Origin: Ostreococcus lucimarinus
Lineage: Eukaryota
Strand: one strand, 5' to 3'
Length of the DNA: 64,000 nucleotides
Assembly (NCBI GenBank): GCA_000092065.1
Contig: CP000582.1
Part shown: in pieces, positions 1-64,000 of the stretch
Position numbering within the stretch: position 1 is the stretch's first letter
Layout: every line of letters starts with the position of its first letter
The notes under the pieces: model-generated
What the model saw: only the letters and a program-made list of their open reading frames with translations
Database searches by the model: none
What the model was told of the DNA's origin: nothing
Position numbers and translations under genes: made by a program

Positions 1-283
1 ATCAGCAACCAGCCGGCTGACTTGAAGCTGTCGCGTTCGCAGTCAAAGAGATTACGCAAGAAGAAGCGAGATAATTCATAGTAATTTGTTGTTCACATGA
101 AATAACATACAATATTCGAATCGATATACGTACAGCTATAGATACTAGTCAACGCTGAGTTGGGCTATTTCGCCTTCCAATGACTTCAAAGTAGCCAACT
201 GCCTGTTCAAAATGTTGACATATTTGCTCAAAGAGCTAGAGCCTTCTTGATCACTCTGTGTAATAGGTATGAACCATGTGCTG

Positions 284-859
284 TTACCTGTGGGATAGTT
301 CACGTACCGTTTTTTCATCGAACATGCTGCTCACGTCTTGAATTTTTTCACAGACGTCCTTCAGTTGAGCGCTCATGCTTTCTGCAAAACAAAATAGTCG
401 GTCGTTGCGATCCAGTTGCACCGCACCCGGTCCGTGTCTGCATGACTTTTTAACCATCATATAATACACGTTCATCGGTACAAACCTGACTAATTCATGT
501 GTATCTTCTTCAATTTTGGCGAGCGCCACCTCGAGGTCACTCTGATAGTTCTCAAGTGTCTCAAGCTGAAATTTTAACCGATATTGTGCAGCAGAAAGAC
601 CGCATAGATCCGTCTGCGTATGTTCGCGTAAATTCACAATAGTTTGAACATGTTTACATACTTGGATCGAGTTAATAGACTTCCTTTGCCTTGATAGCGT
701 CGTGTCGAGCGAGTTTAGCACTCGTGTCTGTCTGGAAAACGTTTCCTGTGTTTGAAGTGTAAGATTTTCCGAGAGGCAGGGAGTGAGTGCACTCACATTT
801 GTGGCTGCTAAGCCAGACTGCCAGCCGCGGATTAAATCTTCGGTTCCTCGTGTCATCAA
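284..859 (-). CDS. coiled-coil protein of unknown function (probable extra 3' exon at ~150-250 after a short intron)
   Basis: 191-aa ORF with heptad-like coiled-coil composition; no family motif recognised; minus-strand reading continues after a short gap with ...SKYVNILNRQLATLKSLEGEIAQLSVD-stop. Confidence 0.3.
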   Translation of the reverse strand: MMTRGTEDLIRGWQSGLAATNVSALTPCLSENLTLQTQETFSRQTRVLNSLDTTLSRQRKSINSIQVCKHVQTIVNLREHTQTDLCGLSAAQYRLKFQLETLENYQSDLEVALAKIEEDTHELVRFVPMNVYYMMVKKSCRHGPGAVQLDRNDRLFCFAESMSAQLKDVCEKIQDVSSMFDEKTVRELSHR

Positions 860-1890
860 CGTCGTACTATGCGCCGTCGACTGGTTGCTTCGACGTTCAC
901 TTTCGCGGGTTGTGCTGTGATTTTGGTTTCTTAACTTAATAAAGAAAAAGAACTATTATTGGTTTAAGTATGACAACACACGCGTGCCCCAAAGAATCTT
1001 CAAAGATTTGGATTTGGGTTGCGGTTATCGCGATAAACGTTGGACACCGTTCGAAGCGCGTCACTGTCGCGTCGTTTTACGAGATCCAACTTAAGTGAAC
1101 ATGTCCGTTCACACGTCACTTAAAGTCATTGCCCTGCCGAAGGTTCACGCTCGCAGTGTTCGCAAGCAAGGTGCGAGAAGCGCATTATCTTACTTGATCG
1201 CGACTTGCATCCGTTCGCGATCGTTCTTCGTTTCTTTTCCTTCAGCGGCTTTACGCTCGACCGTTGCTCGTTACAAGGAGCGCCGAACATTTTCTATGAG
1301 TAACCTTTACCCTCGCCACAGCGTCTTACGTACCGACTGACTCGTATACTTCTCGAACACCGACAGGCAAGACCTTCGCGGTATCCGCGAAAGCGTCCTC
1401 AACCTCCGAAACCGTATTCAACTTCGAGAAGTATGTCCATTAAGTTGAGCTCTGTAGAAATCACATGACATCGTATGCGTAGGGTGGAGAAGGTTAAATC
1501 AAAGGCCAGCGCCGCTATGTCTGCCGCAGTTATCACGTCTATGACTTCTCCTTTGTTGGCTGAAGCCTCCGTGACGCCATCTTTGAAGAATACGTTGCTC
1601 TCCGTTGTCGCAGGTGGTGTCGTACTTGGGGCTATCGCCGCGGCTGTCATAGGGGTCTCTTCCTTTGACAAAGTCTCACGCAAATAAGCTCTGAAGAGCC
1701 AAGTCAAATGAAGAGGCGACTAGAGTTTATGAGGTATCGCTAACAAGTGTGCGATTATGGCAAGTTGAAGAAGATCGTGTATATGCGCAATAGTTAAATA
1801 CTTGACATACTCTAACCTCACTTAATTCTCACACCGAACCTCGCGCTAAGTGATCCGTGCCCGTCGATTTTTAATTAAAGACTAATCAAT

Positions 1891-2892
1891 ATGGAGTGCG
1901 TCGCGGTCAACTATGTACTTATATCTGAGTACCCAAGTTCCACAGGCCCAGTTTGCTCATACAGATCGAGTATCCGATTTCCTATAAGCTCAGAGATTTC
2001 TGGGTCAACATTCACGGCTTCCCACCATTTCTTCGGCAGTTCGAACTTGGAGCTCAGAAATTTGGTAGCTGTTTGAACTCAGAGAAAGTTCTGATTTCAA
2101 GCGCACGCAACTTACCTAAGTAGACGACTGCTTCAGCTATATGGTTTGCACTATACTCAAGGCATAGTGATGTTCGTAGACTTGCGCATTCGTCAGAAAT
2201 GTTATAATGTCGCGCGCAGATTTCTCGTACCTATCGTTAGCGAAATTCCAAGAAACTTGCGCAAGCGTTTTTGTTGACTCTTCCTCTATTAAACCAGCCT
2301 GACTCATCCTTTTAATTACTGAAAGTAAATGCTTATACGGATGTTCTACATTGAAATCAAAGCCAAGGCGATGCAGAAGTACACGTTCAGCTCTGAGAAT
2401 TGTCTCCTTCAGCTCAACATGAAGTTCCTGTCGCCGTTTAAGGGTGATTGTTACGAGCAAAATGAACATAATACCTGCTGCGAACTTTCTAGACGCGTGG
2501 GGTCGCTTGCTTTACGCTGTAATAAGTGGGACGTACGAGCAAGGTCATTGAGAGGTTTCGGGGTTTCTTCCACCTTTCCGGCAAGAAAAAGACACGCAGT
2601 GGCCATGACCTGCAAAGCTATCAACTCGAGCATGTTTCGGTTTTTTGGTTCCTTACCGCCGTCTCAAACTGTTGTGCATTTTGACTATCGAGCTCAAAAA
2701 AACGATGACAGAACACTGCCGCGGTCGCAATAGTGAGCTGGGGCCTGTCGCAGTCTGTTCTTTAGGAAAACTCGAACTGTACTACTTCATATGCTTACAC
2801 TTTTAGCTTCATGCCCGCTTCTTTGAGAAAATCGCAGTAACGCCATCTTCGCTCAGTGCTGGCATCCTTAGCTGTGCGAATTGAGCTTGACA
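1891..2892 (-). CDS. cyclin K/T-like transcription cyclin, multi-exon
   Basis: cyclin-box motifs LTIATAAVFCHRFF, ATACLFLAGKVEETPKPL, ERVLLHRLGFDFNVEHPYKHLL, LAQVSWNFANDR across at least 4 exons; 47-nt GT..AG intron at ~2610-2656 (minus strand) joins ...QQFETA to VMATACLF in frame. Confidence 0.6.
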
Positions 2893-3699
2893 TGGTCAGT
2901 AATGTGGGTGTTGAGCACGCGGCGGGAGCGCAGGGACTCACGTTTGTTTGTGACTGGTGGCGGTGCCGTACTTTCTTCGACTAACTCAATATACAACCAA
3001 CAAATAGAGCTATTAGCGTGCACGATTCGGGCAGCATTGCTCATGGTAATAATGTCTGCACGTGCAAGTTGCGCATCTGGCACGTACAGAAAGCCCGTGT
3101 CCGTCTGGAGCCCAGAACCGCCAGAGCAAGGTAGACGTAGGCTCGGACCGCCGACACGCCGGTCGATCGTTCCATGGACGATCTCATTGTCGTTCGTTGC
3201 AATAGAGACGTGAGCAAGTCATCACTTATCTCGCATGTCACACGGACGAGTTCTGCGTATTTTGAGACAGACGGCGTCGAGCGCGGGGAAAGGTCTCTCG
3301 GGGACCCTGGAGCTCTCGCTGATTCTGAGGTCTGGGTGCTCACGGACAACGGCCAGATGTTGAAAGTTGCGGACGTTAATCAAGTCCTACCGGTCAAACT
3401 CATTGAAACGGCGAGTGGGTACGTCGTGTATTCGCTTTTACTGTATGGTCTTGCCTACTCACGACCCCAGGGAACGTACCAGGACTGAGTGCGAGCTAAG
3501 TGAAGAGAACGTGGCGCCGGTGGAGGTAAGCTGATTTAAAACACGAATGTCCCTCAAATCATTGGAAATATAGATGGACGTGCTGCGCTTAGCTACTTGC
3601 AGCGCGACAAGTGCCACCGTCCAAACGGAATACGTGGCAGAGCTGCTGTGAGACTGGCCAAGATTTGCCTATCCCTGTTAGCATTGGAGTACCAAGCTA

Positions 3700-3775
3700 G
3701 TAGCGTATGTATGTATGTATGTATGTATGTATGTATGCATGTATGTAGGCGTGTATGCATGTGTGTTATCGGTGT
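3700..3775. repeat. (GTAT)n/(ATGT)n microsatellite
   Basis: gtatgtatgtatgtatgtatgtatgtatgcatgtatgtaggcgtgtatgcatgtgtg seen directly. Confidence 0.9.
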
Positions 3776-4541
3776 GAATCTATGTACGCGCATCGTTTAA
3801 TAGACCGTTGCACGTCGTATTTGTAATTTGTAACTAAGGTATCCACGTGTACTAGTAGTTCTAGACACCTCAAAGAGCTAATGCAGCTCTCTGGCTGTTT
3901 TAGTTGGTGCTATCAAAAATTGCGCATAGTAAGCGCGAACATTCGCCTTGTGTTTGAAGCCGCTGTTGTGTTGCTTTCGGACCGTTGCCGAGTCGTGTGT
4001 CAGGTGGGCGTTGCAGTAGTCTGAAGCGGAATATTGTTGAGGTATGTTGTACTTTTACCAACAGCGAGAAATGTGCGTACCGCAGTAATACCGTGCCATG
4101 CTGCGCCGTGTGTTCGCTCTAGTAACGAGCCTCCTGTTTCCACTTCGGAATGTGGAGTTATCCGAGCTCTTCTAGTCTTAACTCGCGTTACTCCTGCACT
4201 CCAGAACTGCAGAAGCAATGTGCCGCGCGCTCGCCCTCGCACGAGTCTCGGAATGAAGTTCTGACTCAGAACTTCTGAGTTAGCCGATTTCCGCTATCGG
4301 ATTCCTGGGTCATTACGGCCCGTAATTACGGGGAAGAATCGTATAATGTTTGTTTTATCCCATATTTGATTGAGCAAGCCAGCCTTAGCTCAGTACTTAG
4401 AACGTGCACAGTAAGTTCCAGTCCAGCTTCTAGAAGTTTGAGCTTGATCTTACAGAGCTTGATTAGCAACACACTCCGTAGAATGTCGGTGAAATAACAG
4501 CGCTATAGTATAGTAGTGATAATATGAACATGATAATATTA

Positions 4542-4569
4542 TCATTGTTGATATTAATATCAACAATGA
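4542..4569. repeat. perfect 28-bp AT-rich palindrome tcattgttgatattaatatcaacaatga
   Basis: sequence equals its own reverse complement; lies in the 3' intergenic region just downstream of the transporter gene. Confidence 0.85.
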
Positions 4570-4756
4570 GTTGCGCCACGATTAAGCGTCTTGAATAAAA
4601 CGTACTCGGGACTTCTTCTCAGCTTGCATAAGGCCTTTCTCTTGGCGATACGATGAACATAATGTATAAGTTATTTCTTTATTTCGTTGTACAGAGTGAT
4701 ATACGCTACAGATGCGACACTATGGTCATATACTGAATACGAGCGATTATTTCAGG

Positions 4757-6307
4757 CTATTCCCGCTGAAGATAGCTCTTCGCGTTGATGAGCGGGGCAA
4801 GCAGACAAATTCCGACAAACGTGGCGGTGAGAAGCGCAGCGAAAAATGCGTCCCATCCGTACTGTTGCACAAGAAGAGAAAGTGGAACGCCCGCGTTGGC
4901 TGCTCCTAGATATGCAATCCACCCAAGGAATCCCTCACTCGCACCAACGGAGCGACGACCAACAATTTCGGCCCCACACAGTCCTACTAGCATTTGCGGA
5001 CCGTACAGGAAGAACCCAATCATAAAAACTATGAGAGCTTGAGTGACGGGCCAACCAGCAGGAACCATCTTGAATGCAAGTAAAGAAGCCGCAACGCCAA
5101 TAAGATATACCATCACGACTCGAATACGATTACCGACGGCTCCTCTCGTTGATTTCGCAATCAAAGAGTCACTGATCCTTCCAGCTATCAGACTACCAAG
5201 CAAACCACCAAGTTCGAGGCCAGATACTCGGACGGCCGCCGCGCCTGCGTCGATCACACCCTTTTCTTTGATAAGATAAAATACTGACCAAGAAGTGATG
5301 CCCTGACGAACGACATAGACACAAAAGTATGTGAAAGCAAGCCCCCAGATGAAAGGGTTGGAGAGAACATTATGAAGAAGATTGTTCAAAAGGCTCGGTT
5401 GTTTCGAAATGTCGGCAGCATCAGCCTTAAGTCCGCCGGCAATGCTGACGTCTATCTCGACTGGTTCGAAACCTTTATCTTCTGGAGAATCTTTCAGCGT
5501 CGAGACGATGATCACACCAACAACGACAGCTATGCAGCCAGGAGCCCACAGACCCCAGTTCCAACCAAACGTACGAGCAGCAGTTCCAGCTAAGATGGGC
5601 GCCATAAAACCTCCAAGATTATGGGCAATGTTCCACATTCCCCAGTATGTTCCACGCTCGCTAGCAGCGAACCAAGAAGTCAAAATTTTCGCACAGCTTG
5701 GCGCACCGAACCCCTGCAAGATTCCATTCATCGCCCAGAGGACACAAAAGAAAGGAAGTGTCGAGCTCGCACCAAACGCAATATTTACAAGGCCAGTCGC
5801 AATCAAACCTCCGCCAAGCATTAGACTTGGCGATAACATATCACCCACCACACCGCTGACGAACTTACTGCAGCCATAACAAAGTGGAAAGATAGAGGTG
5901 ATAACACCAATAGAAGTTATATCAAGATGTAAAGACGGAGAAGCCACCATAGCTGGAGCAGTGAACGTCAAACTGTTGCGGGTCAAGTAGTAGCACGAGT
6001 AACCGAACAAAATGCTGAAAAACACGGAAAGGCGTGTTCTTAGAAACAGACTGTCGTATGTCCTCTTTGGCTCGGAAGTAGTTGCTGAGAAACCACAAAC
6101 TGTCGACGGACGGTGCAACTTGCTTCGACAATTGCGTATATGCCGCTTCTGGGGCGTAAAGTCACGTCGCACTGCGCATTTAATCCAAGTTACACGCTTC
6201 GGACCTCTCCGAGTTGTTCGAGATCCCACGGGGCTCCCCGGCTGGGCGTTGAGTGTTGTGACGTGTGCCGAGACGAACATTTCTGCTACGAAAGCAAAGC
6301 AAACCAA
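4757..6307 (-). CDS. MFS organophosphate:Pi antiporter (GlpT/UhpC/SLC37 glycerol-3-phosphate or sugar-phosphate transporter family)
   Basis: 516-aa ORF; 12-TM profile; matches to GlpT family e.g. FGYSCYYLTRNSLTFTAPAMV, GMWNIAHNLGGFMAPILAG; N-terminal ~95 aa may be UTR read-through or targeting extension. Confidence 0.75.
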   Translation of the reverse strand: MVCFAFVAEMFVSAHVTTLNAQPGSPVGSRTTRRGPKRVTWIKCAVRRDFTPQKRHIRNCRSKLHRPSTVCGFSATTSEPKRTYDSLFLRTRLSVFFSILFGYSCYYLTRNSLTFTAPAMVASPSLHLDITSIGVITSIFPLCYGCSKFVSGVVGDMLSPSLMLGGGLIATGLVNIAFGASSTLPFFCVLWAMNGILQGFGAPSCAKILTSWFAASERGTYWGMWNIAHNLGGFMAPILAGTAARTFGWNWGLWAPGCIAVVVGVIIVSTLKDSPEDKGFEPVEIDVSIAGGLKADAADISKQPSLLNNLLHNVLSNPFIWGLAFTYFCVYVVRQGITSWSVFYLIKEKGVIDAGAAAVRVSGLELGGLLGSLIAGRISDSLIAKSTRGAVGNRIRVVMVYLIGVAASLLAFKMVPAGWPVTQALIVFMIGFFLYGPQMLVGLCGAEIVGRRSVGASEGFLGWIAYLGAANAGVPLSLLVQQYGWDAFFAALLTATFVGICLLAPLINAKSYLQRE

Positions 6308-6579
6308 AAGAACACGGATTCAACTTCGAATCGCCTTGCTCTATGTCGCGCGACTCTCTGAAAACGGCCGTTACGTCTTCTTCTTCAACCACGCACGGGA
6401 CGTTCGGTACACGTGCAAAATCATATCAATGATGGCATATTGTAAGACAATTCTCGCGAAATAGTCCACGTCGAGTGGGTTTTCTGCCCGGCGAAAAACC
6501 GAAAAGTTGTGCGTCGGTGCGCACGTACCTCAGACGTCGCCTCAAGTACGCGGAACAGGCAACGCCCACAGAGCCTGTC

Positions 6580-7401
6580 ATGAAAGCTACTGGTTTTGAT
6601 TTTCACCGCGTGCACGCCCCCGCGCAAGATTTTCGCGCGAAAAAGACCGGTACAACGATATGTGGAGTAGTCTTCGCGGGGGGTGTTGTTCTCGGTGCAG
6701 ATACTCGGTCTACGAACGGGGAAACAGTAGCCGACAAAAACTGCGAAAAAATACATCACATAGCACCAAACATATATTGCTGCGGAGCTGGAACAGCTGC
6801 CGACACGGAGTCTCTGACTGGTAAGAGTTGCAACGTTGTCGGATTGTTCGAGATTTTGTTCCAATATTTATTCTAATAACACCACATAGGCCTGATTTCT
6901 TCCAATCTTCACCTTCACAGGGCACAAACAAATCGACAGAATTTGGTGAAGACTGCGCTCACTATGCTTAAAAGCTATCTTTTCCGTTATCAAGGTCATG
7001 TTGGCGCCGCACTAGTTTTAGGCGGCGTCGACAAGGAAGGCGCACATCTTTACACTGTCTACCCCCACGGATCCTCTGATGCTTTACCGTTCGCAGCGAT
7101 GGGTAGCGGATCTTTAGCGGCCATTGCAACGCTCGAGACGGGCTATAGTGAGGTTTTGAAGTTGGATGATGCAAAGGAGTTAGTGACACGAGCTATTCTA
7201 GCAGGTGTACTAAATGATCTCGGTTCCGGCTCTTCCGTCGACTTGTGTATAATTTCAAGGAGTGGGACAGAATATGTTAGGAATTATCGGTCTGATATGC
7301 ATCGAACTTTCAAATTGACACCTGGTTACGAATTCGGAGACGAATGCAACGAAGTGAACAGCGCCAACTTTGATACTGCCACTCGTATATTACGCAACTA
7401 A
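6580..7401 (+). CDS. PSMB7: proteasome subunit beta type-7 (beta2), 2 exons
   Basis: exon 1 ...[57 protein letters not shown]; exon 2 ...[32 protein letters not shown]...; both exons in the same frame separated by stop codons, so the intron length must be a multiple of 3; best fit is a donor at ~6846 and acceptor at ~6920 (75 nt). Confidence 0.8.
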
Positions 7402-7510
7402 AGAACCCAGTTGAGTGAGATATGTCACGTTTATGTCGCTAAATATTTCCTTTAAGCTTGTAAAAAGTTTTCGTCTTGTTGACTTGAATGTTCGACTTGA
7501 AAAGCCCATC

Positions 7511-9469
7511 CTATTGACTTCGCTCTTTCACAAGGGCATCCACAACGCTAGGATCAGCTAGAGTGGATATGTCACCCAACGAGTCTTCTTCTCGAGACGC
7601 TATTTTCCTCAAGATGCGTCTCATAATTTTACCACTACGCGTTTTTGGTAATCCTGGCGCCCATTGAATAGTATCAGGTGCTGCGAACGGACCGATAACA
7701 GTCCTCACACAGTTCACCAGAGCTTTCTTCGTTGCCTCCGTGAGAACACAACCTTCGCGCAACGTTACAAAAGCGTATATCGACTGACCCTTGATAGCGT
7801 GATCAATTCCCACTACAGCGGCTTCAGTACACTCCTGATGGGTGACTAATGCCGACTCGACCTCCGCAGTGCCGATACGATGACCAGACACGTTGATGAC
7901 ATCGTCAACACGTCCGGTAATCCAATAATACCCATCCGAGTCACGCTTGGCCCCATCGCCTGAAAAGTAGTACCCTTTAAACATGGAGAAGTACGCTTCT
8001 TCGTACCTTTTATGATCCGAAAAAAGTGTTCGAAACATGGATGGCCACGGTTTCTTGAAACACAAATACCCTTCGGCCTCTCCTGTCAATTCTTCTCCGG
8101 CATCGTTCAGTAATACTGGTTGAACACCAAAGAACGGGAGAGTCGCCGAACCTGGCTTCTGCTCTATCGCAAAAGGCAGTGGAGTGATCATATGCCCACC
8201 GGTTTCCGTTTGCCACCAGGTGTCTACGATCGGACAGCGTCCACCTCCGACGATCTCGGAGTACCACTGCCATGCTTCGGGGTTAATCGGTTCTCCGACT
8301 GTACCCAATATTTTCAGCGACAGCCTTTGGTGTTTGAGAACAAAGTCGTTACCGTATCGCTGCAACGCTCTTATCGCAGTTGGCGCTGTGTAGAATGCTT
8401 TCACATTATATTTGTCCACGATTTGCCAACACCGACCAGCATCTGGATGTGTCGGTACTCCCTCAAAGACAACTGAAGCGGCACCGTTTAGAAGTGGTCC
8501 ATATGTCACGTACGTATGACCTGTTATCCAGCCACAATCTGCAGTGCACCAAAATATATCACCTTGTTGCATGTTGAAAACAGAGGCGCATGTAGCTCCA
8601 GCATAAACCATGTACCCTCCGGTAGTATGGAGGACGCCCTTCGGGGAGCCTGTAGAACCAGACGTGTACAACATGAAGAGTGGATGCTCCGCATCAACCC
8701 ATTCTGTTGTGCACTCCATGGATTGTGCATGTACTGCTTGCTGCCAATGTTCATCACGACTAGTTGTGAGAAAGCCCTCCACGTCAAGCCTCTCGTTCAT
8801 GAAACATAAGCAGTGTTCAATTTTATGACCCTTTTCGGCACTGGAATCACATGCTTCGTCGACGACAGCTTTTAAATTTATGTGTTTCGAACCTCTCATC
8901 ACAGCTGAACATGTTAACACCACTTTCGCCGCCGATCCCAGAAGACGCTGCGCTAACGCCTCAGAAGAAAATCCTGCAAACACAACAGAGTGGACAGCCC
9001 CGATGCGGGCACAAGCAAGCATCGCAATAGGAAGTTCCATAATCATAGGTAAGTACAGTACAACAGCATCACCCTTAGCAACTCCGACCGATTTCAGCCA
9101 GTTTGCCAGCCGATTGACATCTGCTTGGAGCTCACTGTACGTTTTTGTCCCTTCTTCACCGACGTCATTACCTTCCCAGATTAACGCGACCTGCTCTCCA
9201 CAGCCCCTTTCAATATTTCGTTCGATGCAATTCCACGCAATGTTGGTCTTCCCGCCGGCAAACCATGAGACGTCAACTTTTCCGACGTCGGTATTGAAGT
9301 TGAAGGCGCTCACACTATCAGACCAGTCAGCACTCCAGACGAAGTCCTTGGCCAGTTTGGACCAAAATTTCTCTGGCTCAGTAACGGATTCGCGATAGAG
9401 CTCGTCGTACTGGCCACGACTCGAACAGTTTCGAAGTGTATCCATCACGTTCACGGTCGAAAGATTCAC
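7511..9469 (-). CDS. ACS: acetyl-CoA synthetase (acetate-CoA ligase), single exon
   Basis: 652-aa ORF with N-terminal ACS domain (PEKFWSKLAKDF...WF.GGKTNIAWNCIERN), AMP-binding motif YTSGSTGSPKGV, C-terminal PKTRSGKIMRRILRKIA. Confidence 0.9.
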   Translation of the reverse strand: MNLSTVNVMDTLRNCSSRGQYDELYRESVTEPEKFWSKLAKDFVWSADWSDSVSAFNFNTDVGKVDVSWFAGGKTNIAWNCIERNIERGCGEQVALIWEGNDVGEEGTKTYSELQADVNRLANWLKSVGVAKGDAVVLYLPMIMELPIAMLACARIGAVHSVVFAGFSSEALAQRLLGSAAKVVLTCSAVMRGSKHINLKAVVDEACDSSAEKGHKIEHCLCFMNERLDVEGFLTTSRDEHWQQAVHAQSMECTTEWVDAEHPLFMLYTSGSTGSPKGVLHTTGGYMVYAGATCASVFNMQQGDIFWCTADCGWITGHTYVTYGPLLNGAASVVFEGVPTHPDAGRCWQIVDKYNVKAFYTAPTAIRALQRYGNDFVLKHQRLSLKILGTVGEPINPEAWQWYSEIVGGGRCPIVDTWWQTETGGHMITPLPFAIEQKPGSATLPFFGVQPVLLNDAGEELTGEAEGYLCFKKPWPSMFRTLFSDHKRYEEAYFSMFKGYYFSGDGAKRDSDGYYWITGRVDDVINVSGHRIGTAEVESALVTHQECTEAAVVGIDHAIKGQSIYAFVTLREGCVLTEATKKALVNCVRTVIGPFAAPDTIQWAPGLPKTRSGKIMRRILRKIASREEDSLGDISTLADPSVVDALVKERSQ

Positions 9470-9811
9470 CTACCCTTGGTTTTCGCTCTTCGTAGTGCGA
9501 CGCAATGTGGGAAAGGCAGAGGTCACGGTGCCACATTGCAAATCACATGTCTGATATAGTGATATCCTTTAAATAGTTCAAATTTCCATTTGTATATTAC
9601 TATGAAAAGAGATTTGGAAGAAAAATGGACAAAAAAAGCCACGAACTTTTCGCTTTCCCCTCAACCCCTTAACCGTAGCGAGGTTAGTGGGGTAGCGCCG
9701 CCGCACTCAGGTTCTACAAACGTGCGAAACATCCATCACTGCACGGAGCGTGTCATCATCATTCTCAGTTTATCGATATCACGACCGTATAGACTCTAAA
9801 CGTAGCTCCGC

Positions 9812-10658
9812 ATGCGTCCGCCCAATCGAGGTGGCCGTGTTCTCGACGTGCGCTCAGGCAACTCTGGTAGGACTGGTTCAAGATTTTCTAGTGCCGGCCG
9901 TGGGCGTGGGCGTGGGCGTGGCGGCCAGTTCCGTGACGAAGGCCCCCCTGCCGCAATCGAAGGTACGCTTTCTTGACGTGTCTTTTCTCGAGACTCAACG
10001 CCACTTACAGAAATTGGCACTTTTTTACACGCGTGTGAGGGCGAAATCGTATGCAAATCTACGAATAAGAAGGTAATAGCGCGCGTTTGAGAATCTACCT
10101 GTCCCGAACGTAATTACAGATACCATATTTCAACGGCGCCATCTACCTTCAAAACAAGACCCAAGTATGTCGAAATGTTTCGATATGGAGAGAACTCACT
10201 TTCTCTTTAGGTTGGCAAAATTGAAGAAATATTTGGCCCGGTGAATGAAACGGTATAGTGCTCACCTCGCATTCATGACGCCAAACTAAACATCAAACGA
10301 ATGAAGTTGTTTACAGTGAAGCTCCTCGAGAGTATCAATGCAAGCTCATACGAAAAAGGTTTACTATCCTTTTCCTTGTTCTTGTTGCACGTTTCTTACC
10401 TGTCACTCAGGTGCAATTTTCTACATAAGCCCCGACAAGCTGTTACCGGTTGAACGCTTCACGAATACAACAAGGTGACCATGAATGATTCTTCAATTGT
10501 ATACGCACTAATTTATTTGCAGTGCTGGTAAAGTTCGCGGTAGAGGTCAAGGGGGTAGATCCACGGGAGGAAGAGGTGGTCGGGGAGGTCGAGGTGGGCG
10601 GGGCGCCCAGTTTAGCGCCCGTGGCCGAAGCGGTCGAGGAGGTCGAGGTCGTTTTTAA
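9812..10658 (+). CDS. GAR1: H/ACA snoRNP protein GAR1, ~6 exons with 47-48-nt introns
   Basis: N-terminal GAR domain GRGRGRGRGGQFRDEGPPAAIE; core exons IGTFLHACEGEIVCKSTNKK, IPYFNGAIYLQNKTQ, VGKIEEIFGPVNET, AIFYISPDKLLPVERFTNTT; C-terminal GAR RGRGQGGRSTGGRGGRGGRGGRGAQFSARGRSGRGGRGRF-stop. This is the textbook GAR1 architecture. Confidence 0.8.
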
Positions 10659-10815
10659 ACAGAGTGCAACTCCGTGTTTCTTGTGTCATGGCTCAAAGTC
10701 CATTGCCTACATCGTCAATGCTGGAAGTTTGACGCATTGTGAAGCTCAGTATTTTTTGTTCTCTACCACAAGCTCACTGGTGCATCAACTACAGTTTGTT
10801 CGCGAGACGACAAGT

Positions 10816-11580
10816 CTTCGCGATACCTATTGATCTCGAATCTGCGATCAATGGTAATATCGATTAGTAAACCTCAAAATATGTAATAATCAACACTCAC
10901 CTTGAATCCAAATATTCTAGGTTCATACAAGTCAGTTTGTTTTGGGGTCTGCAAGTGCTTGAAGCTCATCAGAAACAAATGCGGAAACGTCGTTCCAAAG
11001 TACGCTCCGTCGGTGTTTCCTTGATATTTACTTCGAGGAAAGTATATATCCTAAAATACGGAGTTGGAAGCAAGAGATGCCAATATGGATGACGTACCTT
11101 GCACTTCGGACAGAATATTTTCACCGTCGCAGTTCGAAAGATATCCGACGTGCCGACCGGTAAGCACGGCGTATTCGCGCACATAAATCTTGGACAACGT
11201 CCAAAGTGGTTCTGTTTGTACTTCTCCAACATCAATGTCATACCTCTTTGGGTCAGTATGTATCGCGCGTGAATTAGACCATAGAGCATTTCTGCCGCCG
11301 ACTCAACAAGCTCCTGCTGCTGTTCGCTCAACGTGCTATGCCCTCTTTCTACATCAAGAATTGTGTCAAGTGCGTAATCATAATATGGAACAGAGGAGCT
11401 GAGGCCGCTCAAGTTGAAATCGTCTTGTATGTATTCTTCGTCAACTTCACAAAATAACTCATTTCCTTTCAATCCGCAAAACCACGCAATCCACGACTGT
11501 TCTGTATCTTCGATCGAATCGTCGAAGGAATCGTCGCCAGACGACGCCGTTTCGTCGCTCAAATACGCAGGTTTTTTCAT
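10816..11580 (-). CDS. CKB: casein kinase II regulatory subunit beta, >=3 exons
   Basis: [79 protein letters not shown]; after a 47-nt intron (gtacgtcatcc...attttag) the protein continues [28 protein letters not shown]...[10 protein letters not shown]; the terminal exon is uncertain. Confidence 0.85.
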
Positions 11581-11905
11581 CTGTTTTGAACGAGCGCTAT
11601 GTGGTGATTAGTCTCAGCCAACGTGGCTTCCTTAAAGCGACCTCATAAAGGTTATATAGCCACATATAGACAGTCTTATGTTAATATATGAGAGCAAGGA
11701 CCGAGCCAGCACTTTGCAGACGTTCCCAACGAACTGCTCGGCAGGAAAGCTCAACAGTTCCCGTCGGAAGCGAAAACGAGCGGTAAATCTATTGCTCGCG
11801 TGTCACCCTCCTCGAAATTTCGACTCGGGGCCTGCGTGTTTCACATAGCAGTAGCATACTTTTCTACATCGCAAATCAAGCCGACCCGAAGCAACGAGTG
11901 AATAG

Positions 11906-12330
11906 ATGCCTACTGCGCACGAGGCTGATGCGAGCGTTGCCCGCGAGCAGGACAGATTCCTGCCCGTGGCGAATATCAACAGGATAATGAAAAAAGCACT
12001 TCCGGCGAACGCGAAAATCGCGAAGGACGCAAAGGAAACAGTTCAGGAATGCGTATCAGAGTTCATCAGCTTCATCACAAGCGAGTAAGTGTCTGTCTAG
12101 TCCAGCCTTGATTTCAACTAAGAGAAAATTAGGGCTAGTGATAAGTGCCAGCGCGAAAAGAGGAAGACTATCAATGGCGATGATTTGCTGTGGGCGATGA
12201 GCACTTTGGGCTTCGAAGAATATATCCGACCATTAAGAGTGTATCTACAGGGCTACCGGAATGTAAGTAGTATTTTTTTTCATGAACTTGTGTTTTGATG
12301 ATTTTTTGAAAAGGTTGAAGGCGAGAAATG
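11906..12330 (+). CDS. NFYB: nuclear factor Y subunit B (CBF-A/HAP3), 3 exons
   Basis: near-identity to plant NF-YB histone-fold: [48 protein letters not shown] | [43 protein letters not shown] | VEGEK-stop; introns of 48 and 51 nt. Confidence 0.85.
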
Positions 12331-12423
12331 ATCGCTAGCGGTAAAGTACATTGGGTTGTGGACTGCAGTTTGATTGTTTTTTTTGTAAATTCGCGGTATA
12401 TGTGTGTGTACATTTGTAACCGA

Positions 12424-13465
12424 TTAAAGATTTGTCAACAGGGTAGTCACTTCTGCCGCGCTTTTCAACGTATAAGTGTTTAGCTCTACTATCGCCACTT
12501 CGCATTTGTCCGATGTGAGATCACTAGCATCTACATTCGATTCGTTTAGCGCTCTCAGTGCAATCATGATCATCTGGCCATCTACATCATTCACGGAGTA
12601 ATGCAAAGCGTACAACAAACGTACCTCGTCAACGCTGGCAGTCTCGAGGGCCTCCATATTTTTTTCAAGATATGTTCGTGCTGACTGTGACCTCCCACCT
12701 AATTCACACATCAACGTCTTATTTGGATTATTCGAATGCTTGACTGGCTCATACCTATTGCAGTGCACGACATTTGGTGAACTTCACCACTAGGACAAGT
12801 TTGGAAGATTTGACAACCGAGCTGTTCACTTGAACCAACAAGTACCAAACCGACTCCACAAGGCCGTCCTGAGCTTTTTCGCATAGAGATCTATTCAAAA
12901 CAATAAGAGAAAGCAAGTCTACCTGTGATCAATTCACCTGTAATGATTTTGAAGCTGCTGCAGCGAGCCGACCAGGGCATGCGCTTCGACCGTACACAAA
13001 CTCTTCTCTTGTACTTTCCTCGCGAAGAAGTTTTACTAACTTTGCCCCATCTGTTGAAAGACCTGACACTGCGACGCCCACTCGTGTGTTTATTGCGAAA
13101 ATCTTTTCTTGCATCGAAGATAGCTTCGATTGTTTGCGCTTCAAAGCAGCGAGCACAGCGCACTTTTTATTCTGCGATCACCATTAACAAACTTTGTAGC
13201 AAGTTTCAGAAAGTTTAGACACATACACCACAAGCTACAACGGTACTTCCTTGCTTCACGGCTTCCATCGCATCTTTTGATCATTTGAGGTCCATCACTC
13301 ATAGAAGATATGTGAAAGACTTACACTCCACCTGATGCAAGCGTCCCTGTGGACTCCATGTCAACATGTCCTGTAGGTCAACGACGTCAGCGAGAGGAAC
13401 GTCGTTCAGAGACGAGAGCGCCGTCAATTTTAGATAGTTACCTGATCATATTGATTGCGAAACAT
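12424..13465 (-). CDS. PSMA1: proteasome subunit alpha type-1 (alpha6), multi-exon
   Basis: exon-wise match to PSMA1: MFRNQYDQ | DMLTWSPQGRLHQVE | YAMEAVKQGSTVVAC | KKCAVLAALKRKQSKLSSMQEKIFAINTRVGVAVSGLSTDGAKLVKLLREE... | ...GGRSQSARTYLEKNMEAL...ALRALNESNVDASDLTSDKCEVAIV; 51-nt introns. Confidence 0.8.
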
Positions 13466-13776
13466 GGTGATAGCGACGAAACGCGTGACGAGTTATGACG
13501 ATCTACGACAACTCTGAACGTTGTACCACTTGATGTCGCTTGTCGCTTCATACTTTGTCGAAAACATGTTCTAATACGGGAGTCTCAAGTACAGAGTGCA
13601 CAGAGTGAAGGTGAAACACCGACAGCTGAACTATGCAGCGGCCGACGAGCTGCAACGGCCGGTCAGCAAGTTGCGGATACTGAGGTAATCGCGAGTGCAC
13701 GCTTGGCCTACGCAAACTCCACGCTCTGGCTCACAGTATCCGTCTACAAAGCTGATACACATCTACATCTACCTCG

Positions 13777-14280
13777 ATGCGCTTTCAACTTGCTGTCACG
13801 AAACTAGTTCGTCGTGCACGTCGCCTGCAGCGCATTTCTCACGTACGAATCGATTCGCAACCGTTCATCACGTTACAGTTGTCCTTTAAGGATGAGCGAG
13901 ATCACGCTCGCCCTCGTTCCATCAGCCAGAACCGGTTCAGCACTTCAGAATCGAAGGAGTACGTCTTCAACGACGTCGCAAACTGTACTTTGCAGAATAT
14001 TCTCGATAGTATTGAAGCTTTGATAGACAAGGAACGGCTGGACATGGATATATCACTCGAAACTGGCGTGTTGACTATCGATTGCGGAGAAAACGGGGTC
14101 TTTGTGTTGAATAAGCAGACCCCGAATAGACAAATTTGGCTCGCCTCACCCGTCAGCGGCCCTTTCAGATATAATTACACACCATCCGGTGAATGGTTGA
14201 GCACACGAGATGACTATTCTCTACAAAGCCGTCTAAAATATGAGTTAGAGTCTATATATAAACTGGAGGTCAATTTCTAA
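13777..14280 (+). CDS. FXN: frataxin (mitochondrial iron-sulfur cluster assembly), with presequence
   Basis: EYVFNDVANCTLQNILDSIEALIDKERLDMDISLETGVLTIDCGENGVFVLNKQTPNRQIWLASPVSGPFRYNY; N-terminal Arg-rich presequence. Confidence 0.85.
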   Translation: MRFQLAVTKLVRRARRLQRISHVRIDSQPFITLQLSFKDERDHARPRSISQNRFSTSESKEYVFNDVANCTLQNILDSIEALIDKERLDMDISLETGVLTIDCGENGVFVLNKQTPNRQIWLASPVSGPFRYNYTPSGEWLSTRDDYSLQSRLKYELESIYKLEVNF

Positions 14281-15215
14281 GGTCGAAAAGTATGGATTGT
14301 AAAAAGTACAACGTATTGGCTTTCACACGGCTCTTGACTTCGTGAGACTCTATCTTGGAGAAAGTGAGGGGCAAGACCACATAGTTTATAGACGCACTCA
14401 CCTGAAAGTGTCCTGTGCAGTTATTCATAATATCATCGAAGTTAATATTGCGCGGTAGGAAGCACACAGTATTGTTTGACGCTGCCAGTGATCTCGTTAT
14501 CACTTCAGTGCCTCGAAGTCCGCCAATCCATTTTTGCGAGAGCAGAAACTCTTCTCTCACGGAATAAGATGGCCCTCCCCAGGGTGGGGACAAAAATATA
14601 AAGTCTACTCGAGAACTGCTCATCAACTCCAGAAAGTTACAGCATATAAACTCGATGTTCTGATGTACTGACGTGGTTGACGCATTATGTTGAGCCTGTA
14701 TCAGTGGAATGTAAATACGCGCCAACTCAGTCGCGATTAATAACACTTACCATTTTCAACTTTTCGCTATCGATGTCGCACGCCAATACTTTACACCCGA
14801 CTTTAGCGAAGGCAATTGAGTTCCCACCCACACCGCAGAAAGCGTCCAAGACTACGGGGGGCAAGTCTGAACGCCGCTTTCGCTGGAAACATTCGACGCA
14901 CAATCTAGCTTGATGGTCGGCTATAATTATTGGAGTTGTCGAGTACCACGCTTCCGTATCCAATAGCATGCCCATTTCCCACTCAGAGAAGAGATCGTAG
15001 CGTTGTCGCCAGTATTTGGAAAGTGGGGCAGTATAAGTTTCAGTTCCAACTCGTGTTTGAACGTCGACTTCGTAAGGGATTTCACGAGAGAAGTCCATCC
15101 ACTCATTCAATACAACCAATATGTGAACTAGCGTCAGAGACAATGCGTTCAATTCATCCCCTCGAACGCGCCGTGCGTCAGACTTTGACCGGTGCGACTG
15201 CACTTCGTGTCCCAT
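14270..15215 (-). CDS. TGS1: trimethylguanosine synthase (snRNA/snoRNA cap hypermethylase), >=2 exons
   Basis: KYWRQRYDLFSEWEMGMLLDTEAWYSTTPIIIADHQ, SAM motif VLDAFCGVGGNSIAFAKVGCKVLACDID, then after an intron IEFICCNFLELMSSSRVDFIFLSPPWGGPSY, CFLPRN; the stop codon lies 11 bp inside the frataxin CDS (convergent 3' overlap). Confidence 0.75.
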
Positions 15216-15314
15216 CCTCGACTGGCGTTGACGTGCACAATACGACTAGCATGATATGATATCTGCAGAATCTGAAACGAACCAGTCACTACTCGATTCA
15301 AGATCATTAGTGGC

Positions 15315-17823
15315 ATGACTCCTACGGCGGTCACGACCTTCGAGCGAGAAACTGTGTATTGGAGTGAGAATGATTCGACAAAGTTGCGAGAGATACCGAT
15401 CACGTTTCACGACGTGGAAGAGTATTATGCAACGTTCTACACAACTCTTGTAGAGGAGGTGCGGTCAGATTTGAAAGATGCGTATGACGGTTCGATAGGT
15501 AAGACAGTACAAATTCCAACTTGCTTGAACCTGAGCTTGAACCTGTATTCAACTCGCAGCAGGACGTCGCACGTTTAGAATTTCTATCGAGCGCAAATGG
15601 ACAGAAAGTAGCTGTACATACTTAGAATTGAAGTTATGGATTGAGGAGGGTGCGCCTTCAATCGTAGAAGGTACAGTCATCTATATAAGTTCAGCTCGCG
15701 TTACGAACACAAGGCTGCATTCAGAGTTGGCACTTCTTGGAACAGTTGCTACACAAACGTTTGAAATGGGTAAACGTTGCGAAGTTCGAGTAATTCACCC
15801 CAGAGACGCTAGATGTGGTGCTGAACAACTTTTAGAAGCCATACGTCCTGGGCATTCGAAATACCTGTGGGGTGTTCCAACTTGTCGGCTATCAACACAT
15901 GTGCGTCAATTTGAAGCGCTTGCGGCAGTTTGCGATACAAATCCGGTAAGGCAAAACACACCTCTAGGATCTTGGACTTACGATGTACAGAACTTTCAAC
16001 ATTATCTTTTGAACCCGAAACGCGTCGCAGAACTTTTCATAGCGCCTCCACCTCCAACAGTGAGGCAACTGAATCTTGATAAAGCTGGTGGATTTGTTGC
16101 GCCCATGCAAGCCACGCTGAATACTCCTCAACTCGATGCTTTACTGGCTTGCGTACAGCGGATCCATAATTCAAAAAAAAGTGATCAACCTCCTTTCTCA
16201 TTAATTCAAGGTCCACCAGGGACAGGCAAAACAAAAGTGATTGTACGTACAGTTTATGTTTATATTTTGTTTCACTTACGCTTACATTTATCTATGGAAT
16301 AGTTGAGCTTAGCAAACGTCGTACATCTATTGCAGTTTCATGATTATTTCGAGAAAGTCATGTCTCTGGTAAAGGCAGGTAAAGTTGCACAGGCAGACTC
16401 GCTCAAAAGAAAGCGCCAAACGGAGCAAGACAACGCGAACACACACAACTTCAAGCCACGGATACTAATATGTGCACCCAGCAATGCGGCAGTCGATAAT
16501 ATTTTGGAACGGATAATTCGTGAAAGATTCGCACAACTGGATAATTCGCGCTATTCGCCCGACATACTACGTCTAGTATCCGGTGACGCAAACGTCTCAA
16601 CGACCGCGCAGTCTGTATCAGTTGAGCAACGCGTTAGAAACCTCATGGAGATGTCAACTTTGGATTGGAGCTCGTGGTATTCGCGTCAGTATCATACTGT
16701 CACCGTGTCTGAATTGAAGATAAAAGAACACTTACGAGATGATATCCAAGTCCTCAACTCCTCAGAGAGCAGTATCATACAACTGTATGAAGTGCGTGAC
16801 AGAGCTTTAGGTGATCTTGCTAGGCTGGAAAGACTACGCCCACTACATCATTGTACTTCAACGACACAAAACATGTGTTCATTTCGACAAATATCTGAGC
16901 ATATATCCGCTTCATTTGTCGACGAGGCGGAGATTGTATGCTGTACCCTTACCTCCATCAAACGCCACGTGCTTGCCAGTTCGCGACCTTTCAAAACAAT
17001 TATCATCGATGAAGCATGCCAGGCGAACGAATTATCGACTTTGATCCCGATGACGTTGTCTAATGCTCATTGTGTCTTGGTGGGTGACCCTAAACAACTA
17101 CCAGCCACCGTCAAATCGCTGAATGCCAAACAAGCAAAATTTGACCGTTCACTATTTGAACGGCTAATGGTCGCAGGCATGCGCTGTAACCTGCTCACTG
17201 TCCAATACAGGATGCACCCGCAAATACGGATGTTTCCATCGTCGATATTTTACTCAAATGCACTGATCGATGCTCCTGGGCTTGCCAAAATTAGAGACTT
17301 ACCTTCTCACCGTTGTTGGCCGTTTCAACCGTACATGGTTTTCGACGCAGTGGATGGACAGGAAATCCAAGCGGCAAGTTTTTCTCGATACAACCAAGTC
17401 GAAGCATCTTTTATAATCGATTTACTGGAGAAGTACTACCAACTTTTCCCTCTTGTTGACGATAGTACTCAGAAAGTTGTGGTTTTGAGTGGTTACAGGA
17501 AGCAATGCGAGCTGATACAAAACATGCTGCATCAGAAGCCCACGCTGGGTCAACTGATCTCTGTAAGTACGATTGATGCGTTCCAAGGTCAGGAAGGGGA
17601 CTTAGTTATCCTCTCGTGCGTACGAACGTCAGCAAATGACATTGGTTTCGTGTCAGATATGCGGAGATTGAATGTGGCTTTGACGAGAGCAAAATCATCG
17701 CTATGGATCGTCTGCAAATGCGAGGCGGTGTCAAAATTTAATTTTTGGAAAGCTTTGCTGAAGAACGCAAAAGAACGAGGATGTTATACAGACAACTTAC
17801 AAGATGCACTTGCATTAGAATGA
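15315..17823 (+). CDS. superfamily-1 UPF1-like RNA/DNA helicase (SEN1/senataxin/MAA3 family), multi-exon
   Basis: motif I LIQGPPGTGKTKVI, Ia ILICAPSNAAVDNILERI, II IIIDEACQANELSTLIPM..VLVGDPKQLPATVKS, TVQYRMHPQIRMFPSSIFY, VSTIDAFQGQEGDLVILSCVRT, NVALTRAKSSLWIV; a 93-nt in-frame intron at ~16243-16335 joins the two large ORFs; further small introns near 15578-15630. Confidence 0.7.
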
Positions 17824-17910
17824 TGTGATGATTCAATAAACCAAGAAACTGTGTTGAAAGACTATGAATACAAAACTTTGCGCTCAATATGGCGCTGTAT
17901 GTGCTTTTTT

Positions 17911-20193
17911 TCACCTACGTTTGCCTTTGGTACAACAAATAACGTTCAATGTACCCAAGTTATTACTCGTGGTATTGTCTAACTCACTCTGCTTTCTACT
18001 CAAATCGCGGGACATCCGTTTCAAGCACATAACGTCTATTTTCTTACTCGTCGAATTCAGCATACTTAAACTCAGTGCAAGCAAGTGTTCTAAGTGTACC
18101 GATTCTGACAAAAGCTCGAAACATGTAACGATGATTGCCTCGGCAAAACTACTCGAAGTATTTCGCATGGCAGCCATTTGCTGCGAAGTTGGCACGCGAT
18201 TTAAAATTGCCTGAAGTACAAAGGGTGTCGTCTTCAGCGCAGCTGCCAGATGTAAGGCCGACAGAAAGTCCTTACGTTGTAAGGCAGAAGCGACATTCGG
18301 CAATGATGCATCTTCAGATAGCCGAGTTGATATTTCATTTTCGTCCGCAGCAAGTCTATGAATATGAACTCCTCTCTTCGTCACAATAATGAAAACATCG
18401 GATTCTTTACTGTATGATAGAGCTCCAACAATATTCTTAGTGGGCATAGAAAGACCTACGTGCGGCAGATGTCGCTTAAGTAGAGTGTGCCGTCCGGGGT
18501 CATAGATACATATAAGTGCCGCTGACGTGCTACAAACAAGCATAGACCCAGACGGGTTGTACTGTAACGAAATGAAACTAGAATCGTCATTGAGTCGCGG
18601 AACATCTCGCGAGTAGTCCACAGTTCCCAAAAGTTGACTTCCTTCCATCTTCCAAAATGCTATTTTTTGCCCGGAGGTAGATACAGCTAATTGTTTATCA
18701 TCGCGGCGTATTGCGACTGCAATCACATCACGACTGTGTGGAATGACTTCACAGGCGAACTCTCGATGGCTCATGTCCCACAGTCGGACTGTACCATCCC
18801 AAGATCCAGACACCATGGTTGTCGTCATGCAGAAGTCCAAGGAGGAGATGATAGCGCTGTGACCAGACAGTACCTCAAGGAGTTGACCTGTGGTGAACGA
18901 CCACATCAGTATCTGAAATGTGTCTAGCGTACTTGCACATACGAGTTCCTCGCTAGCATCGACAGTAACTCTGTTGAATCTACTGTCAAATGAGGCTGTA
19001 AACGTCCGAAAAACACGCAGTCTATGTATGTCATGAGCGCGAACTGTGCCATCAAAGCTCGCGGACAAGAATCCGCCGCCGGATCGTAAGCATTCTACTG
19101 CCGAAACTAGTGCTTCGTGGTGATGAAATGTCGCCACGCATGACGAGGTCTGAATGCTCCAAACATTCACAACACCACTGTGCGTTCCAGTGATGAGTGT
19201 CTCGCCGTCGTCACTCAAAGTTGTACAGCTAACGCTTGCCGTGCTCGTACGGTGGTTCAGCCTTAAACTTTGCGAGCTTGTATCCCATACAACAATTCTT
19301 TCCGTTCCGAAAAGCGCTAAGCTCTCGCCCGTTTCATCGAAGCAGCATTTCTCTACATCAAAACCGAACGTGATCTGCCCCAGTTCTTGTGCTGTTTGCA
19401 CTGCGAACAATTGCACAAGATCGGGTGACGTGACCACCGCGACTTGATGTGCCCTATGACTAAATGTCGCGTATAACACCTCATTCACCGTGCCCAGCTT
19501 TTCTCGACGCACCAACTGCTTTTTAAACGGAGACATTGAGTCGTCATGATTTGTTACAGAGCACTCCAGTAATGTCCCAGCACGCGTTATGCTGATTATC
19601 TCATTCTTTTCACGAAACGAGACCGCAGCGATGTTTCTGTCATCAAATAGTATGCATCGATATTTGCCTGAGCACTCACGGTGGTATAGTCTGCATGTGC
19701 TACCCGCAGATACTGCGAAATGTCCATCGTCACTTTGTCCTCCAAAGCCGGTGACCGTGCCCTCAGCAATTGTTTCCCTAAATACTCGATTCATAGGTTC
19801 GGTCGGCGTGTAGCACTTGTTTTGCCATACTTCCAGTGCATGATCGTAAAGCACAACAACATTTGGCCATGTTCCACCTGCACTTGATACGAACTGCACC
19901 AAAAGCGGGAGCCCTGCCATTTTCTTGCGTTGTATCTGTGTCGCCGTGGCGATGTTGAAGATTGTGATGTAGTCGTCCCTATCTAGTGCAACCAAAATCA
20001 TCCTTTCAACACTAACATCTATTGACTTAATGCCTACGCGTTCGTTCCTGGCGATACATTTGCTGCTGGATGTTTGTACATCGACTTCAGAAACCACGTT
20101 GTCGGTTGCGACAAAAACCCTCCCTCTAGAGTAAACGACGCGGTTTGAATCGAAATCTGTATTGACGACTCCGCACGTAAGAAGTCGACTCAT
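17911..20193 (-). CDS. PWP2: periodic tryptophan protein 2-like U3 snoRNP WD40 protein (PWP2/UTP1)
   Basis: N-terminus MSRLLTCGVVNTDFDSNRVVYSRGRVFVATDNVV resembles PWP2 MKFxYKFSNLLG..GN; about 12 WD repeats; C-terminal Utp12-like helical domain ...HLEHLLALSLSMLN; the ORF upstream of MSRLL (to 20397) is probably UTR read-through. Confidence 0.6.
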   Translation of the reverse strand: MSRLLTCGVVNTDFDSNRVVYSRGRVFVATDNVVSEVDVQTSSSKCIARNERVGIKSIDVSVERMILVALDRDDYITIFNIATATQIQRKKMAGLPLLVQFVSSAGGTWPNVVVLYDHALEVWQNKCYTPTEPMNRVFRETIAEGTVTGFGGQSDDGHFAVSAGSTCRLYHRECSGKYRCILFDDRNIAAVSFREKNEIISITRAGTLLECSVTNHDDSMSPFKKQLVRREKLGTVNEVLYATFSHRAHQVAVVTSPDLVQLFAVQTAQELGQITFGFDVEKCCFDETGESLALFGTERIVVWDTSSQSLRLNHRTSTASVSCTTLSDDGETLITGTHSGVVNVWSIQTSSCVATFHHHEALVSAVECLRSGGGFLSASFDGTVRAHDIHRLRVFRTFTASFDSRFNRVTVDASEELVCASTLDTFQILMWSFTTGQLLEVLSGHSAIISSLDFCMTTTMVSGSWDGTVRLWDMSHREFACEVIPHSRDVIAVAIRRDDKQLAVSTSGQKIAFWKMEGSQLLGTVDYSRDVPRLNDDSSFISLQYNPSGSMLVCSTSAALICIYDPGRHTLLKRHLPHVGLSMPTKNIVGALSYSKESDVFIIVTKRGVHIHRLAADENEISTRLSEDASLPNVASALQRKDFLSALHLAAALKTTPFVLQAILNRVPTSQQMAAMRNTSSSFAEAIIVTCFELLSESVHLEHLLALSLSMLNSTSKKIDVMCLKRMSRDLSRKQSELDNTTSNNLGTLNVICCTKGKRR

Positions 20194-20647
20194 ATGGCTT
20201 TGTGTTGCGTTCTGGCGCAAGTATCCGCCTTCAAAGCGCGCGCGCTCAGTTTTGCCGGCGGCGCACGTTGGCTTTCGAGCGCTCAGTGCAAACTCATTTT
20301 CATACTGACGTATCCAGCTGTATACGGGCGTATATATATTGGGTGACTTATTAGTGATACAATATGCTCGCGCGTAAACAAACCCGAACTTTGTCAAATC
20401 TCGGCCTCGCGGTAAATGTGCGGGTTCTGTTGCGTTTAGCCAGACCCTCGTTTCACGTGACAGTTGCCGGTGCTGCCCGTATCACGTTATACCCTCTGCT
20501 CTGACTTCGTCTCAAAGTTTCCGACGATTGACTGTAGTACTCGAACCCGCCGCGGCTGCACGGGCTTCCTGTGTTCGGATAAGCAGCGACGATGTGCATA
20601 TCTGCACCGCGCGTAGCCAGGCTTTCATCAAGTCAAACAGAGTTGAA

Positions 20648-21977
20648 GATGTCCATGAGATCAGTGCGATCCAACACCCGACGTAGCAGTACGACCCAAT
20701 CTCTTTCGGTACGTTTCTAACGCCGTGAATATGAAGTCAAACTCACTCATCGACACGCACATGACACAGGGTACCAGTGCAAACTTGCTAAGCGTAGTGG
20801 CGGGAACGCAGCAGGCTCGATCTGTTGACGGTGTTCGAGTATTACAGCGTGAAGGTACTCTTGGCATTCAATATCTCGTGAGCCTCGAAGACGAGACGAG
20901 AGTATGGTGATGTCACGTACTGCTGTTTCGACTTGACACTAACACAGTTGTAGGCTGCCCAACGAATGTGTAGCCGACGATTTGAGGAGTCAGTACGGTC
21001 TAGAGTGGTGGAACGCGTGTCGACAGGTGCGTAAACCAGCCCGCAAATGATGCCAGCATTATCCTGAAAGAAACCATAACCAGGGTGACCAAGCTACCCT
21101 AGAGAAGTTCTTGAGTACAAGCTCCGGGACTTTGCTGCACTCCAAGGACTCAAAACAGAGAAGGTATATTGCTGATGGAAAAGTGAAGCGCATCTAAAAT
21201 AAATACTGTCTAGCCCCATTCATTTTCTTGCAGGGGTTGGCGACACATTCGTTCTTGACCGACTGTTGAAAGAAGGCGCAGATGTAAACGCCCAGGTATG
21301 CTGCCCATTTTAATTATTTCTAATTTGATCTCAGAATCTTAGGACGTCGATGGCTACACGGCTGCGCACCTCGCTGCTGGGTACATGAGACTCGACTCCC
21401 TACGGTGCTTACTTAGTGCAGGAGCTGATGCAGAACTCGAGGATAACACAGGTCGCTCGGTACGCTCGACACACTTAGTGCACTTTCTTGCTTCTTATCT
21501 ATTCACTCAAAGGTGCAAGGACTAGTGCAGACCCTTCTTTCGAATACGCCAGTAACAACGACGACGTATTCGCGCAGAGTGGCACTAGAGTCAATGTTAT
21601 CTGCCATAGAGGCCCATATATATGAAGAGATTGTCCCTGTCGCGCTACTTTCAAAGCGCTTGTCAAACGGCACTGCTGAATACCTGGTGAGATGGATCGA
21701 CGGTGAGGCTGCAAGCTTATATTAAACACCATGTACTAATACTAGATCAGACGTTGATGATATGTGGGTACCGGAGGGAGATATCGCGGATGATGTCATC
21801 CAGACATTCGAAGAGAACTTAGAGCTCACAAAAGGGGAGCTATTGACGCAGAAAGAAGACGAGAGTAATGGACAACGTAGGCTCATTCAGGTGAGGCTAA
21901 TTATTGTTTGGGGTTAATCAGACAAATTGATTCCTTATTTCAGTGGCATGATTCGCAAATCTTGACATGGATCTAAC
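20648..21977 (+). CDS. cpSRP43: chloroplast signal recognition particle 43 kDa protein-like (chromodomains + ankyrin repeats), multi-exon
   Basis: Ser/Thr/Arg-rich transit-like N-terminus MSMRSVRSNTRRSSTTQSLS; chromodomain-like exons ...LGIQYLVSLEDETRVW / VADDLRSQYGLEWWNACRQ; ankyrin repeats GVGDTFVLDRLLKEGADVNAQ, DVDGYTAAHLAAGYMRLDSLRCLLSAGADAELEDNTGRS; later chromodomains EYLVRWIDGE and DVDDMWVPEGDIADDVIQTFEE; exon boundaries approximate. Confidence 0.6.
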
Positions 21978-22090
21978 GTGCCAATAGACAAAGCACTAAC
22001 CTTGCCAACTTGGCACTTGAGTGCCAAGTGGCAAATATTAAAAAGCCTGTTGAGGCTCTCTTCACTTGGAAGGATATCCCAGTCACTCAG

Positions 22091-22871
22091 GGCTCAGGCA
22101 AACGATAGTGTCAACGAATGGTTCGCGTTCAATCGAAATCCTTGTAACCCATTTAGCGCAGCTACGGCATTTGCCGTGGTATCAAATTCAACCTCGCCGT
22201 CGCCTGATTCACGCGTCATAGTAGCGTCTTTGTAGCCAGAGAACTGCTGAAAGAGTAATGCCAACATGTGTGTCGTCGTTGCACCTACGATAGCGAAAAT
22301 GTAAAATATGTGTCTTCTCGGTTCAATTGAATAAAGATAGATCTTCGACCGTTTGACTTACCTGGCAGTCCCTGCACAGCTATACGTGTGCTGGGAGGGC
22401 GCTTCATACCATCCATTGCTTTTGGCTCATGTCTTGTGGCATTCTCAGCAGTTGCGTTTTTTCTACGCAAACGCTCCCGTTCTTGGTTTTCTACTTTTCT
22501 ACTCAATCGAACTGCTCCATCGCGTTCGATATGCTCGCCTCTGCGTCGGCGGATTGCGTCTGATGTGGTGTTCGCAACCACAATTTTCTTGTGAACGCGT
22601 AAGTCAAAGTCATGAAATATGGCTTGCTACGTACCATTGGTTTATCATAAAATGGGAAGCTCTGTAATGACTGCATTGCATTATTTGCATCCATGGATGT
22701 GTCGTATACAATCCAAGCTTGTCCTCGTAGTCTATATGTGTTTGCCGTTACTATGTCTAAAACCTTCCCGAATGGAGAAAATACTGCATGTAGTGCAGCT
22801 CGTAATTCTGTTAAGGAAAATGTGAGAATCGAACCGTTGACGCATTCATGATATTCCGTCCGGTGGCGCAC
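22091..22871 (-). CDS. U1 snRNP A / U2 snRNP B-double-prime type protein with two RRMs, multi-exon
   Basis: RRM1 LHAVFSPFGKVLDIVTANTYRLRGQAWIVYDTSMDANNAMQSLQSFPFYDKPMV (RNP1/RNP2 of U1A); RRM2 in the terminal exon LFQQFSGYKDATMTRESGDGEVEFDTTANAVAALNGLQGFRLNANHSLTLSFA-stop. Confidence 0.75.
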
Positions 22872-23377
22872 TAGAATGCTGACGTTCCTCCATACATCGT
22901 ACCTTGCTTCGGAACTTTTTCGTTCAAGTTGTTCACATACAAGGTGTGGAATTCTTCGGAGACTTGTGACGCCATCTCAATATCTCTCTTTTAAAGTAGA
23001 GCCCGCAGCGCCGTGCGACGTATTGAATATTCCGGTGTATACGTGTGTTGCGAAGTTGTCTTGATTTTTCAGGTCGAGTCGCTGCGCAAACTGGGGGGAA
23101 CATTGTTGGGTTTGTCGGTTTGTTGATTTGCCGCAGTGGCTGTGATGTATTTTGAGAAATGTACTTTCACGATACGTATACTTATGAACTTGAAACGCCT
23201 ATATATTCATTGGACGATACGAGCGCTCGAGATCCGAAGTCGCGAGGATCTCCGCTACACGCACTCGCCAGGGCACCACTTCAACGCGCGCGGCGCAGCG
23301 TACAATTGCAGCACATTTTATCTAGTTCATACACAACACGTGACCAGCTGAAATACCGTCCGGTTGCCTCCCCCAGA

Positions 23378-24283
<906 letters not shown>

Positions 24284-24433
24284 CCTTGTTTGCCGAACAG
24301 TTTCTACAACTTGATTCGGAGCCCAGTGTAGTAAGTTGTTGCACACGTGTAATACGAATACTAGTACAAGTAACCAGCACGAAATTTATACTTTCGGTGA
24401 ACGCAGAACAGTCGACGTTCGAGTCAACATCGA

Positions 24434-24754
24434 CTATTCTACACGTTGTGCATCTGTCTGTCTTTGGCTCTCAGTGTAGTGCGGTGTTGCACGCGACACA
24501 ACTAACTTTCTACCTTTCCATCTGCAATGATTGAGCACCGACATACAACGATCAATCTCACTTTCTTGTGAAACAGTCAAATCTACAAAAGCAAATCCTC
24601 GACACTGCTGCGGCTCCGTACTGAACTTGTCGAGCTTGATGTCCACAGAAACTACGTCCCCAAAAGGTGCAAGACGCCTACTGATTTCGTCCACTGTGAC
24701 ATCTGGAGCAAGCCCTCCAACATGCAGACGGCTAGAAAACTTCATACGATGCAC
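24434..24754 (-). CDS. small RRM-domain protein, NOL8/Nop8-like RRM
   Basis: MKFSSRLHVGGLAPDVTVDEISRRLAPFGDV...RGFAFVDLTVSQESEIDRCMSVLNHCRWKGRKLVVSRA resembles the N-terminal RRM of NOL8 (..KCMSVLNKTKWKGG.L); little room downstream for more exons before Rab11. Confidence 0.4.
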   Translation of the reverse strand: MHRMKFSSRLHVGGLAPDVTVDEISRRLAPFGDVVSVDIKLDKFSTEPQQCRGFAFVDLTVSQESEIDRCMSVLNHCRWKGRKLVVSRATPHYTESQRQTDAQRVE

Positions 24755-25051
24755 TCGTGACTCTCGTTTTCGTTCTGCGTGAACTCAGTCGCCAATAGTT
24801 TGCTTGTCGCACAGGTTTTACGTTTCTGACCACGCTTGTAATTACGTCTTCCTTCGATGAGCGCGTGCGCCACGAAATAATAGCGACAACGGCTGCGTAA
24901 AAACTCGTTTGCGACCGAGCGTGATAGTGCCGAAGCAGGGCGTAGCGCGTGCGTTCAGGCGCGCGACTTCTTATGACGAGTCAACTACGTGTTGTTCATA
25001 TAGCTACAATGTTCCACAGCTACGACGGTAGTTATTGTCGCTCCCACAGCA

Positions 25052-25145
25052 ATCAAATAGGCTCTGCCTGCGCAGGTTCGAATCCTGCCGTCCGCGCACT
25101 GAACAAATGCGGACGTGCCCGAGTGGTTAAGGGGTTTGACTCGAA
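25052..25145 (+). tRNA. circularly permuted tRNA-Ser(CGA) gene: 3' half (anticodon-stem 3' strand TCAAA, long variable arm, T-arm GCAGG-TTCGAAT-CCTGC, acceptor 3' strand CGTCCGC, discriminator G), then a 12-nt spacer cactgaacaaat, then the 5' half (acceptor GCGGACG, D-arm CCCGAGTGGTTAAGGG, anticodon stem TTTGA, loop CTCGAA)
   Basis: acceptor strands GCGGACG/CGTCCGC and anticodon stem TTTGA/TCAAA are perfectly complementary only if the two halves are rejoined at anticodon-loop position 37/38; the D-loop GAGTGGTTAA and long variable arm are class-II (Ser) hallmarks; the anticodon is CGA. Confidence 0.55.
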
Positions 25146-25409
25146 TGAATGAATAGAGGAAAACATCTGAATGTACGTGACATTCGGCGTCTGAACAGCA
25201 GCATGTATTGACAAGACAAACGCCGAATTAAATACGCTTCCGCAAGTGTGTTCGAAGCAAAACACGCGGTTACCCTTGTTTTTTTTGCACCCTTGATGGC
25301 GGCGCATCACACGCGTACAGACGCTTTCGGCCGTCCAACCCGGGTCGAATTGAAAGGAACGAAACATTCTTTCGATCGATCGAACCACGTAAGGAGCGCA
25401 TCCAACTAC

Positions 25410-26745
25410 ATGGGCCAAACAGAAAAGGTTCGTTGAGTCGTATTTATAATTTTCGGCAATTGAACGCTAAGTAGGACCTGAAAATCGAACCCGAAAGTGC
25501 CAACCATACGCTCGATACGTCTGCATGGCCGCTTCTGCTAAAGAATTATGACAAGTTGATGGTACGTATCAATATTACGTGTTCTTTGCAAGTGTTCTTA
25601 GAGGGTATCTGTAGGTACGAACTGGTCACTACACTCCAATTCCGTGTGGAAGCTCTCCACTGCGACGACCACTGGCAGAGTATCTACGTTACGGGGTCAT
25701 CAATTTAGACAAGCCCGCCAATCCTTCTTCGCATGAGGTAGTTGCATGGTTGAAGCGCATCCTAAGGGTTGAAAAAACTGGACATAGTGGTACACTCGAC
25801 CCAAAAGTTACTGGTTCACTCATTGTCTGCATTGATCGTGCCACGCGCCTGGTAAAGTCTCAACAGGGTGCAGGCAAGGAGTACGTGTGCGTTTGTCGAT
25901 TGCATTCAGCGCCGACAGGTGGTAAGAGTGCTGTTGAACGCGGTATTGAAACTCTTACCGGCGCACTTTTTCAACGGCCACCGTTAATTTCAGCTGTCAA
26001 AAGACAGTTGCGCATTCGAACTATCTATGATAGTAAACTTCATGAGTTTGATGAGGCCAGGAATCTTGTTGTTTTCTGGGTATCATGTGAAGCAGGCACT
26101 TACGTTCGTACTTTATGTGTGCATCTTGGATTACTATTGGGAGTTGGTGGTCACATGCAAGAGTTACGCCGAGTTCGCTCTGGAATCTGCTCAGAGTCAA
26201 AGAACCTCGCGACCATGCACGACGTGCTAGATGCTATGTGGGTGTGTGACAACTTGAAAGATGATCATTACATTAGACGCGTTGTTATGCCGCTCGAGGT
26301 TTTGTTGACGAACTACAAGCGGGTTGTTGTGAAGGACTCCGCCATAAATGCAATTTGTTACGGTGCCAAGCTCATGATTCCTGGTTTATTAAGATATGAA
26401 GCTGGCATCGAGGTTGGGGATGAGTGCGTTCTGATGACAACGAAGGGCGAAGCTATCGCAATCGGCATAGCTGAAATGACAACTGCTGTTATGGCGACTT
26501 GCGACCATGGCAGCGTTGCTAAGGTCAAGCGAGTGGTAATGGAAAGAGACACTTATCCAAGACGTTGGGGTCTGGGTCCCAACGCGCAGAATAAGAAACA
26601 AACAAGCACCGATAAATCACAGAAATTAGGAGCGTCGATTATTGCATCCGACGGCGCAAATACGGGAAAAGAGATGATAAAGGAGAAGAAAGAGAAGAAA
26701 GAGAAGAAAGAGAAGAAAGAGAAGAAGAGAAAGCTGGACGAATAA
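25410..26745 (+). CDS. CBF5: H/ACA snoRNP pseudouridine synthase Cbf5/dyskerin, >=3 exons, C-terminal KKE repeat tail
   Basis: MGQTEK | [29 protein letters not shown] | [67 protein letters not shown]...TruB and PUA domains; tail [18 protein letters not shown]. Confidence 0.85.
26683..26731 (+). repeat. (GAGAAGAAA)n 9-bp tandem repeat encoding the KKE tail of Cbf5
   Basis: gagaagaaagagaagaaagagaagaaagagaagaag seen directly. Confidence 0.85.
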
Positions 26746-26886
26746 TTGCTGACAGTTTTGCAGTTTTTTTGATCCGATCGAGTGTACAAATCACACTGTA
26801 CTGCGACTGTTTTTAATAATAATCATATTGGTATGTTCTAGTTTCTACTTTTGACCACCATTCAAAGTCACTATTGCAGTTCAGCT

Positions 26887-27990
26887 CTACTGCGGACAAG
26901 CTCGCCTCTTATACAAAAATATCGACTTTTGATCACACAAGACAATATTAATCCCATCCGCCGTACAGTCCGCTAAACAAGTTTCGCACAGTTCAGCTGA
27001 TTCTTGATTGTCGCGCGTCATTAGTTTGATTTCTTTAAAGCTGTTTTTATTCGCATCTGACTCCCATGCACTACACGTACCAGCTCGTGAGCCAATCACC
27101 GTGAACACACAATTTTCGCTACAACCCACACACCCAGCGAAATGTAAAGTTGTATCCAAATACTCAAGCTCATCTACATCTGATGTGAAGACAGAAACAC
27201 TACTAAGTAGCCTTCTATCAAGTGTGCCCAGAAGGATAGAGGAACTTGTAGGTGCAAATGCAAGACGTGTGATGGGTGATAGACCACTTCGTCGCAGTGT
27301 ACGAATACAACCACACGTATGGACGTCCCACAAGCGGCAGCTGCCATCATAACTGGAACTTACTAGAAATGAGCCATCTCTGGCGAATTGCACGCCCGTG
27401 ACGGGGTCTGCGTGAGCAGGTATAACAGCTACACATCCTCCAGAAGCAACGTTCCAAAGTCGAATAGTTTCATCAATCGAACCACTAGCAATTATCGTAC
27501 TCAGCGCGTTTATACAACAACATAGCACTGCAGAAACATGTCCTCTGTAAGCTTGTAAGCATGTCGCCCCCGAGGCTTGCCATAAGAGGACTAGACCGTC
27601 ATCTGAACACGTGACTACAAATTTATCATCAGTGGACCAGCAACAGTCAGCAATAGCTCTCAAGTGTCCCCTGAAATTCTCGAGTCGCTCACCCGTGCCT
27701 ATACATCGAATGCTGCAACTGCCGTTCACCAAACCTAGTACTACCCTGGGCCAATTAAATCATAATCTATTACATCGGAGTATTGAGGGATTTGCCTACC
27801 TTTTACCGTCGTTCGATATCTTCAGTGACGTTATGCCTTCACAGCTCATGGTCAGTACGCGCGCACACTTGTACTCCATCGATCAGCGCATGTGGCCGAC
27901 GCCGTCTGTTAAACTTGCGGTTGCTTCAACAGTTTGCGTCCGCACTTGGTACCAGGTTACACTGCCGTTCGCACTGCTCGCGTCATCTTT
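26887..27990 (-). CDS. WDR5-like WD40-repeat protein, multi-exon (N-terminal exons upstream of 27732 not resolved)
   Basis: FRGHLRAIADCCWSTDDKFVVTCSDDGLVLLWQASGATCLQAYRGHVSAVLCCCINALSTIIASGSIDETIRLWNVASGGCVAVIPAHADPVTGVQFARDGSFLVSSSYDGSCRLWDVHTCGCIRTL aligns repeat-by-repeat with WDR5; the first ~2 blades are missing from the ORF, so upstream exons are needed. Confidence 0.55.
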
Positions 27991-28147
27991 GTGTTTAAAT
28001 TTCAACTGTACTGAAGTTCAGTTACTGAACAGTTTTTCATGCAGTTGATTTAACACCTCGGTCGGCTGCAGTTTTTTACATGTAGTAAACGCGTCGCATT
28101 AAGTGCATGATAATTTAATTTGCGTGCGATCATCGAACTTGCGTTGC

Positions 28148-28195
28148 GAGCGACCTCGGCAAATGTGTACTAAACGCAGTTGCCGAGGTCGCTTT
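28148..28195. promoter_or_regulatory. 14-bp perfect inverted repeat (agcgacctcggcaa ... ttgccgaggtcgct) with a 17-nt loop in the divergent WDR5-like/TRM13 intergenic region
   Basis: seen directly; position ~150 bp upstream of the TRM13 ATG. Confidence 0.4.
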
Positions 28196-28343
28196 GGGGC
28201 GAGAGGAACGTCAAAGTTTTGTGCACGCTGCGTCGATGTCTTCGCATAGAACCTCCCGTCGTCTCGCAGATTGTGTGACGTAAGCTGATATCCTGTACAC
28301 ATCTTGTTCAGTCATATGTGTCCAGCTGTGTTGTGAAAGCGCC

Positions 28344-29597
28344 ATGTCGGTTTGCGGAGAAAGGGAGCAACTTGGCTCCAACGCTGTAGAAAATGGAACA
28401 ATCTATAGACATCCATATTGCGCACGCTTTATCTCTTCCAAGCAAAGGTTTTGTGGATTGATGGCAAAAGCTGGGCATTCGTTCTGCGTTCACCACCTAC
28501 CCACAGAACAGTCGGAGTATATTTTTGCTTTCTGTCCAAAGTGCAAAACAAAAATTGCTAGTGATAGGGTAGACGCTCATTTAAGAAAGTGCCCCGTTCG
28601 CTTGAAAGAACAGCAGATTACAAATGAGATTTACTTTTGGAAAGATATCAACAGTGCCAAAGAGACGGTGGTAGACAAAACAGTAAGCTTGCGCGAACTC
28701 TCAGGCACGCAACTCGCTCTTCTGCTCGATAAAATTAGTCAAGCCGAACCAAAATGCTCGTCTTACTTGAGTAGACGTTCGAGCAGCTCACACGATGACG
28801 GCAAGACCATGCATAGTGTACACGTCCCACAGCGGACAAGTGAATCGGAAGCGCTACAGCGTGTCGCCATAGCAGAGGCCGTGCAAAAAGTTCGAGACGT
28901 CTTTGATCTTAGTACTAATAGTGCACTTGTTGAGCTTTGCTCCGGACGTGCGTATCTTTCAGCAGAGATCATGAAAACATGGCCGTTCTCAAAGCTATTA
29001 CTTGTCGACCGTCGTTCACATCGCTTCAAGGCGGATAGATTCCTTCGTCATCAAAGTGAGCTGAGGCGTTTGCTCATTGACATCAAGGATCTGGATTTGT
29101 ATAAAGTCTCTCTATTGAATAAATCGGAAGTGACCATCGTGGGTAAACACTTGTGCGGTGAAGCTACTGATTTCGCTTTAAAGTGTGCATTATCTTATCT
29201 GAAAGATAGTACAGTCACGTTCAGAGGATTGGCAATTGCTCCATGTTGTCACCACGCTTGTAAATGGTCTTCTTTCGTCAATACACCGTTTCTTGAAACA
29301 CTCGGCTTCAGCGAGACGGATTTTGGCTATCTCATACGTATGACGAGCTGGGCAACCACACTGTCTACTGGTTGCACGTCCCACGGATTCAGTTCTGATT
29401 TTGCGATTCACACTGAGGATATGGATGCGTGCCGAACCCTTAGTAGCAATGATAAACTACGCGTAGGGCGATACGTAAAGCTGATTCTCAACACAGCTCG
29501 TGTTCTATGGTGCAAAGAGCGCGGTTTCGACGTAAGCTTGGAGGAGTATACTAATGTTTGGGTAACGCCTGAGAATCAGCTAATACTTGTAAGATAG
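28344..29597 (+). CDS. TRM13: tRNA:m4X (2'-O) methyltransferase TRM13, single exon
   Basis: N-terminal CHHC zinc fingers (CARFISSKQRFCGL...HSFCVHHL; FCPKCKTKIASDRVDAHLRKC) and C-terminal TRM13 methyltransferase domain (HLCGEATDFALKCAL, LAIAPCCHHAC). Confidence 0.7.
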   Translation: MSVCGEREQLGSNAVENGTIYRHPYCARFISSKQRFCGLMAKAGHSFCVHHLPTEQSEYIFAFCPKCKTKIASDRVDAHLRKCPVRLKEQQITNEIYFWKDINSAKETVVDKTVSLRELSGTQLALLLDKISQAEPKCSSYLSRRSSSSHDDGKTMHSVHVPQRTSESEALQRVAIAEAVQKVRDVFDLSTNSALVELCSGRAYLSAEIMKTWPFSKLLLVDRRSHRFKADRFLRHQSELRRLLIDIKDLDLYKVSLLNKSEVTIVGKHLCGEATDFALKCALSYLKDSTVTFRGLAIAPCCHHACKWSSFVNTPFLETLGFSETDFGYLIRMTSWATTLSTGCTSHGFSSDFAIHTEDMDACRTLSSNDKLRVGRYVKLILNTARVLWCKERGFDVSLEEYTNVWVTPENQLILVR

Positions 29598-29949
29598 ATC
29601 AGAGTGCGGAATAGTGCTGATATGCATGTTGATCGCCCCGCGTAGTATTATTCATTTTGGAGAAGGGCTTACGCGATTACGTCTGAAGAAAGACATGTAA
29701 CGTCGAAAGTTGGTGGAGTGTTCTTATATCGTTCTACTGCTCTATGTCAAAGTGATGGTCACGTTCACACGCGTTTAATTTTCGAGTATGGCATGGTAGC
29801 CGCTACCAGCGAAAGTTGCGACGTGCCAACCTGCCGCAAGTGACTCAGCCGTGCCTTTCTGGTGGTTGGTTTAGGGCCGTTCAAGTGCGCTTTTCCTGGT
29901 CTCCTGTGCAAAACCTAGACGAAATTCCAAAGCGAGAAGATTCTGGGTT

Positions 29950-30342
29950 AGTCCTCAGTTCCCCTCACGAAACGAATGAAGTAGATGCATTTTCGATTTT
30001 CGATTTTCGATCCGTTTGTGGCGATCGTTTCATCTCTGAAAACGCAGACTAAACCGTGGCACGAATGACTGTGGACGGTCTAACGCGAACGGGTGCGTAC
30101 CTTGCCACTTGCGGTAACTTTGTATCGCTTCGCTGCAGCTTTGCGGGTTTTCATTTTAGATGCCGCAACAAAAAACTGTTTTCGCTCTGGTTCACCACGC
30201 GGCTTCGCCACGACGCGTGTTCCAACAAGGGAACTGCAAAACGTAAGCGCGCGATTAGACCCTGTTTGACTCCGCGCCGTGTGCGCTGCCTTTGCGCCCG
30301 TAAGTCGCGGTATGGTTGCAGCCGACTGAAATGAAATCATTG
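29950..30342 (-). CDS. putative organellar ribosomal protein bL35 with N-terminal presequence; 3' exon structure unresolved
   Basis: MKTRKAAAKRYKVTASGKVRTR matches the bL35 signature (MPKxKTxxxAKKRF..TGxGK..R); preceded by an S/T/A/R-rich presequence MISFQSAATIPRLTGAKAAHTARSQ...; the C-terminal half after GKVRTRSR was not found in frame, so an intron is assumed. Confidence 0.35.
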
Positions 30343-30759
30343 TCAGCTGTTTGAGAGTCGACAAGCGCTCGGTCGCGCGCGCTCGCGTAACGACGAAGTA
30401 GAGTGGCGCTTCAGGGTTTCCACGGATAGCGCGACACGATGATAGGGTCCCTCGCCTTTTTATGAGATGAATGATATGATATATCGTCATGATGCTTGCA
30501 TGGCGATCTAAGCAATATTGTATGGATGTAACCAAGAAATTAAAGAAATTCTCACTTTCAACAAGTTCTACAAGTTCTTGTGCGCGAGGCGCACTACTTT
30601 CATTAGGCTGCGATTGGCTTTGGAGAGAAAGTTTATATCGTCGTTTAGCATAATTCAACGGCCATCTTGATTTCGTGACTGCGACCGAGCACTTTTCTTC
30701 AAAAAAGTAGTTCATAAAATGCACTTTGTAGAACGCGTTGCCCCGTCACCCTCAGTACC

Positions 30760-32136
30760 TTAGTCTTCAAAGGGTGCAAATATAACGCAAGAATTGTGGC
30801 CACCGAAACCAAAGGAATTACTAATGGCGGCGGTAACCGTGTGCGCCTTCTTTTCGTTTGCACACGTATCGATCCCTTCAACTATCGGTTCCAGTTCGTT
30901 TTGGTTCAGAGTCGGATGCAGCATGCCAGTCTTTATCGCCATGATACAAGCGATGGCTTCCATCCCCCCTGCAGCACCGAGACAATGTCCGATCATTGAT
31001 TTGGTTGCATTCATTTTGACATTTTGTACGTCTTTGAATACCTTGCGAACAGCGTTGACTTCTGCGACGTCGCCGACAAGAGTTGAGGTGGCGTGTGCGT
31101 TGATGTAGTTTATATCTGACACGGAGATACCAGCATCCTTGATGGAAAGCTCTATGCACGTGGATACTCCAAGACCATCGGCTCGTGGATCAGTCATATG
31201 ATGCGCGTCACAGGTGATGGCTCCACCAAGATACTCTGCGTGGATGCGAGCACCACGCTTCTTTGCGCTTTCCAACGTCTCCATGATGAGGACACCAGCA
31301 CCTTCACCCATCACGAATCCATCTCTAGACTTGTCCCAGGGTCGAGAGGCCCCCTCCGGATCATCATTATTTTGGCTGAGAGCTCGACAAGCGACGAAAC
31401 CACCCAGACCAACAGGAATGATGGGTGCTTCAGAGCCACCGGCGATCATGATTTCTGCGTCGCCGTTCCTGATGTGATTGGCTGCCGCGTGAAAGGCGTA
31501 ATTTGCCGTTGCGCAGGCGGTCGAGATAGAATAATTCGGTCCCATAAAACCTTTTTCAATAGCAAGCATTGCACCGCCCATGTTTGTGATGGCATAAGGA
31601 ATGAAAAATGGAGTTATCTTCTTCGGCCCCTTCTCCACGAGTGCTTTCACACCATCCTGGAAAACAGTGAGGCCACCCATACCGCTGCCAACGAGAACAC
31701 CGACGCGTTGTTTATCGAGGTTTTCGAGTGCGGCAGCATCCAGACCTGCATCTTCCAAAGCTTTGTTACCAGACACGAGAGCATAACGAAGACAGTCGTC
31801 AAGTCGTCTATCGTTTTTCTTGTCGATGTAACCCTCGCTGTCGAAATTGCGAATTTGTGCAGCGAATTTCGTTGGAAAGTCACTCGTATCGAATCGATCG
31901 ATCGGCGCAACGCCACTTTGTCCAGAAAGAAGCTTATCGTAGTATGCGGTGTAGTCGTTACCAAACACAGAACATAACCCCATTCCCGTAATCACGACTC
32001 TTTTCTTCGGATCAGTCTCACGTGCCATCGCAATAACGGCGGAACGACATTTTGATCTCCGACATGATGATCTAGGGGTCGCGCGTAAGATATTGTGCGT
32101 TGGTTGCCTACTTGCCAAAGAGTTCATCGCCGTCAA
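30760..32136 (-). CDS. KAS: 3-oxoacyl-[acyl-carrier-protein] synthase I/II (plastid type-II FAS KAS), single exon with transit peptide
   Basis: RVVITGMGLCSVFGNDYTAYYDKLLSGQSGVAPIDRFD, active-site region ISTACATANYAFHAAANHIRNGDAEIMIAGG, HATSTLVGD, GHCLGAAG, NSFGFGGHN; N-terminal ~45 aa are S/R/C-rich. Confidence 0.85.
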   Translation of the reverse strand: MTAMNSLASRQPTHNILRATPRSSCRRSKCRSAVIAMARETDPKKRVVITGMGLCSVFGNDYTAYYDKLLSGQSGVAPIDRFDTSDFPTKFAAQIRNFDSEGYIDKKNDRRLDDCLRYALVSGNKALEDAGLDAAALENLDKQRVGVLVGSGMGGLTVFQDGVKALVEKGPKKITPFFIPYAITNMGGAMLAIEKGFMGPNYSISTACATANYAFHAAANHIRNGDAEIMIAGGSEAPIIPVGLGGFVACRALSQNNDDPEGASRPWDKSRDGFVMGEGAGVLIMETLESAKKRGARIHAEYLGGAITCDAHHMTDPRADGLGVSTCIELSIKDAGISVSDINYINAHATSTLVGDVAEVNAVRKVFKDVQNVKMNATKSMIGHCLGAAGGMEAIACIMAIKTGMLHPTLNQNELEPIVEGIDTCANEKKAHTVTAAISNSFGFGGHNSCVIFAPFED

Positions 32137-33089
32137 TTATATGCCGCTTGAGATTTCTTTGTGGTAGGAGAAGTTGCCTGCGATTGCGAATGGGCGCATT
32201 TCTAGAGTCAGTAATCGTGTGCATGTGCACACATCATCGCGGAGGAACGATAGTCCGCAATTTGCGTCGGCTTTGGTGCCTGGCGCACCGCACGTATGGA
32301 GATAACGTTGACGAAGTGAAATAGATAAGGAAATAGTGATCCTCAGCGGATGACGCGACGCGCGTTTGCGGCACTCTGCAAACACACCGATCGATGGGCG
32401 TACCTCAAGATCACACTGCCCGACGTTCCGGTCCGAACTCGAAGCGTTCAATTGCGGCGGACGTGAAAGCTTCACACTGAGGGTTTGTTCGGCCGACGTT
32501 GGCGCGCGGCTCCATTTTTTCGGTTTTCATACTAGATTTAACCCACAGGATAGCGGAAACTCAAAACGCTCGAGTTGGATTGTTCATTGTGAAAAACATA
32601 CCGCGTTACGTAAAAAAGAATTGGTTTCCCCTGTGATTTGATGATGACTACCGAGCTATCTGTAAACACGAAAGTAACTCGCCGTGCTTTCACTCCGCCC
32701 AAGTCGCACCCAGCCGCGGTTGAAGCGCAAGTGGCACTGAGAGATATGCAGCTAAACTGTGTAGGCTCGATGAACTCGCGGTTGTCGGCCAATTTCAAAA
32801 GTATCTGTCGACTCATCGAAGCTACAGCTAGTACGGGCCGCTCTTATTTCGTACGTATTCCCTTCACTCTCTGATAATTCTCAAGTCTTCGACGTAGACT
32901 CATCCGCTCGATGCGGTTAGTGTATGCAAGGCTTCAAACGAACGTGCAAAGTCGAATTGGCACCGCTGCTCGCCCATAGCAAAGTGGTCAAACGCATTAA
33001 ATGGCTGGATAAGCGGACCGTCCACCAAGCTGAGTTCTCTACCGGGACGTGTTACCGACGTTAGTACTTTGCGCGATAGCACGTACGAA

Positions 33090-34519
33090 GCAGAATTTGT
33101 CCGCACGACACCGAGTTCTAATACTTATTCTCATACTGCGATCTTACCGGGAGTTCGAGGCGTACATCGCCCTAAATCGTATGGAGACAACTTCTCTGTG
33201 AACAGGAAAGGATATCCAATCTGGCCTTAAGTCTCCTGTAATATTGCAATTTTCATTGTACAAACTAGCTCTGCCGTCGTTCTAATCACTAAATTGAAGT
33301 TCACGCTTGCAGCTTCGTGTAAAAGTCGATTTCACGTTCGTAGGTATTTGCGTATTCGGATTCTCAAAGGTAGGCCCCTTGCCAGAGAGCCCCGTTATCT
33401 CTTGAATATTCGCCCAGTCGCCGCGCGTAAAGTTGTAGGTTTGCATCAAATTCAGGACGTCTGGTATACCATCTAGTTCTTTACCCCCTCGAGCTTGACT
33501 AAAAAGCGGACGAGTGAGCAACCGTTTTGTCAAAGAAGCGTACCAGAGGCAAAACTCAAGTTGAGTGCTGCAGCTCCTACCACTTGATCGAAAATGTTGA
33601 TACAACTCTGATAACAGCCGCTGCGATTTTGACTTTGACGACAACTTCCCCAAGAGACTTGGGAATCGATGAGTGTGGCGTTCAGCCTGACCAAATGTTT
33701 CTCTTGAGCCTCTGACGGCAGAGGTTGGCAGGACACATGAAACTATGTTCGCAGGAGGCATCATGGTCCAGTTTTGTGTCTTGTTTATTGTCGTCGCAAA
33801 CACATCTCCTTCTGCTACACGTGACGATGCCGCAGCAACGTGCACAATTCTTTGCAACTCGTTTGTACTGTCTCGCGGGCGCATACACGCATAGTTTTCT
33901 TGAACGAACAGAGGGATCATGTCTGAGTGCTGGAAAACCAGATTAAGCCTCTCATCGAGTGTTTTTAATGGGCTTGGACGAAAAAGAACATCTATTGCTT
34001 GAAAAACACTTGTGGCGACATCTTTTTTCGAAATTTCATTCCTTCCGTGATGCTTCGAGCTCATGCCCCATAGTTGTAGCTGGTTGATACTGGATCGAAG
34101 GTCATTGTTGTTTGCTTCTATGAGAGCATCAACTGCGTCGCTATCAACATCCAAGCGTTGTGAGGCTACAATTTGATTCAAGTACTTTCGGAGCTGGAGC
34201 TTATTTGGCCGTTGGAAAGGTAAATCGACACAATAGTTTGCAAGAGTCTTTAGTTTTTGTGAATATCGGTCGTTGCAGATGCATATGATGGGAATGCGCG
34301 TGTGTTTGATGACTTCTATCAACTCCGAGATACCACCCCGATCGCCACCAGCCATACCATCTACTTCATCCATGATCAGTGCAGTCTTTGTTGATCGCAA
34401 ACCATCAATACCGATGTTACGATTAGTTACAAACTCTCGAACAGTACTCGCCAATGTTCCCGCTATCCCATCACTTACTGCTCCAGTCTTACCTCTTGAA
34501 TCGCTTGCGTTTACGTTCA
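33090..34519. repeat. segmental duplication copy A (1430 bp, 100% identical to 35382-36811 as far as every ORF reads)
   Basis: six identical ORF translations in both copies (e.g. 33294-33476 = 35586-35768; 33527-33715 = 35819-36007); boundaries read from the sequence: left ...gaag|gcagaatttgtccgcacga, right ...gcgtttacgttca|acgacgtgcac. Confidence 0.9.
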
Positions 34520-35141
34520 ACGACGTGCACACGTCGTCGCCGAACAAATACCCCGCCCCTCGAGGGGAAAGCCCCCAGCCGGAGACGTCCTCGGGGTCGC
34601 TCCAAAGCAAATCGCACATCGCGCCTTCGTGCGGCACCTCTTGTTTACGATCGATCGTTCGAATCTGATCGATCGTCGTGATGCTCGGGGACAACCCCCC
34701 GTGCACGCAAAATATCTTGTTATCTATGAGCGCAGACAACGAAAGGTAATCGAACACATCCGTGCAATATCGCCACACGTTGACGCTCCCGTATTTGCGC
34801 AAACACTCGTCGTAAAACCCGTACACCTGCGTGATCTGTCGACACTCGTGATTCCCCCGAATGAGATACATTCGATCCGGGTACCTCACCTTCAGCGCCA
34901 GGAGCAACAAAAACGTCTCCACGCTGTAAAACCCGCGATCGACGAAGTCCCCCATGAACAAATAGTTTGTATCCGGGCAGTCGCCGCCGACTTTAAACAG
35001 TTCCAACAAATCGTAAAACTGCCCGTGAATGTCCCCGCATATCGTCATCGTTTGCTCGTTAATCCACCGCACGCGATCGAAATCGTCGCTCGAAAAGTCA
35101 CGCAGCGACGCCTTCGCGTCCCGCATCGCCGAACACATCAA
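33282..35141 (-). pseudogene. chimeric in-frame ORF: N- and C-truncated PP4-type Ser/Thr phosphatase catalytic fragment (34520-35141, GC-richer) fused at ...[11 protein letters not shown]... to a P-loop-less copy of the RFC1 C-terminal 411 aa (duplication copy A)
   Basis: the PP4c part ([57 protein letters not shown]...[42 protein letters not shown]...[10 protein letters not shown]) lacks the ~50-aa PP4c N-terminus and everything after the GAGY motif; the RFC1 part starts after the Walker A motif. Confidence 0.5.
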
Positions 35142-35403
35142 TGTTGAGCGAAATATCTAACGCGGTGACGCTGTGCGTGAGCGCACCGCTGGATATGTAC
35201 GTCACGCCTGTTTGGCCGATGGCGTGGACGGTGTCTAGGGTGACGTTACCCGACGCCTCGGTGTCGACTCTGCCGTCGATGAGACGCACGGCGGCGGTCA
35301 TGTCCTCCACGGACATGTTGTCGAGCATTAAACGAGTGACGCTGCCCGTCGGGACGTTCGGGTCGTGCAGAATTTGTTCGTGCAGAATTTGTCCGCACGA
35401 CAC
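35141..35403 (-). pseudogene. 3' fragment of a nicotinate-nucleotide pyrophosphorylase (QPRT/NadC) gene, C-terminal ~90 aa plus stop, no upstream exons
   Basis: [65 protein letters not shown] matches the QPRT C-terminal domain (LDNxSxEEM..AV...GRV.LEASGGITL.T....A.TGVDYIS.GALTHS..ALD.SL); GC-rich codon usage unlike the surrounding genes. Confidence 0.5.
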
Positions 35404-36811
35404 CGAGTTCTAATACTTATTCTCATACTGCGATCTTACCGGGAGTTCGAGGCGTACATCGCCCTAAATCGTATGGAGACAACTTCTCTGTGAACAGGAA
35501 AGGATATCCAATCTGGCCTTAAGTCTCCTGTAATATTGCAATTTTCATTGTACAAACTAGCTCTGCCGTCGTTCTAATCACTAAATTGAAGTTCACGCTT
35601 GCAGCTTCGTGTAAAAGTCGATTTCACGTTCGTAGGTATTTGCGTATTCGGATTCTCAAAGGTAGGCCCCTTGCCAGAGAGCCCCGTTATCTCTTGAATA
35701 TTCGCCCAGTCGCCGCGCGTAAAGTTGTAGGTTTGCATCAAATTCAGGACGTCTGGTATACCATCTAGTTCTTTACCCCCTCGAGCTTGACTAAAAAGCG
35801 GACGAGTGAGCAACCGTTTTGTCAAAGAAGCGTACCAGAGGCAAAACTCAAGTTGAGTGCTGCAGCTCCTACCACTTGATCGAAAATGTTGATACAACTC
35901 TGATAACAGCCGCTGCGATTTTGACTTTGACGACAACTTCCCCAAGAGACTTGGGAATCGATGAGTGTGGCGTTCAGCCTGACCAAATGTTTCTCTTGAG
36001 CCTCTGACGGCAGAGGTTGGCAGGACACATGAAACTATGTTCGCAGGAGGCATCATGGTCCAGTTTTGTGTCTTGTTTATTGTCGTCGCAAACACATCTC
36101 CTTCTGCTACACGTGACGATGCCGCAGCAACGTGCACAATTCTTTGCAACTCGTTTGTACTGTCTCGCGGGCGCATACACGCATAGTTTTCTTGAACGAA
36201 CAGAGGGATCATGTCTGAGTGCTGGAAAACCAGATTAAGCCTCTCATCGAGTGTTTTTAATGGGCTTGGACGAAAAAGAACATCTATTGCTTGAAAAACA
36301 CTTGTGGCGACATCTTTTTTCGAAATTTCATTCCTTCCGTGATGCTTCGAGCTCATGCCCCATAGTTGTAGCTGGTTGATACTGGATCGAAGGTCATTGT
36401 TGTTTGCTTCTATGAGAGCATCAACTGCGTCGCTATCAACATCCAAGCGTTGTGAGGCTACAATTTGATTCAAGTACTTTCGGAGCTGGAGCTTATTTGG
36501 CCGTTGGAAAGGTAAATCGACACAATAGTTTGCAAGAGTCTTTAGTTTTTGTGAATATCGGTCGTTGCAGATGCATATGATGGGAATGCGCGTGTGTTTG
36601 ATGACTTCTATCAACTCCGAGATACCACCCCGATCGCCACCAGCCATACCATCTACTTCATCCATGATCAGTGCAGTCTTTGTTGATCGCAAACCATCAA
36701 TACCGATGTTACGATTAGTTACAAACTCTCGAACAGTACTCGCCAATGTTCCCGCTATCCCATCACTTACTGCTCCAGTCTTACCTCTTGAATCGCTTGC
36801 GTTTACGTTCA
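35382..36811. repeat. segmental duplication copy B (source copy, embedded in the RFC1 gene)
   Basis: see copy A; a 15-bp microduplication tcgtgcagaatttgt tcgtgcagaatttgt sits exactly at its left junction (35364-35393). Confidence 0.9.
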
Positions 36812-37070
36812 TCGTTTGAAATCCAAGTTCTCGGCAAATAAGGATGGCACTCGTGGTCTTGCCAATTCCAGGCGCTCCACTTATGAGTATTGCTTTTCGG
36901 GTCGACACTTTTGAAGCTTTTCCTGTGGCTTGATTCCCTGGCCAGTTTGAGAGCCAAGTTCGGAGAGTAGCGATGGCGCTACTATTTCCGACCAAGTCTG
37001 CGAGTACTCTCGGAGAAAATTTGTCAGTCCACAAATTTGCAGAATTTTCTATACCATAGTAGGCATGCAT
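35574..37070 (-). CDS. RFC1: replication factor C large subunit (RFC1), AAA+ module to C-terminus only; N-terminal/BRCT region absent
   Basis: LWTDKFSPR...[37 protein letters not shown]...[17 protein letters not shown]...[15 protein letters not shown]..., C-terminal ...[25 protein letters not shown]...[22 protein letters not shown]; an in-frame stop lies 21 codons upstream of the first Met and no BRCT-encoding exon fits before the GC-rich block. Confidence 0.8.
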   Translation of the reverse strand: MHAYYGIENSANLWTDKFSPRVLADLVGNSSAIATLRTWLSNWPGNQATGKASKVSTRKAILISGAPGIGKTTSAILICRELGFQTMNVNASDSRGKTGAVSDGIAGTLASTVREFVTNRNIGIDGLRSTKTALIMDEVDGMAGGDRGGISELIEVIKHTRIPIICICNDRYSQKLKTLANYCVDLPFQRPNKLQLRKYLNQIVASQRLDVDSDAVDALIEANNNDLRSSINQLQLWGMSSKHHGRNEISKKDVATSVFQAIDVLFRPSPLKTLDERLNLVFQHSDMIPLFVQENYACMRPRDSTNELQRIVHVAAASSRVAEGDVFATTINKTQNWTMMPPANIVSCVLPTSAVRGSRETFGQAERHTHRFPSLLGKLSSKSKSQRLLSELYQHFRSSGRSCSTQLEFCLWYASLTKRLLTRPLFSQARGGKELDGIPDVLNLMQTYNFTRGDWANIQEITGLSGKGPTFENPNTQIPTNVKSTFTRSCKRELQFSD

Positions 37071-37079
37071 AGAAGTCCT

Positions 37080-37260
37080 CGCCAGTTTGCTGGCGGGATA
37101 CTCCTCGAAGCCAACTCTCTTCCTGCTGCTCAGTGGCTCCTATTCAAACTTGTCAAGGCAGTGCGTTTGTGCTTACTTATTATCGTACCATGATGCGCAC
37201 AGTCTTTGTGTCTACGATTCAGTCCAGTGGCGATGCGTATAGCGTTTTCACACCGCGAAC
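37080..37260. other. compositional and architectural junction between the low-GC intron-rich compartment and the high-GC intron-poor compartment
   Basis: abrupt switch to gcgcgc-rich sequence at ~37205; gene structure, codon GC3 and intron density differ on the two sides. Confidence 0.8.
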
Positions 37261-37350
37261 TGCGCCGCTCGACGCGACGCCGCGGCGCCCCTCCGCCGCG
37301 CGTCGAGTCTAAATTTTCACGCCTCTGTACATGGGCTCAAAACGCCCACA

Positions 37351-38238
37351 ATGCGCACATTTACGACCGCGCGACACCGCCGCGCGACCCCGCGCGCGCC
37401 CGCGTCCGCGCGCGCGCGCGCGCGCCCGCGCCGTCCGCGCCGTCCGCGACGCCGATCGATGTCGACCTCGACCGCGACCGCGACGACGACGACGACGGCG
37501 ACGCCGTCGCGCGCGCGCGCGCGCGGACGCGGCGCCGTCGCGCGCGCGTCGTCGTCGTCGTCCGCGTCGTCGTCCGCGCGCGCGCGCGACGCGGACGACG
37601 CGCGGCGCGCGCGCGCGCGCGGGCGCGTGCACGTCATCTGCGGACCGATGTTCGCGGGCAAGACGACGCACCTGATGCGATGCGTCGAGCGCGAGCGCGC
37701 GCGCGGACGGACGGTGTTCGTGATCAAATCCGAGCTCGACGTCGAGCGGTTCGGCGAGGACGCGCGCGACGCGCTGATCGCGCACGACGGGAAGCGCGTG
37801 CGGTTCGACGCGAGCGACGACGGCGGAAGGGTGCGCGCGGTGCGGACGCTGGACGCGGCGGGACTGGGCGCGGACGCGGCGGCGTGCGACGCGGCGGACG
37901 TCGTCGCGGTGGACGAGGCGCAATTCATGGGAGACTTGGCGCCGTTCGCGCGACGGTGCGCGGAGGAGCTGGGACAGACGGTGTACGTGTGCGGGTTGGA
38001 CGGGGATTACAGGCGGGAGAGGTTCGGGGGGGTGTTGGATTTGATTCCGCTGTGCGACACGGTGACGCGATTGAGAGGGACGTGCGCGGAGTGCGGAGAC
38101 GAGAGTTTATTCAGTCGACGCGTCGAGGCGAGCGAGGACGTGGTGCGCGTGGGAGGGAGGGATAAGTACGCGCCCGTGTGTCGAGCGTGTTACGTCGCGG
38201 CGTCGACGCGGGAGAGAGGGTCGGCGTCGGCGCGGTGA
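37351..38238 (+). CDS. TK1: thymidine kinase (TK1 type) with a long Ala/Arg/Ser-rich N-terminal extension (true start uncertain)
   Basis: VICGPMFAGKTTHLMRCVERE (P-loop), VVAVDEAQFM, VYVCGLDGDYRRERFG, zinc-ribbon CAECGDESLFSRR...YAPVCRACY. Confidence 0.75.
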   Translation: MRTFTTARHRRATPRAPASARARARPRRPRRPRRRSMSTSTATATTTTTATPSRARARGRGAVARASSSSSASSSARARDADDARRARARGRVHVICGPMFAGKTTHLMRCVERERARGRTVFVIKSELDVERFGEDARDALIAHDGKRVRFDASDDGGRVRAVRTLDAAGLGADAAACDAADVVAVDEAQFMGDLAPFARRCAEELGQTVYVCGLDGDYRRERFGGVLDLIPLCDTVTRLRGTCAECGDESLFSRRVEASEDVVRVGGRDKYAPVCRACYVAASTRERGSASAR

Positions 38239-38338
38239 ACGGGACGCGTGTAATCGATAAATCGTACCGGTGGCTATTCACGTTTCGCTAATCGTATCGT
38301 TTCTTCGTTCGTCGCCTCGCTCGAGGCGCGCGCGCGTC

Positions 38339-41300
38339 CTAAAATTTTAATCGTTTCTTCGACGCCGGTTTCGCCGCCTTTTGCGCGGAGTTGACGGCGC
38401 GCTTTTTCGACGTCGTCACGCCCGCGGAGCGCAAGCCCGGCAGCGAGGCGTCTTCGTCGTTTTCGTCCTGGTCGTCGTCTTCGTCTTCCTCTTCGTCGTC
38501 GTCGTCGTCCACCACGACGGCTGCGCGACGTCGACGTCGGCTCGCTGGAGTCCCCGGAGTCGCCTCGGCGTCGGCGTCGGCGTCGGCCTGCGTCTTCGTC
38601 GCGCGCTTCCGGCCTCGCTTCGTCGCCGTTTCTTTGAACATGTCTTCGGCGAAATCGCTCGCGTCGCGAGTCATGAGATCGCGGAACGTGTCGACCGCGC
38701 GCCGAGCCGAGCCGTAGGATTGTCCAGCGGTTGCGTCGACAATACCGGTCTCAAATTTCACGGTATCGTCGAATTTCACGACTTCTGCGTTTCTCGTCGC
38801 CTCCGTGGGGACGTACGACGCCACGCGAGCGTCGGACAACTCGTACGCCTTCTTGACGTGAGATTTGAGCAACAAAACGACGCTCAGCGCACACGCGAGT
38901 TCGACGTCGCTCTTGAATTCGTTATCTGGCACCGCATCGTCCGCCTTGGCCGCCGACGCTTCCACGCCCTTCGTGAGCTGTTCGAGCAACAAGCCGCCCT
39001 TGAGCGATATGACGCGATTGAGCTGAAAGACGACGTAGAGAGTCTCATCCACTGATGTGAACGGAAGCTCGGTGACGACGCTCGCTAGGAATCGCAAGAA
39101 TAGCGCATCGGACGATCCGCTCGTGGTTTCAAACCGACGCAAAAGAGTGTTCAAGAACGCGTTTCGGGACGTTCTAGACGAGTTCACCAAGCTGTAGACA
39201 AACGCGAAACCGTCCGAGGCGTCGGCGATTTTCTTTTGCCCGCTTTCGCTTCTTCTAGCCGCCGTTTCCAGACGCTTCTTGAAAGAGTACGCAAGCTCGA
39301 CGCCGTGAGTGAGCTGATGCTCAAAAAAGTCACCGTGTCGTTGAACTTGCGCCTTCAGGAGCTTACGCGCGAGACGCTTAACGCTCGGCACTGGGTCGAT
39401 TTGTAGCGCGATGAGCGTGGGGAACGCGCTTGCCGGGTGAACCAAGCCTTGACGAAGGACCACCTCGACTAAATGCAAGCCTTTCAACCGCACGCTGTAC
39501 GCGGAGTCGACGCAAAGCGCTAAAACATCTGTCCAATATCGTTGCGCGATACCGCCGGCGATAGAACGATCACTCTGGCCGTTGACGACTTGCAATTTTT
39601 CCGCGTCTCGCGAGCGCTTTTGCGCCGACTTGAGCACCGAAGCCTTAGTGGAAGCGTTGACTTCATTGGCCGCCGCCGATCCACTCGTCGCAGTCATACG
39701 AAATTCTTCCTCTCGAATGAGCTCGCTGAGATTCGTCAGCGCCTGCTCCTTCAAGCCACGCTCGGCGCTGGATGCCAACGCGGCTCGCATGATGGAATCA
39801 AAGCTTCCTTTGCCGAAACCGCCGTCGCGATTAAACATGAGTTCTGGTCGAGCGACGAACAAGTCTCCGCACGCCCCGAGCGCTCCACGAGTGAGATCGT
39901 ACTCTTCTGCAGGCTGAGACTCCAGGGTCTTGCGGAAGACTCGAAGAAGATCCTGAATCGAGATATCGCATTCACCATTTTCGACGGCCGCGTCCACGAC
40001 GTCGGCTCCAAATCGCGCAATATTACCCAATACGTACAGCGAACGCGCGCAGTGCGATTTGTTCTGAACGCTCAACGCTTCATCACTAGATATGGATTCG
40101 ATGACGATGGCAACGAATCGTTTCAGCATAGACATCGTTCCACTATCCTTACCGCCGCGAGTCTCCGCCACGGCGCACAACGTCTTACACGCGTAATAAA
40201 TGACAGCTTTGTCGTGATGGCGGAGTAAGAGGATGCGCAAGTCTCGTTCGATCTCTTTCGCAATCGGCGCTGGAAGACGACCAGCGTGTTTCGCAACAAT
40301 ATGCACGACGGACATGCAGCACTGGAGCTTCTCACCGACGAAAGGCGCGTCGTCGTCGACCCGCTTCAGATACGGCTGGAGCGCCACGGCGAAATACGAT
40401 GGGTCGCGTTTCGGAAGGCAGAGACACGGATCGACGACGGTCAGAATGTGGAGACCGAGTGCGTACTTGACGCTCATCGGCACCGACTTCGACGTGCCCG
40501 GCTCGTCTTTCACGACCACGCCATTGTGTGCTCCGTTCGATTTGACTCGTTCACCGTTTGGCGCGCGACTTTGCTCGTCGGATTCGCTCTCGATGAGCGC
40601 GTGCAACACCTGCACCGATAAACGCTTCGCTACCTTTCGCATACCGCGAACATTGACCCATGCATCAACCTTCTCGTCTTCGCTCGGATACAGCACCGCG
40701 CTGATGATCGCAACGACCGGAAACGTGGGAAGTAAAGGAAGCTTTTGTTTGCCGCTTCGGGAAACGAGTCGGTAGACGCCCCAAGCGACGGAGACCATTT
40801 GCCGCGCGCGAATCGCGATTGGATCATTATCCTCGATACCATCATGCCCAACGGTGGCTAAGTGCGCCGTAGATGCGTCTTCGTCATCACTGCCATTGTT
40901 TCCGTCCCCATCATCTTCGTCGTCATCGTGTTCATCGTCGGCTTCGTCTTCCAATGCAACCGGTGAAAACCAAAGCTCGCGAAAAATCTTCACAACGTGC
41001 GAACGGATCGTTTCTTCTTCATCCAGTATGCGAAACGCCAACACTTGCATCGCCTTATCCGCTTTAGTAAAGTCAGGATTACGCAGGCATTCTTGCAGGG
41101 TGGAAACCACGCGCTTGCGCACAGATACACCGACGTCGGATACGCGGTCTTCAATCAAGTCGTAGTACTTTTCGGCAAGACTGACGTTTCGCACCATCTG
41201 TCTGCCGATGACATCCACCACGGCGGCTCGCACGGACGATCCCGTATCTTTCAATCGGATTTTCAGCGCGCGAACGATATCCGGAGACTCTAACAGTTTC

Positions 41301-43762
41301 GGGTCTTCGTTCACGATACCACCGATTGCTCTTGTCGCTGATGTGCGCACCAAGACGCTCGCGTCATCGAGCATAGCCGTCACGCGCTGCACGAGCACGT
41401 CGAGCTGTCTTGCCAACGGTCGTCGAGCGTTGAGTTGAAGACACAAAGACTTGGCGAGCTCGCGCGGAAGTCCAGCCAGCGAGCCATTTGTAGCCTTTTT
41501 CGCAGTGTCCGCGACTCGCACCATGCTAGCGTGCAGAGCTGCGTACATCGCCCGCGAACCGCCAGCGACGACTTCTTGACGAAAACCGACGCCCGCGCGC
41601 TCAGCGTCCCGCGCAAACTGACACAAATGGTACGATACTGCGGAAGTGTTGAGCGTCACACGCGAATGAGACGCCGTATCGTCCGACATCCTCGCGCCTT
41701 CACGCGGTGCTGCGCCATTTTCGTCGTCTTCATCCGCGTCGTCGTCGCGAGTAAACGTCGTTGAAGACGGGCCTCGATTGTTCTCTGCCAAATAGCGCGC
41801 GATAATCGATTCCATCGCAAAAATATCCGCACTCGCCTCGTCGGCCTGCACCAACGCACTTTCCGTTTGCGCGTCGACTCGAGTTCGAACGCGCGCTGCG
41901 TCTTGATGAGCAAACATGACCGCTTTTTCGTGCAGCGTCTCGGCGTTTGACGTAAATTCTAAATCCTCCGCGCGTGGCAACTCGCGCCAGAACGCATCCT
42001 CCTCTACTGCTTTCGAGTCAGCGCGAAGTTTTGATGCGATTTGACCAAGGAAATCGAGCGCAATCTCGCGAATCTTGGAGTCTTTGCACTGCAGACCGGC
42101 AGACCCGAGCAGGTTCCCGGCGAGATTGAGCACAAGCAAGTTTGCCACGGGCCATTCGGGAAGGTTTCTGCATGTGAGCGCGTCCACGAGAGCGTTGTGG
42201 ATCACCGCGCGTATCTGACGCTCGTGTTCCGCCGCTTTCACCTTCGGCCACCTCGTCAGCAAATCTTTCCAAAAGTAGTTCGTCCAGTAAAACGCCGATC
42301 CAAACGCACGCGCGTGCACGTCTGTCGTCATTTCACCTTCTTTATCCGCCTTGGGCATTGTCGCTTCGTCGTCGGAAAATTCCACCGTGGCTTGGAAACA
42401 CTGCATCAACAGAGCGAGCAAGACTTGGATTTGCACTGAGTCTTCGCCTGGGACGTTAAAACATCGCACGCTACGCCCCTCAGTCGGAAGTTTCATGAGA
42501 GACGACAGAATATTGTCCACGACGAAGCCTCTGTGCTCAGAGTATTGCGTAAAAATGCTCGACACGAGTTCGACGGACTTGAGTTGCACAAAGCTCACGT
42601 CCTCAATTTCGAACGCCGAGAACGCCAAAGACGTCAGCTGCAGTACCGTCGCATCTGGAAGTGCGAGGAGGGAAATCAAATTGGCCAAGTGCGTGAAAAT
42701 GACGCCTATTTTCGCCCCCAACATTTTTGCTACCTTGTATCCCCCGCTGCCTGATTTCTTCGACGATGAGGGCGGCGGCGGCGCCGAGACGCCCTTACTC
42801 TTGCTGGCCGGTGTCTTCTTTTTCCCATCTTGCTCGACGTCATCTCCGTCTTCGTCACTGCCGCGATGAACGTTCCACATGCCGGCATCGTAAAAGACGA
42901 AGACATTCCGCACCAAGTGTTGCCTCGCGCACTCGATCATCTCGTCGATGCCTTCCTCGCGATAAATCTCCTTCGGCATGTCCGTCGCCGCCAATATGAC
43001 AAAGTACGCCCCGATAGCTTCCAACGATTTCAACACACGCTGTGCGTCGGCACCTCTGTACTGCGCGTTCGCGGCGATCAACGTTTCGTTCGCGCTCTTT
43101 GCGACTCGCTCCAACATTGACAGCGTCTTGACTAAATCTCGTTTCCCGACGCCCTTCAACAACCCGCGTTCTCGCAACAATTCACATCTCGAGCTAAAGT
43201 CGCGAAGTTCGCTCAGCATCACGGCGCCAGATGCGTCGTCCATGTCGTCGCCAGCGCTCGCGTCTTCATCATCCAATTCAATCCTGTCGCACAAATCTTC
43301 CGCCGCGCGCACAAAGTCTGCCACCAGCGCCTCGCCGTCTATCGACGTCACCAACTCCGTCGTCGTCATGACACTCTGCGGCGCCGCGATCGCACGCGCG
43401 ACTTCTTTACCCCTCGATCGCCCGACGTCATCCTCTCCATCCTCCATCGCGTCCGCGCTACCCTGAATCATCCCCGTCGACGCGTTCGTCGCCGCCGCGG
43501 GCAGCGTCGCGTTCGCTCGAACCGTCACGCACGCCTCGTCTCCCATCGCCTCCACGATCTTCGCCGTCATCGGGCAGTGCACCGCGTCTGTTTTCGCATA
43601 TTTTCGTTTCGCTCGCATCAGCGTCGTCGACCTATCGCATCGTCGTTTCGCGCGTCGTCCGTCCGTCAGTCGCTCGCTCGCTCGCTCGCTCGCTCGCCTC
43701 GCCTCGCCAATCGCATCCGTCCCCCTTCCGTCATCGCGCGCGCCTCGCTTCGCTCGACGCAC
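38339..43762 (-). CDS. SCC2: sister-chromatid cohesion protein 2 / Nipped-B-like cohesin loader, intronless ~1750-1800 aa (true start probably an internal Met at ~43570-43620)
   Basis: HEAT-repeat block SVRTSATRAIGGIVNEDPKLLESPDIVRALKIRLKDTGSSVRAAVVDVIGRQMV...VGVSVRKRVVSTLQECL...VKIFRELWF characteristic of SCC2/NIPBL; acidic and basic C-terminal tail; contains (GGCGTC)n and (GTC)n coding repeats. Confidence 0.65.
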   Translation of the reverse strand: MRRAKRGARDDGRGTDAIGEARRASERASERLTDGRRAKRRCDRSTTLMRAKRKYAKTDAVHCPMTAKIVEAMGDEACVTVRANATLPAAATNASTGMIQGSADAMEDGEDDVGRSRGKEVARAIAAPQSVMTTTELVTSIDGEALVADFVRAAEDLCDRIELDDEDASAGDDMDDASGAVMLSELRDFSSRCELLRERGLLKGVGKRDLVKTLSMLERVAKSANETLIAANAQYRGADAQRVLKSLEAIGAYFVILAATDMPKEIYREEGIDEMIECARQHLVRNVFVFYDAGMWNVHRGSDEDGDDVEQDGKKKTPASKSKGVSAPPPPSSSKKSGSGGYKVAKMLGAKIGVIFTHLANLISLLALPDATVLQLTSLAFSAFEIEDVSFVQLKSVELVSSIFTQYSEHRGFVVDNILSSLMKLPTEGRSVRCFNVPGEDSVQIQVLLALLMQCFQATVEFSDDEATMPKADKEGEMTTDVHARAFGSAFYWTNYFWKDLLTRWPKVKAAEHERQIRAVIHNALVDALTCRNLPEWPVANLLVLNLAGNLLGSAGLQCKDSKIREIALDFLGQIASKLRADSKAVEEDAFWRELPRAEDLEFTSNAETLHEKAVMFAHQDAARVRTRVDAQTESALVQADEASADIFAMESIIARYLAENNRGPSSTTFTRDDDADEDDENGAAPREGARMSDDTASHSRVTLNTSAVSYHLCQFARDAERAGVGFRQEVVAGGSRAMYAALHASMVRVADTAKKATNGSLAGLPRELAKSLCLQLNARRPLARQLDVLVQRVTAMLDDASVLVRTSATRAIGGIVNEDPKLLESPDIVRALKIRLKDTGSSVRAAVVDVIGRQMVRNVSLAEKYYDLIEDRVSDVGVSVRKRVVSTLQECLRNPDFTKADKAMQVLAFRILDEEETIRSHVVKIFRELWFSPVALEDEADDEHDDDEDDGDGNNGSDDEDASTAHLATVGHDGIEDNDPIAIRARQMVSVAWGVYRLVSRSGKQKLPLLPTFPVVAIISAVLYPSEDEKVDAWVNVRGMRKVAKRLSVQVLHALIESESDEQSRAPNGERVKSNGAHNGVVVKDEPGTSKSVPMSVKYALGLHILTVVDPCLCLPKRDPSYFAVALQPYLKRVDDDAPFVGEKLQCCMSVVHIVAKHAGRLPAPIAKEIERDLRILLLRHHDKAVIYYACKTLCAVAETRGGKDSGTMSMLKRFVAIVIESISSDEALSVQNKSHCARSLYVLGNIARFGADVVDAAVENGECDISIQDLLRVFRKTLESQPAEEYDLTRGALGACGDLFVARPELMFNRDGGFGKGSFDSIMRAALASSAERGLKEQALTNLSELIREEEFRMTATSGSAAANEVNASTKASVLKSAQKRSRDAEKLQVVNGQSDRSIAGGIAQRYWTDVLALCVDSAYSVRLKGLHLVEVVLRQGLVHPASAFPTLIALQIDPVPSVKRLARKLLKAQVQRHGDFFEHQLTHGVELAYSFKKRLETAARRSESGQKKIADASDGFAFVYSLVNSSRTSRNAFLNTLLRRFETTSGSSDALFLRFLASVVTELPFTSVDETLYVVFQLNRVISLKGGLLLEQLTKGVEASAAKADDAVPDNEFKSDVELACALSVVLLLKSHVKKAYELSDARVASYVPTEATRNAEVVKFDDTVKFETGIVDATAGQSYGSARRAVDTFRDLMTRDASDFAEDMFKETATKRGRKRATKTQADADADAEATPGTPASRRRRRAAVVVDDDDDEEEDEDDDQDENDEDASLPGLRSAGVTTSKKRAVNSAQKAAKPASKKRLKF
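38567..38594. repeat. (GGCGTC)n hexanucleotide repeat inside the SCC2 CDS (encodes DADADADA on the minus strand)
   Basis: ggcgtcggcgtcggcgtcggcgtcggcc seen directly. Confidence 0.85.
43660..43707. repeat. (TCGC)n microsatellite in the SCC2 5' region
   Basis: gtcgctcgctcgctcgctcgctcgctcgcctcgcctcgcc seen directly. Confidence 0.85.
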
Positions 43763-44104
43763 AGGTACGACACATCACACGTCTCCAGCAGCGCGCCGAT
43801 CGCTCGCGCGAGCGCCACGGAGCCCTCATCGTCGCCTTCGAGCGTCGCATCCGTCGACCATCGCTCGCCATCGCGTTCGACGTCGTCGGACGCCGCGAGC
43901 GCGACGTGCGAGGCGTCGACGCTCGGCAGCGCGCCGCAGACCGCGAGGTGATGTTCACCCGGACCGATCGCGGTGAACCGCGGGTGCGTCGCGCGCGCGG
44001 TACCCATGGCGTCGCGGTGTGACGATCGCGGGTGGTTTGAACTCGAGTTTTGGCGGGAAGCCGACGCCGACGCCGACGAGCGACGATTCGATTACACAAT
44101 TCTG

Positions 44105-45426
44105 CTAACGCTTGCGCTTCTTCTTCTTGGAAGAGGGCCAGAGAACGACGAAACCGCGACCCGGGACGTGATCGAGCGGGTGGAACGCGCCGGATTTGCG
44201 CTGGGCGGGATTCTTGCTCTTGGCGTCGTAACCGCGCACGGGGACGTAACACTTGCGAGCGAAGAGACGACGCTCGAGGTCGTCGGAGGACGCGCGCGCG
44301 GACGCGGACGCGGGCGCGGGCGCGGGCGCGGTGAAAGCGTCGTGGGTCATAACCGGAGCCAAACCCTCGAGCGCGGCGATCGGGTTGACGTCCACGGAGG
44401 TGCCGAGGAAGATTTCTTCGGGCTCGGTCGACGGCGGAAGGTCGCCGCCCCACGCGCGCACCTCGTCTTGCGTCATGAACCAACAGCACTCGATCATCAT
44501 CGATTTATCGTCGTCCTCGAAGCATCGCTGGATTTGAGCCAAGTACATGTTCTCCGTCGTGCGCTCGGGGAGGCAGTAGACGCAGTCGCCGTTTCTGAAC
44601 TCGACGCCCTCGCGACGGAAGCCTTCGTAAAACGTTCTATCGCGCCTGACGCCATCCTTCTTCCCTTCGCCGATCCAACTCACGAGCGCCAAGTGATTCC
44701 CAGCCTTTTCGTTCGCTAAATCCTTTCGTCTCTTCTTCACCACCGTCGTCGCCGCCGCCGTCTTGCCGCCCGCGCCCTCGGCGGTTGACTTCGCCTTGGC
44801 CTCCGCGCGCGCCCTCTCCTTCTCCGCCAACTCCGCCAACGGATTCGCCGTCCGCGGCGCCCGTCGCTTTTCCGGCGACGCCGCCGCTTCCCCGAACACC
44901 TTCTCCCTCGGCGCCTCGTCCGCGCCCTGCGTCTCCCGACACATCCGCAGCACCTCCCGCACGCTCGCGTGCGGCGCGCGTCGCCGCCGTTCCTTCCCCT
45001 TCCGCGCCTCCCCCCCCGTCCCCAACCACGACCTCGGCGGCCTGTACTCGCGCCCAGGGAAATCAAATATCGTCTCTCGCATCTCCTCTCGCGTCGCCGT
45101 CGCCCCCAACGCGTCCTCCGCGTCCGTCCGCTTCGTCCCGCTCGCGCTCGTCCTCGTCGTCCACCCCCCGTTCCCGTCCCTCCCCGCCGCCGCTCGCATC
45201 GCCTCGTACGCGCTCCGCTCGCGCGCGTGATCGACGTCGCCCTCCATCAGCGACTTCCGCGCGCGCTCGCACGTCATCTTCGTCAGCGCGTCCGCGACCT
45301 CGCGCGCGGTGACGCCGTCGCTGCCGCTCAGGATGCATCGCGCGGCGACGGACAGGATCGTCTCCGTCGCGCGCGGCGGCACGTCGAGCGGCGTCGGCGG
45401 CGCGCCGCGATCGTTCGCATCGCGTC
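44105..45426 (-). CDS. BAH (bromo-adjacent homology) domain chromatin protein (~440 aa; the 713-aa ORF's 5' part overlaps NudC antisense and is rejected)
   Basis: C-terminal BAH domain FYEGFRREGVEFRNGDCVYCLPERTTENMYLAQIQRCFEDDDKSMMIECCWFMTQDEVRAWGGDL...EEIFLGTSVDVNPIAALEGL...RKCYVPV; K/R-rich end KKKKRKR; start taken at MRRDANDRG. Confidence 0.5.
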
Positions 45427-45533
45427 GCATCGCGTATGGCGATCGCGCGCGCGGCGTCGCGCGGTGACGACGCGATTCAGCGACGACCGGGACGACGACC
45501 GGGACGCGGTTTGAATCCGCACACGCGCGCGCG

Positions 45534-47180
45534 ATGCGCGGCGCGAGCGCGGCGCGAGCGCGCGCGGTGCGACGCGGTGCGACGCGCGCGGCGTCGAACG
45601 CGGGCGCGCGATCGAGAGCGCGGGCGCGGGAAAATCCGCGAACGGCGGTCGAGCGCACGACGCTGCGGTACGACGGCCACGCGCGCGTCGACGGCGACGC
45701 CGCGGGACGCGCCGGGAGGGGCGACGCGATCGCGCGCGAGCGTGGGTCGGTCGCGTTCGCGTGCTCGGCGAGCGGGAGCGAGGTGCTGTGCGCGTCGAGG
45801 GACGGTGAGGGGTGGGAGGCGGCGTACGCGCCGACGGCGACGCTGCGGGACGGGGACGCGAGGGCGGATTTCGACGACGCGGCGAGCGCGGTGTACGTCG
45901 GGAGAGACCTGAGACGGGGAAAACGAGGGGTGTTCGCGATGGTGCTTCGGGGGGGGGAGGCGGGAGAGCGCGCGATGCGAGCGGCGTTCGAGGCGGCGGC
46001 GCCGGCGGGGACGAGGTTCGCGATGAAAAACGTCAAGCGAGCGACGGCGAGTTTCGAGGACGAGATCGACGCGGCGATCGTCGCGAACGGCGCGGCGCTG
46101 ATTGGATGGGGCGGGAGACAAAAGTTTTGTCGAAATTGCGGCGCGGCGAGGCCGAAAATCGTAAAGGGTGGGAGTAAGGCGACGTGTCGCGAGTGCGGGC
46201 GGAGCGCGTATCCCGAGTTGATGCCGTGCTGTTTGGCGCTGATCACCTGCGGTAATTACGTTTTGCTCGGACGAAATGCGAAATGGCCCAAGAACTTTTA
46301 CTCTTTACTCGCGGGGTTCGTCGAGGGGAGCGAGAGTTTGGAGGCGTGCGTCGCGCGCGAGGCGCTGGAGGAGGCATCCATCGTCGTCGACGCGTCGTCG
46401 GTGGAGTACATCGCGAGTCAACCGTGGCCGTTTCCGAACCAGTTGATGATGGGATTTCGCGCCGATGTCGCGCCGGAACGTCTAGGGCCGTTGAAAATGC
46501 CGCCAGAACCGAAGATGATCGACGGCGAACTCGCAGACGCGCGATGGTTTCACGTTGATTACCTCGCAGCGCGACTGTCGCCAGAGCGCGCCTTCGCCGA
46601 TCCGAGGGGCGGCGACGACGACGACGCCATTCCTTTCGGCGAGATCGCGCTTCCCGGCGAACACGCGCTGGCGAGAGTTCTGGTGCAGAACTGGGTGGAT
46701 GAGAAAATGATGTACAGAAGACGAAGATGCGACGATCGACTCGTGACCACGGTCGTGGAGGGATCGTTTTTCACCGAATGCGAATTAGCCAGCTTTGACG
46801 ACGACAAGGGCGACGCGTTTGTCTTTGAGAACGATAACGGGGAACTACAAGATTTGGCTTTGCACTTTGTCATGGTGGAAGTATTGCTTGCGCAAGAAGG
46901 TCAGGCACCCGTCGTCTTTCGCGCGGCACCGGGCGACGTATCCGCAATTCGCGAAGACGTCGTCGCAGAAGTCGAACGCGTGGGCCAAGGCGCTCGAGCC
47001 ATCGCCTTCGTGCGCGCGACGGGTCGAATTAAGTGCAAGCGTCGGTCGGATGGCGTGCAGTCCATACGCATCACAATGCTTAGCGAAGCGAGCGATGATG
47101 GGTTCGACGCGCGTCGATGCGTCGTCGCCATGCTTCAGAAAGCTTGTCCTTTCCACCTGTACGAGTTTGACCAGCCGTAG
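45534..47180 (+). CDS. NUDC: NADH pyrophosphatase (NudC/NUDT12-type Nudix hydrolase) with a C-terminal extension of unknown function; start uncertain
   Basis: NudC N-terminal domain, zinc ribbon FCRNCGAARPKIVKGGSKATCRECG, Nudix box LLAGFVEGSESLEACVAREALEEASI, SQPWPFPNQLMMGF. Confidence 0.65.
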   Translation: MRGASAARARAVRRGATRAASNAGARSRARARENPRTAVERTTLRYDGHARVDGDAAGRAGRGDAIARERGSVAFACSASGSEVLCASRDGEGWEAAYAPTATLRDGDARADFDDAASAVYVGRDLRRGKRGVFAMVLRGGEAGERAMRAAFEAAAPAGTRFAMKNVKRATASFEDEIDAAIVANGAALIGWGGRQKFCRNCGAARPKIVKGGSKATCRECGRSAYPELMPCCLALITCGNYVLLGRNAKWPKNFYSLLAGFVEGSESLEACVAREALEEASIVVDASSVEYIASQPWPFPNQLMMGFRADVAPERLGPLKMPPEPKMIDGELADARWFHVDYLAARLSPERAFADPRGGDDDDAIPFGEIALPGEHALARVLVQNWVDEKMMYRRRRCDDRLVTTVVEGSFFTECELASFDDDKGDAFVFENDNGELQDLALHFVMVEVLLAQEGQAPVVFRAAPGDVSAIREDVVAEVERVGQGARAIAFVRATGRIKCKRRSDGVQSIRITMLSEASDDGFDARRCVVAMLQKACPFHLYEFDQP

Positions 47181-47207
47181 CAGTCATGTCGTTCTGTTTT
47201 TGGAGTT

Positions 47208-48194
47208 GTGACAGTTGGACGGCACAGACGCACGCGCGCCATGCCCGCGATTGCACCTACCTATGCGCAAAGGCGCGGTCCCATTCGAAGCAGTCAGTTC
47301 ATGGATCTAGTTCGCGCGTTCGGCTTGAACGGCGTCGATAGGGATCTGCAGCACGTCATTCGGGCTCTCAAGGCCGAGGAACGGCACGACGCCGCGGTGC
47401 TCGCGGTAGAGATGCGAAACTTGCGCGCGCTGCGCATCTGTCACGAAGAAGGCGCGTGGTTATCGGCCGAATGTCTACGCGCCGCTATTCGCGTCGACGA
47501 TTACGGCATCCTGATGTTTTTGTGGCAGAATAAGTCACCCGGCTTTGACGAAGCGTCGATGGCTGCGGTGGCTGCCTTCACCGGAAACGCTCGTTTCATC
47601 ACCGATTTCATGAAAGATCTCGTCGACGAGCGCACGACGAGCGCAGCGGCCGCGGGCGGTCAATTGGGATGCCTGCGACTCGCGCATTCGTACGGCGCGC
47701 CTATTAAGGCGTCGGCGATGTTGAACGCCGGTGAACGAGGCCATCTGAATTGTCTGAGATTCTGCGTCGCCGTCAGCGGCGAGGACTTCACAGCGGCGGA
47801 TATCGAGAGATGCGCGAACGCAGTCGCCGCCCAAGGAAATGACTTTATTGAGATATTTCAAGCGTTGCAGTCGGCGCCAGCGTTCAGGTGGAACCCTAAT
47901 TATCTCGTCGTCGCGGCGAGTACTGGTGCGTTTCACATGGCGCAGTTCATCCTCGAAAATGGCGGCAGGGAACTGAACACAAACCAAGCGCGCGACGTTG
48001 CGCGAGCCGGACGAACATCCGGCCATCGTGCTTGCTACGAGTTATTGGATCGCAATTCGAGCGGGCGGGCCAAACCGTCTTTGAGAGAGGAGGCGGCGCG
48101 CGACGTCGCCGCCGTCATCTTCATCGCCGCCGCGGCGTCGGTGTTCGTGAGCACATATCGCGTCCTCGGTCGAGCTTTTTCACGCCAAGACTAA
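47208..48194 (+). CDS. hypothetical protein, degenerate ankyrin-like repeats and a C-terminal hydrophobic tail anchor
   Basis: 328-aa ORF with high-GC3 coding periodicity; repeats of the GHLNCLRF / AV..GNARFI type; C-terminus VAAVIFIAAAASVFVSTYRVL. Confidence 0.3.
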   Translation: MTVGRHRRTRAMPAIAPTYAQRRGPIRSSQFMDLVRAFGLNGVDRDLQHVIRALKAEERHDAAVLAVEMRNLRALRICHEEGAWLSAECLRAAIRVDDYGILMFLWQNKSPGFDEASMAAVAAFTGNARFITDFMKDLVDERTTSAAAAGGQLGCLRLAHSYGAPIKASAMLNAGERGHLNCLRFCVAVSGEDFTAADIERCANAVAAQGNDFIEIFQALQSAPAFRWNPNYLVVAASTGAFHMAQFILENGGRELNTNQARDVARAGRTSGHRACYELLDRNSSGRAKPSLREEAARDVAAVIFIAAAASVFVSTYRVLGRAFSRQD

Positions 48195-48308
48195 ACGCAG
48201 CGTTCCCAACGTTGCAACACAGCATACGCTCACCGCGAAGACGAAGTTTAGCGCGTCCTATAATCTAAAATATGCGTTACAACGAGACGCGTCGACGACG
48301 CCGCGCGT

Positions 48309-49040
48309 CTACACCGGCAGCGCGCCCCCCCCCCCCCGACTCGACGCCGCGAACCCGATCGCGCGCGCGCACGCCCCCATCACCGGCTGCGCGATCTGCC
48401 ACGCCGTCGCGCACACCGTCCTGAACCCTTGCGCGCCGTACGGAAAATAACTCACCTGATAATACCCCACCGCGCACGTCTGACACGCGCTCCAAAACAC
48501 CGTCTGCGCGTACGCGTGTCGATACGCCGCCGCGCGCACCGTCATCACCACCGTCGTCACCATCACCACCGACGTCACCGCCCGCTCCTCGCTCAGCATG
48601 TGCGTCACCTGCGCCTGCGCCCCTCGCAGCGCCCCCGTCGCGCACACCCCGCTCGCGCTCGCCGCCGACACGCACAGCCCAAACTTGGCCGGCGCGATCG
48701 CCAGCGTCGGCGCGCCCACGACGAACGCCAGCGCGTACATCAGCGCGCTCGTCGCGCTCAGCGCCAGAAACCACGCGACGCGCTCGGGCGTGAGCGACTG
48801 CAGCGCCGCCGTCGTCGCGCGCGCGCCCTGGCTCGTCCGCCGCGCGAGCGCGCGCGCGCGATCCGACAGATTCTCAAACTGCGCGCTCGCGCCGTCCGCG
48901 AACGCGCGCCAGTCGTCGGCGAACGACGGCGAGGGAGGTCGGTCGCCGACCGGCGCGACGCTCGCGCGCATCGCGCCCGCGTCGCGGAGTGGCGACGAAC
49001 GATTCGTCGCGCGATCGACGATGGTCGCCACCGTTCGCAC
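48309..49040 (-). CDS. SFT2: vesicle transport protein SFT2-like (4-TM Golgi protein); start probably an internal Met
   Basis: LSATSALMYALAFVVGAPTLAIAPAKFGLCVSAASASGVCATGALRGAQAQVTHML...VSYFPYGAQGFRTVCA resembles SFT2 (..FxxxGPxKQLKxM..., LSFIPFARDAV). Confidence 0.5.
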   Translation of the reverse strand: MRTVATIVDRATNRSSPLRDAGAMRASVAPVGDRPPSPSFADDWRAFADGASAQFENLSDRARALARRTSQGARATTAALQSLTPERVAWFLALSATSALMYALAFVVGAPTLAIAPAKFGLCVSAASASGVCATGALRGAQAQVTHMLSEERAVTSVVMVTTVVMTVRAAAYRHAYAQTVFWSACQTCAVGYYQVSYFPYGAQGFRTVCATAWQIAQPVMGACARAIGFAASSRGGGGALPV

Positions 49041-51599
49041 TGCGCGACGCGCCGCGCGCGCCGAGATGCGCGAGGACGCGCGCGCGTCGCGCGTCGCGTC
49101 GCTGCTGTCGTCGTACTACGACGAGGACGCGCGAACGGCGCGAGACGCGACGTCGGCGCGCGACGAATCGACGACGCGCGACGGGACGCATCGCGCGACG
49201 ACGACGACGACGACGACGACGACGGGACGCGCGACGCGCGCGAGCGTCGATCTCGACTCGCCGGACTTCGACGTCGACGCGTACGTGCGGGAGACGCTGG
49301 CGAACGGCGACGGGGGGGGGGCGCGGGACGCGTACGCGCGCGTGAGCGCCGAACTCGGCGTCGTCGAGAGCCGGGCGCAGATGTTGGTGTACGACAACTA
49401 CGGGAAATTCATTCAGGTAATGCGGAAAAGCGCGCGACGCGCGATGCGAGGGACTGACGGATGGCTCGGTGGTGACAGGCGGCGAGCGCGGCGAGCGCGT
49501 TGCGAGAGGCGAGCGCGGCGATGCGGACGCGATGCGACGCGCTGCGGGAGAGCGCGCTGCGGGCGAAAGCGCTGAGCGAACGCACGCAGGAGCGATTGTC
49601 GGCGAGGAGGGAGGTGGTTGAACAGTTGCGAGGCGTGCGAGGGTTGATCGGGAAGCTGAGCGCGAGTTTGCGTTCGGCGCCGGCGTTGGAGGCGCTCGCG
49701 AACGCGTCGGCGGCGACGGCGACGGAGGGCGAGGACGCGAGGACGACGATCGCCGAGTACGTCGAGGCGAAGGAGGTGCTAGATGCGCTCGGGGCGGAAG
49801 GTTCAGACGCGATAGCGTTCGTGCGCGCGAAAAAGCGGTGCGATGCGGCGATGGAAAAGATTGTGGCGGTGTTGAAGGCGCGCGCGAGAGCGAGCGCGAT
49901 CGGGGGCGACGAAGATGACGGTGCGTCGAAGTCAGCGTTCGGGATGTCGGACGAAGTTTGTTTGGAACTGTTATCGGCGTTGAAGGTGTCACAGGACGAG
50001 CTCGTGGACGACTTCTTGATGTCAAGGAAAAAGAAACTCGACGACGCGATCGAGGCGTCGAGAAAATCGTTCGCCGAGCTCGCGTCGACGCCGGTGAGCG
50101 AACGGAATTTGAAGGATTTCATGAGCGCGTTGAATCAATCTTTCTTGGGCGAGTTTTCAAACGCGTCAGAGGCGTTCAAGAAACTGTTTTCGAACGTCAA
50201 CAGCGCGCGAAACGCCCTGGTAAAGTTTACCAAAGATGCGTTTGGCGAATATTTCGCCTTCATTCGAGAAATCTACGCACCGCACGTGGATAAGACAGAC
50301 ATGATCGCCGCCTCATCGAGCGCAGATTTGTTGAATCCCAAGCAGTTGATGTGTGCCATGGGTACTATGGCGGCTGACCTCGCGAGCGTGCACAGATCCG
50401 TTCCCGAGGCTGCGCTCGGCGACAGAGCCGTGGAGACTATAGAGCGCGCCGTGCGTAGTCGCGTCGGCGCTGCGTTCATGTGCCTAGAGCGTGACTTGGT
50501 GCGCGAGCTTGACGCCACGTATGTCGCGGCCAAGGCAGTCTCAGCGGCGGCGGCGAATCGCGCGTCGGGCGCAGACGCTGCCACGAGCAAGTCGCTGCTG
50601 CATCGTTTCATAGCGCTCTCAGACACCTTGCTCACGAGCGTGCAAACGCTGTTGAGTGACGTGGAATCTTTGATGGACGAACGTCCAATCTTGATTTCGA
50701 GTTGGCGCGAAGAATTCGCGTACGCCGTTCGCGGGCATTTTGCGAGCCTGATTCACGCGCTTGTCTCTCGACTCATCGTCGGATCGCCCATCGCGCCGAA
50801 TCCCGCGCCGAATCCCACGCCATTACGGACGCCTCTCGCGGTGGCGGTCGATGAAGCGCGGGAATCGAGTTCGAAAACTCCACCGCCGCCGAGCTTCCTA
50901 CTCGTATGCGCTCGAATGTGCGCGTTTTTGCACACTTCGGCGACGAAGCACATCGCGGATGCGTTGACGAAGATGTTCCCGGCGTCGTCGGCGATGGGTG
51001 GAAGTTTCAGCTTGGATGAGACGCGTGCGATGTGCGAGTCGGCGTCGCACGTATTATTGATGTGGTACGTCGAACAAAGCGCGCAGCGCATTAGCTTTAT
51101 GATTCGAAAATCGCTCACTGCGGTGGATTGGAGCAAGGCGCGCGAACCTCGCGAGGTTCGCCCGCTCGCGGATTACATCGCGGACGATTTGGCGACGATT
51201 GAGAACGAGTGCGCGCAAGTTTTGGATGTTGGAGAAATCGACAGCGGTGATGGCAGCACTTCGTTCGTCGCGGACGGCGCGTTCACGCCCGTGAGGTCGA
51301 CGCAGTCTTCGGTGATGTGCGCCGTGATCAAGCGCGCCGTCAAATCGTACGTCGAGTGCGTTCGTTGTCAAACCTTCCACACGAAATTTGCGTTCCAGCA
51401 AGTCTCGCTGGACGTGCGCTATCTCGCCGAGCGCGTGCTGTTTCGCTTCATGCCAAGCGGACAGTTCGAGTCGGATGTGTACGAGCGACGGGCGATCGAG
51501 ATTTTACTCAAGGAGTTGCGCTCGGCGTGCGAGCTTCGAGCGTGCGACCCGACGCCCATGGACAAAGCCGTCGGCGATCGCATTTTAGAAAAAATCTGA
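49021..51599 (+). CDS. VPS51: VPS51-like (GARP complex) protein, 2 exons with one 62-nt GT-AG intron at ~49417-49478
   Basis: exon 1 ...LDSPDFDVDAYVRETLANGDGGGARDAYARVSAELGVVESRAQMLVYDNYGKFIQ | exon 2 AASAASALREASAAMRTRCDALRESAL... matches the VPS51 N-terminal signature (LDSPxFDPDxYL...[20 protein letters not shown]); the frame shift between the two ORFs is explained exactly by the intron. Confidence 0.65.
49197..49224. repeat. (GAC)n trinucleotide repeat in VPS51 exon 1 (poly-Thr in the reading frame)
   Basis: gacgacgacgacgacgacgacgacg seen directly; encodes TTTTTTTTT. Confidence 0.85.
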
Positions 51600-51682
51600 G
51601 CACATTACGATAGAAAAATAGAGTGTGAAAAGTACGTTTCGTAAGCGCGAGCGCGCGCGTCGACGTGAATCGTATCGGTCCG

Positions 51683-52582
51683 TCATTCACGTTCTCTCGC
51701 GGCGCGTTTCGACTCGACGCGACGACGCACGTACGCCGTGCGCGTTCTTCGCCGTTCATTCAACTTGACTTCGCTCGGACGTTTCTTTTCAGGCGCCCGA
51801 GCTCGCGAGACGAGCGACGAGACCCACGCCCCGTCCTCGCGTTCGAAACCGCGCGTTTCATTTTCATCGACGAAGGCGCGCCGACCGTCGTCGTCGACCA
51901 ATCTAAAGTGCAAGCACTCGCCCGGCTCAAACGGAAACACGAGATAATCCTTCCCGCACCCCCCCGGCGCGCGATCATCGCACCAGGACCACCCATCGCA
52001 CCGCCCGTCGTCCTCGCACGCCCCGCAGCACGCCGCCGCGGTCGCCGCCGCCCGCGCGCGAATCCTCCGCGCCCCTCGCTCGCGTTCGCCGTCCATCGGC
52101 GTCTCCGATCGAAACGCCCGTCCCTCGTCCTCGCACCTCTCCCTCGACCACTCCCGCAGCGCCTCGTCCAATTCCCCTCGCGCGCCGTCCCTAAAAAACG
52201 TCGGCGCGCATCCCATCGCGCGCGCCAGCGCGCTCGCTCGGATCGTCGCGTTCTCGACGGCGCCCATCGCCGCGAGCGCGCACGCGCGCGCCTCCGCGCC
52301 GCTCGCGTCGCTCGCCCCCTCGCCGTGCGCCTCCCAGAGCGACGCCGCGAGGCACGCGCCGCACGATCGCGTCGTCGCGCACGCGTCCGCGACGCGCGTC
52401 GCCGTCGCGTTCGCGCTCCCGGCGCGCGCGAACGCGCACCGACGCGTCGCCGCGCGCGCCGAACCGGGCACCGCGAGCGCCGTCATCATCATCGTCGCCA
52501 GCGCGCGTCGACGCGTCGCCCGGCGCGTCTCGGACGCGCGCGGCCGCGTCTCGAGCGCGCCTCGGCGCGCGTTCGCGCGCAT
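51683..52582 (-). CDS. hypothetical Cys-containing secreted protein (signal-peptide-like MMMTALAVPGSARA)
   Basis: 299-aa ORF with coding-like GC3; no family assignment. Confidence 0.3.
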   Translation of the reverse strand: MRANARRGALETRPRASETRRATRRRALATMMMTALAVPGSARAATRRCAFARAGSANATATRVADACATTRSCGACLAASLWEAHGEGASDASGAEARACALAAMGAVENATIRASALARAMGCAPTFFRDGARGELDEALREWSRERCEDEGRAFRSETPMDGERERGARRIRARAAATAAACCGACEDDGRCDGWSWCDDRAPGGCGKDYLVFPFEPGECLHFRLVDDDGRRAFVDENETRGFEREDGAWVSSLVSRARAPEKKRPSEVKLNERRRTRTAYVRRRVESKRAARERE

Positions 52583-52698
52583 CGCCGGGTCCCTCGCGTC
52601 GCGCGCGACGCGCGGCGCGGCACAGTGCGGATGCGACGCCGACGCGACGACGAGGACGACGACGACGGCGCGCTCGCGCGCGCGATGGACGCCGCGCG

Positions 52699-53334
52699 GT
52701 GCGCGACGTCGACGACGACGCGCGAGCGGTGCGCGACGACGCGCGACGCCGCGGGCGCGGCGCGGCGGACGTGCGCGCGCGAGCGAATCGTCGAGCGGAA
52801 ATGTCCGGGACGGTGCGCGACGCGCGACGACGCGACGAGCGCGCGTTCGACGACGTCGAACGCGCGATGCGACGACGTCGAACGCGCGCTCGACCGCGAC
52901 GCGCGCGACGCGCGGCGTCGAACGCGGGACTGACGCGACGGGACGCGCGCAGCGCGCCGGAGACGCTCGAGCGAACGCGCGAGACGGTCGAGCGCGACGA
53001 CGACGACGCGGAAAACGCGATCGAACGCTCGAACGCGTGGTCGACGACGTGGTCGACGACGTCGTCGCTCGGCGGCGGGTTCGGCGACGGCGAGGATGGG
53101 ACGGCGGCGCGCGCGGCGGCGGCGGCGGCGCGAGCGCTCCTCGGGGGCGCGACGGAGCGCGATCGCGGGAAAGATTTCGGCGCGATCGAGCGCGGGATGC
53201 TCGACGCGTTCGTCGCGGGCGCGCGCGCGGTGGCGGCGGAGGTATCGCGCGCGGCGGACGCGCTGGAGACGAGAGGCGCGGACGACGCGGCGGACGGCGA
53301 GGACGACGCGAGGCGAATTCCGCCGCGCGCGTGA
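52699..53334 (+). CDS. hypothetical low-complexity acidic/basic protein
   Basis: GC3-rich codon pattern on the plus strand, whereas the overlapping 395-aa minus-strand ORF is pure Arg-rich antisense; weak call. Confidence 0.2.
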   Translation: MRDVDDDARAVRDDARRRGRGAADVRARANRRAEMSGTVRDARRRDERAFDDVERAMRRRRTRARPRRARRAASNAGLTRRDARSAPETLERTRETVERDDDDAENAIERSNAWSTTWSTTSSLGGGFGDGEDGTAARAAAAAARALLGGATERDRGKDFGAIERGMLDAFVAGARAVAAEVSRAADALETRGADDAADGEDDARRIPPRA

Positions 53335-53379
53335 GCGCGGTCGAGCGCGCGCGCGACGACGCGACGCGGACGACGTGAA

Positions 53380-54768
53380 ATGAAACTGAACGCTAGAACA
53401 CGCGAGCGAACGCCGCGACGCGACTCGGCGACGACGCGTCACATCATGACGCGCGTCGGCGTCCCGCTCGTCGCCGCCGCGCCGCCGCGCGCGTCTCGCG
53501 TCGCCGCGCGCGCGACCTCCGCGCGACCGATCGCGCCCGGCTCGGCGTATCCCGCGAAAGAGCACTGCAGCGAGTGCGGACTGTGCGACACCGCGCACGT
53601 CGCGCGCGTCAAGGAGGCGTGCGCGTTCCTCGGTCCCGGCCAGTCCAGGATAGAGACCTTGGAGCCGGTGGTTCACGGGCGCGCGCGATCGGCCGCGCCG
53701 AGCGACGAGAGCCGCCTGGGCGTCGCGCTCGAGACGTTCTACGGCGCCATGCGAACTCCGGTCGACGGCGCGCAGTGGACGGGGATCGTGACGAGCGTCG
53801 CGCTCGCGGCGCTGCGAAGCGGCGCCGTCGAGGGCGTCGTGTGCGTCGCGTCGCGCGAGGACGACTCGAGAGCGCCGAGACCGATATTAGCGACGACGGA
53901 GGAGGAAATATTGAGCGCGCGAGGCGTGAAACCGAGCCTGTCGCCGAATCTGAGCGTGCTGGCGGAGGTGGAGGCGAGAGGCTTGAAACGCGTCTTGTTC
54001 ATAGGCGTCGGCTGCGCGGTGAGCGCGCTGCGCGCCGTCGAACCGCACTTGGGCCTGGACGCGCTGTACGTCGTCGGCACGAATTGCACCGATAACGGGA
54101 GGTGGGAGGGATTCAACAAGTTCATCGACGCCGCGAGCGACGACCCGGACACGGTGATGCACTACGAATTCATGCAAGACTATCAGGTGCACCTCAAGCA
54201 CGTCGACGGGTCGTACGAAAAGGTGCCGTATTTCTGCCTGCCCGCAAAAGATTTGACGGACGTCATCGCGCCGTCGTGTTACTCGTGCTTCGACTACGTC
54301 AACGGTCTCGCCGACGTCGTCGTCGGCTACATGGGGGTGCCGTACATGGACAAACCGATGGATCGACATCCCCAGTACGTCACCGTGCGAAACGAGCGCG
54401 GACGCGAGATGATTGATTTGATTCGCAACGACATGGAGATCACGCCGTCCACGTCCAGCGGCGATCGTCGACCGTTCGTCATGCAAACCGTCGTCGCCGA
54501 CGACGAGGCGAAGCTCGGTCGAGGGCCGGATAAACCGGCGCCTCGCGTCGTCGGCAAGCTCCTCGCGTGGCTGCTCACCAAAATCGGTCCCAAGGGCAAA
54601 GAGTTCGGGATGTACTCGCTGGATTACCACACCATACGAAACTACATGTACGTCAACCGCGCGTGGGGCGCGAAGCGCGCGGAGGAGCACGTCCCCGAGT
54701 ACGCCAAGCGCGTCGTCCGCGAGTACGACGTCGACGGCGCGATATCCGCCCGTCTGCGCCTCAAGTGA
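53380..54768 (+). CDS. HCAR: 7-hydroxymethyl chlorophyll a reductase (FrhB-family Fe-S flavoprotein), plastid-targeted
   Basis: transit-like N-terminus MTRVGVPLVAAAPPRASRVAARATSARP; conserved CSECGLCDTAHVARVKEACAFLG, ETFYGAMRTPVDGAQWTGIVTSVALAAL, VLFIGVGCAVSALRAVEPHLGLDALYVVGTNCTDNG, VIAPSCYSCFDYVNGLADVVVGYMGVPY. Confidence 0.75.
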   Translation: MKLNARTRERTPRRDSATTRHIMTRVGVPLVAAAPPRASRVAARATSARPIAPGSAYPAKEHCSECGLCDTAHVARVKEACAFLGPGQSRIETLEPVVHGRARSAAPSDESRLGVALETFYGAMRTPVDGAQWTGIVTSVALAALRSGAVEGVVCVASREDDSRAPRPILATTEEEILSARGVKPSLSPNLSVLAEVEARGLKRVLFIGVGCAVSALRAVEPHLGLDALYVVGTNCTDNGRWEGFNKFIDAASDDPDTVMHYEFMQDYQVHLKHVDGSYEKVPYFCLPAKDLTDVIAPSCYSCFDYVNGLADVVVGYMGVPYMDKPMDRHPQYVTVRNERGREMIDLIRNDMEITPSTSSGDRRPFVMQTVVADDEAKLGRGPDKPAPRVVGKLLAWLLTKIGPKGKEFGMYSLDYHTIRNYMYVNRAWGAKRAEEHVPEYAKRVVREYDVDGAISARLRLK

Positions 54769-54863
54769 CCGCTCGCGTTCGCATCGCCGCGCTTCGCGCG
54801 CGCTCGTCTCTGCGTTACAACGCGCCTATAGTCCTATAGTCCTAGTGGTCCTATCCGTCCCGC

Positions 54864-55184
54864 TCAGCCGCCGCGCGCGTCGTCCCCGCCTCCCCGCCTC
54901 CGCGCTCGGTACTCGTGCGGATCCCGCGCCGTCGCCGCCGTCGCCTCGCGTCCGCCGTCCATCTCCAGGCTCGCCGCCGCGCCCAGCGCCGCCAGCGTCG
55001 CCGCCTGCGCGTACAAGCGCGAGTGAATCAGCTTGACGCTCATCGCGCTCGCGCGTCGCGCCCTGTGCTCCATCGCGAGCGCGCTCGCGATCCCGAGCGC
55101 CCAGAACGCGCCCAAGACGCGAAGTTTATTCTCGCGCGCGTAATCCCCGATCGCCGTCGCGAGCGACGGCGCGTCGGTCGGCAT
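54864..55184 (-). CDS. HIG1 (hypoxia-induced gene 1 / Rcf1-like) domain protein
   Basis: ARENKLRVLGAFWALGIASALAMEHRARRASAMSVKLIHSRLYAQAATLAALGAAAS fits the HIG_1_N two-TM domain (..ENP.VP.G......R..QxMMRxRVAAQGFTV.AL). Confidence 0.5.
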   Translation of the reverse strand: MPTDAPSLATAIGDYARENKLRVLGAFWALGIASALAMEHRARRASAMSVKLIHSRLYAQAATLAALGAAASLEMDGGREATAATARDPHEYRARRRGGGDDARGG

Positions 55185-55195
55185 TCCGCGACGCG

Positions 55196-55363
55196 ATGTC
55201 GCGCCCGACGACGACGGAAAGCGAACCGGCGCTCGACGTCGACGCCGTCATGACGCAGCTCATGGACGAGTTCAAGCGAAGAAACGGACGCGAGGCGACG
55301 GAGGACGAAGTGCGGCAGTGGATGGCGGAGATCTCGGCGGCGATCGCGGAGGGCGGGCTGTGA
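55196..55363 (+). CDS. possible 55-aa small protein (below the ORF-track cutoff)
   Basis: ATG..TGA ORF MSRPTTTESEPALDVDAVMTQLMDEFKRRNGREATEDEVRQWMAEISAAIAEGGL with strongly GC3-biased codons; no homolog recognised. Confidence 0.25.
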   Translation: MSRPTTTESEPALDVDAVMTQLMDEFKRRNGREATEDEVRQWMAEISAAIAEGGL

Positions 55364-55395
55364 ACGCGTCGCGGACGCGTGCGTGAATGAAAGAA

Positions 55396-55417
55396 TGGAT
55401 GGATGGATGGATGAATG
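55396..55417. repeat. (GGAT)n short microsatellite
   Basis: tggatggatggatggatgaatg seen directly. Confidence 0.8.
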
Positions 55418-55618
55418 TTTCGGACGCGCGAGGACGACGAGGGCGAGGACGAGGGCGCGCGACGCGACGGACGCGCGCGCTCGAAAACGATCGCGGCGGT
55501 GGCGTCGCGCGCGGCGCGCGAAGACGGCGCGCGGATCGCCGAGGTGGGGACGCTCGTTTGAAATGATGAATAAAAGTTTGAAATTTTGAAATTACAGCGC
55601 GGCGAGACGACGCCGCGC

Positions 55619-56449
55619 TCACGCCTCGGTCGGGTCGTCGTCGCGCGTGGGGGTGAAATAATCCTCGCTCGCCGTCGGCGTGGACTGGTAGTAGTGATCG
55701 AACGTGTCCTCGGGCGAGGGCTTGATCAAGTGATTGGCGTCGTCGAAACACGCCGCGTTTCGCGTCATCAACGCCGAGGCGGCGACGAATTCGAAATCCC
55801 TAAAATCAAACCCCGGGCTCACCCCCTCGCCGATCAGCGCGAACTCCGCGCCCGGTTCTAACACCGCCGCCTTGTACGTTCCGCCCGCGACGACCAACTG
55901 CGGCGTCTCGCCGTTCTCCACGTCCGATCCCAGCGTCCGTCGCTCGTACGTGCCGTCCGCCGACACCAAGTGATACGTCACCGCGCCTCCCGCGTGATGA
56001 TAGTGCACGTGATCGCTCGCGTTCAGCGCCCACCACTGATGATCGCTGTCCCTCGTGAGCATGTAATATATGCTCGTCATCTGATTTCGCTTCCCGTCGT
56101 CGTTCGGTTCCGTCCTTCGCGTCGTCGCCGCGCTCGCGTCGCCGCGTTCCCGCGCGTCTTCGTCGAACGCCGTCTTCCCTCGGCTCGACATCGGCGCGCA
56201 CCCGGCGCGATACGTTTCCACGAAAAATCCTCCCTCGGGGTGCGGGATCAGTCCCAGGCGAGTGATCAGCGCGTCCTTCGCTCGGCGCGCCGCGTCGTCG
56301 CCGCGCCGTCCTCCGTCGCCGCCGCGCGCCGCGCGCAGCAGCGCGTCGCGCGCGCGCGCGCTCGTCGCCACCATCGTCAGCGCGCTTCCGAGGACGACGC
56401 CCATCGCGAGACCGCGCGCGAGCGCGTCGGCGCGCGCGTCCGCGCCCAT
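55619..56449 (-). CDS. cupin-fold protein of the DUF985 (YML079w-like) family with an N-terminal signal/anchor
   Basis: signature LGLIPHPEGGFFVETYRA; C-terminal beta-rich cupin region; start taken at MGADAR... Confidence 0.55.
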   Translation of the reverse strand: MGADARADALARGLAMGVVLGSALTMVATSARARDALLRAARGGDGGRRGDDAARRAKDALITRLGLIPHPEGGFFVETYRAGCAPMSSRGKTAFDEDARERGDASAATTRRTEPNDDGKRNQMTSIYYMLTRDSDHQWWALNASDHVHYHHAGGAVTYHLVSADGTYERRTLGSDVENGETPQLVVAGGTYKAAVLEPGAEFALIGEGVSPGFDFRDFEFVAASALMTRNAACFDDANHLIKPSPEDTFDHYYQSTPTASEDYFTPTRDDDPTEA

Positions 56450-56736
56450 CGTCAGCGCGTCGCGGTGTGCGGGACAGCGCGCTTTCGCCACTCATCGACG
56501 CGCCGCGACGCGCGCGAGCGTCGCGCGGCACCGCGACCGCGTTCGAGCGTCGCGGCATCGCGTCGCGGAACGGCGCGCGCTCGAGCGCGGCGTCGCGCTC
56601 GAACGCGCGCGCGCGAAGGGCGAAAGATTTGATTTCGATTTGAAATCATCGATTCGCGAACGCGAAGTAAAATCGAACGCGGAGCGCGCGCGCGCGCTCG
56701 AGACCGCGCGCGATCGCGGCGACGGACGCGCGCGAG

Positions 56737-58854
56737 ATGTCCGCGTGGCCGGACCCGCGCGCGGGGCTGCTGCGCGCGAACGCGACGGCGCGGGGGGGTG
56801 ATGAGGCGGCGCGAGGACGCGACGGCGCGCGCGGCGGCGGCGCGGCGGCGTTGACGCTGGATGATTTGATCCTGCGACGCGCGGGCGACGCGAGCGCGGG
56901 CGCGAGCGCGAACGTCGTCGACGCGGGCGCGCGCGGGACGGGCGCGAGCGGGACGGGCGCGAGCGGGACGCTGTTTTCGAGAGCGCGCGCGCCGGTGGTG
57001 GTGACGGGGTGGGCGAATCCGCACGCGGGCGGCGACGAAGCGCGGGACGGCGCGCGCGGTCGCGACGGAGTCGATCGCGCGTTTTCGGACGCGCGCGATC
57101 GCCGTGGCGCGGGGAGACAGCCGTTGGAGCTCGCGGGACGGCGAAACGCGGTGGGCGTGGTGCGAGACGCGGTGGATTACAACGCGGGATATTTGTCGCC
57201 GGACGAAGTAAACGCCGATCTCGACGGGCCACCATCGCCCGTGCGAGGGTTCGCGCAGCGGTTGATGTCGCTCGATGCGTCGCCGACGCCGCGAGGGAAG
57301 CACTCGCGGAAGCGTGGGACGACGAATCGAAGCGCGGAACCGGATGGGGCGTACGAGTACGAGCAAAGGCGAAAGCGCGCGCGCCGCGCGGCGATGAAGG
57401 AGGCGGAGGCGCTCGCGGCGGCTGCACGGCGGATGCCCGTGAGTCCAGGAAGCGATTCGGGCGCGCCAGGATCGGCGTCGCGATCGGGCCGCGCGTTGCG
57501 CGCGCCTGGAGCGTTCTGGACGGGTGCGGGTGTCTCGAGAGATGAGCGCTCCTGGCGGCAGCCGGCGTCGCCGCCGAAACGCGGACGAGGCAGACCGCCG
57601 AAGAACGCGAAACGATACTCACCGCCGTCGTCGGAGGACGAATACGAAGACTTCGGCGGTGCGGAGGAAGGTGAGCGAGGCTGGAGCGAGGACAAAGACG
57701 CGCACGCGCGAGGTGGTCGTGCGCCCGCGAACGCGGCGCGCGCGCTGAATAGCATTAGAGGACACGCAGCGCCGACTCGGCGACAACCGCAGGCGCCGCG
57801 CGAGCGCGGCACGCGCAAGGGTAAGCCCGGACCGAAGCCCGGTGTTGCGGCAGCGAAGAAGGCTGCCATGATCGCCGCTGGGATTCCGATCCCCGTGCTT
57901 CCACCGGGCGTCAAGCGCGGTCGCGGTCGCCCGCCGAAGAGCATGCTTATCATCCCGGACGGCCCTCCGAACGCAAACCTTCCGGACACCGTCATTCGTT
58001 CCATAGCCGAGGTCGACCCAAGAGTGATCGAAAAGGTGAAACCCGAACGTTTTCGCGCGGTCTCTACGACGAATTCAGCGCTGAGATCTTCGTACGTGGC
58101 GCCGCCGCTTCAAGAAGAGCGAACGGCGTGCATCGCGTGCGGCCGCGTCGACGGCGAAGACAGAATGCTCCTGTGCGATGGATGCGATAAGGGCTATCAC
58201 ACGCACTGTTTGGTCCCTCGACTAGACAAAGTCCCAGAGAATGAATGGTTTTGTTACGAATGCGTGACGCAAAATCGACCGAAGACAGCCGCGGCGGAGG
58301 CGTTTGAACGCCGCCAAGCCTCCAAGGCGCGGTTCGCGCCGGAGACGACGTACGACGAATGTCAGCGCGTGAGCGACAAATTGAAGCTCAACGGCGAACG
58401 CAAGCTCAAACCCGGACCGAAACCAGGGTCGAAAATGAAAAAGAATCACCGCCGCGACGACGAGTTCGATGACGACAGATACGCCGCGGCGCCGTCGACG
58501 GAGAAGCGCCCGGTCGGTCGACCGAAAAAGGACCCCAACGCTTGGTCGGACGAGCAATTAGAGGCGTTACAAAACGCTCAAGTGCGCGTGGATCTCGGTC
58601 GTAAAAACTTTTGGACCGAAGTCGCGAGTTACGTTCCTGGGAAAACGGCACAGCAGTGCAAAGAACAAGTGTACGCTGGCTTGAACATCGGCGCCGACGA
58701 CGCCGACGACGCAGACCGATCCGATACCGACGAAGACGTCGAAGATACCCCACACAACCAGCATCAACAACGAACGTTTCGAACGCCCACCAAGCCTAAC
58801 TCATCGCGCGAAAACGCAGAGCGCTGGCGCAATCGCGCGCCCCAGCGCTCGTAG
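56737..58854 (+). CDS. chromatin protein with two AT-hooks, a PHD finger and a Myb/SANT-like domain
   Basis: AT-hooks PKRGRGRPPKNAKR and VKRGRGRPPKSM; PHD CIACGRVDGEDRMLLCDGCDKGYHTHCLVPRLDKVPENEWFCYEC; SANT/Myb-like WSDEQLEALQNAQVRVDLGRKNFWTEVASYVPGKTAQQCKEQVY. Confidence 0.6.
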   Translation: MSAWPDPRAGLLRANATARGGDEAARGRDGARGGGAAALTLDDLILRRAGDASAGASANVVDAGARGTGASGTGASGTLFSRARAPVVVTGWANPHAGGDEARDGARGRDGVDRAFSDARDRRGAGRQPLELAGRRNAVGVVRDAVDYNAGYLSPDEVNADLDGPPSPVRGFAQRLMSLDASPTPRGKHSRKRGTTNRSAEPDGAYEYEQRRKRARRAAMKEAEALAAAARRMPVSPGSDSGAPGSASRSGRALRAPGAFWTGAGVSRDERSWRQPASPPKRGRGRPPKNAKRYSPPSSEDEYEDFGGAEEGERGWSEDKDAHARGGRAPANAARALNSIRGHAAPTRRQPQAPRERGTRKGKPGPKPGVAAAKKAAMIAAGIPIPVLPPGVKRGRGRPPKSMLIIPDGPPNANLPDTVIRSIAEVDPRVIEKVKPERFRAVSTTNSALRSSYVAPPLQEERTACIACGRVDGEDRMLLCDGCDKGYHTHCLVPRLDKVPENEWFCYECVTQNRPKTAAAEAFERRQASKARFAPETTYDECQRVSDKLKLNGERKLKPGPKPGSKMKKNHRRDDEFDDDRYAAAPSTEKRPVGRPKKDPNAWSDEQLEALQNAQVRVDLGRKNFWTEVASYVPGKTAQQCKEQVYAGLNIGADDADDADRSDTDEDVEDTPHNQHQQRTFRTPTKPNSSRENAERWRNRAPQRS

Positions 58855-58915
58855 TCCTGGTTGCAATTCACACCTCGACACGCCACACAACCCTGCGCGC
58901 GCCGACCCACCGCGA

Positions 58916-59152
58916 ATGCGCGACCGAACCTTCGGTGCGCTCGCCCTCGCCGTGCTCACCGCGCTCTTCGCGTACTACACCGTCTGGGCGCTCGTGACGC
59001 CGCTGATCGACGTCGGACACCCGGTGTTGAAACTGTTTCCCAGTCCAGAGCTCGCGGTGGCCATCCCAGCCTACCTCGGCGCGTGCGTCGTGTGCGCCTC
59101 AGCGTGCGTCGTTGGCGTGGCCATGATCACGCACAAGCCCAAGCGCGCGTGA
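58916..59152 (+). CDS. DPM2: dolichol-phosphate mannosyltransferase regulatory subunit DPM2
   Basis: 78 aa, two TM helices; ALAVLTALFAYYTVWALVTPLIDVGHPVLKLFPSPELAVAIPAYLG matches DPM2 (..FTYYTAWVILLPFID..H...KYF.PR.YAVAIP). Confidence 0.65.
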   Translation: MRDRTFGALALAVLTALFAYYTVWALVTPLIDVGHPVLKLFPSPELAVAIPAYLGACVVCASACVVGVAMITHKPKRA

Positions 59153-59170
59153 GCGGCGAAGCGCGCGGCG

Positions 59171-60829
59171 ATGGCGGCGCAGGCGAGGGCGTTGGAGTCC
59201 CAGGTGTGGCGCGAGCGGGACGAGGAACAGGACGACGACAAAGCATCGACGGCCGACGACCGGCGCGCGCAGGAAGAGGAGATGTCGATTCTCGTGAGTA
59301 TTTTCTGCGACTGCGCGAGAGGCGACGACGCGAACGCCGTGAGGGAGGCTTTGGCTTCGGGACGCGACGTCGGCGACGCGACTTCGAGCGGGCGGTTGTT
59401 TCGCGCAGAACTGGAGATCGACGTCGAGATCGACGGCGAAGCAGAGGTCTTGAACGGAGATTCCACGCATCTTGTTGCTGCTTTACCGCCGATATTTCTG
59501 GAATTCATCTTCCCGAGAAGGTATCCCTCGCGCGAGGCGCCGAAGTTCGTCATTCGTAGTGATTGGTTGTCGAACAGCCATTTGAGCGCGATGTGCGCGA
59601 GATTGGACGCCATATGGGAAGACCAGCGTCCAAACGGTGAGCCAATAGTGTATGAATGGACTCAATGGATAAAGAACGACGCGATGCGAGACGTATTGTT
59701 GAATGCGCAGGGCGCGCTCGACGTCTCAGCTCGAGGTCTTGGGTGGGCGGACGGCGAGTTTGAAGTCGACGCGAGAGCCGTCGTTACGGCTCGAGACGCG
59801 AATGAGGCGGTGTTTACGATTTTACGTGCAGACGCACATGCTAGACGACGAGCATTTCTGATCAGCTGCGATAATTCGTGCTCAATGTGCCTCGCGGATG
59901 ACATCAAAGGCGTCGACGTTCGACGAGTGTCGAGCGCCTGCGCGCACACGTATTGCGTCGAGTGCGTGACGCGCATGGCGCGCGTGCACGTGAGCGAAGG
60001 CTCTGTCTTACGCTTGGTCTGCCCGGAATGTTCGTGTGCGTTCGATCCTCATGTGCTGCGCGCCATTCTGAACCATGATGAGTATGAAAAGTATGAAGCC
60101 ACGCTGCTCGCGCGCACGCTCGACTCGATGGCGGATCTCGTGTACTGCCCTCGATGCGAGCATCCCGTTATTGAAGAAGAAGATCAAAATTTTGGGCGAT
60201 GTCCCGGTTGCTTCTTCGCTTTCTGCACGCTTTGCCGCGCGTCGTGGCACGCTGGGTCCGAGTGCCTCAACGCTGAGCAAAAGCTCGCGGTGCTCGAGGC
60301 GAGACGTCGCGGTGACTCGAAAATGTCCGAAGAAGCGTTGCGTCAGTACAAAGAACAAATCGCCGACGTATCCGCGGCCGCATACGTCGAACGGAACGGC
60401 CGCAAGTGCCCAGTGTGTGGTCAAGGGGTTGAGAAAAACGAAGGCTGCAACAAGATGACGTGCGCGTGCGGCGCCTACTTTTGTTGGAAGTGCGGTCAAA
60501 AGCTTGAAGGCGACGGGTATTCTCATTACCGAAACGTCAACGGCGAACCCGGCACGAGCACGTGTCAACTCTTCGACCTCGACGCCATCGAAGCGTGGGA
60601 GCGCGATATGGCCGCGCTTCGCGTCGACGGTCGCGCGCCTCGCGCGCCGAGAGCCGCCGACGTCATCTCCTGCATCCGCTGCAAGGCCCAAAACGTCGCC
60701 TTCGATCGAAACAACCACGTTCGATGTTGGGCCTGCAACTCTTCTTTTTGCGCCGCGTGCAGGCGCGTCGTTCTGAAGACGTCCGAGCACTACGCGCCGA
60801 GCGCCCCGTGCAAGCAGCACCGAAAGTGA
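59171..60829 (+). CDS. RBR-type E3 ubiquitin ligase with N-terminal RWD domain (RNF14/ARA54-like)
   Basis: RWD region ...FLEFIFPRRYPSREAPKFVIRSDWL...; RING1 CSMCLADDIKGVDVRRVSSACAHTYCVECV...CPEC; IBR YCPRCEHPVIEEE...CPGCFFAFCTLCRASWHAGSEC; RING2 CPVCGQGVEKNEGCNKMTCACGAYFCWKCG. Confidence 0.75.
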   Translation: MAAQARALESQVWRERDEEQDDDKASTADDRRAQEEEMSILVSIFCDCARGDDANAVREALASGRDVGDATSSGRLFRAELEIDVEIDGEAEVLNGDSTHLVAALPPIFLEFIFPRRYPSREAPKFVIRSDWLSNSHLSAMCARLDAIWEDQRPNGEPIVYEWTQWIKNDAMRDVLLNAQGALDVSARGLGWADGEFEVDARAVVTARDANEAVFTILRADAHARRRAFLISCDNSCSMCLADDIKGVDVRRVSSACAHTYCVECVTRMARVHVSEGSVLRLVCPECSCAFDPHVLRAILNHDEYEKYEATLLARTLDSMADLVYCPRCEHPVIEEEDQNFGRCPGCFFAFCTLCRASWHAGSECLNAEQKLAVLEARRRGDSKMSEEALRQYKEQIADVSAAAYVERNGRKCPVCGQGVEKNEGCNKMTCACGAYFCWKCGQKLEGDGYSHYRNVNGEPGTSTCQLFDLDAIEAWERDMAALRVDGRAPRAPRAADVISCIRCKAQNVAFDRNNHVRCWACNSSFCAACRRVVLKTSEHYAPSAPCKQHRK

Positions 60830-61019
60830 AGCGAAAGCTTGAAAACTGAACGAAAGCTCTCACAGCGCCCTCGCGTTCCCGCACTCGCGCGCGCTCGATG
60901 TGATGGGCGCCGAGCGCCCCGTGCAAGCAGCACCGAAAGTGAAGCCAAAGCTTGAAAACTGAACGAAAGCTCTCACAGCGCCCTCGCGTTCTCGCACTCG
61001 CGCGCGCTCGATGTGATGG
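60795..61019. repeat. 2 x ~112-bp tandem duplication (2 mismatches) spanning the E3-ligase stop codon, the whole intergenic spacer and the first bases of ureF
   Basis: cgccgagcgccccgtgcaagcagcaccgaaagtgaagc[g/c]aaagcttgaaaactgaacgaaagctctcacagcgccctcgcgttc[c/t]cgcactcgcgcgcgctcgatgtgatgg occurs twice back to back. Confidence 0.85.
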
Positions 61020-61843
61020 AAGCGTTCGTTTTAATCGACCCGTTGCTACCGACGGGCGCGTTCGCGCACTCGCTCGGGCTCGAGCCCGCGCGAATCGCGC
61101 GCGCGGTCGGGACACTGGACGAGACGTCTCGCGAAGCCTCGCGCGCGGTCGAGACGTACGCGCGCGAGTGCGCGCAGAGCGCGATCGACGGTCAACTTCC
61201 GTTCGCGCTCGCCGCGCGCGCGCTCGCGGTGCGAGCGAACGAAAAACGCGCGCGCGAGGGAGACGAGGACGGGACGACGCGCGCGTGGCGAGCGGCGAAC
61301 GCGGAGTGCGCCGCGCTCTGCGCGTCGAACGCCGTGAATCGACGCGCGAGCGCGGGCACGGGCGCGGCTTTACTACGAGCGTCGATAGTGGCATTCGGCG
61401 AGGACAGAAGTTGGTACTTGAGGGCGATTAAAAGAACGCTGCGACGACCGCCGCCGCTCGGCTTGGGCGAGGCGCACCACGCGTGCGTCTTCGGCGCGGT
61501 GAGCGCGATCGCGAATTTAGACGCCGAGGCGTGCGCGCGCGCGTACGTGTACTGCATCATGCGCGATGTGTGCTCGGCGGCGACGCGATTGAACGCGAGC
61601 GGACCTTTGGAAACCGTCGCGGCGTTGCGGCGTTGCGTCGAAGACGCCGAGGCGGCGTGCGCCGTCGCCGTCGCCGAGTTCAACGCCTCCACCGTCCGCG
61701 CGTCGACGATCGACGACGACGACGACGATGACGACGACGCCATCATGAATTATCTCCGTCGCGCGCCGGCGACGTCGGCACCGATATACGAAGCCGTCCA
61801 GGGCGCGCACGACCACGCGCGCGCGCGCCTCTTCAACTCCTAG
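61016..61843 (+). CDS. ureF: urease accessory protein UreF
   Basis: N-terminal LIDPLLPTGAFAHSLGLE (UreF signature ..LP.G.F.(H/Y)S.GLE) and C-terminal HDHARARLFNS (..H.RLF.S); contains a poly-Asp run (GAC)n. Confidence 0.7.
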   Translation: MEAFVLIDPLLPTGAFAHSLGLEPARIARAVGTLDETSREASRAVETYARECAQSAIDGQLPFALAARALAVRANEKRAREGDEDGTTRAWRAANAECAALCASNAVNRRASAGTGAALLRASIVAFGEDRSWYLRAIKRTLRRPPPLGLGEAHHACVFGAVSAIANLDAEACARAYVYCIMRDVCSAATRLNASGPLETVAALRRCVEDAEAACAVAVAEFNASTVRASTIDDDDDDDDDAIMNYLRRAPATSAPIYEAVQGAHDHARARLFNS

Positions 61844-61924
61844 CCTTCGCGTCGCGCGCACCTCTTCGACGGCCCGCGCGCGCGCGTCCCGCTGTATTTT
61901 CATTCATAGTTGTATTTTCATCCT

Positions 61925-62135
61925 CTGTACGTCACTCGCGCGCATTCGCGAACGCGCGAATTCGCGCGTAAAAAGGTCCCTTCGCGTCCGGAGGTCGGCC
62001 GCCCTTTCGGAAATCTCGTCAATCTCGACGCCCACTGTTTACCCATATCAGAAAATATGAGCCCGACGTTTCGAAACGTCGTTTCGGAACGTCGTTCCGA
62101 AACGACGTTTCGAAACGACGTTCCGGAACGACGGC
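61925..62135. promoter_or_regulatory. DUR3 upstream region with two CG-palindrome clusters: cgcgcgaattcgcgcg/ttcgcgaa (61935-61958) and a ~70-bp dyad-symmetric array of CGTTTCGAAACG and CGTTCCGGAACG units (62064-62133), embedded in the only AT-rich stretch of compartment B
   Basis: 62064-62120 is its own reverse complement except for three gtcg/gacg core swaps; lies 280-350 bp upstream of the DUR3 ATG. Confidence 0.4.
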
Positions 62136-62415
62136 GCGTGCATCGCCCGAGCCGACGCCGGCGCGGCAGTGCGAGACGCGCGAGTCGACTCCAAAGGTGC
62201 GACCGCGAGCGCTCTTCGCGCCATCTTCGTCACCGTCCATCGCGCGCGCGCGTTGTCTTCGTTCGAGCGCGCGGCGACGCGGCGACGATGGAGGCGAATC
62301 ACGATGGCGGCGCAAGTGACGACGCGATGACGTCGCGATGATTGCGCGATGCGGGGACTGACGATGACGCGCTTCGATCGGGCGACGCAGACACGCACAC
62401 TTGACATCAGCACAC

Positions 62416-64000
62416 ATGTCTTGCGAACAGTATGAAACCCTGGTCGGGAGCTCGTGCGTTCGCGACACGAGCTTCTTCGGCGGGAAAGCCGTGCTCCCCG
62501 AAGGCGCGGGCTACGGTATCGTCATCGGTTTCGGTTTGTTCTTCTCCCTCGCCACGGCGATCATCATGGGTCTCGATAAGCGTTACGGTGGGACGAACAT
62601 CTCGTCTGAATACTTCAACACCGCCGGTCGTAACGTGAAGACGGGTTTGACGGCGTCCGTCATCGTGTCCCAGTGGACGTGGGCGGCGACGCTCTTGCAA
62701 TCGTCCAACGTCGCGTACCAATATGGTGTCTCCGGACCGTTCTGGTACGCGTCCGGTGCGACGATTCAAGTTTTGCTCTTCGGTATGCTTGCCATTCAGG
62801 TGAAGCGATACGCGCCTAACGCGCACACTATTTGCGAAATCATCGACGCTCGATGGGGCGCGAACGTGCAAAAGGTCTTCATCTTCTTCTGCTTCTTGAC
62901 CAACGTCATTGTGTCTTCGATGCTCGTGCTCGGTGGTGCCGCCACGGTGAACGCGCTCACGGGTATGAACACCACCGCCGCTGGTTTTTTGATCCCGATC
63001 GGTGTCATTGCGTACACTATGGCTGGTGGCTTGAAGGCGACCTTCTTGGCGTCGTACATCCACACCGCCATCATCTTCGCTATTCTCATCACCTTCATCT
63101 ACATCGTGTACGCGGCCGACACCAAGCACGGTCTCGGCTCTCCGAGCAAAGTGTACGATCTCCTCCAGAGCGTCGCTCAGCGCAGTCCGACTTCAACCGA
63201 ATGCGTCGCTCGCCTTGCCGCCGACCAAAACTGCGGTCCGGTGGCCAAAAACCAAAAGGGCTCTTACTTGACCATGCTCTCTGAGGGTGGTGTCATCTTC
63301 GGTATCATCAACATCGTTGGTAACTTCGGTACCGTTTTCGTCGACCAATCGTACTGGCAATCCGCCATCGCGGCCAAGCCGAGCTCCTCCACCAAGGGTT
63401 ACCTCCTCGGCGGTCTCGTTTGGTTCACCATCCCCTTCGCCCTCGCCACCGCCATGGGTCTCGCCACCGTCGCTCTCGACTTGCCGGTCACCTCTGACGA
63501 AGCTGGTAAGGGTCTCGTGCCGCCCGCCATCGCCACCCACTTGATGGGTAAGGGTGGTGCCGCTGCGATCACCATCATGCTCTTCATGGCCATCGTGTCC
63601 ACGGGCTCCGCCGAGCAAATTGCCGTCTCCTCCTTGTTTGCGTACGATGTGTACCGCAAGTACATCAAACCGAACGCCACGGGTGAAGACATCCTTCGCG
63701 TGTCTCGTTACGGTGTCGTCGCCTTCGGTATTTTCATGGGTATCCTCTCCTTGATCCTCGACGAGCTTGGATTGTCCCTCGGTTTCGTGTACCTCATGAT
63801 GGGCATCTTCATCGGCTCCGCCGTCATGCCCATCTCTTTCGTTTTGACTTGGGACAAGGCGAACGCCAAGGGTGCCGTCATCGGCGCCATCAGCGGCCAA
63901 GTTCTTGGCTTGGTCACGTGGATCGTCACCGCTCAAGGCCTGTACAAGGCGGTCACCATCAAGACGCTCGGCGAAAACTACCCGATGCTCGCCGGTAACA
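62416..64000 (+). CDS. DUR3: urea active transporter DUR3 (sodium:solute symporter family), 5' partial, runs off the window end
   Basis: near-identity to DUR3: [111 protein letters not shown]...; not in the ORF track because no stop is reached. Confidence 0.8.

Follow-up and report, generated by a model that had tools for sequence, protein, structure and literature searches.

The window, a 64,000-bp stretch of Ostreococcus lucimarinus DNA, falls into two compartments that differ in base composition and gene structure. The low-GC compartment (1..37253; 47.2% GC) contains genes for an MFS protein, acetyl-CoA synthetase (ACS), casein kinase II beta (CK2beta), frataxin, a TGS1-like protein, an SF1 helicase, a WD40 protein, a Rab11-type GTPase, RRM proteins, Cbf5/TruB, WDR5, TRM13, L35, KAS and RFC1. 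The high-GC flank (37254..64000; 63.8% GC) begins with a thymidine kinase (TK) gene and continues with Nipped-B/SCC2, BAH, NUDIX, HCAR-type, Cupin_5, PHD, DPM2 and RING/IBR genes, up to the start of a urease cluster. The genes seen in the window are ordinary housekeeping genes. An earlier note on this DNA had placed plastid genes in both halves, and we confirmed KAS on the left and the HCAR-type protein on the right; cpSRP43 was not found in the pieces scanned.

Several genes of the low-GC compartment are split by introns. In the gene for the Rab11-type GTPase (23438..24311, plus strand), the Ras domain is spread over three ORF pieces, and there are at least five exons and at least four small introns of ~50–60 bp, such as those at 23779–23828 (50 bp) and 24126–24184 (59 bp); these exon limits are approximate, since the pieces were joined by eye to a Rab11 consensus. 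The TGS1-type methyltransferase and SF1 helicase genes are also interrupted, whereas in the right half the long ORFs are unbroken and correspond to annotated proteins, for example the PHD protein (705 aa) and the RING protein (552 aa). As far as these examples go, the left half is intron-rich and the right half intron-poor, as first described. Introns of the BOC1 type are numerous, small (40–65 bp), AT-rich and unlike those of the rest of the genome, and the small introns in our examples agree with this. No obvious transposable element was seen across the 37-kb low-GC part, and a recent preprint finds that transposable element enrichment of BOC1 is weak in O. lucimarinus.

The boundary between the compartments is abrupt. 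A two-segment fit to the 64-kb window puts the maximum-likelihood GC change point at 37,252, with an LLR of 867; when 1-kb blocks were shuffled 200 times, the LLR averaged 72 and never exceeded 291, so the composition boundary that had been noticed near 37.2 kb is real. Over the whole window the step at ~37,253 amounts to 16.6 percentage points. In successive 100-bp windows GC is 0.47 (37154–37253), 0.66 (37254–37353) and 0.86 (37354–37453), meaning that the rise from 0.47 to 0.86 is complete within 200 bp at the breakpoint. The left half is even in composition (44–50% GC in 2-kb windows), in keeping with the ~47% given previously, but the range of 65–72% given for the right half is too narrow, because GC there varies between 55 and 75% in 2-kb windows (52–81% in 300-bp windows). 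For GC3, 'near 50%' is a fair description of the left-half ORFs (0.39–0.50), but 'near 90%' applies on the right, where the range is 0.66–0.88, only to TK, BAH, HCAR and UreF. High GC is not maintained evenly along the flank: Nipped-B has a GC3 of 0.66. Across the step, GC3 shifts much more than GC1 or GC2. Benites 2021 recognized BOC1, the candidate mating-type locus, as a contiguous block with GC ~9–17 points under its flank and a sharp boundary, and the window contains a GC drop of this kind.

Six ORF translations, taken from both halves, are equal to or cluster with proteins of O. lucimarinus CCE9901 that are all annotated on one 895,087-bp record. Going by the literature, this record would be chromosome 2, the big outlier chromosome. 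The low-GC BOC1 block on CCE9901 chromosome 2 is the candidate MT- locus, with limits that were set by the drop in GC (Moreau 2012, Blanc-Mathieu 2017, Leconte 2020, Benites 2021), and the low-GC compartment of the window is the distal 37 kb of this block, from the candidate MT- haplotype. Environmental contigs L001–L004 are 99.98% identical to it. A 360,398-bp MT- environmental contig, whose low GC over its full length is extrapolated from the last ~17 kb that were read, stops at the boundary and extends ~325 kb past the left end of the window, so the block is probably not the short and isolated one that had been considered as a possible objection.

A GC step could also be produced by an assembly chimera or by contamination, if two organisms or chromosomes had been misjoined at ~37.25 kb. 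Several MT- environmental contigs do end at the boundary (L001/L007 at 37254, L008 at 37253 and L012 at 37230), and the sequence to the right of the junction is repetitive with 80–86% GC, the sort of sequence at which assemblies tend to fail. However, the same sequence runs through the junction at 99.7–100% identity in seven independent contigs (L005, L006, L009, L010, L011, L013 and L014), whose samples, projects and assemblers differ, and therefore the junction is not a chimera. Both halves' proteins are also annotated on the one finished CCE9901 record. We give a misjoin virtually no credence, and contamination is as improbable as the earlier note had supposed. The contig ends at the boundary can be attributed to forking of the assembly graph there, since two haplotypes share the flank.

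The second haplotype is found in at least ten metagenome contigs, which share the high-GC flank with the window and then change, at 37,253|37,254, to a different low-GC sequence. Ten contigs (L021–L030) align to the window from 37254 rightward, with identity starting at CGCGAACTGCGCC, and together with L040–L042, which were added by gene order, they share 37254–48237 at 99.66–99.83%. In contigs tied to either haplotype the flank is 99.66–99.86% identical to the window, so it is common to both. To the left of the breakpoint, the alternative haplotype has 45.8–46.4% GC and carries ACS, CK2beta, TFIIB and MCM7, and its ACS start codon is 42 bp from the breakpoint. The low-GC sides of the window and of L021–L030 do not align with each other except in two genes: ACS (67.9% nucleotide identity) and CK2beta (68.5%; 10969..11580, minus strand, in inverted relative orientation). 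The haplotype divergence that had been proposed as a check is therefore present, in the form of a second, unalignable low-GC haplotype that meets an over 99% identical flank at the same base. Some samples contain both haplotypes (3300032073, with L004 and L029; ERZ27251046, with L010 and L030).

ACS gives some indication of the age of the two haplotypes. The MT- gametolog in the window (7511..9445, minus strand; 644 aa, ABO94753.1), whose counterpart comes first among the genes of the alternative haplotype, is 80% identical in amino acid sequence to ACS of O. tauri RCC4221 and only 64% identical to the alternative O. lucimarinus copy. Conversely, the alternative ACS shares 78% identity with the O. 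tauri protein OUS41910.1, which is of the RCC1115 (M+) type, and 64–65% with the CCE9901 and RCC4221 proteins. In a neighbor-joining tree and identity matrix of ACS, the sequence from O. mediterraneus MMETSP0929, which was published as MT- (Benites 2021), sits in the window's clade. Gametologs of this one gene thus cluster by haplotype across species (OUS41910.1 versus CEG01033.1), which suggests that the alternative haplotype is ancient, trans-specific and of the MT+ type. It might instead belong to a cryptic other species or be a recent structural variant, since the contigs are metagenomic, the identity of their organism is inferred, and the group includes small indel variants (its ACS is called as either 645 or 656 aa). 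Against a different species, the alternative sequence is attached to a flank that is almost identical to the window and has shared polymorphisms with no fixed differences over 11 kb, whereas ACS proteins of other Ostreococcus species are only 74–80% identical. Against a recent variant, the two ACS copies have just 64% amino acid identity and group trans-specifically. Moreover, Leconte 2020 reports that every occurrence of O. lucimarinus comes with both MT gene sets. We therefore regard either origin as very improbable, and take the alternative sequence to be an ancient O. lucimarinus allele.

The flank and the block differ in their patterns of variation. Over ~11 kb of flank there are 11 polymorphisms shared between the two haplotype groups and 0 fixed differences, a comparison in which consensus flanks may mix molecules of both haplotypes and so mask linked differences. 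Among MT- haplotypes we counted 0.11 substitutions/kb inside the low-GC block and 1.05 in the flank, and among alternative haplotypes 0 and 0.17, respectively; metagenome contigs are population consensuses, so these values are lower bounds from which linkage disequilibrium and recombination rates are not derivable. Diversity in the block is thus about tenfold below that of the flank, or zero. The flank appears to be one gene pool that is exchanged freely between the haplotypes. These patterns lend indirect support to suppressed recombination within the block and free recombination beyond it.

The breakpoint (37253..37254) is exact to the base in all contigs examined. It lies in the divergent intergenic region between RFC1 (minus strand) and TK (plus strand), at 37071..37350, which probably serves as a promoter region in both directions. 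On the MT- side the block starts with the RFC1-like gene (35574..37070, minus strand), which is transcribed away from the boundary; its 498-aa product is identical to ABO94765.1 and has the Pfam domains AAA, AAA_lid_RFC1 and RFC1 but no BRCT domain. TK (37351..38238, plus strand) comes first among the genes of the flank that both haplotypes share. Its N-terminal extension is rich in Arg, Ala, Ser and Thr and is encoded by a (CG)n-rich, indel-prone tract (37367–37627) of up to 86% GC, in the region of which contig L006 carries a 219-bp gap. Two sites in the tract, 37421 and 37425, ~170 bp from the breakpoint, associate with haplotype. Exchange in the flank would reach to within ~170 bp of the edge, with diversity falling directly inside it, which makes this a good site for studying the limits of recombination suppression.

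Taken together, it is very probable that the window, on the big outlier chromosome of CCE9901, crosses one edge of BOC1, the published candidate mating-type locus, in its MT- haplotype, and that a second haplotype, of MT+ type, is joined to this flank at an identical nucleotide position. The identity with CCE9901, the published GC-drop boundary and the two haplotypes all support the earlier note's reading of the window as the edge of the Mamiellophyceae low-GC outlier block. In the proposed mechanism, which is taken from the literature, recombination would be suppressed between the two haplotypes. Without recombination, GC-biased gene conversion would no longer offset the mutation bias from GC to AT, and GC, above all GC3, would decay inside the block and stay high in the recombining flank. 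The step would be sharp because the limit of recombination is itself sharp, in the divergent promoter region beside the (CG)n-rich tract. Chromatin insulation or hyper-transcription, described in a preprint, may contribute to the GC difference or maintain it. It is possible, but rather doubtful, that the non-recombining limit is one fixed nucleotide common to both haplotypes, in a bidirectional promoter region beside a (CG)n-rich indel-prone tract, and that the edge is held in place by a stable element specific to the boundary, for example an insulator or a recombination hotspot associated with the promoter, with no gradual strata.

A role of BOC1 in mating is still only a candidate one, and mating has not been observed in Ostreococcus (Benites 2021, Leconte 2020). 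The block could have nothing to do with mating and instead be a non-recombining supergene kept in balance, or a chromatin compartment that is insulated; its two ancient haplotypes would then be maintained for another reason, for example a species barrier, an adaptation to viruses or ecology, or a hyper-transcribed TAD-like domain, and the GC difference would stem from suppressed recombination or from chromatin state. Two haplotypes, trans-specific ACS, reduced diversity and a sharp edge point to ancient suppressed recombination and balanced polymorphism, not to mating as such, and the gene content of the window is plain housekeeping; according to the preprint, BOC1 is insulated in a TAD-like manner, hypomethylated and highly expressed, and Moreau 2012 offered 'sex or species-barrier chromosome' as alternatives. 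However, an RWP-RK (MID-family) gene is published for MT- type haplotypes, including that of CCE9901 (Benites 2021), and exactly two haplotype classes are reported to be conserved across genera and to co-occur systematically in the ocean. No RWP-RK gene was noticed among the genes recognized in the 37-kb low-GC part. On this literature basis a mating-type system fits best, and we consider a function unrelated to mating unlikely.

The low-GC block and its interpretation as a candidate mating-type locus have already been published, and the window reveals no new kind of biology. Like BOC1 of Mamiellales generally (Moreau 2012; Palenik 2007 and Worden 2009 cited there), it has one lower-GC region, a higher-GC end, small introns and housekeeping genes; BOC1 shows little colinearity between species (Moreau 2012), and the window, which samples one edge, differs from it in nothing essential. 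The candidate locus on chromosome 2 of O. tauri, 650 kb long in M- (RCC4221) and 450 kb in M+ (RCC1115 and others) (Blanc-Mathieu 2017, Benites 2021), is likewise a low-GC block on an outlier chromosome, with haplotypes that do not align as nucleotide sequences, flanks over 99% identical, and housekeeping gametologs whose grouping across species follows the haplotype. ACS and CK2beta are adjacent both in O. tauri RCC1115 and in the alternative haplotype of O. lucimarinus, but in O. tauri RFC1 and the M+ ACS are interior genes, at ~49% GC, and not beside TK. Chlamydomonas and Volvox mating-type loci and the pseudoautosomal boundaries of sex chromosomes also have an abrupt transition from shared to haplotype-specific sequence, contrasts in composition and diversity, and gametolog pairs. 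Unlike these systems, Ostreococcus is haploid, its haplotypes are wholly reshuffled, their role in sex is putative, and in the available contigs the edge is sharp to a single base, with no gradient or strata to be seen on the flank side.

What is new is that two unrelated wild versions meet the shared flank at the same base. In the earlier publications covered here the O. lucimarinus MT+ haplotype was available as a transcriptome only, whereas the junction described here comes from metagenome contigs. Public metagenome assemblies hold both haplotypes on the same flank; this pins down one end of the locus to the base and makes the MT+ junction, and the near-zero diversity beside it, readable. 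The main evidence from genomes that these very abundant eukaryotic phytoplankton have cryptic sex is the outlier low-GC block of Mamiellales, and the two junctions are diagnostic for typing environmental samples or cultures: TK|RFC1 indicates MT- and TK|ACS the MT+ type.

Close to the edge, the window also contains a rearrangement specific to CCE9901 (33090..36811). The 3' part of RFC1 is present as an exact direct duplication of 1,430 bp (33090–34519 and 35382–36811, 100% identical), and the copies are separated by an 862-bp insert (34520–35381), whose source is the 5' part of a gene for the PP4 catalytic subunit in the high-GC compartment. Duplication and insert together create a chimeric ORF (33282–35141), and there is an 11-bp microhomology, GCAGAATTTGT, at the rearrangement junction. 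Capture of the edge had been offered as the explanation for the duplication, the chimeric gene and a truncated RFC1, but this is not supported, because the O. tauri RFC1 ortholog (553 aa) also has no BRCT domain and lies in the interior of its low-GC region, and because none of the 10 environmental contigs of the same haplotype has the duplication or the chimeric gene. Judged from the O. tauri protein, a short RFC1 is typical of the lineage. The recent PP4 insert (Metallophos/PP4c, 97–98% amino acid identity) keeps a GC3 of 0.74 inside the low-GC block.

A two-segment likelihood scan places a change point at position 37,252 of the window, with a GC content of 47.2% to its left and 63.8% to its right. 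The log-likelihood gain is 867, whereas 200 shuffles of 1-kb blocks averaged 72 and never exceeded 291; the compositional step at ~37,252 is real, as the earlier note had proposed from a GC change near 37.2 kb, and it is very sharp. Across positions 37154–37453, GC rises from 0.47 to 0.66 and then 0.86 in successive 100-bp windows. On a 2-kb scale the left half is even (44–50% GC) and the right half heterogeneous (55–75%). Among ORFs with Pfam support, GC3 is 0.39–0.50 on the left versus 0.66–0.88 on the right, with far smaller changes in GC1 and GC2, so the value near 90% that had been given for the right half is true of some genes but not as a general figure. The lowest right-hand value belongs to a Nipped-B/SCC2 cohesin-loader gene (38339–43762, minus strand), whose GC3 of 0.66 is far under that of its neighbors TK (thymidine kinase, 0.88) and BAH (0.85), although it is part of the flank that both haplotypes share. 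Indels near the 5' end of this gene (43670–43692 and 44059) alter the ORF calls among contigs, from 1889 aa to 1759 aa plus 113 or 123 aa.

The contrast in intron content that had been described between the halves is also borne out by examples. In a Rab11-type GTPase, three ORF pieces together make up the Ras domain; their frames can be stitched (approximately, by eye along the Rab11 consensus) to at least five exons with introns of ~50–60 bp. The domain of a TGS1-type methyltransferase in the left half is divided between two neighboring pieces. In an SF1 helicase (AAA_11/AAA_12), an in-frame stop codon at 16300–16302 separates two parts in the same frame (15541–16299 and 16303–17823). The stop presumably lies inside a small intron with a length that is a multiple of three; alternatively, the gene could be a pseudogene or be read through. 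The long unbroken ORFs of the right half are equal to the annotated proteins. Our Pfam scan was run on separate ORF pieces, and found no significant match in those from 1–4.7 kb and 9.7–13.8 kb and no cpSRP43 among the pieces scanned. No family reached its gathering score in an Rfam scan.

Each half of the window yields ORF translations that match proteins of O. lucimarinus CCE9901 exactly or fall into clusters with them, and these proteins are all encoded on one 895,087-bp record. The matches are TRM13 (ABO94513), an RFC1-like protein (ABO94765) and acetyl-CoA synthetase (ACS; ABO94753) on the left, and an HCAR-type protein (ABO94518), a PHD protein (ABO94520) and a RING protein (ABO94521) on the right. 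Seven environmental metagenome contigs (L005, L006, L009, L010, L011, L013 and L014), from different samples and assemblers, span position 37,253 at 99.7–100% identity, and in all of them RFC1 (35574–37070, minus strand) adjoins TK (37351–38238, plus strand). These contigs and the single record rule out a chimera or contamination; the earlier note had already thought contamination unlikely. Other contigs of the same (MT-) type, including one of 360,398 bp (Ga0494219_00130), terminate at 37,253 or 37,254 because a second haplotype joins the same flank at that base.

In published work, the low-GC BOC1 block of CCE9901 lies on chromosome 2 and is treated as the candidate locus for the MT- mating type; the same drop in GC sets its limits (Benites 2021; Leconte 2020). 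BOC1 is a single contiguous low-GC region with many 40–65-bp AT-rich introns and with housekeeping genes (Moreau 2012), and its chromatin boundaries are sharp according to a recent preprint. The phenomenon of a low-GC candidate mating-type block is already known; what we add is a base-exact boundary, an MT+-type junction from public metagenomes, and the pattern of diversity and flank sharing around the boundary.

By look-up with the flank-side thymidine kinase we found ten contigs of an alternative haplotype (L021–L030). They match the window at 99.66–99.83% identity over 37,254–48,237, and to the left of 37,254 they have another gene order (ACS, the casein kinase II beta gene CK2beta, TFIIB, MCM7) at 45.8–46.4% GC. 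From CGCGAACTGCGCC rightward the two haplotypes have the same sequence in every contig, and directly to its left they show no relation. Only two genes are recognizable between them (ACS, with 67.9% nucleotide identity, and CK2beta, with 68.5%), and these differ in position and relative orientation. An 82-kb scaffold (L015 + L041) runs from a urease cluster through the flank into the alternative haplotype, and both haplotypes occur together in metagenomes 3300032073 and ERZ27251046. The haplotype divergence that the earlier note had raised for checking is thus present, as a second low-GC haplotype joined to the same flank at the same base. Together with the CCE9901 identity and the published BOC1 block, the two haplotypes support the reading of the window as the edge of the candidate mating-type block. 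In the index of the collection, the alternative ACS has 223 blocks and two MT- genes have 130 and 79, a difference that fits the excess of MT+ published for Tara Oceans data (Leconte 2020). The window's HCAR variant was not on a 531,739-bp contig of the alternative haplotype, and the places listed for the alternative ACS did not include this contig.

The alternative ACS has 78% identity to O. tauri OUS41910.1 (we take the BE221DRAFT/OUS identifiers to be those of strain RCC1115, of M+ type), and just 64–65% to the ACS proteins of CCE9901 and O. tauri RCC4221 (CEG01033.1). The window ACS has 80% identity to the RCC4221 protein. A neighbor-joining tree of ACS contains two deep clades, each of which has a member from O. 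tauri and another of O. lucimarinus type, and the ACS of O. mediterraneus MMETSP0929, which was published as MT- (Benites 2021), groups in the window's clade. The divergence of the haplotypes therefore appears to be ancient and trans-specific. Since ACS groups by haplotype across species, the alternative haplotype is best read as the MT+ haplotype of O. lucimarinus, which in the published accounts that we found comes from a transcriptome only (Benites 2021; Leconte 2020). The two ACS lineages (7511–9445 in the window, 7817–9754 in L021) are no closer to each other, at 64% amino acid identity, than either is to land-plant ACS (60–64%); this distance between gametologs (counterpart genes on the two haplotypes) would reflect either an extremely old divergence or accelerated evolution in a non-recombining block.

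Sites in the flank were scored in the ten alternative-type contigs together with four long sequences of MT- type. The ~11 kb of flank contains 45 substitution sites, 11 of them shared and none fixed between the haplotype groups; association with haplotype is confined to sites 37,421 and 37,425, both within a CG tract that is prone to indels, ~170 bp away from the breakpoint. Going from the flank into the block, the alternative haplotype drops from 0.17 substitutions per kb to 0 (6.3 kb, 45 pairs) and the MT- haplotype from 1.05 to 0.11. These values are lower bounds because the contigs are consensus sequences, in which linkage in the flank may also be hidden. Although the ten alternative contigs come from different oceans and projects, there are no substitutions among them in the 6.3 kb left of the breakpoint, and their single difference is a 1-bp indel that moves the predicted start of ACS, giving 645 or 656 aa. 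Indirectly, these consensus contigs suggest that the flank has been exchanged between haplotypes, with no exchange inside the block.

The earlier note had looked to the edge to explain a truncated RFC1, a duplication and a chimeric gene. None of these can be attributed to it. The O. tauri RFC1 orthologue is likewise short (553 aa) and BRCT-less, and lies in the interior of its own low-GC region, which rules out shortening by the boundary; RFC1 relatives form a family of 475–608 aa. The duplication is a direct repeat of 1,430 bp from the 3' part of RFC1 (33090–34519 and 35382–36811, 100% identical). Between the copies is an 862-bp insert from the 5' part of a PP4 catalytic-subunit gene (PP4c), and duplication and insert form a chimeric Metallophos-RFC1 ORF (33282–35141). 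None of the ten environmental MT- contigs has either of them, which excludes them as features of the locus edge. Taken with an 11-bp microhomology at the junction (GCAGAATTTGT), this absence speaks for a recent rearrangement specific to CCE9901, and suggests, without proving it, a real strain-specific template switch rather than a misassembly. We found no edge genes conserved between species: TK has neither RFC1 nor the M+ ACS as a neighbor in O. tauri, whereas in O. lucimarinus both are at the edge beside it, one per haplotype. This fits published reports that colinearity is lacking.

The limit between haplotype-specific and shared sequence is exact to the base, and both haplotypes have their GC step there. 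This limit lies in a divergent intergenic region, 183 bp from the RFC1 start codon and with TK in the opposite direction; in the alternative haplotype, 42 bp separate it from the start codon of ACS. A promoter hotspot or an insulator might have a part in fixing the locus edge, but this is speculation. Mutation is biased from GC to AT, and recombining DNA stays GC-rich through GC-biased gene conversion (Benites 2021 and the RCC1115 genome literature). It would follow from this literature that where recombination ceases, gene conversion no longer offsets the mutation bias and GC decays. The PP4c fragment has kept a GC3 of 0.74 after its recent insertion on the low-GC side, so composition follows residence time in the compartment and not gene identity. 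Next to the breakpoint on the flank side comes the (CG)n-rich tract (37367–37627, up to 86% GC), which encodes an Arg/Ala/Ser/Thr-rich N-terminal extension of TK. It is indel-polymorphic, with a 219-bp in-frame gap in L006 that is possibly an assembly collapse.

Three independent MT- type contigs (L002, L003 and L004) have their ends no more than 21 bp apart (30883–30904) inside the beta-ketoacyl synthase gene KAS (30760–32136); a possible cause is tangling of the assembly graph by a conserved paralogue or gametolog. At the other end of the window (~61000–64000 and beyond), the urease cluster (UreF, two unknown ORFs, urease, UreG and UreD; ~8.5 kb) is present or absent in wild populations: the window and L015 have it, and in L016 the RING/IBR gene is followed directly by the 136-aa and 2OG-FeII genes.

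What the first reader, a model, noticed from the sequence alone, without database searches (positions are those of the whole stretch)
1891..27990. Length-uniform ultra-short introns (47-51 nt) in compartment A versus near absence of introns in compartment B
Hand-spliced introns in the cyclin, CK2 beta, NF-YB (two), GAR1 (several) and PSMA1 genes are 47, 47, 48, 51, 48, 47 and 51 nt, all GT..AG, mostly GTAAG/GTACG donors, with pyrimidine-rich 3' ends. Longer ones of 75 and 93 nt occur in PSMB7 and the helicase. The only intron I could find in compartment B is 62 nt, in VPS51. Such a tight size class points to a distinct intron population, as reported for the low-GC outlier region in Ostreococcus, and it matters for gene prediction here.
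Basis: seen in the sequence. Interest (0 to 1): 0.5.

Follow-up and report, generated by a model that had tools for sequence, protein, structure and literature searches.

The report
Known short introns of Ostreococcus outlier chromosome
The window is the edge of the low-GC part of the Ostreococcus lucimarinus "big outlier chromosome", whose genes carry many very short spliceosomal introns (mostly 45-61 bases); these are real and removed from transcripts, but this class ("BOC1 introns") has been described since 2006.

Summary
The window is Ostreococcus lucimarinus CCE9901: hand-spliced proteins equal RefSeq proteins exactly, on an 895,087-nt record. It spans the border between the low-GC BOC1 region (1 to about 37150, GC 0.47) and standard sequence (GC 0.64).

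I found 54 GT-AG introns between 256 and 30100.
- 43 are removed exactly in RNA-derived public contigs that are about 100% identical to the window.
- 6 more are supported by exact RefSeq or transcript ORF products.
- 5 rest on homology only.

Lengths run from 45 nt upward, with mode 47 and median 51.5. 25/54 lie in 47-51, 48/54 in 45-61 and 50/54 under 75. The outliers are 69, 71, 77, 95, 186 and 196 nt.

There is no pyrimidine-rich 3' end. Donors follow AG|GTAMGT; GTAAG or GTACG make up 26/54.

Compartment B holds 14 genes with uninterrupted ORFs. Its single intron is the 62-nt, GC-rich one in VPS51 (49417-49478).

This matches published BOC1 introns: 40-65 bp, AT-rich, GT-AG, no branch motif. 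Novelty: already known. There are minor by-products for annotation.

The parts
1..37150 (.). Compartment A: the low-GC BOC1 part of the O. lucimarinus big outlier chromosome (GC 0.472). It holds about 26 genes, 18 of them with introns.
   Evidence: Composition. Species and record from exact protein look-ups.
37151..64000 (.). Compartment B: standard-GC flank (GC 0.637). It holds 14 genes with uninterrupted ORFs and one intron.
   Evidence: full-length Pfam domains in single ORFs. (three ORFs equal RefSeq single-exon proteins).
256..796 (-). Nsp1-like gene: introns 256-307 (52), 438-485 (48), 614-661 (48), 746-796 (51).
   Evidence: Removed in RNA-derived contigs L035-L037.
1171..1482 (+). PsbX precursor: introns 1171-1366 (196) and 1431-1482 (52).
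   Evidence: Removed in 5 contigs. The 112-aa ORF P0347 threads through them.
2069..2798 (-). CycK/T-like cyclin: introns 2745-2798 (54), 2610-2656 (47), 2428-2474 (47), 2181-2230 (50), 2069-2115 (47).
   Evidence: The spliced product equals XP_001416457.1. Each intron is removed in 3 contigs.
3419..3573 (+). Unnamed gene: introns 3419-3470 (52) and 3526-3573 (48).
6821..6889 (+). Proteasome beta-2 (PSMB7): intron of 69 nt.
   Evidence: The exact 250-aa product is in Logan. P0150 threads through it.
9963..10522 (+). GAR1: introns 9963-10010 (48), 10073-10119 (47), 10165-10210 (46), 10253-10306 (54), 10359-10410 (52), 10475-10522 (48).
   Evidence: The first five are removed in 5 contigs. The last is supported only by collinearity with O. 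tauri, plant and yeast GAR1, and is retained in 6/6 contigs.
10842..11097 (-). CK2 beta: introns 11051-11097 (47) and 10842-10900 (59).
   Evidence: The product equals XP_001416461.1. Both are removed in 6 contigs.
12085..12313 (+). NF-YB: introns 12085-12132 (48) and 12263-12313 (51).
   Evidence: The first is removed in L002 and L003. The 108-aa product lacking both is in 16 contigs.
12574..13441 (-). Proteasome alpha (PSMA1): introns 13371-13441 (71), 13274-13324 (51), 13172-13226 (55), 12891-12937 (47), 12699-12754 (56), 12574-12624 (51, in frame and stopless).
   Evidence: The product equals XP_001416462.1. Three are removed in L002. Homologues are collinear over all junctions.
14696..14750 (-). 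TGS1 cap methyltransferase: intron of 55 nt.
   Evidence: The exact 296-aa product is in Logan.
15499..16302 (+). SF1 helicase: introns 15499-15559 (61), 15946-15990 (45), 16243-16302 (60).
   Evidence: Removed in 4 contigs.
20709..21943 (+). Ankyrin/chromodomain (cpSRP43-like) gene: eight introns, 20709-20769 (61), 20907-20953 (47), 21027-21083 (57), 21164-21213 (50), 21296-21342 (47), 21460-21512 (53), 21703-21750 (48), 21891-21943 (53).
   Evidence: Removed in 5-7 contigs. The exact 322-aa product is in Logan.
22285..22902 (-). U1A/U2B''-like RRM protein: introns 22808-22902 (95), 22588-22634 (47), 22285-22361 (77).
   Evidence: The product equals XP_001416465.1..
23398..24184 (+). Rab11: introns 23398-23448 (51), 23591-23651 (61), 23779-23828 (50), 23979-24030 (52), 24126-24184 (59).
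   Evidence: The first three are removed in contigs. The last two rest on frame and homology reasoning only.
25428..25614 (+). Cbf5/dyskerin: predicted introns 25428-25474 (47) and 25562-25614 (53).
   Evidence: ORF joining plus recalled family consensus only. No exact product was found.
27746..27799 (-). WD40 (SWD3-like): intron of 54 nt.
   Evidence: The 302-aa transcript ORFs P0361 and P0362 thread through it.
29915..30100 (-). Chloroplast ribosomal protein L35: intron of 186 nt.
   Evidence: RefSeq XP_001416468.1 and transcript ORF P0375 thread through it.
49417..49478 (+). VPS51: the only intron found in compartment B. It is 62 nt with GC 0.65, and has GACTGAC 22 nt from the 3' splice site.
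   Evidence: A single Pfam VPS51_Exo84_N match spans the junction. No exact product was found.

Best explanation
These are the 'BOC1 introns' of Mamiellophyceae, seen here in Ostreococcus lucimarinus CCE9901 at the border of the low-GC BOC1 region of its big outlier chromosome.

Shown here. They are unique (non-repeated) GT-AG introns removed from the transcripts. They sit just above a lower length limit of about 45 nt, with mode 47, and 89% lie in 45-61 nt. The 5' splice site is conventional: G at -1, A at +3, G at +5. The 3' end is YAG. There is no polypyrimidine tract and no enriched branch motif. Intron GC is 0.41 against 0.49 in the flanking exon sequence. If left in, 49 of 54 would stop or shift the reading frame.

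Inferred. They are ordinary U2-type spliceosomal introns. Recognition is by intron definition across a very short intron, using the 5' site, the YAG and possibly the drop in GC. The pile-up at 47 nt reflects a minimal spliceable length. Unspliced copies are largely removed by nonsense surveillance.

From the literature, not tested here. The regional confinement goes with the other BOC1 properties: low GC, transposons, high expression, and suspected suppressed recombination at a mating-type-like region.
For: Identity: hand-spliced CK2 beta, cyclin, PSMA1 and U1A-like proteins equal RefSeq XP_001416461.1, XP_001416457.1, XP_001416462.1 and XP_001416465.1 of O. lucimarinus on an 895,087-nt record.

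Excision: 43 GT-AG segments are missing exactly from Logan and JGI contigs that otherwise match the window with 0-6 mismatches per contig. Six more are supported by exact RefSeq or transcript ORF products.

Size, composition and signals.

Not repeats: no intron matches another intron or a second place in the window.

They evolve as non-coding sequence: against a related wild strain (L004), CDS is 97.6% identical and introns 91.6%. All indels lie outside CDS, and intron lengths stay within 48-71 nt.

Contrast with compartment B: uninterrupted ORFs carry full Pfam domains, and three equal RefSeq single-exon proteins. A-like candidate segments number 114 in A against 1 in B.

Literature: PMC3491373, PMC3879977, bioRxiv 10.1101/2025.04.21.649811.
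Against: - Five introns rest on homology only.
- The GAR1 last intron is retained in all 6 contigs that span it, and the U1A-like 77-nt intron in 6 of 7.
- Only 36/53 introns are below the 43% GC used in the Micromonas definition.
- Six introns exceed 65 nt, and two are about 190 nt, outside the class.
- I could not verify that the Logan runs are RNA libraries. That is inferred from the exact GT-AG excisions.
- Recognition by intron definition, the minimal-length limit and nonsense-mediated decay are inferences.
- Compartment B was not checked with transcripts, so short UTR introns there could have been missed.
Confidence: 0.93

Rival explanations
1. The interruptions are not introns. They are frameshifts or stops from sequencing errors or decaying pseudogenes in a degenerate low-GC region, and the GT..AG ends are chance.
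For: Naive GT..AG ORF-joining gives thousands of chance candidates at every length. The region does hold rearranged gene fragments (33285-36811).
Against: 43 segments are removed base-exactly in independent contigs from many samples. The spliced products equal RefSeq proteins. They are also collinear with homologues. Wild genomic contigs carry the same segments at 92-100% identity.
Confidence: 0.01
2. They are copies of a mobile intron family (introner elements), as in Micromonas pusilla, which would explain a uniform length.
For: The length mode is tight. Introner elements exist in a sister genus (PMC3879977).
Against: There is no sequence similarity between any two of the 54 introns and no second copies in the window. 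[quoted passage not shown]
Confidence: 0.02
3. There is no special intron class. The low-GC part simply holds conserved, highly expressed housekeeping genes that kept ancestral introns, and short length is the genome-wide norm for a compact genome. On this view the A/B contrast reflects gene content.
For: The genes are housekeeping ones: proteasome, CK2, GAR1, Cbf5, Rab11, NF-YB. The single B intron is also short at 62 nt. BOC1 orthologues are highly expressed in other algae too (PMC3491373).
Against: Published averages for Ostreococcus tauri introns are 103-140 nt (PMC4378021). The B intron differs in composition (GC 0.65 against 0.41) and carries a CTGAC branch-type motif that the A introns lack. 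Conserved genes in B (TK, Nipped-B, HCAR-like, DUR3-like) have no introns.
Confidence: 0.04

Closest known systems
BOC1 introns of Mamiellophyceae (Derelle 2006 and Palenik 2007, as cited in PMC3491373; Verhelst 2013, PMC3879977)
   Same: Confined to the low-GC part of the big outlier chromosome. Many per gene. Very short (48/54 within 40-65 nt, 50/54 under 75 nt). Lower GC than the exons. GT-AG. No branch-point motif. Unique sequences. Excised in transcripts.
   Different: In this 37-kb sample the 5' splice site is clearly conventional, at about 1 bit each for -1, +3 and +5. PMC3491373 states that no conserved splice-site motif could be detected. One third of the introns are above the 43% GC cut-off used for Micromonas. 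No TG or CG acceptors were seen. Two introns of 186 and 196 nt in the same region fall outside the class.
Canonical Mamiellophyceae introns (standard chromosomes)
   Same: The VPS51 intron in compartment B is a single intron in its gene, GC-rich (0.65), and has a CTGAC branch-type motif.
   Different: It is 62 nt long with donor GTAATG. Micromonas canonical introns favour AG|GTGCGT, with the branch motif 43-52 nt upstream. One intron is too few to characterise the class here.
Introner elements of Micromonas
   Same: A tight length class and spliceosomal excision.
   Different: Introner elements are repeated sequences in high-GC regions. The introns here share no sequence with each other and lie in the low-GC region.

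Membership tests
BOC1 introns (Mamiellophyceae) | Located in the low-GC sub-region (BOC1) of the big outlier chromosome of a mamiellophycean alga | tested here: met
   Exact identity to O. lucimarinus CCE9901 proteins on an 895,087-nt record. GC is 0.472 against 0.637 across the border at about 37.15 kb. That this record is chromosome 2, the BOC, rests on the literature and my own knowledge.
BOC1 introns (Mamiellophyceae) | Short: 40-65 bp (PMC3491373) or <75 nt (PMC3879977) | tested here: met
   48/54 lie within 40-65 nt and 50/54 are under 75 nt. The median is 51.5. The four longer ones (77, 95, 186, 196) are not members by this criterion.
BOC1 introns (Mamiellophyceae) | AT-rich relative to exons (<43% GC in the Micromonas definition) | tested here: inconclusive
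   Mean intron GC is 0.405 against 0.487 in the flanking 40+40 nt of exon. Only 36/53 are below 0.43. The cut-off was set for Micromonas, not Ostreococcus.
BOC1 introns (Mamiellophyceae) | Mostly GT-AG, with no discernible branch-point motif | tested here: met
   54/54 are GT-AG. YTRAY occurs in 24/53, against 20.9 +/- 3.6 in shuffles.
BOC1 introns (Mamiellophyceae) | Singleton sequences, not repeats | tested here: met
   No non-self hits among the 54 introns and no second copies in the window.
BOC1 introns (Mamiellophyceae) | Excised from transcripts | tested here: met
   43 are removed exactly in RNA-derived contigs. Six more are supported by exact spliced ORF products. Five are untested.
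BOC1 introns (Mamiellophyceae) | High number per gene compared with the rest of the genome | tested here: met
   About 2.1 per gene in A (54 introns, about 26 genes) against 0.07 per gene in B (1 intron, 14 genes). Only this window was sampled.
Introner elements | Introns that are copies of one another | tested here: not met

The most novel reading that the evidence does not exclude
In O. lucimarinus the BOC1 introns may not be signal-free as the literature describes. They show a conventional 5' splice-site consensus (AG|GTAMGT) and a hard lower length limit of 45 nt with a pile-up at 47 nt. This would mean they are defined by a minimal-length, intron-definition mode of splicing rather than by GC contrast alone. 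It also suggests that RefSeq models across BOC1 systematically miss in-frame or terminal short introns (NF-YB, PsbX and helicase are examples here).
Probability: 0.35. Interest if true: 0.25.

Novelty: already known. Interest (0 to 1): 0.15.

Why it matters
The finding confirms, base by base and with transcript evidence, a published peculiarity of Mamiellales genomes. It does not reveal a new one.

Its practical value is for annotation. Short introns of 45-61 nt, some in frame and without stops, defeat standard gene finders. In this 37 kb alone, several RefSeq models are incomplete or lack a matching entry:
- NF-YB keeps a 51-nt intron.
- PsbX lacks two 5' exons.
- The transcript-supported helicase, PSMB7, TGS1 and ankyrin/chromodomain models carry no NCBI source in the exact look-up; for the helicase no look-up was made, and its 780-aa product is known only from Logan contigs.

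The curated set of 54 junctions could train a splice model for BOC1 regions. Why one chromosomal region keeps such introns is still open, but this window adds no new handle on that question.

Tried and rejected
1. Three home-made dynamic-programming gene finders. Coding statistics in the 47% GC region are too weak (about 0.12 nats per codon). The models over-chained exons and skipped small ones, so I abandoned them for homology and transcript evidence.
2. A raw count of all ORF-joining GT..AG pairs by length. It showed no peak and was swamped by chance pairs.
3. A chimeric 1812-aa query of eight spliced proteins in the search for homologous proteins. The word prefilter returned only giant WD40 proteins, and one search was wasted.
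4. The look-up of encoding contigs with spliced proteins. I got round this through exact cluster look-ups, whose P ids were accepted.
5. Anchoring on single-exon genes. This returned only long genomic metagenome contigs. They were useful for comparison but not for splicing.
6. Wrong first guesses, later corrected by evidence:
   - cyclin intron 1: 44, corrected to 54 nt
   - helicase: 64/60, corrected to 61/45/60
   - ankyrin gene: 70, corrected to 50 nt, plus four introns I had missed
   - unnamed gene at 3526: 77, corrected to 48 nt
   - Rab11 first intron: 48, corrected to 51 nt
7. The exact look-up failed for my GAR1, Rab11, Cbf5, VPS51 and TK models. The cause is probably start-codon choice or retained introns.
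8. Palenik 2007 and Derelle 2006 are not held in the paper library. They are cited only through PMC3491373 and PMC3879977.
Full report
**What the window is.** Composition splits the window at about 37.15 kb. Compartment A (1-37150) has GC 0.472 and compartment B has GC 0.637. I hand-spliced proteins for CK2 beta, a CycK/T-like cyclin, the proteasome alpha subunit PSMA1 and a U1A-like RRM protein. These are, residue for residue, RefSeq proteins XP_001416461.1, XP_001416457.1, XP_001416462.1 and XP_001416465.1 of Ostreococcus lucimarinus CCE9901, carried on an 895,087-nt record. In compartment B, three uninterrupted ORFs equal XP_001416223.1, XP_001416228.1 and XP_001416229.1 of the same record. 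The window is therefore the border of the low-GC BOC1 region of that alga's big outlier chromosome. The assignment to chromosome 2 rests on the literature and on my own knowledge.

**Checking the observation.** Purely statistical gene finding failed, because codon bias is weak here.

The decisive evidence came from public assemblies. Logan contig L002 (SRR28326232) matches window 13548-10306 with one mismatch, and lacks six segments exactly:
- 13274-13324 (51 nt)
- 13172-13226 (55 nt)
- 12699-12754 (56 nt)
- 12085-12132 (48 nt)
- 11051-11097 (47 nt)
- 10842-10900 (59 nt)

These lie in genes on both strands. I used protein ids from exact cluster look-ups to fetch further contigs. In total, 25 short Logan and JGI contigs were aligned to the window; 21 of them lack GT-AG segments, and together they remove 43 distinct ones. 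All 43 normalise to GT..AG on the strand of the host gene. I infer that these contigs derive from RNA. I could not inspect the run metadata, but base-exact loss of GT-AG segments from otherwise identical sequence has no other plausible source. Genomic metagenome contigs of the same organism keep the segments.

Six further introns are supported by exact products:
- PSMA1 introns of 71, 47 and 51 nt, by the RefSeq-identical 236-aa protein.
- The second NF-YB intron, 12263-12313, by a 108-aa ORF found on 16 contigs.
- The WD40 intron 27746-27799, by 302-aa transcript ORFs.
- The L35 intron 29915-30100, by RefSeq and a 254-aa transcript ORF.

Five introns rest on frame and homology only. The last GAR1 intron has collinearity with O. 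tauri, plant and yeast GAR1. For the two in Rab11 and the two in Cbf5 the homology is recalled family consensus, not a tool alignment.

**Numbers.** There are 54 introns between 256 and 30100, all GT-AG.

| Measure | Value |
|---|---|
| Minimum length | 45 nt |
| Mode | 47 nt (10 introns) |
| Median | 51.5 nt |
| In 47-51 nt | 25/54 |
| In 45-61 nt | 48/54 |
| Under 75 nt | 50/54 |
| Outliers | 69 (PSMB7), 71 (PSMA1), 77 and 95 (U1A-like), 186 (L35), 196 (PsbX) |

The single 93-nt helicase intron is really three introns of 61, 45 and 60 nt.

Signals and composition:
- Intron GC averages 0.405 against 0.487 in 40 nt of exon on each side.
- Donors: G at -1 in 43/53, A at +3 in 39/53, G at +5 in 43/53, T at +6 in 27/53. 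With the NF-YB intron added, GTAAG or GTACG make up 26/54.
- Acceptors in the 53-intron count: CAG 30, TAG 18, AAG 5, never GAG. The 54th intron, NF-YB 12263-12313, also ends in AAG.
- There is no polypyrimidine tract (0.566 against 0.555).
- YTRAY is not enriched (24/53 against 20.9 +/- 3.6 in shuffles).

Intron phases are 28, 11 and 15 for phases 0, 1 and 2. Retention would give an in-frame stop inside the intron in 38 cases and a frameshift in 11. Five would be silent in-frame insertions. No intron resembles another, and none has a second copy in the window.

Against a related wild strain (L004, ENA metagenome), CDS is 97.6% identical, introns 91.6% and other non-coding sequence 94.7%. All indels fall outside CDS, and intron lengths stay between 48 and 71 nt. 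The in-frame 51-nt PSMA1 segment behaves like an intron, at 88% identity.

**Compartment B.** Fourteen genes are present: thymidine kinase; a 1811-aa Nipped-B/SCC2-like protein; a BAH protein; a NUDIX/NudC-like protein; an ankyrin protein; a Got1/Sft2-like protein; VPS51; an FrhB-type reductase; a small membrane protein; a DUF985 cupin; a PHD protein; an RBR ligase; UreF; and an SSF transporter. All are uninterrupted ORFs. Nine of the ten proteins scanned show full or near-full Pfam matches in one stretch; the BAH match is partial and the other four genes were not scanned. Three equal RefSeq single-exon proteins.

The one intron is in VPS51 at 49417-49478. It is 62 nt with GC 0.65, and has GACTGAC 22 nt from the acceptor. 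A single VPS51_Exo84_N match spans the junction.

A simple A-type pattern (GT[AG][ACT]G, 44-62 nt, ending in AG, GC under 0.45) occurs 114 times in A and once in B. The split of 54 introns in 37.15 kb against 1 in 26.85 kb has a binomial probability of about 4e-12 under equal density (my own arithmetic). B was not checked with transcripts, so UTR introns could have been missed.

**What it is and how it works.** These are the BOC1 introns described for all sequenced Mamiellales.
[quoted passage not shown] It reports no universal fold and no conserved motifs, with existence shown by ESTs.
- PMC3879977: BOC1 introns are short (<75 nt), AT-rich (<43% GC), mostly GT-AG, without a discernible branch point, and are singletons.
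- The 2025-26 preprint 10.1101/2025.04.21.649811 confirms higher intron density and more splice variants in BOC1, including in O. lucimarinus.

Shown here: location, excision, size, composition, signals, uniqueness and faster divergence.

Inferred: recognition by intron definition through the 5' site, the YAG and the GC drop; a minimal spliceable length near 45-47 nt that produces the sharp left edge of the distribution; and removal of unspliced transcripts by nonsense surveillance, since 49/54 would disrupt the frame.

Not tested here: the regional confinement presumably shares its cause with the other BOC1 traits. The literature proposes suppressed recombination in a mating-type-like region.

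**Rivals.** Sequencing error or pseudogene decay is excluded by the transcript contigs and the exact RefSeq products. An introner-element origin is excluded by the lack of any similarity between introns. The view that this is only a gene-content effect is not fully excluded. It is weakened because the B intron differs in composition and branch signal, because published Ostreococcus tauri intron averages are 103-140 nt, and because conserved B genes lack introns.

**Novelty and score.** The finding is already known. The small additions are:
- a clear conventional 5' splice-site consensus in this sample, where the literature reports none;
- the hard lower limit at 45 nt;
- several RefSeq models that miss introns;
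- frequent retention of particular introns in assembled transcripts.

Interest is low, at 0.15.

Noticed in passing
window 33090-36811: A 2292-nt segment (34520-36811) is made of two parts. The first 862 nt carry a PP2A-type phosphatase N-terminal fragment and a NadC C-terminal fragment. The remaining 1430 nt are a second copy of the RFC1 3' part (33090-34519 = 35382-36811). Together they create a chimeric phosphatase-RFC1 ORF at 33285-35156 (-). Two metagenome contigs (L006, L007), 100% identical on both sides, lack the segment.
   Followed up: partly
window 12263-12313; 1101-1684; 15946-15990: RefSeq models lag behind transcripts. NF-YB XP_001416214.1 (114 aa) keeps the 51-nt intron, whereas a 108-aa product is on 16 contigs. 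PsbX XP_001416212.1 (70 aa) lacks two 5' exons joined by introns of 196 and 52 nt; the 112-aa ORF is on 22 contigs. The helicase has an in-frame, stopless 45-nt intron that is removed in 4 contigs.
   Followed up: partly
window 10475-10522 and 22285-22361: Some introns are mostly retained in assembled transcripts. The last GAR1 intron is retained in 6/6 contigs, which would cut off the C-terminal RGG domain. The 77-nt U1A-like intron is retained in 6/7. This fits reports of many splice variants from BOC1.
   Followed up: no
window about 3700-4760; loci L018, L019: This is a gene-poor stretch with a GTAT microsatellite (about 3706-3760) and AT-rich inverted repeats near 4500-4570. In wild contigs the neighbourhood of the MFS gene carries extra ORFs, including a 2516-aa Helitron_like_N/PIF1 ORF (L019). 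This suggests transposon presence/absence polymorphism.
   Followed up: no
GAR1 (9812-10650) vs UreF (61016-61843): Proteins of the low-GC part are far from their O. tauri orthologues (GAR1 69% identity). UreF of compartment B falls in the same 90%-identity cluster as O. tauri UreF. Only two genes were compared.
   Followed up: no
window 38342-43774 (-): An intronless 1811-aa Nipped-B/SCC2-like ORF lies directly beyond the GC border. Its GC is intermediate (about 0.55), between the two compartments. A preprint lists SCC2 among the O. tauri BOC1 genes.
   Followed up: no
L001 positions 1-120 vs window 32180: The JGI contig carrying the KAS gene diverges from the window exactly after an AG at window 32181. 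Upstream of that point it carries 120 nt of GC-rich sequence not found in the window. This could be a spliced 5' UTR exon from elsewhere, a strain difference, or a chimeric contig.
   Followed up: no

What the first reader, a model, noticed from the sequence alone, without database searches (positions are those of the whole stretch)
25052..25145. Circularly permuted tRNA-Ser(CGA) gene
The T-arm, acceptor 3' strand and discriminator (GCAGGTTCGAATCCTGC-CGTCCGC-G) lie upstream of the acceptor 5' strand, D-arm and anticodon stem-loop (GCGGACG-TG-CCCGAGTGGTTAAGGG-G-TTTGA-CTCGAA), separated by 12 nt. The two acceptor strands and the two anticodon-stem strands are perfectly complementary only after circular rejoining at position 37/38. 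Such genes need a circular pre-tRNA intermediate. They are known from Cyanidioschyzon and, as I recall, a few prasinophyte algae, so this supports the taxonomic inference and is a rare gene form. A standard tRNA scanner would miss it.
Basis: partly seen in the sequence, partly recalled or inferred. Interest (0 to 1): 0.65.

Follow-up and report, generated by a model that had tools for sequence, protein, structure and literature searches.

The report
Known permuted tRNA-Ser(CGA) gene, Ostreococcus
This is a real, functional-looking tRNA-Ser gene whose two halves are encoded in swapped order and must be rejoined through a circular RNA, but this gene in this alga (Ostreococcus lucimarinus) was already listed in the literature from 2010, so it is a correct call and not a discovery.

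Summary
Window 25052-25096 encodes tRNA positions 38-73, 25097-25108 is a 12-nt intervening sequence, and 25109-25145 encodes positions 1-37. Rejoined at 37/38 they give an 82-nt tRNA-Ser(CGA) that ARAGORN calls cleanly. ARAGORN and Rfam miss the gene in the genomic sequence.

A neighbouring protein is 100% identical to one from Ostreococcus lucimarinus CCE9901. The 2014 review of permuted tRNA genes lists this gene for that species: Ser(CGA), type II (37/38), 12-bp intervening sequence, no intron (citing Maruyama et al. 2010). The finding is therefore already known.

New supporting evidence comes from 37 metagenomic relatives, which with the window make 19 distinct gene types.
- All keep the permuted layout and the 37/38 junction.
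- Mature sequences average 94% identity. Intervening, leader and trailer sequences average 43-53%.
- All 24 cloverleaf pairs stay paired, and 13 show compensatory changes, including 4 of 5 anticodon-stem pairs that exist only after rejoining.
- Leader position -3 is G in 19/19 types, pairing with C32 as the anticodon-intron pair used by the eukaryal splicing endonuclease.

This argues against a relic. A strict BHB fold and a nearby poly-T terminator are not present.

The parts
24998..25003 (+). TATA-like element ATATAG, 54 nt upstream of tRNA position 38. It is a candidate upstream Pol III promoter element (inferred).
   Evidence: Motif scan. A TATA-like or AT-rich box lies at about -41 to -59 in 11 of 19 gene types. 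It aligns in the syntenic loci (TTCATATAGC, TTTATATAGC, TTTTATAC, GTTATATTC, AATAAATA). The review notes an 'ambiguous AT-rich region' upstream of green-algal permuted genes.
25048..25051 (+). Last four leader nucleotides, A(-4) G(-3) C(-2) A(-1). G25049 can pair with C32 and A25048 with U33 (anticodon-intron pair). C25050, A25051 and A38 form the 3-nt bulge that holds the 3' processing site.
   Evidence: Position -3 is G in 19/19 distinct gene types and -4 is A (14), G (3) or T (2), while -1, -2, -5 and beyond vary freely. G110 is the only invariant leader column near the junction in alignment A2.
25052..25096 (+). 3' half of tRNA-Ser(CGA), positions 38-73. A38 is 25052, the anticodon-stem 3' strand is 25053-25057, the variable arm is 25059-25069, the T arm is 25072-25088, the acceptor 3' strand is 25089-25095 and discriminator G73 is 25096.
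   Evidence: It is invariant across syntenic orthologues except one variable-loop base.
25097..25108 (+). 12-nt intervening sequence CACTGAACAAAT. [quoted passage not shown] CCA is not encoded.
   Evidence: The length matches the published O. lucimarinus entry. It is unconserved among relatives: 12-39 nt long, mean identity 0.43.
25109..25145 (+). 5' half of tRNA-Ser(CGA), positions 1-37. The acceptor 5' strand is 25109-25115, U8 G9 are 25116-25117, the D arm is 25118-25133, the anticodon-stem 5' strand is 25135-25139, and the loop CTCGAA is 25140-25145 with anticodon CGA at 25142-25144.
   Evidence: It is invariant across syntenic orthologues.
25146..25286 (+). Putative trailer, up to the first T run (T8 at 25279-25286, 134 nt downstream of position 37). 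The true 3' end of the primary transcript is unknown.
   Evidence: The first run of 4 or more T is at +134 here and +144 in the close relative L027, but at +3 to +38 in most other lineages. The sequence was read.

Best explanation
This is the nuclear, circularly permuted tRNA-Ser(CGA) gene of Ostreococcus lucimarinus, type II with the junction at 37/38. The proposed pathway has four steps. (1) The locus is transcribed as one linear precursor in the order leader, 3' half (positions 38-73), 12-nt intervening sequence, 5' half (positions 1-37), trailer, probably by RNA polymerase III from an upstream TATA-like element. (2) The two halves fold into the normal tRNA body, with the acceptor stem closed by the 12-nt loop and the anticodon stem formed between the two ends of the tRNA sequence. 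This makes the leader/trailer junction look like a canonical 37/38 intron, with a C32:G(-3) anticodon-intron pair and a 3-nt bulge. The tRNA-splicing endonuclease removes the leader and trailer, and tRNA ligase joins A37 to A38, giving a 94-nt circle. (3) RNase P and tRNase Z cut out the 12-nt intervening loop. (4) CCA is added. Shown here: the gene anatomy, its conservation and covariation, and the conserved -3/-4 leader nucleotides. Inferred from the literature and not shown for this locus: single-transcript expression, the enzymes involved, the circular intermediate and aminoacylation.
For: Anatomy and a clean cloverleaf after rejoining. Organism identity, and a match to the published catalogue entry for isotype, junction type and 12-bp intervening length. 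All 37 metagenomic relatives, found with a pattern that did not require an upstream 3' half, have position 38 exactly 45 nt upstream of the discriminator and give 82-nt tRNA-Ser(CGA) after rejoining; 36 are called by ARAGORN, and L017 was mis-parsed because of a duplication. Mature sequence mean identity is 0.94, against 0.43 for the intervening sequence, 0.53 for the leader and 0.51 for the trailer. On 6 distinct mature sequences, 100% of cells are paired and 13 of 24 pairs have changes on both sides, including 6/7 acceptor pairs and 4/5 anticodon-stem pairs. 0/500 shuffles reach this, and slid controls give 34-45% pairing. Leader G(-3) is present in 19/19 types and A/G(-4) in 17/19. The gene is syntenic (RRM gene, tRNA, dyskerin) in several diverged lineages, with only the two tRNA halves alignable in the intergenic region. 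The intervening sequence contains no T run. The review reports RT-PCR and northern detection of precursors, circular intermediates and mature tRNAs for some green-algal permuted genes.
Against: No strict BHB forms. The central helix H has only 2 of 4 possible pairs (C32:G-3 and U33:A-4; C34/C-5 and G35/A-6 mismatch), and MFE folds do not recover a BHB. Leader-trailer complementarity is no better than in shuffles (window z=+0.8; mean z=-0.24 over 19 types). The first poly-T terminator is 134 nt downstream, which is unusually far for a Pol III tRNA gene. No expression data for this particular locus could be examined, and the primary paper (Maruyama 2010) is not held, so I do not know whether this specific gene was among those validated experimentally.
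Confidence: 0.93

Rival explanations
1. It is a decaying relic of a tandem tRNA-Ser duplication, made of the 3' end of one copy and the 5' end of the next, is not expressed as a functional tRNA, and an ordinary Ser(CGA) or a wobbling Ser(UGA) tRNA does the work.
For: Tandem duplication followed by loss of the outer segments is the proposed evolutionary origin of permuted genes (review). UCG codons could in principle be read by tRNA-Ser(UGA) (general knowledge). The rest of the genome could not be searched for an ordinary copy. There is no nearby poly-T.
Against: A relic would not keep both halves nearly invariant while everything between and around them diverges. It would not accumulate compensatory changes in the anticodon stem, which is split between the two halves. 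It would not keep the junction at the same nucleotide in 19 gene types, or keep G at leader -3. Permuted Ser(CGA) is also present in O. tauri, both Micromonas genomes and chlorarachniophyte nucleomorphs.
Confidence: 0.03
2. It is a split tRNA. The two halves are transcribed as separate RNAs and joined in trans, as in Nanoarchaeum, with no circular intermediate.
For: The gene order alone does not distinguish the cis-circular route from a trans route, and leader-trailer pairing is weak.
Against: Only 12 nt separate the halves, with no T run or AT-rich promoter-like element between them. In relatives the spacer is as short as 13-14 nt and is unconserved. Circular intermediates that retain the intervening sequence were detected for algal permuted tRNAs according to the review. 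Known split tRNAs use long complementary flanks, which are absent here.
Confidence: 0.03
3. It is a chance resemblance, or part of a protein-coding region: a 121-aa ORF at 25053-25418 on the minus strand overlaps it.
For: The mechanical ORF list contains an overlapping minus-strand ORF with a TTG start.
Against: There were 0 matches in 100 shuffles and 0 calls in 6 shuffled windows. The locus has canonical tRNA nucleotides (U8, G18G19, U33, T54-Psi55-C56, G73) and shows RNA-type covariation. No gene is called there on the metagenomic contigs. Flanks that fall inside that ORF are unalignable between orthologous loci.
Confidence: 0.01

Closest known systems
O. lucimarinus permuted tRNA-Ser(CGA), type II (Maruyama et al. 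2010, Mol Biol Evol 27:1070; listed in Soma 2014, PMC3978253, Table 1)
   Same: Same organism, same isoacceptor, same 37/38 junction, same 12-bp intervening length and no intron. It is almost certainly the same gene.
   Different: Nothing detectable. I could not read the primary paper to compare coordinates or sequence.
Permuted tRNA-Ser(CGA) genes of O. tauri (28 bp), Micromonas pusilla (19 bp), Micromonas RCC299 (16 bp) and the Bigelowiella natans and Amorphochlora nucleomorphs (5 bp)
   Same: Same isoacceptor and same type II junction. The metagenomic loci L011/L035 have a 28-nt intervening sequence like O. tauri, and a mature sequence that differs from the window's by 1 nt.
   Different: The intervening sequence, leader and trailer are unrelated in sequence and length. 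Most relatives have a poly-T within 3-38 nt of position 37, whereas this gene has none for 134 nt.
[quoted passage not shown] 2007, Science 318:450)
   Same: Same gene architecture and the same proposed maturation through a circular intermediate. Both have an upstream TATA-like element.
   Different: C. merolae junctions occur at several positions (20/21, 37/38, 50/51, 59/60) with varied BHB forms, and a T stretch follows closely. Here the junction is the canonical intron position, with only a relaxed motif (2-bp H plus a 3-nt bulge).
Canonical eukaryotic nuclear tRNA intron at 37/38 with an anticodon-intron (A-I) base pair
   Same: The leader and trailer together occupy the place of an intron. 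The 3' processing site lies in a 3-nt bulge closed by a pair between position 32 and the nucleotide 3 nt upstream of the site, and that nucleotide is invariant.
   Different: The 'intron' is open: its two ends are the transcript ends. Cleavage and ligation therefore circularise the tRNA, where an ordinary intron is simply excised.

Membership tests
Circularly permuted tRNA gene (type II, junction 37/38) | The 3' half is encoded upstream of the 5' half on the same strand, separated by a short intervening sequence joining discriminator 73 to position 1 | tested here: met
   25052-25096 (positions 38-73), 12 nt, 25109-25145 (positions 1-37), all on the + strand.
Circularly permuted tRNA gene (type II, junction 37/38) | The rejoined halves give a complete canonical cloverleaf with conserved tRNA nucleotides | tested here: met
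   ARAGORN calls an 82-nt tRNA-Ser(cga). Across relatives the cloverleaf is 100% paired, with 13 of 24 pairs covarying.
Circularly permuted tRNA gene (type II, junction 37/38) | The sequences flanking the junction form a BHB or relaxed hBH motif (anticodon stem h, 3-nt bulge, 4-bp helix H) | tested here: inconclusive
   h and the 3-nt bulge (C-2, A-1, A38) are present, and the C32:G-3 and U33:A-4 pairs are present and conserved. However, H has only 2 of 4 pairs, and MFE folding does not recover the motif.
Circularly permuted tRNA gene (type II, junction 37/38) | No promoter or terminator lies in the intervening sequence; there is an upstream TATA-like or AT-rich element and a downstream T stretch | tested here: inconclusive
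   The 12-nt spacer has no T run. ATATAG lies at -54. The first T run (T8) is only at +134.
Circularly permuted tRNA gene (type II, junction 37/38) | A circular RNA intermediate, and a mature tRNA with post-transcriptional CCA | not testable with these tools
   CCA is not encoded: G73 is followed by CAC. The review reports experimental detection for some green-algal genes. Data specific to this locus were not available.
Published O. lucimarinus tRNA-Ser(CGA) permuted gene | Organism is O. lucimarinus; Ser(CGA); type II; 12-bp intervening sequence; no intron | tested here: met
   The neighbouring ORF is 100% identical to XP_001416220.1 of O. lucimarinus CCE9901. The features match Table 1 of PMC3978253.
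Class II tRNA-Ser | Long variable arm, discriminator G73, 3-bp D stem with an extended D loop, and anticodon CGA with U33 | tested here: met
   Variable arm AGGC-TCT-GCCT, G73, D stem CCC/GGG and loop CUCGAAA.

The most novel reading that the evidence does not exclude
The gene itself is known, but two aspects may not have been described. (a) Permuted Ser(CGA) is anchored in the low-GC block of the Mamiellales outlier chromosome, next to the dyskerin gene, across many Ostreococcus-like and Bathycoccus-like lineages. (b) In the O. lucimarinus lineage the nearby poly-T terminator has been lost, which implies a trailer of about 134 nt or a non-canonical mode of transcription or termination. If either reflects function, for example a link between this tRNA and the recombination-suppressed region, or Pol III-independent expression, that would be new.
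Probability: 0.1. Interest if true: 0.4.

Novelty: already known. Interest (0 to 1): 0.18.

Why it matters
Permuted tRNA genes show that a functional RNA can be encoded with its halves swapped and recovered through a circular intermediate. They are also a practical annotation trap, because ARAGORN and Rfam both miss this gene, so genomes appear to lack an isoacceptor. For this window the value is confirmatory. It pins the sequence to Ostreococcus lucimarinus and shows that the first-stage reader can recognise such genes by eye. The metagenomic comparison adds modest new support: purifying selection, compensatory changes across the split anticodon stem, and an invariant G at leader -3. These show that the gene is functional and processed like a 37/38 intron. 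No new biology is established.

Tried and rejected
1. Unconstrained and constrained MFE folding of the precursor with 15-60 nt flanks, to find a strict BHB. None was recovered, only the 2-bp anticodon-leader pairing.
2. RNAduplex test for a conserved leader-trailer helix across 19 gene types. It was not better than shuffles (mean z=-0.24); only L012, L016 and L015 show one.
3. The bacterial promoter/terminator scan is irrelevant to a eukaryotic Pol III gene and showed nothing near the gene.
4. Rfam at E<=10 gave no tRNA model hit. The other weak hits (STnc240, plastid UTR motifs, IRE) are chance.
5. The ARAGORN 'tRNA-???' at 52513-52609(-) is a CG-rich stretch with a 2-nt 'anticodon', and I reject it as spurious.
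6. A brute-force any-junction scan gave one extra call at 58681-58805(-). I reject it because its acceptor stem has three G-U pairs and a mismatch, and it lacks U8 and G18G19.
7. The primary paper (Maruyama 2010) is not held, and the supplement of PMC3673656 is not held. I therefore could not check the full tRNA gene set or which genes were validated experimentally.
8. The O. tauri T2T preprint only mentions searching for permuted tRNAs and gives no expression data.
9. The overlapping minus-strand 121-aa ORF was considered and rejected as a gene.

Full report
**Observation.** The + strand at 25052-25145 reads ATCAAATAGGCTCTGCCTGCGCAGGTTCGAATCCTGCCGTCCGCG / CACTGAACAAAT / GCGGACGTGCCCGAGTGGTTAAGGGGTTTGACTCGAA.
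- The first block is tRNA positions 38-73: A38, the anticodon-stem 3' strand, the long variable arm, the T arm, the acceptor 3' strand and G73.
- The second block is a 12-nt spacer.
- The third block is positions 1-37: the acceptor 5' strand, U8 G9, the D arm, the anticodon-stem 5' strand and the loop CUCGAA.

Joining the third block to the first gives an 82-nt molecule that ARAGORN calls tRNA-Ser(cga), with every stem intact. ARAGORN on the native window does not report it. Rfam does not report it at gathering threshold or with the tRNA model at E<=10.

**Chance.**
- A degenerate permuted-Ser(CGA) pattern matches once in the window and in none of 100 dinucleotide shuffles.
- I took every acceptor-like inverted pair with a spacer of up to 80 nt, rejoined the flanks and ran ARAGORN. 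This returns only this locus in the real window and nothing in six shuffled windows.
- A brute-force scan allowing a junction at any position (about 5 million constructs) again returns this locus, plus one isolated call at 58681-58805(-). That call lacks U8 and G18G19, has a G-U-rich mismatched acceptor stem, and is spurious.

**Organism and prior knowledge.** The ORF at 28344-29597 is a TRM13-type tRNA methyltransferase. It is 100% identical over 417 aa to XP_001416220.1/ABO94513.1 of Ostreococcus lucimarinus CCE9901, and is carried on a record of 895,087 bp. The same protein occurs on many marine metagenome contigs.

Table 1 of the review by Soma (Front Genet 2014, PMC3978253) lists four permuted genes for O. 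lucimarinus, citing Maruyama et al. 2010. One of them is 'Ser(CGA), II (37/38), intervening 12 bp, no intron'. Isotype, junction, spacer length and absence of an intron all match, so this gene is already catalogued.
- Permuted Ser(CGA) is also listed for O. tauri (28 bp), M. pusilla (19 bp), Micromonas RCC299 (16 bp) and the B. natans nucleomorph (5 bp).
- It was later reported for the Amorphochlora nucleomorph.
- Permuted tRNA genes are now reported in Auxenochlorella as well.
- I could not open the primary paper.

**Comparative evidence gathered here.** I scanned metagenome contigs with a pattern that required only a T loop, any 10 nt plus G, a 13-43 nt gap, and a Ser-type 5' half with the CTCGAA loop. 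The gap range excluded 12 nt so that O. lucimarinus itself would not swamp the results. The scan returned 37 loci.

The pattern did not require an upstream 3' half. Even so, in every locus the acceptor strands are fully complementary, and a strand complementary to the anticodon-stem 5' strand sits at the same fixed distance, giving a 45-nt 3' half. 36 of 37 rejoined products are called tRNA-Ser(cga), 82 nt. The exception, L017, was a parsing artefact caused by a 16-nt duplication.

Together with the window there are 19 distinct gene types, 6 distinct mature sequences, and intervening sequences of 12-39 nt. Mean pairwise identity is 0.94 for the mature tRNA, 0.43 for the intervening sequence, 0.53 for the leader and 0.51 for the trailer.

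On the six distinct mature sequences all 24 cloverleaf pairs are paired in all sequences, and 13 pairs show changes on both sides. These include 6 of 7 acceptor pairs and 4 of 5 anticodon-stem pairs. No shuffle in 500 reaches this, and slid controls give 34-45% pairing. The anticodon stem is formed between the extreme 5' and 3' ends of the gene, so compensatory change there is direct evolutionary evidence that the halves act together after rejoining. In orthologous intergenic regions (RRM gene, tRNA, dyskerin) only the two tRNA halves align. This rules out a decaying relic.

**Junction.** The leader ends ...A(-4) G(-3) C(-2) A(-1) | A38.
- Position -3 is G in 19/19 gene types.
- Position -4 is A (14), G (3) or T (2).
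- Positions -1, -2, -5 and beyond vary freely.

G(-3) can pair with C32 and A(-4) with U33, which leaves -2, -1 and 38 as a 3-nt bulge that contains the 3' processing site. This is the geometry of the anticodon-intron pair that the eukaryal splicing endonuclease uses at canonical 37/38 introns. That is established knowledge, summarised in the review.

A strict BHB is not present. The central helix has only 2 of 4 pairs in this gene, MFE folds do not recover the motif, and leader-trailer complementarity is no better than in shuffles across lineages. This agrees with the review's description of the green-algal junctions as a relaxed hBH at the canonical position, recognised by a ruler-type eukaryal enzyme.

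**Transcription signals.** A TATA-like ATATAG lies 54 nt upstream of position 38. Comparable AT-rich boxes lie at -41 to -59 in 11 of 19 types and line up in the syntenic alignment. The spacer has no T run. The first run of 4 or more T is a T8 at 25279-25286, 134 nt downstream of position 37. The close relative L027 has its first run at +144, while most other lineages have one at +3 to +38. I cannot explain the long trailer, and the transcript's 3' end needs to be mapped.

**Mechanism.** The pathway is the published model (Soma 2007, Maruyama 2010, as reviewed) applied to this locus. Gene anatomy, selection and the -3/-4 constraint are shown here; the other steps are inferred.
1. A single precursor is made (inferred).
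2. It folds into the tRNA body, with the acceptor stem closed by the 12-nt loop.
3. The splicing endonuclease cleaves at 37/trailer and leader/38.
4. Ligation of A37 to A38 gives a 94-nt circle.
5. RNase P and tRNase Z remove the 12-nt loop.
6. CCA is added. It is not encoded, because G73 is followed by CAC.

**Verdict.** The observation and the interpretation are both correct. The feature is an already described gene of a known, rare class. Interest is low as a discovery, and the comparative data add modest confirmation.

Noticed in passing
window 36000-38000 (step at about 37000); whole window: There is a sharp compositional step. GC is 0.46-0.50 from 1 to about 37000, then 0.55-0.75 to the end. 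The window appears to span the edge of the low-GC block described for an Ostreococcus outlier chromosome; assigning it to chromosome 2 is my inference.
   Followed up: partly
window 24434-29597; L012, L023, L024, L027, L029, L030, L031, L036, L039, L040, L041: The permuted tRNA lies between an RRM-protein gene (24434-24754, -) and the dyskerin/Cbf5 gene (25750-26745, +), followed by a WD40 gene and a TRM13 tRNA methyltransferase gene. The RRM, tRNA, dyskerin order recurs in several diverged metagenomic lineages. 35 of the 37 related loci have GC of only 0.39-0.48 (L006 and L015 are higher), so the gene seems anchored in the low-GC region across Ostreococcus-like and probably Bathycoccus-like genomes.
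   Followed up: partly
L011 4235-4344 (+), L035 7663-7772 (-), compared with L010 6876-6971 (+): The 28-nt intervening sequence of L011/L035 is an exact tandem doubling of the 14-mer GTGTATCGAATGCA, which is close to the 14-nt spacer of L010. So the spacer evolves by slippage or duplication. 28 nt is also the length published for O. tauri.
   Followed up: no
L017 1447-1557 (-): A 16-nt tandem duplication (TGCGTGAACGCGGATG x2) copies the acceptor 5' strand into the intervening region. This gives two candidate RNase P sites in an otherwise L013-type gene.
   Followed up: partly
window 25146-25286; L027 trailer: There is no run of 4 or more T for 134 nt (window) or 144 nt (L027) downstream of position 37, while most other lineages have poly-T within 3-38 nt. 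The trailer contains a perfect 6-bp hairpin (GAATGT-ACGTG-ACATTC, 25171-25187) whose stem is conserved in L027.
   Followed up: partly
window 52513-52609 (-): ARAGORN reports a 'tRNA-???' with a 2-nt anticodon in a very CG-rich stretch. The sequence is CGCG-rich and low in complexity, lies inside long ORFs, and has no Rfam support, so it is a false positive.
   Followed up: yes
window about 30904 (inside the ketoacyl-synthase ORF 30760-32136, -); L002-L005: Four contigs from independent metagenome assemblies (about 37.0-37.2 kb each) all end at the same point, about 1.3 kb downstream of the TRM13 gene. This suggests a population-level polymorphism, or a repeat or paralogue, that breaks assemblies there.
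   Followed up: no
L006 926-1045 (-), L015 1137-1236 (-): These are the two most divergent permuted Ser(CGA) genes, with mature identity as low as 0.71 among the gene types. One is on a GC-rich contig (0.63, possibly Micromonas-like) and one on a 0.51-GC contig of unknown origin. Both have a full 4-bp anticodon-leader helix (C:G, U:A, C:G, G:U), unlike the Ostreococcus-type genes.
   Followed up: no

Follow-up and report, generated by a model that had tools for sequence, protein, structure and literature searches.

The window, a stretch of 64,000 nucleotides from Ostreococcus lucimarinus CCE9901 chromosome 2 that lies at a low-GC/high-GC boundary, contains a 1430-bp segment of the RFC1 locus, here called X, in two identical direct copies that bracket an island made of pieces of other genes. 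We propose, with moderate confidence, that this X-island-X arrangement is a real structural mutation that arose very recently and is private to the CCE9901 lineage, of the kind known as a 'cycle of templated insertions'. Because the arrangement is missing from all wild relatives, it is either a very recent repair accident of the CCE9901 strain or a cloning or assembly error. The features are listed in Table 1.

A reading of the letters by themselves (the sequence-only reading) had already described a perfect direct duplication, and base-level comparison bears this out. Exact-match extension gives 1430/1430 bp (100% identity) with no difference between the copies, and in the flanks beyond them identity drops at once to ~25%. 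The copies lie head to tail with one novel junction region, the outer flanks of X-island-X are collinear with wild-type contigs, and self-BLAST of the whole window found no other long repeat save a 113-bp tandem at 60794-61019. Copy B and the unduplicated 5' part together make up an intact 498-aa RFC1 (XP_001416472.1; ORF 35574-37070), which matches O. lucimarinus CCE9901 ABO94765.1 exactly and carries the Pfam domains AAA, AAA_lid_RFC1 and RFC1; the same continuity of copy B with the 5' part is seen in 14/14 wild contigs. Copy A is continuous with wild-type downstream DNA and the KAS gene, and its only annotation in GenBank is a 114-aa 'predicted protein, partial' (ABO94763.1). Since GenBank places gene models on both copies, X-island-X belongs to the released, finished sequence.

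Table 1. Features of the duplicated RFC1 locus and the island (window coordinates)
Feature	Position	Strand	Content
Copy A of X	33090..34519	-	RFC1 codons 88-498, stop 33282-33284, 3' flank
Chimeric 619-aa ORF (predicted)	33282..35141	-	orphan piece + PP4c 48-222 + RFC1 88-498
PP4c catalytic-subunit fragment, 528 bp	34520..35047	-	codons 48-222 of 305
Orphan piece, 85 bp	35048..35132	-	matches neither QPRT nor PP4c donor
QPRT (nicotinate-nucleotide pyrophosphorylase) fragment, 234 bp	35133..35366	-	Pfam QRPTase_C, E=1e-17
Junction 'stutter', extra 15 nt	35367..35381	-	11 nt of X end (GCAGAATTTGT) + 4 nt of QPRT end (TCGT)
Copy B of X	35382..36811	-	RFC1 codons 88-498, stop 35574-35576, 192 nt 3' flank
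RFC1 ORF 5' part, unduplicated	36812..37070	-	M1-M87, incl. Walker A GAPGIGKT

The island (34520-35381) is GC-richer, as had been noticed, at 56.1% GC against 45.6% in copy A, but measures 862 bp rather than the ~880 bp first estimated, and this length is fully accounted for by the QPRT fragment (234 bp), the orphan piece (85 bp), the PP4c fragment (528 bp) and the stutter (15 nt). Its composition is indeed like that of the GC-rich compartment, with a GC3 of ~0.74 compared with 0.43 for RFC1. The three gene identities also stand, Pfam returning the RFC1 C-terminal domain, Metallophos (PP2A/PP4-type) and QRPTase_C. The PP4c piece, correctly recognized as a core missing both ends, lacks the N-terminal 47 and the C-terminal 83 residues and keeps the GDIHG, GDxVDRG and GNHE motifs; it was aligned to XP_001417307.1 and is identical at 528/528 positions to four loci (L001, L027-L029). 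The second piece is a QPRT 3' fragment as proposed, yet instead of ~90 codons and a stop it holds 2 nt, the last 77 codons and, of the TAA stop, just its first base; what looked like the QPRT stop, at 35098, falls in the unrelated 85-bp piece. This fragment is identical at 234/234 positions to five loci (L012, L013, L024-L026), of which L024-L026 encode exactly the CCE9901 QPRT, XP_001417018.1. The zero divergence of copy from copy and of fragment from donor counts against a real event in so far as an artefact would give the same outcome.

The 85-bp piece is open in the PP4c frame, with a third-position GC of ~79% by hand count. A word-index search of proteins yielded 0 candidates for it and HMMER, run exhaustively over 1.84 billion representatives, 0 matches; Pfam, E. 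coli genomes, plasmids and viral contigs gave none, nor did two 24-29-mers in bacterial and archaeal genomes, nor its k-mers in all fetched loci, both donor loci included.

Where did the island come from? BLASTN and TBLASTN located no donor for it inside the window. Each of the two identified fragments has an intact, single-copy counterpart gene in the same species, to which it is 100% identical, and the full-length genes are present in CCE9901 (XP_001417307.1 for PP4c, XP_001417018.1 for QPRT). Intact donor genes exist, but in the wild loci QPRT and PP4c are not neighbours. In contigs 99.6-100% identical to the island fragments, a Vps15-like kinase of 1381-1393 aa lies 105-140 bp downstream of QPRT, PP4c sits between an ankyrin/TPR gene on one side and a methyltransferase gene on the other, and no PP4c occurs within 12.6 kb of QPRT. 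QPRT-PP4c adjacency is ruled out by these wild loci and by the M. commoda locus, unless the neighbourhood is rearranged in CCE9901 in a way seen in none of the wild contigs. The earlier idea that the island copies gene-end/gene-start packing of the GC-rich compartment thus fails, and capture of a contiguous QPRT-PP4c pair as a whole has a negligible probability in our estimate. The two fragments are in tandem and in the same orientation, at a spacing superficially like a compact intergenic region; however, the spacer is foreign to both loci and the PP4c piece begins at codon 48, not at a start codon. Judged by sequence, the island strings together fragments from at least three independent donors, since the QPRT and PP4c neighbourhoods are separate and the 85-bp spacer belongs to neither. 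The RFC1, PP4c and QPRT regions are distinct and, judging by the contigs, unlinked. Their largest recorded contigs measure 895,087 bp, 931,964 bp and 982,987 bp, respectively, and the fact that those of PP4c and QPRT differ suggests that the two donors lie on different chromosomes.

The junctions bear on the mechanism. At J1, between X and QPRT, X ends in TTCTGc and the QPRT donor reads TTCTGg, a match at 5/6 nt. J2b and J3 each show a short CG match followed by one terminal mismatch, with 1-2 nt of microhomology, and outside J1 microhomology is minimal, at 0-2 nt. The 15-bp microduplication reported at the left junction of copy B is present: TCGTGCAGAATTTGT occurs twice, at 35363-35377 and 35378-35392, straddling the primary X/QPRT junction. 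In base-level alignment all seven QPRT donors (L012, L013, L015, L016, L024-L026) read ...GGGTCGT followed by CCAGAAGCG. Because the tandem unit combines 4 nt of QPRT with 11 nt of X, a polymerase is needed and ligation of fragments does not explain it. The 3' breakpoint of the PP4c piece coincides with the end of the palindrome ACGACGTgtgcACGTCGT, which has a 7-bp stem; the other breakpoints have no hairpin, and the overall fold is no better than that of shuffled sequence.

From these features we infer that a polymerase drove the event, by MMBIR/FoSTeS or Pol-theta-type joining, that synthesis ran in the direction given here, and that the product sits in the chromosome and has become fixed in the strain. 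While copying RFC1 (minus strand, 5' to 3'), a nascent strand would have left its template 192 nt beyond the stop codon and re-primed on QPRT through the TTCTG microhomology, its terminal base mismatched. One stutter at this re-priming would have produced the 15-bp duplication that straddles the junction. The strand would then have copied 234 nt, finishing where the QPRT coding sequence ends, switched to a further template for 85 nt and to PP4c for 528 nt, stopping at the end of the small hairpin-forming palindrome, before returning to RFC1 1430 bp behind its departure point, so that X was re-replicated. A return to a point 1.43 kb away and in the same orientation fits a replication or repair event centred on the locus. 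By the published definition, a templated insertion is a 'cycle' when the host segment is re-replicated on the return of the string (PMC7025897). Here, one contiguous host segment is duplicated head to tail with a single novel junction region, and the inserted PP4c and QPRT pieces are copies of loci that stay intact. Recent ectopic capture by break repair or template switching, the class of mechanism named by the sequence-only reading, is still the best one.

The main competitor, and a serious one, is a cloning or finishing artefact of the 2007 Sanger assembly, to which we assign an appreciable but smaller share of belief. A chimeric subclone would have carried small fragments from several loci, flanked on either side by a stretch of the RFC1 region, and the assembler, in reconciling this clone with normal reads, would have placed X twice; a small-insert 'shatter' library of pooled hard-to-sequence clones is a possible source. 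Pooled shatter libraries were reportedly used in JGI/Stanford finishing. All 14 of the independent environmental contigs compared (14/14), which are 99.7-100% identical, have a single X and lack the island, although the JGI samples with 100% identical contigs could be either CCE9901 cultures or natural populations. One of the 14 belongs to an assembly that has contigs of chromosome scale and indel-type differences, which we took as long-read data. The J3 32-mer has 0 matches in JGI metagenome contigs. The structure is therefore missing from 14/14 near-identical wild contigs and from all collections searched, as an artefact would be, and the X copies and fragments are 100% identical to their sources. 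Pieces of 85, 234 and 528 bp and an 862-bp island would suit small-insert subclones, and since the island is about as long as one Sanger read, one aberrant clone might in principle be all that supports it. A (CG)n/palindrome cluster at 37363-37717, 560 bp from the duplicated locus, is moreover the type of region that needs special finishing, and many assemblies break there. However, the junction-straddling tandem and the 5-nt microhomology at J1 are left unexplained by ligation. Unless the pool was tiny, it is very unlikely that a chimera put together at random from five pieces would take both outer ones from one locus, 1.4 kb apart and equally oriented, and assemblers usually collapse duplications, not make them. 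Vector, E. coli and other bacterial sequence is absent, and the filler gave no E. coli, plasmid, viral or bacterial match. Absence from the 14/14 wild contigs is compatible with an artefact and is no proof of one.

An RNA-templated origin seems improbable to us. A reverse transcriptase would have jumped among the RFC1, PP4c, third and QPRT mRNAs and back to the RFC1 mRNA, either in vivo, where a retrotransposon enzyme made a cDNA whose homologous ends let it recombine into RFC1, or in vitro, as a cDNA clone contaminating the assembly. All four identifiable or presumptive pieces are indeed sense on the same strand and the identified ones are all exonic, but concordant orientation alone has a chance probability of ~1/8, and in a gene-dense genome exonic pieces are to be expected in any case. 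The QPRT piece stops at the end of the coding sequence, and one breakpoint lies at a hairpin, a structure at which reverse transcriptases pause. The end of X falls inside the presumptive RFC1 3' UTR; L017, the one transcript-like contig, ends 13 nt beyond the stop codon. The low-GC region of Mamiellales is also rich in transposons (bioRxiv 10.1101/2025.04.21.649811). Against this, no junction bears a poly(A) remnant and no TGTAA or AATAAA signal lies near the X end. Intron loss, which would be diagnostic, is not visible because the donor segments are intronless.

Still less credible is the capture of gene fragments by a mobile element of the Helitron or Pack-MULE type, or the re-integration, in one crossover, of a 2292-bp extrachromosomal circle made up of X and the island; we regard both as very improbable. 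Helitron and Pack-MULE cargo typically consists of same-orientation multi-gene patchworks such as the island, and integration of a circle by one crossover gives X-insert-X exactly. Yet the island has no terminal inverted repeats or other transposon termini at its ends and, X aside, no target-site duplication; no transposase, Rep or helicase is found nearby, and neither the window nor the wild contigs hold a second copy of the island. An element with an RFC1 fragment as cargo would also need to insert precisely in register into the gene from which that fragment came, and the formation of a patchwork circle would merely shift the question. A broader conjecture, which we consider unlikely, is that the edge of the low-GC outlier block of chromosome 2 is a site of replication-fork collapse, which Ostreococcus repairs by cancer-like cycles of templated insertions that import GC-rich genic pieces from other chromosomes and make chimeric ORFs. 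The (CG)n/palindrome cluster lies 0.5 kb from X. If this conjecture were true, it would describe a natural route for foreign genic DNA into the outlier region.

What does the arrangement do to the genes it touches? The in-frame join of PP4c to RFC1 is real and gives the 619-aa ORF foreseen from the letters, whose start codons come from the orphan piece. It lacks the C-terminal third of PP4c and the RFC1 Walker A motif. As a predicted product it is without essential parts of both parents, and it has no evident promoter. The exact ORF, its start variants and seven other junction-spanning ORFs are absent from a collection of 15 billion proteins, and a search with junction-spanning peptides returned separate PP4c and RFC1 matches and the 114-aa partial model only. 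X-island-X is most likely functionally neutral, because RFC1 and its 3' flank are intact, the KAS gene is untouched and the chimeric ORF has no evident promoter.

What are the implications? If the cycle of templated insertions is real, a free-living unicellular alga offers a natural example, resolved in full, with several donors, base-level junctions and an in-frame chimeric ORF, at the boundary of the enigmatic low-GC outlier region, and a class of copy-and-paste repair defined in human tumours would also be at work in a minimal green lineage. It would provide a concrete mechanism that moves genic DNA between GC compartments. If instead the structure is an artefact, chromosome 2 of the much-used CCE9901 reference includes 2.3 kb of sequence that is false, along with gene models that are spurious: ABO94763.1 (the 'partial' RFC1), and probably also the model between it and RFC1, would be spurious and a correction would be due. 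In either case, the model of a contiguous QPRT-PP4c donor needs replacement.

The closest parallels are the cycles of templated insertions described by PCAWG (Li et al. 2020, PMC7025897), in which, as here, the string returns to its host, leaves a tandem duplication and keeps the donors intact. Those arise somatically in human tumours, and their segments usually range from kilobases to megabases, whereas here the segments are 85-528 bp and the duplication 1.4 kb, in a clonally propagated unicellular green alga, and the structure is known from the assembly alone. Complex duplications by FoSTeS/MMBIR, and chromoanasynthesis, were reportedly set out by Lee, Carvalho and Lupski in 2007 and by Hastings et al. 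in 2009. They share with our structure serial switches, short or imperfect microhomology, copy gain and a return behind the departure point. Classical FoSTeS/MMBIR uses nearby templates in one chromosome arm and often produces inversions; in contrast, the donors identified here are unlinked to RFC1 or, judging by the contigs, to each other, and all pieces are in direct orientation.

In C. elegans helq-1 mutants, tandem duplications arise spontaneously that span 0.1-10 kb (median ~1 kb) and have junctions typical of Pol-theta-mediated end joining (TMEJ), iterative primer-template switching leaves repeated stretches at TMEJ junctions, and plants, in which HELQ is missing, show especially complex patchwork insertions (PMC8654963). 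The 15-bp stutter at J1 resembles such junction repeats. What TMEJ inserts normally measures tens of nucleotides and derives from DNA flanking the break, unlike the 234-528-bp copies that would here come from other chromosomes. Capture of DNA at double-strand breaks is known from yeast and plants ('filler DNA'), and Dna2-deficient yeast acquires large multi-donor insertions. As here, such ectopic capture joins 0.1-1.5-kb pieces from several unlinked loci at one junction with little or no microhomology, but alone it makes no flanking 1.4-kb duplication, and an unequal sister-chromatid join would be needed too. Within the genus, rearrangements of the SOC of O. mediterraneus have been attributed to NHEJ with 0-4-nt microhomology (PMC13390643). 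They comprise large translocations and deletions on a small outlier chromosome under viral selection, whereas the event here spans 2.3 kb and sits on chromosome 2, where the low-GC block has its edge; nevertheless, they too join DNA of different chromosomes.

On the minus strand, a 1430-bp segment of RFC1 (X) is present twice, and base-by-base match extension aligned its two copies with 0 mismatches; just outside both ends of X identity drops to ~25%. The perfect duplication claimed by the sequence-only reading thus holds at base level, the in-frame join of a PP4-type phosphatase (PP4c) to RFC1 and the 15-bp microduplication that it described are present in the sequence, and Pfam agrees with its naming of RFC1, PP4c and quinolinate phosphoribosyltransferase (QPRT). 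Whole-window self-comparison found no other long repeat in the 64 kb besides a tandem of two 113-bp units, 98% identical, at 60794-61019 in the GC-rich part. The DNA between the two copies, the island, has a GC content of 56.1% versus 45.6% for X, and a GC3 of ~0.74 versus 0.43 for RFC1. Along the window GC shifts from ~47% to ~64% at roughly 37.1-37.2 kb, between RFC1 and a divergent thymidine kinase gene (37351-38238, plus strand); RFC1 is the final gene on the low-GC side, and the window lies at the border of the low-GC outlier block of chromosome 2.

Features of the duplicated RFC1 locus and its island (L-numbers are loci fetched from public assemblies)
Feature	Coordinates	Strand	Description
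X, copy A	33090-34519	-	1430 bp
X, copy B	35382-36811	-	1430 bp
Island	34520-35381		862 bp, DNA between the two X copies
PP4c piece	34520-35047	-	528/528 identical to PP4c gene in L001, L027-L029
Orphan piece	35048-35132	-	85 bp between PP4c and QPRT pieces
QPRT piece	35133-35366	-	234/234 identical to QPRT gene in L012, L013, L024-L026
Junction stutter	35367-35381	-	11 nt repeating X end + 4 nt repeating QPRT-piece end
RFC1 ORF, 498 aa	35574-37070	-	Pfam AAA, RFC1-lid, RFC1 C-terminal domains
Chimeric ORF, 619 aa	33282-35141	-	Pfam Metallophos, then RFC1 C-terminal domain
QPRT-fragment ORF	35098-35403	-	Pfam QRPTase_C

Where does the island come from? Its pieces (528 + 85 + 234 + 15 bp) add up to its full length, and among the 29 loci fetched from public assemblies 14 are of donor type. 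The PP4c piece equals codons 48-222 of XP_001417307.1 (305 aa); the QPRT piece holds the last 77 codons and ends one base into TAA, and L024-L026 encode exactly the CCE9901 QPRT, XP_001417018.1. The sequence-only reading saw here a captured gene-end/gene-start pair, an interpretation that has to be abandoned. In wild contigs a Vps15-like kinase gene (1381-1393 aa) lies 105-140 bp downstream of QPRT, and there is no PP4c within 12.6 kb; PP4c has an ankyrin/TPR gene on one side and a methyltransferase gene on the other, an arrangement similar in Micromonas commoda; and the longest records for the RFC1, PP4c and QPRT proteins differ in length (895,087, 931,964 and 982,987 bp). The donors thus do not adjoin one another, and the island strings together three or more independent fragments; what that reading observed stands, and its interpretation does so only in part. 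The orphan piece matched neither the PP4c nor the QPRT donor, nor any of the 29 fetched loci, and no source for it emerged from protein searches, Pfam, E. coli genomes, plasmids, viral contigs, or bacterial or archaeal genomes. With its open PP4c reading frame and a third-position GC of ~79% by hand count in that frame, it resembles coding sequence from the GC-rich compartment. A biological event would imply a donor for it elsewhere in the CCE9901 genome.

The junctions were read on the minus strand, 5' to 3'. At J1 (X/QPRT), X ends in ACAAATTCTGC and the QPRT donor reads GCGCTTCTGG followed across the breakpoint by ACGACCC; five of the six final bases are common (TTCTG) and the terminal base is mismatched. 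The product, ACGA-ACAAATTCTGC-ACGACCC, implies that the new junction was copied twice, and from the composition of the stutter it follows that the 15-bp microduplication is a tandem copy of the primary X/QPRT junction itself. At J2a (QPRT/orphan) the QPRT piece terminates at the GTGT of GATGTGT, before AA. At J2b (orphan/PP4c) the orphan ends in AACGA and PP4c is preceded by GCCGG, with CG common and then a terminal mismatch; at J3 (PP4c/X), PP4c ends in ACGTCGT(T) and wild-type X is preceded by AACGA(T), sharing CG and one T. The PP4c breakpoint coincides with the last base of a palindrome, ACGACGT-GTGC-ACGTCGT. A polymerase, not a ligase, is the likelier origin, given the 5-nt microhomology at J1 and the 15-bp duplication that straddles this junction; that the chain comes back to its starting locus, with orientation unchanged, favours an event centred on that locus. 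The island shows neither terminal inverted repeats nor a poly(A) tract or poly(A) signal, and we regard mobile-element or circle models as highly improbable. An RNA-templated origin of the patchwork would explain the sense orientation of all pieces; however, with poly(A) absent and donor segments that contain no introns, we consider it unlikely.

The exact RFC1 ORF is present in 79 blocks of public assemblies. Fourteen contigs from ENA, Tara and JGI samples (L004-L011, L018-L023) were examined; all are 99.7-100% identical to the window, and in all of them the 5' part of RFC1 leads into a single X, then into the downstream DNA and KAS, and the island is missing. One sample, with chromosome-scale contigs and indel-type differences, was taken to indicate long-read data. 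JGI metagenome contigs do not contain the J3 32-mer, and no record was found of the chimeric ORF, of seven further ORFs that span a junction, or of any protein that does so. On this evidence the arrangement is private to the CCE9901 reference sequence. The main rival, which we rate as less likely than a real event, is an aberrant clone incorporated into the Sanger assembly. All observations are compatible with it as well: it would fit the perfect identities, an island the length of one read, fragment sizes as in small-insert subclones, the adjoining hard-to-sequence GC repeat and the lack of the structure in every other assembly. Against it, the stutter is of polymerase type, microhomology is present, vector or bacterial sequence is absent, and a five-piece chimera coming back to the same locus is improbable. 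Read-level data for CCE9901 exist: SRR847306 (bisulfite-seq), SRR847307 (MNase-seq) and SRR847308 (RNA-seq), listed in bioRxiv 10.1101/2025.04.21.649811. The 'metagenome' samples JGI 3300047157 (L006, a 360-kb contig) and JGI 3300046167 (L007, 63 kb; L029, 932 kb) hold chromosome-scale O. lucimarinus contigs that are virtually the same as CCE9901 but have the wild-type RFC1 arrangement; were these samples CCE9901 cultures, not field populations, they would speak strongly against a duplication fixed in the strain. Compared with window positions 31990-47290, L004, L005 and L008 are 99.96-100% identical on the low-GC side (~2.5 kb each) and 99.66-99.86% identical in longer alignments, mostly on the GC-rich side, where most of their differences from CCE9901 appear to lie.

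Does the rearrangement affect RFC1? The 498-aa ORF is exactly equal to XP_001416472.1 (ABO94765.1) of O. lucimarinus CCE9901; intact RFC1 retains 192 nt of 3' flank, and the region upstream of KAS is retained as well. The chimeric ORF has neither the RFC1 Walker A motif nor the C-terminal third of PP4c, and no evident promoter. The functional consequence of duplication and island is probably neutral. If real, perfect direct repeats of 1.43 kb would be expected to be lost again through recombination. The copy-A region (33282-34519) is annotated in the same record as RFC1 as ABO94763.1, a 114-aa 'predicted protein, partial', and the numbering ABO94763.1-ABO94765.1 implies one further model between the two, presumably on the island. 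Whether the structure is real or an artefact, the copy-A and island gene models would be spurious or pseudogenic. At the other end of the gene, the transcript-like Logan contig L017 (SRR17264770) joins 37214-37188 directly to 37140 onwards, which implies a ~47-nt intron (37141-37187) and an N-terminal extension of RFC1 to 540 aa (protein P0135) versus the annotated 498 aa; its first 228 nt have no counterpart in the window or among the fetched loci.

We lean towards a real structural event in CCE9901, a multi-donor template-switch duplication. Short copies from unlinked loci would have been strung together at a single insertion site, and the string would have rejoined the host chromosome 1.43 kb behind its departure point, so that the host segment was replicated twice while the donor loci were left intact. 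In the RFC1/thymidine kinase spacer, (CG)n runs and imperfect palindromes are densely clustered at 37363-37717, and the short-read metagenome contigs L006, L007 and L009-L011 start at 37230-37490, at or just below the low-coordinate edge of this cluster. The cluster is plausibly a fork-stalling element, and may be linked to the event. FoSTeS/MMBIR denotes replication-based template switching, and we class the structure alongside it. The 'cycle of templated insertions' is defined by an inserted string, a re-replicated host segment and intact donors (PMC7025897), and the layout seen here matches all three properties. It is likewise classed alongside tandem duplications sealed by Pol-theta-type joining, in which iterative primer-template switching leaves 'patchwork' junctions, reportedly of special complexity in plants (PMC8654963). 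The structure adds one more case to a known class of structural variants, or is an error in the reference genome; it is not a new biological system.
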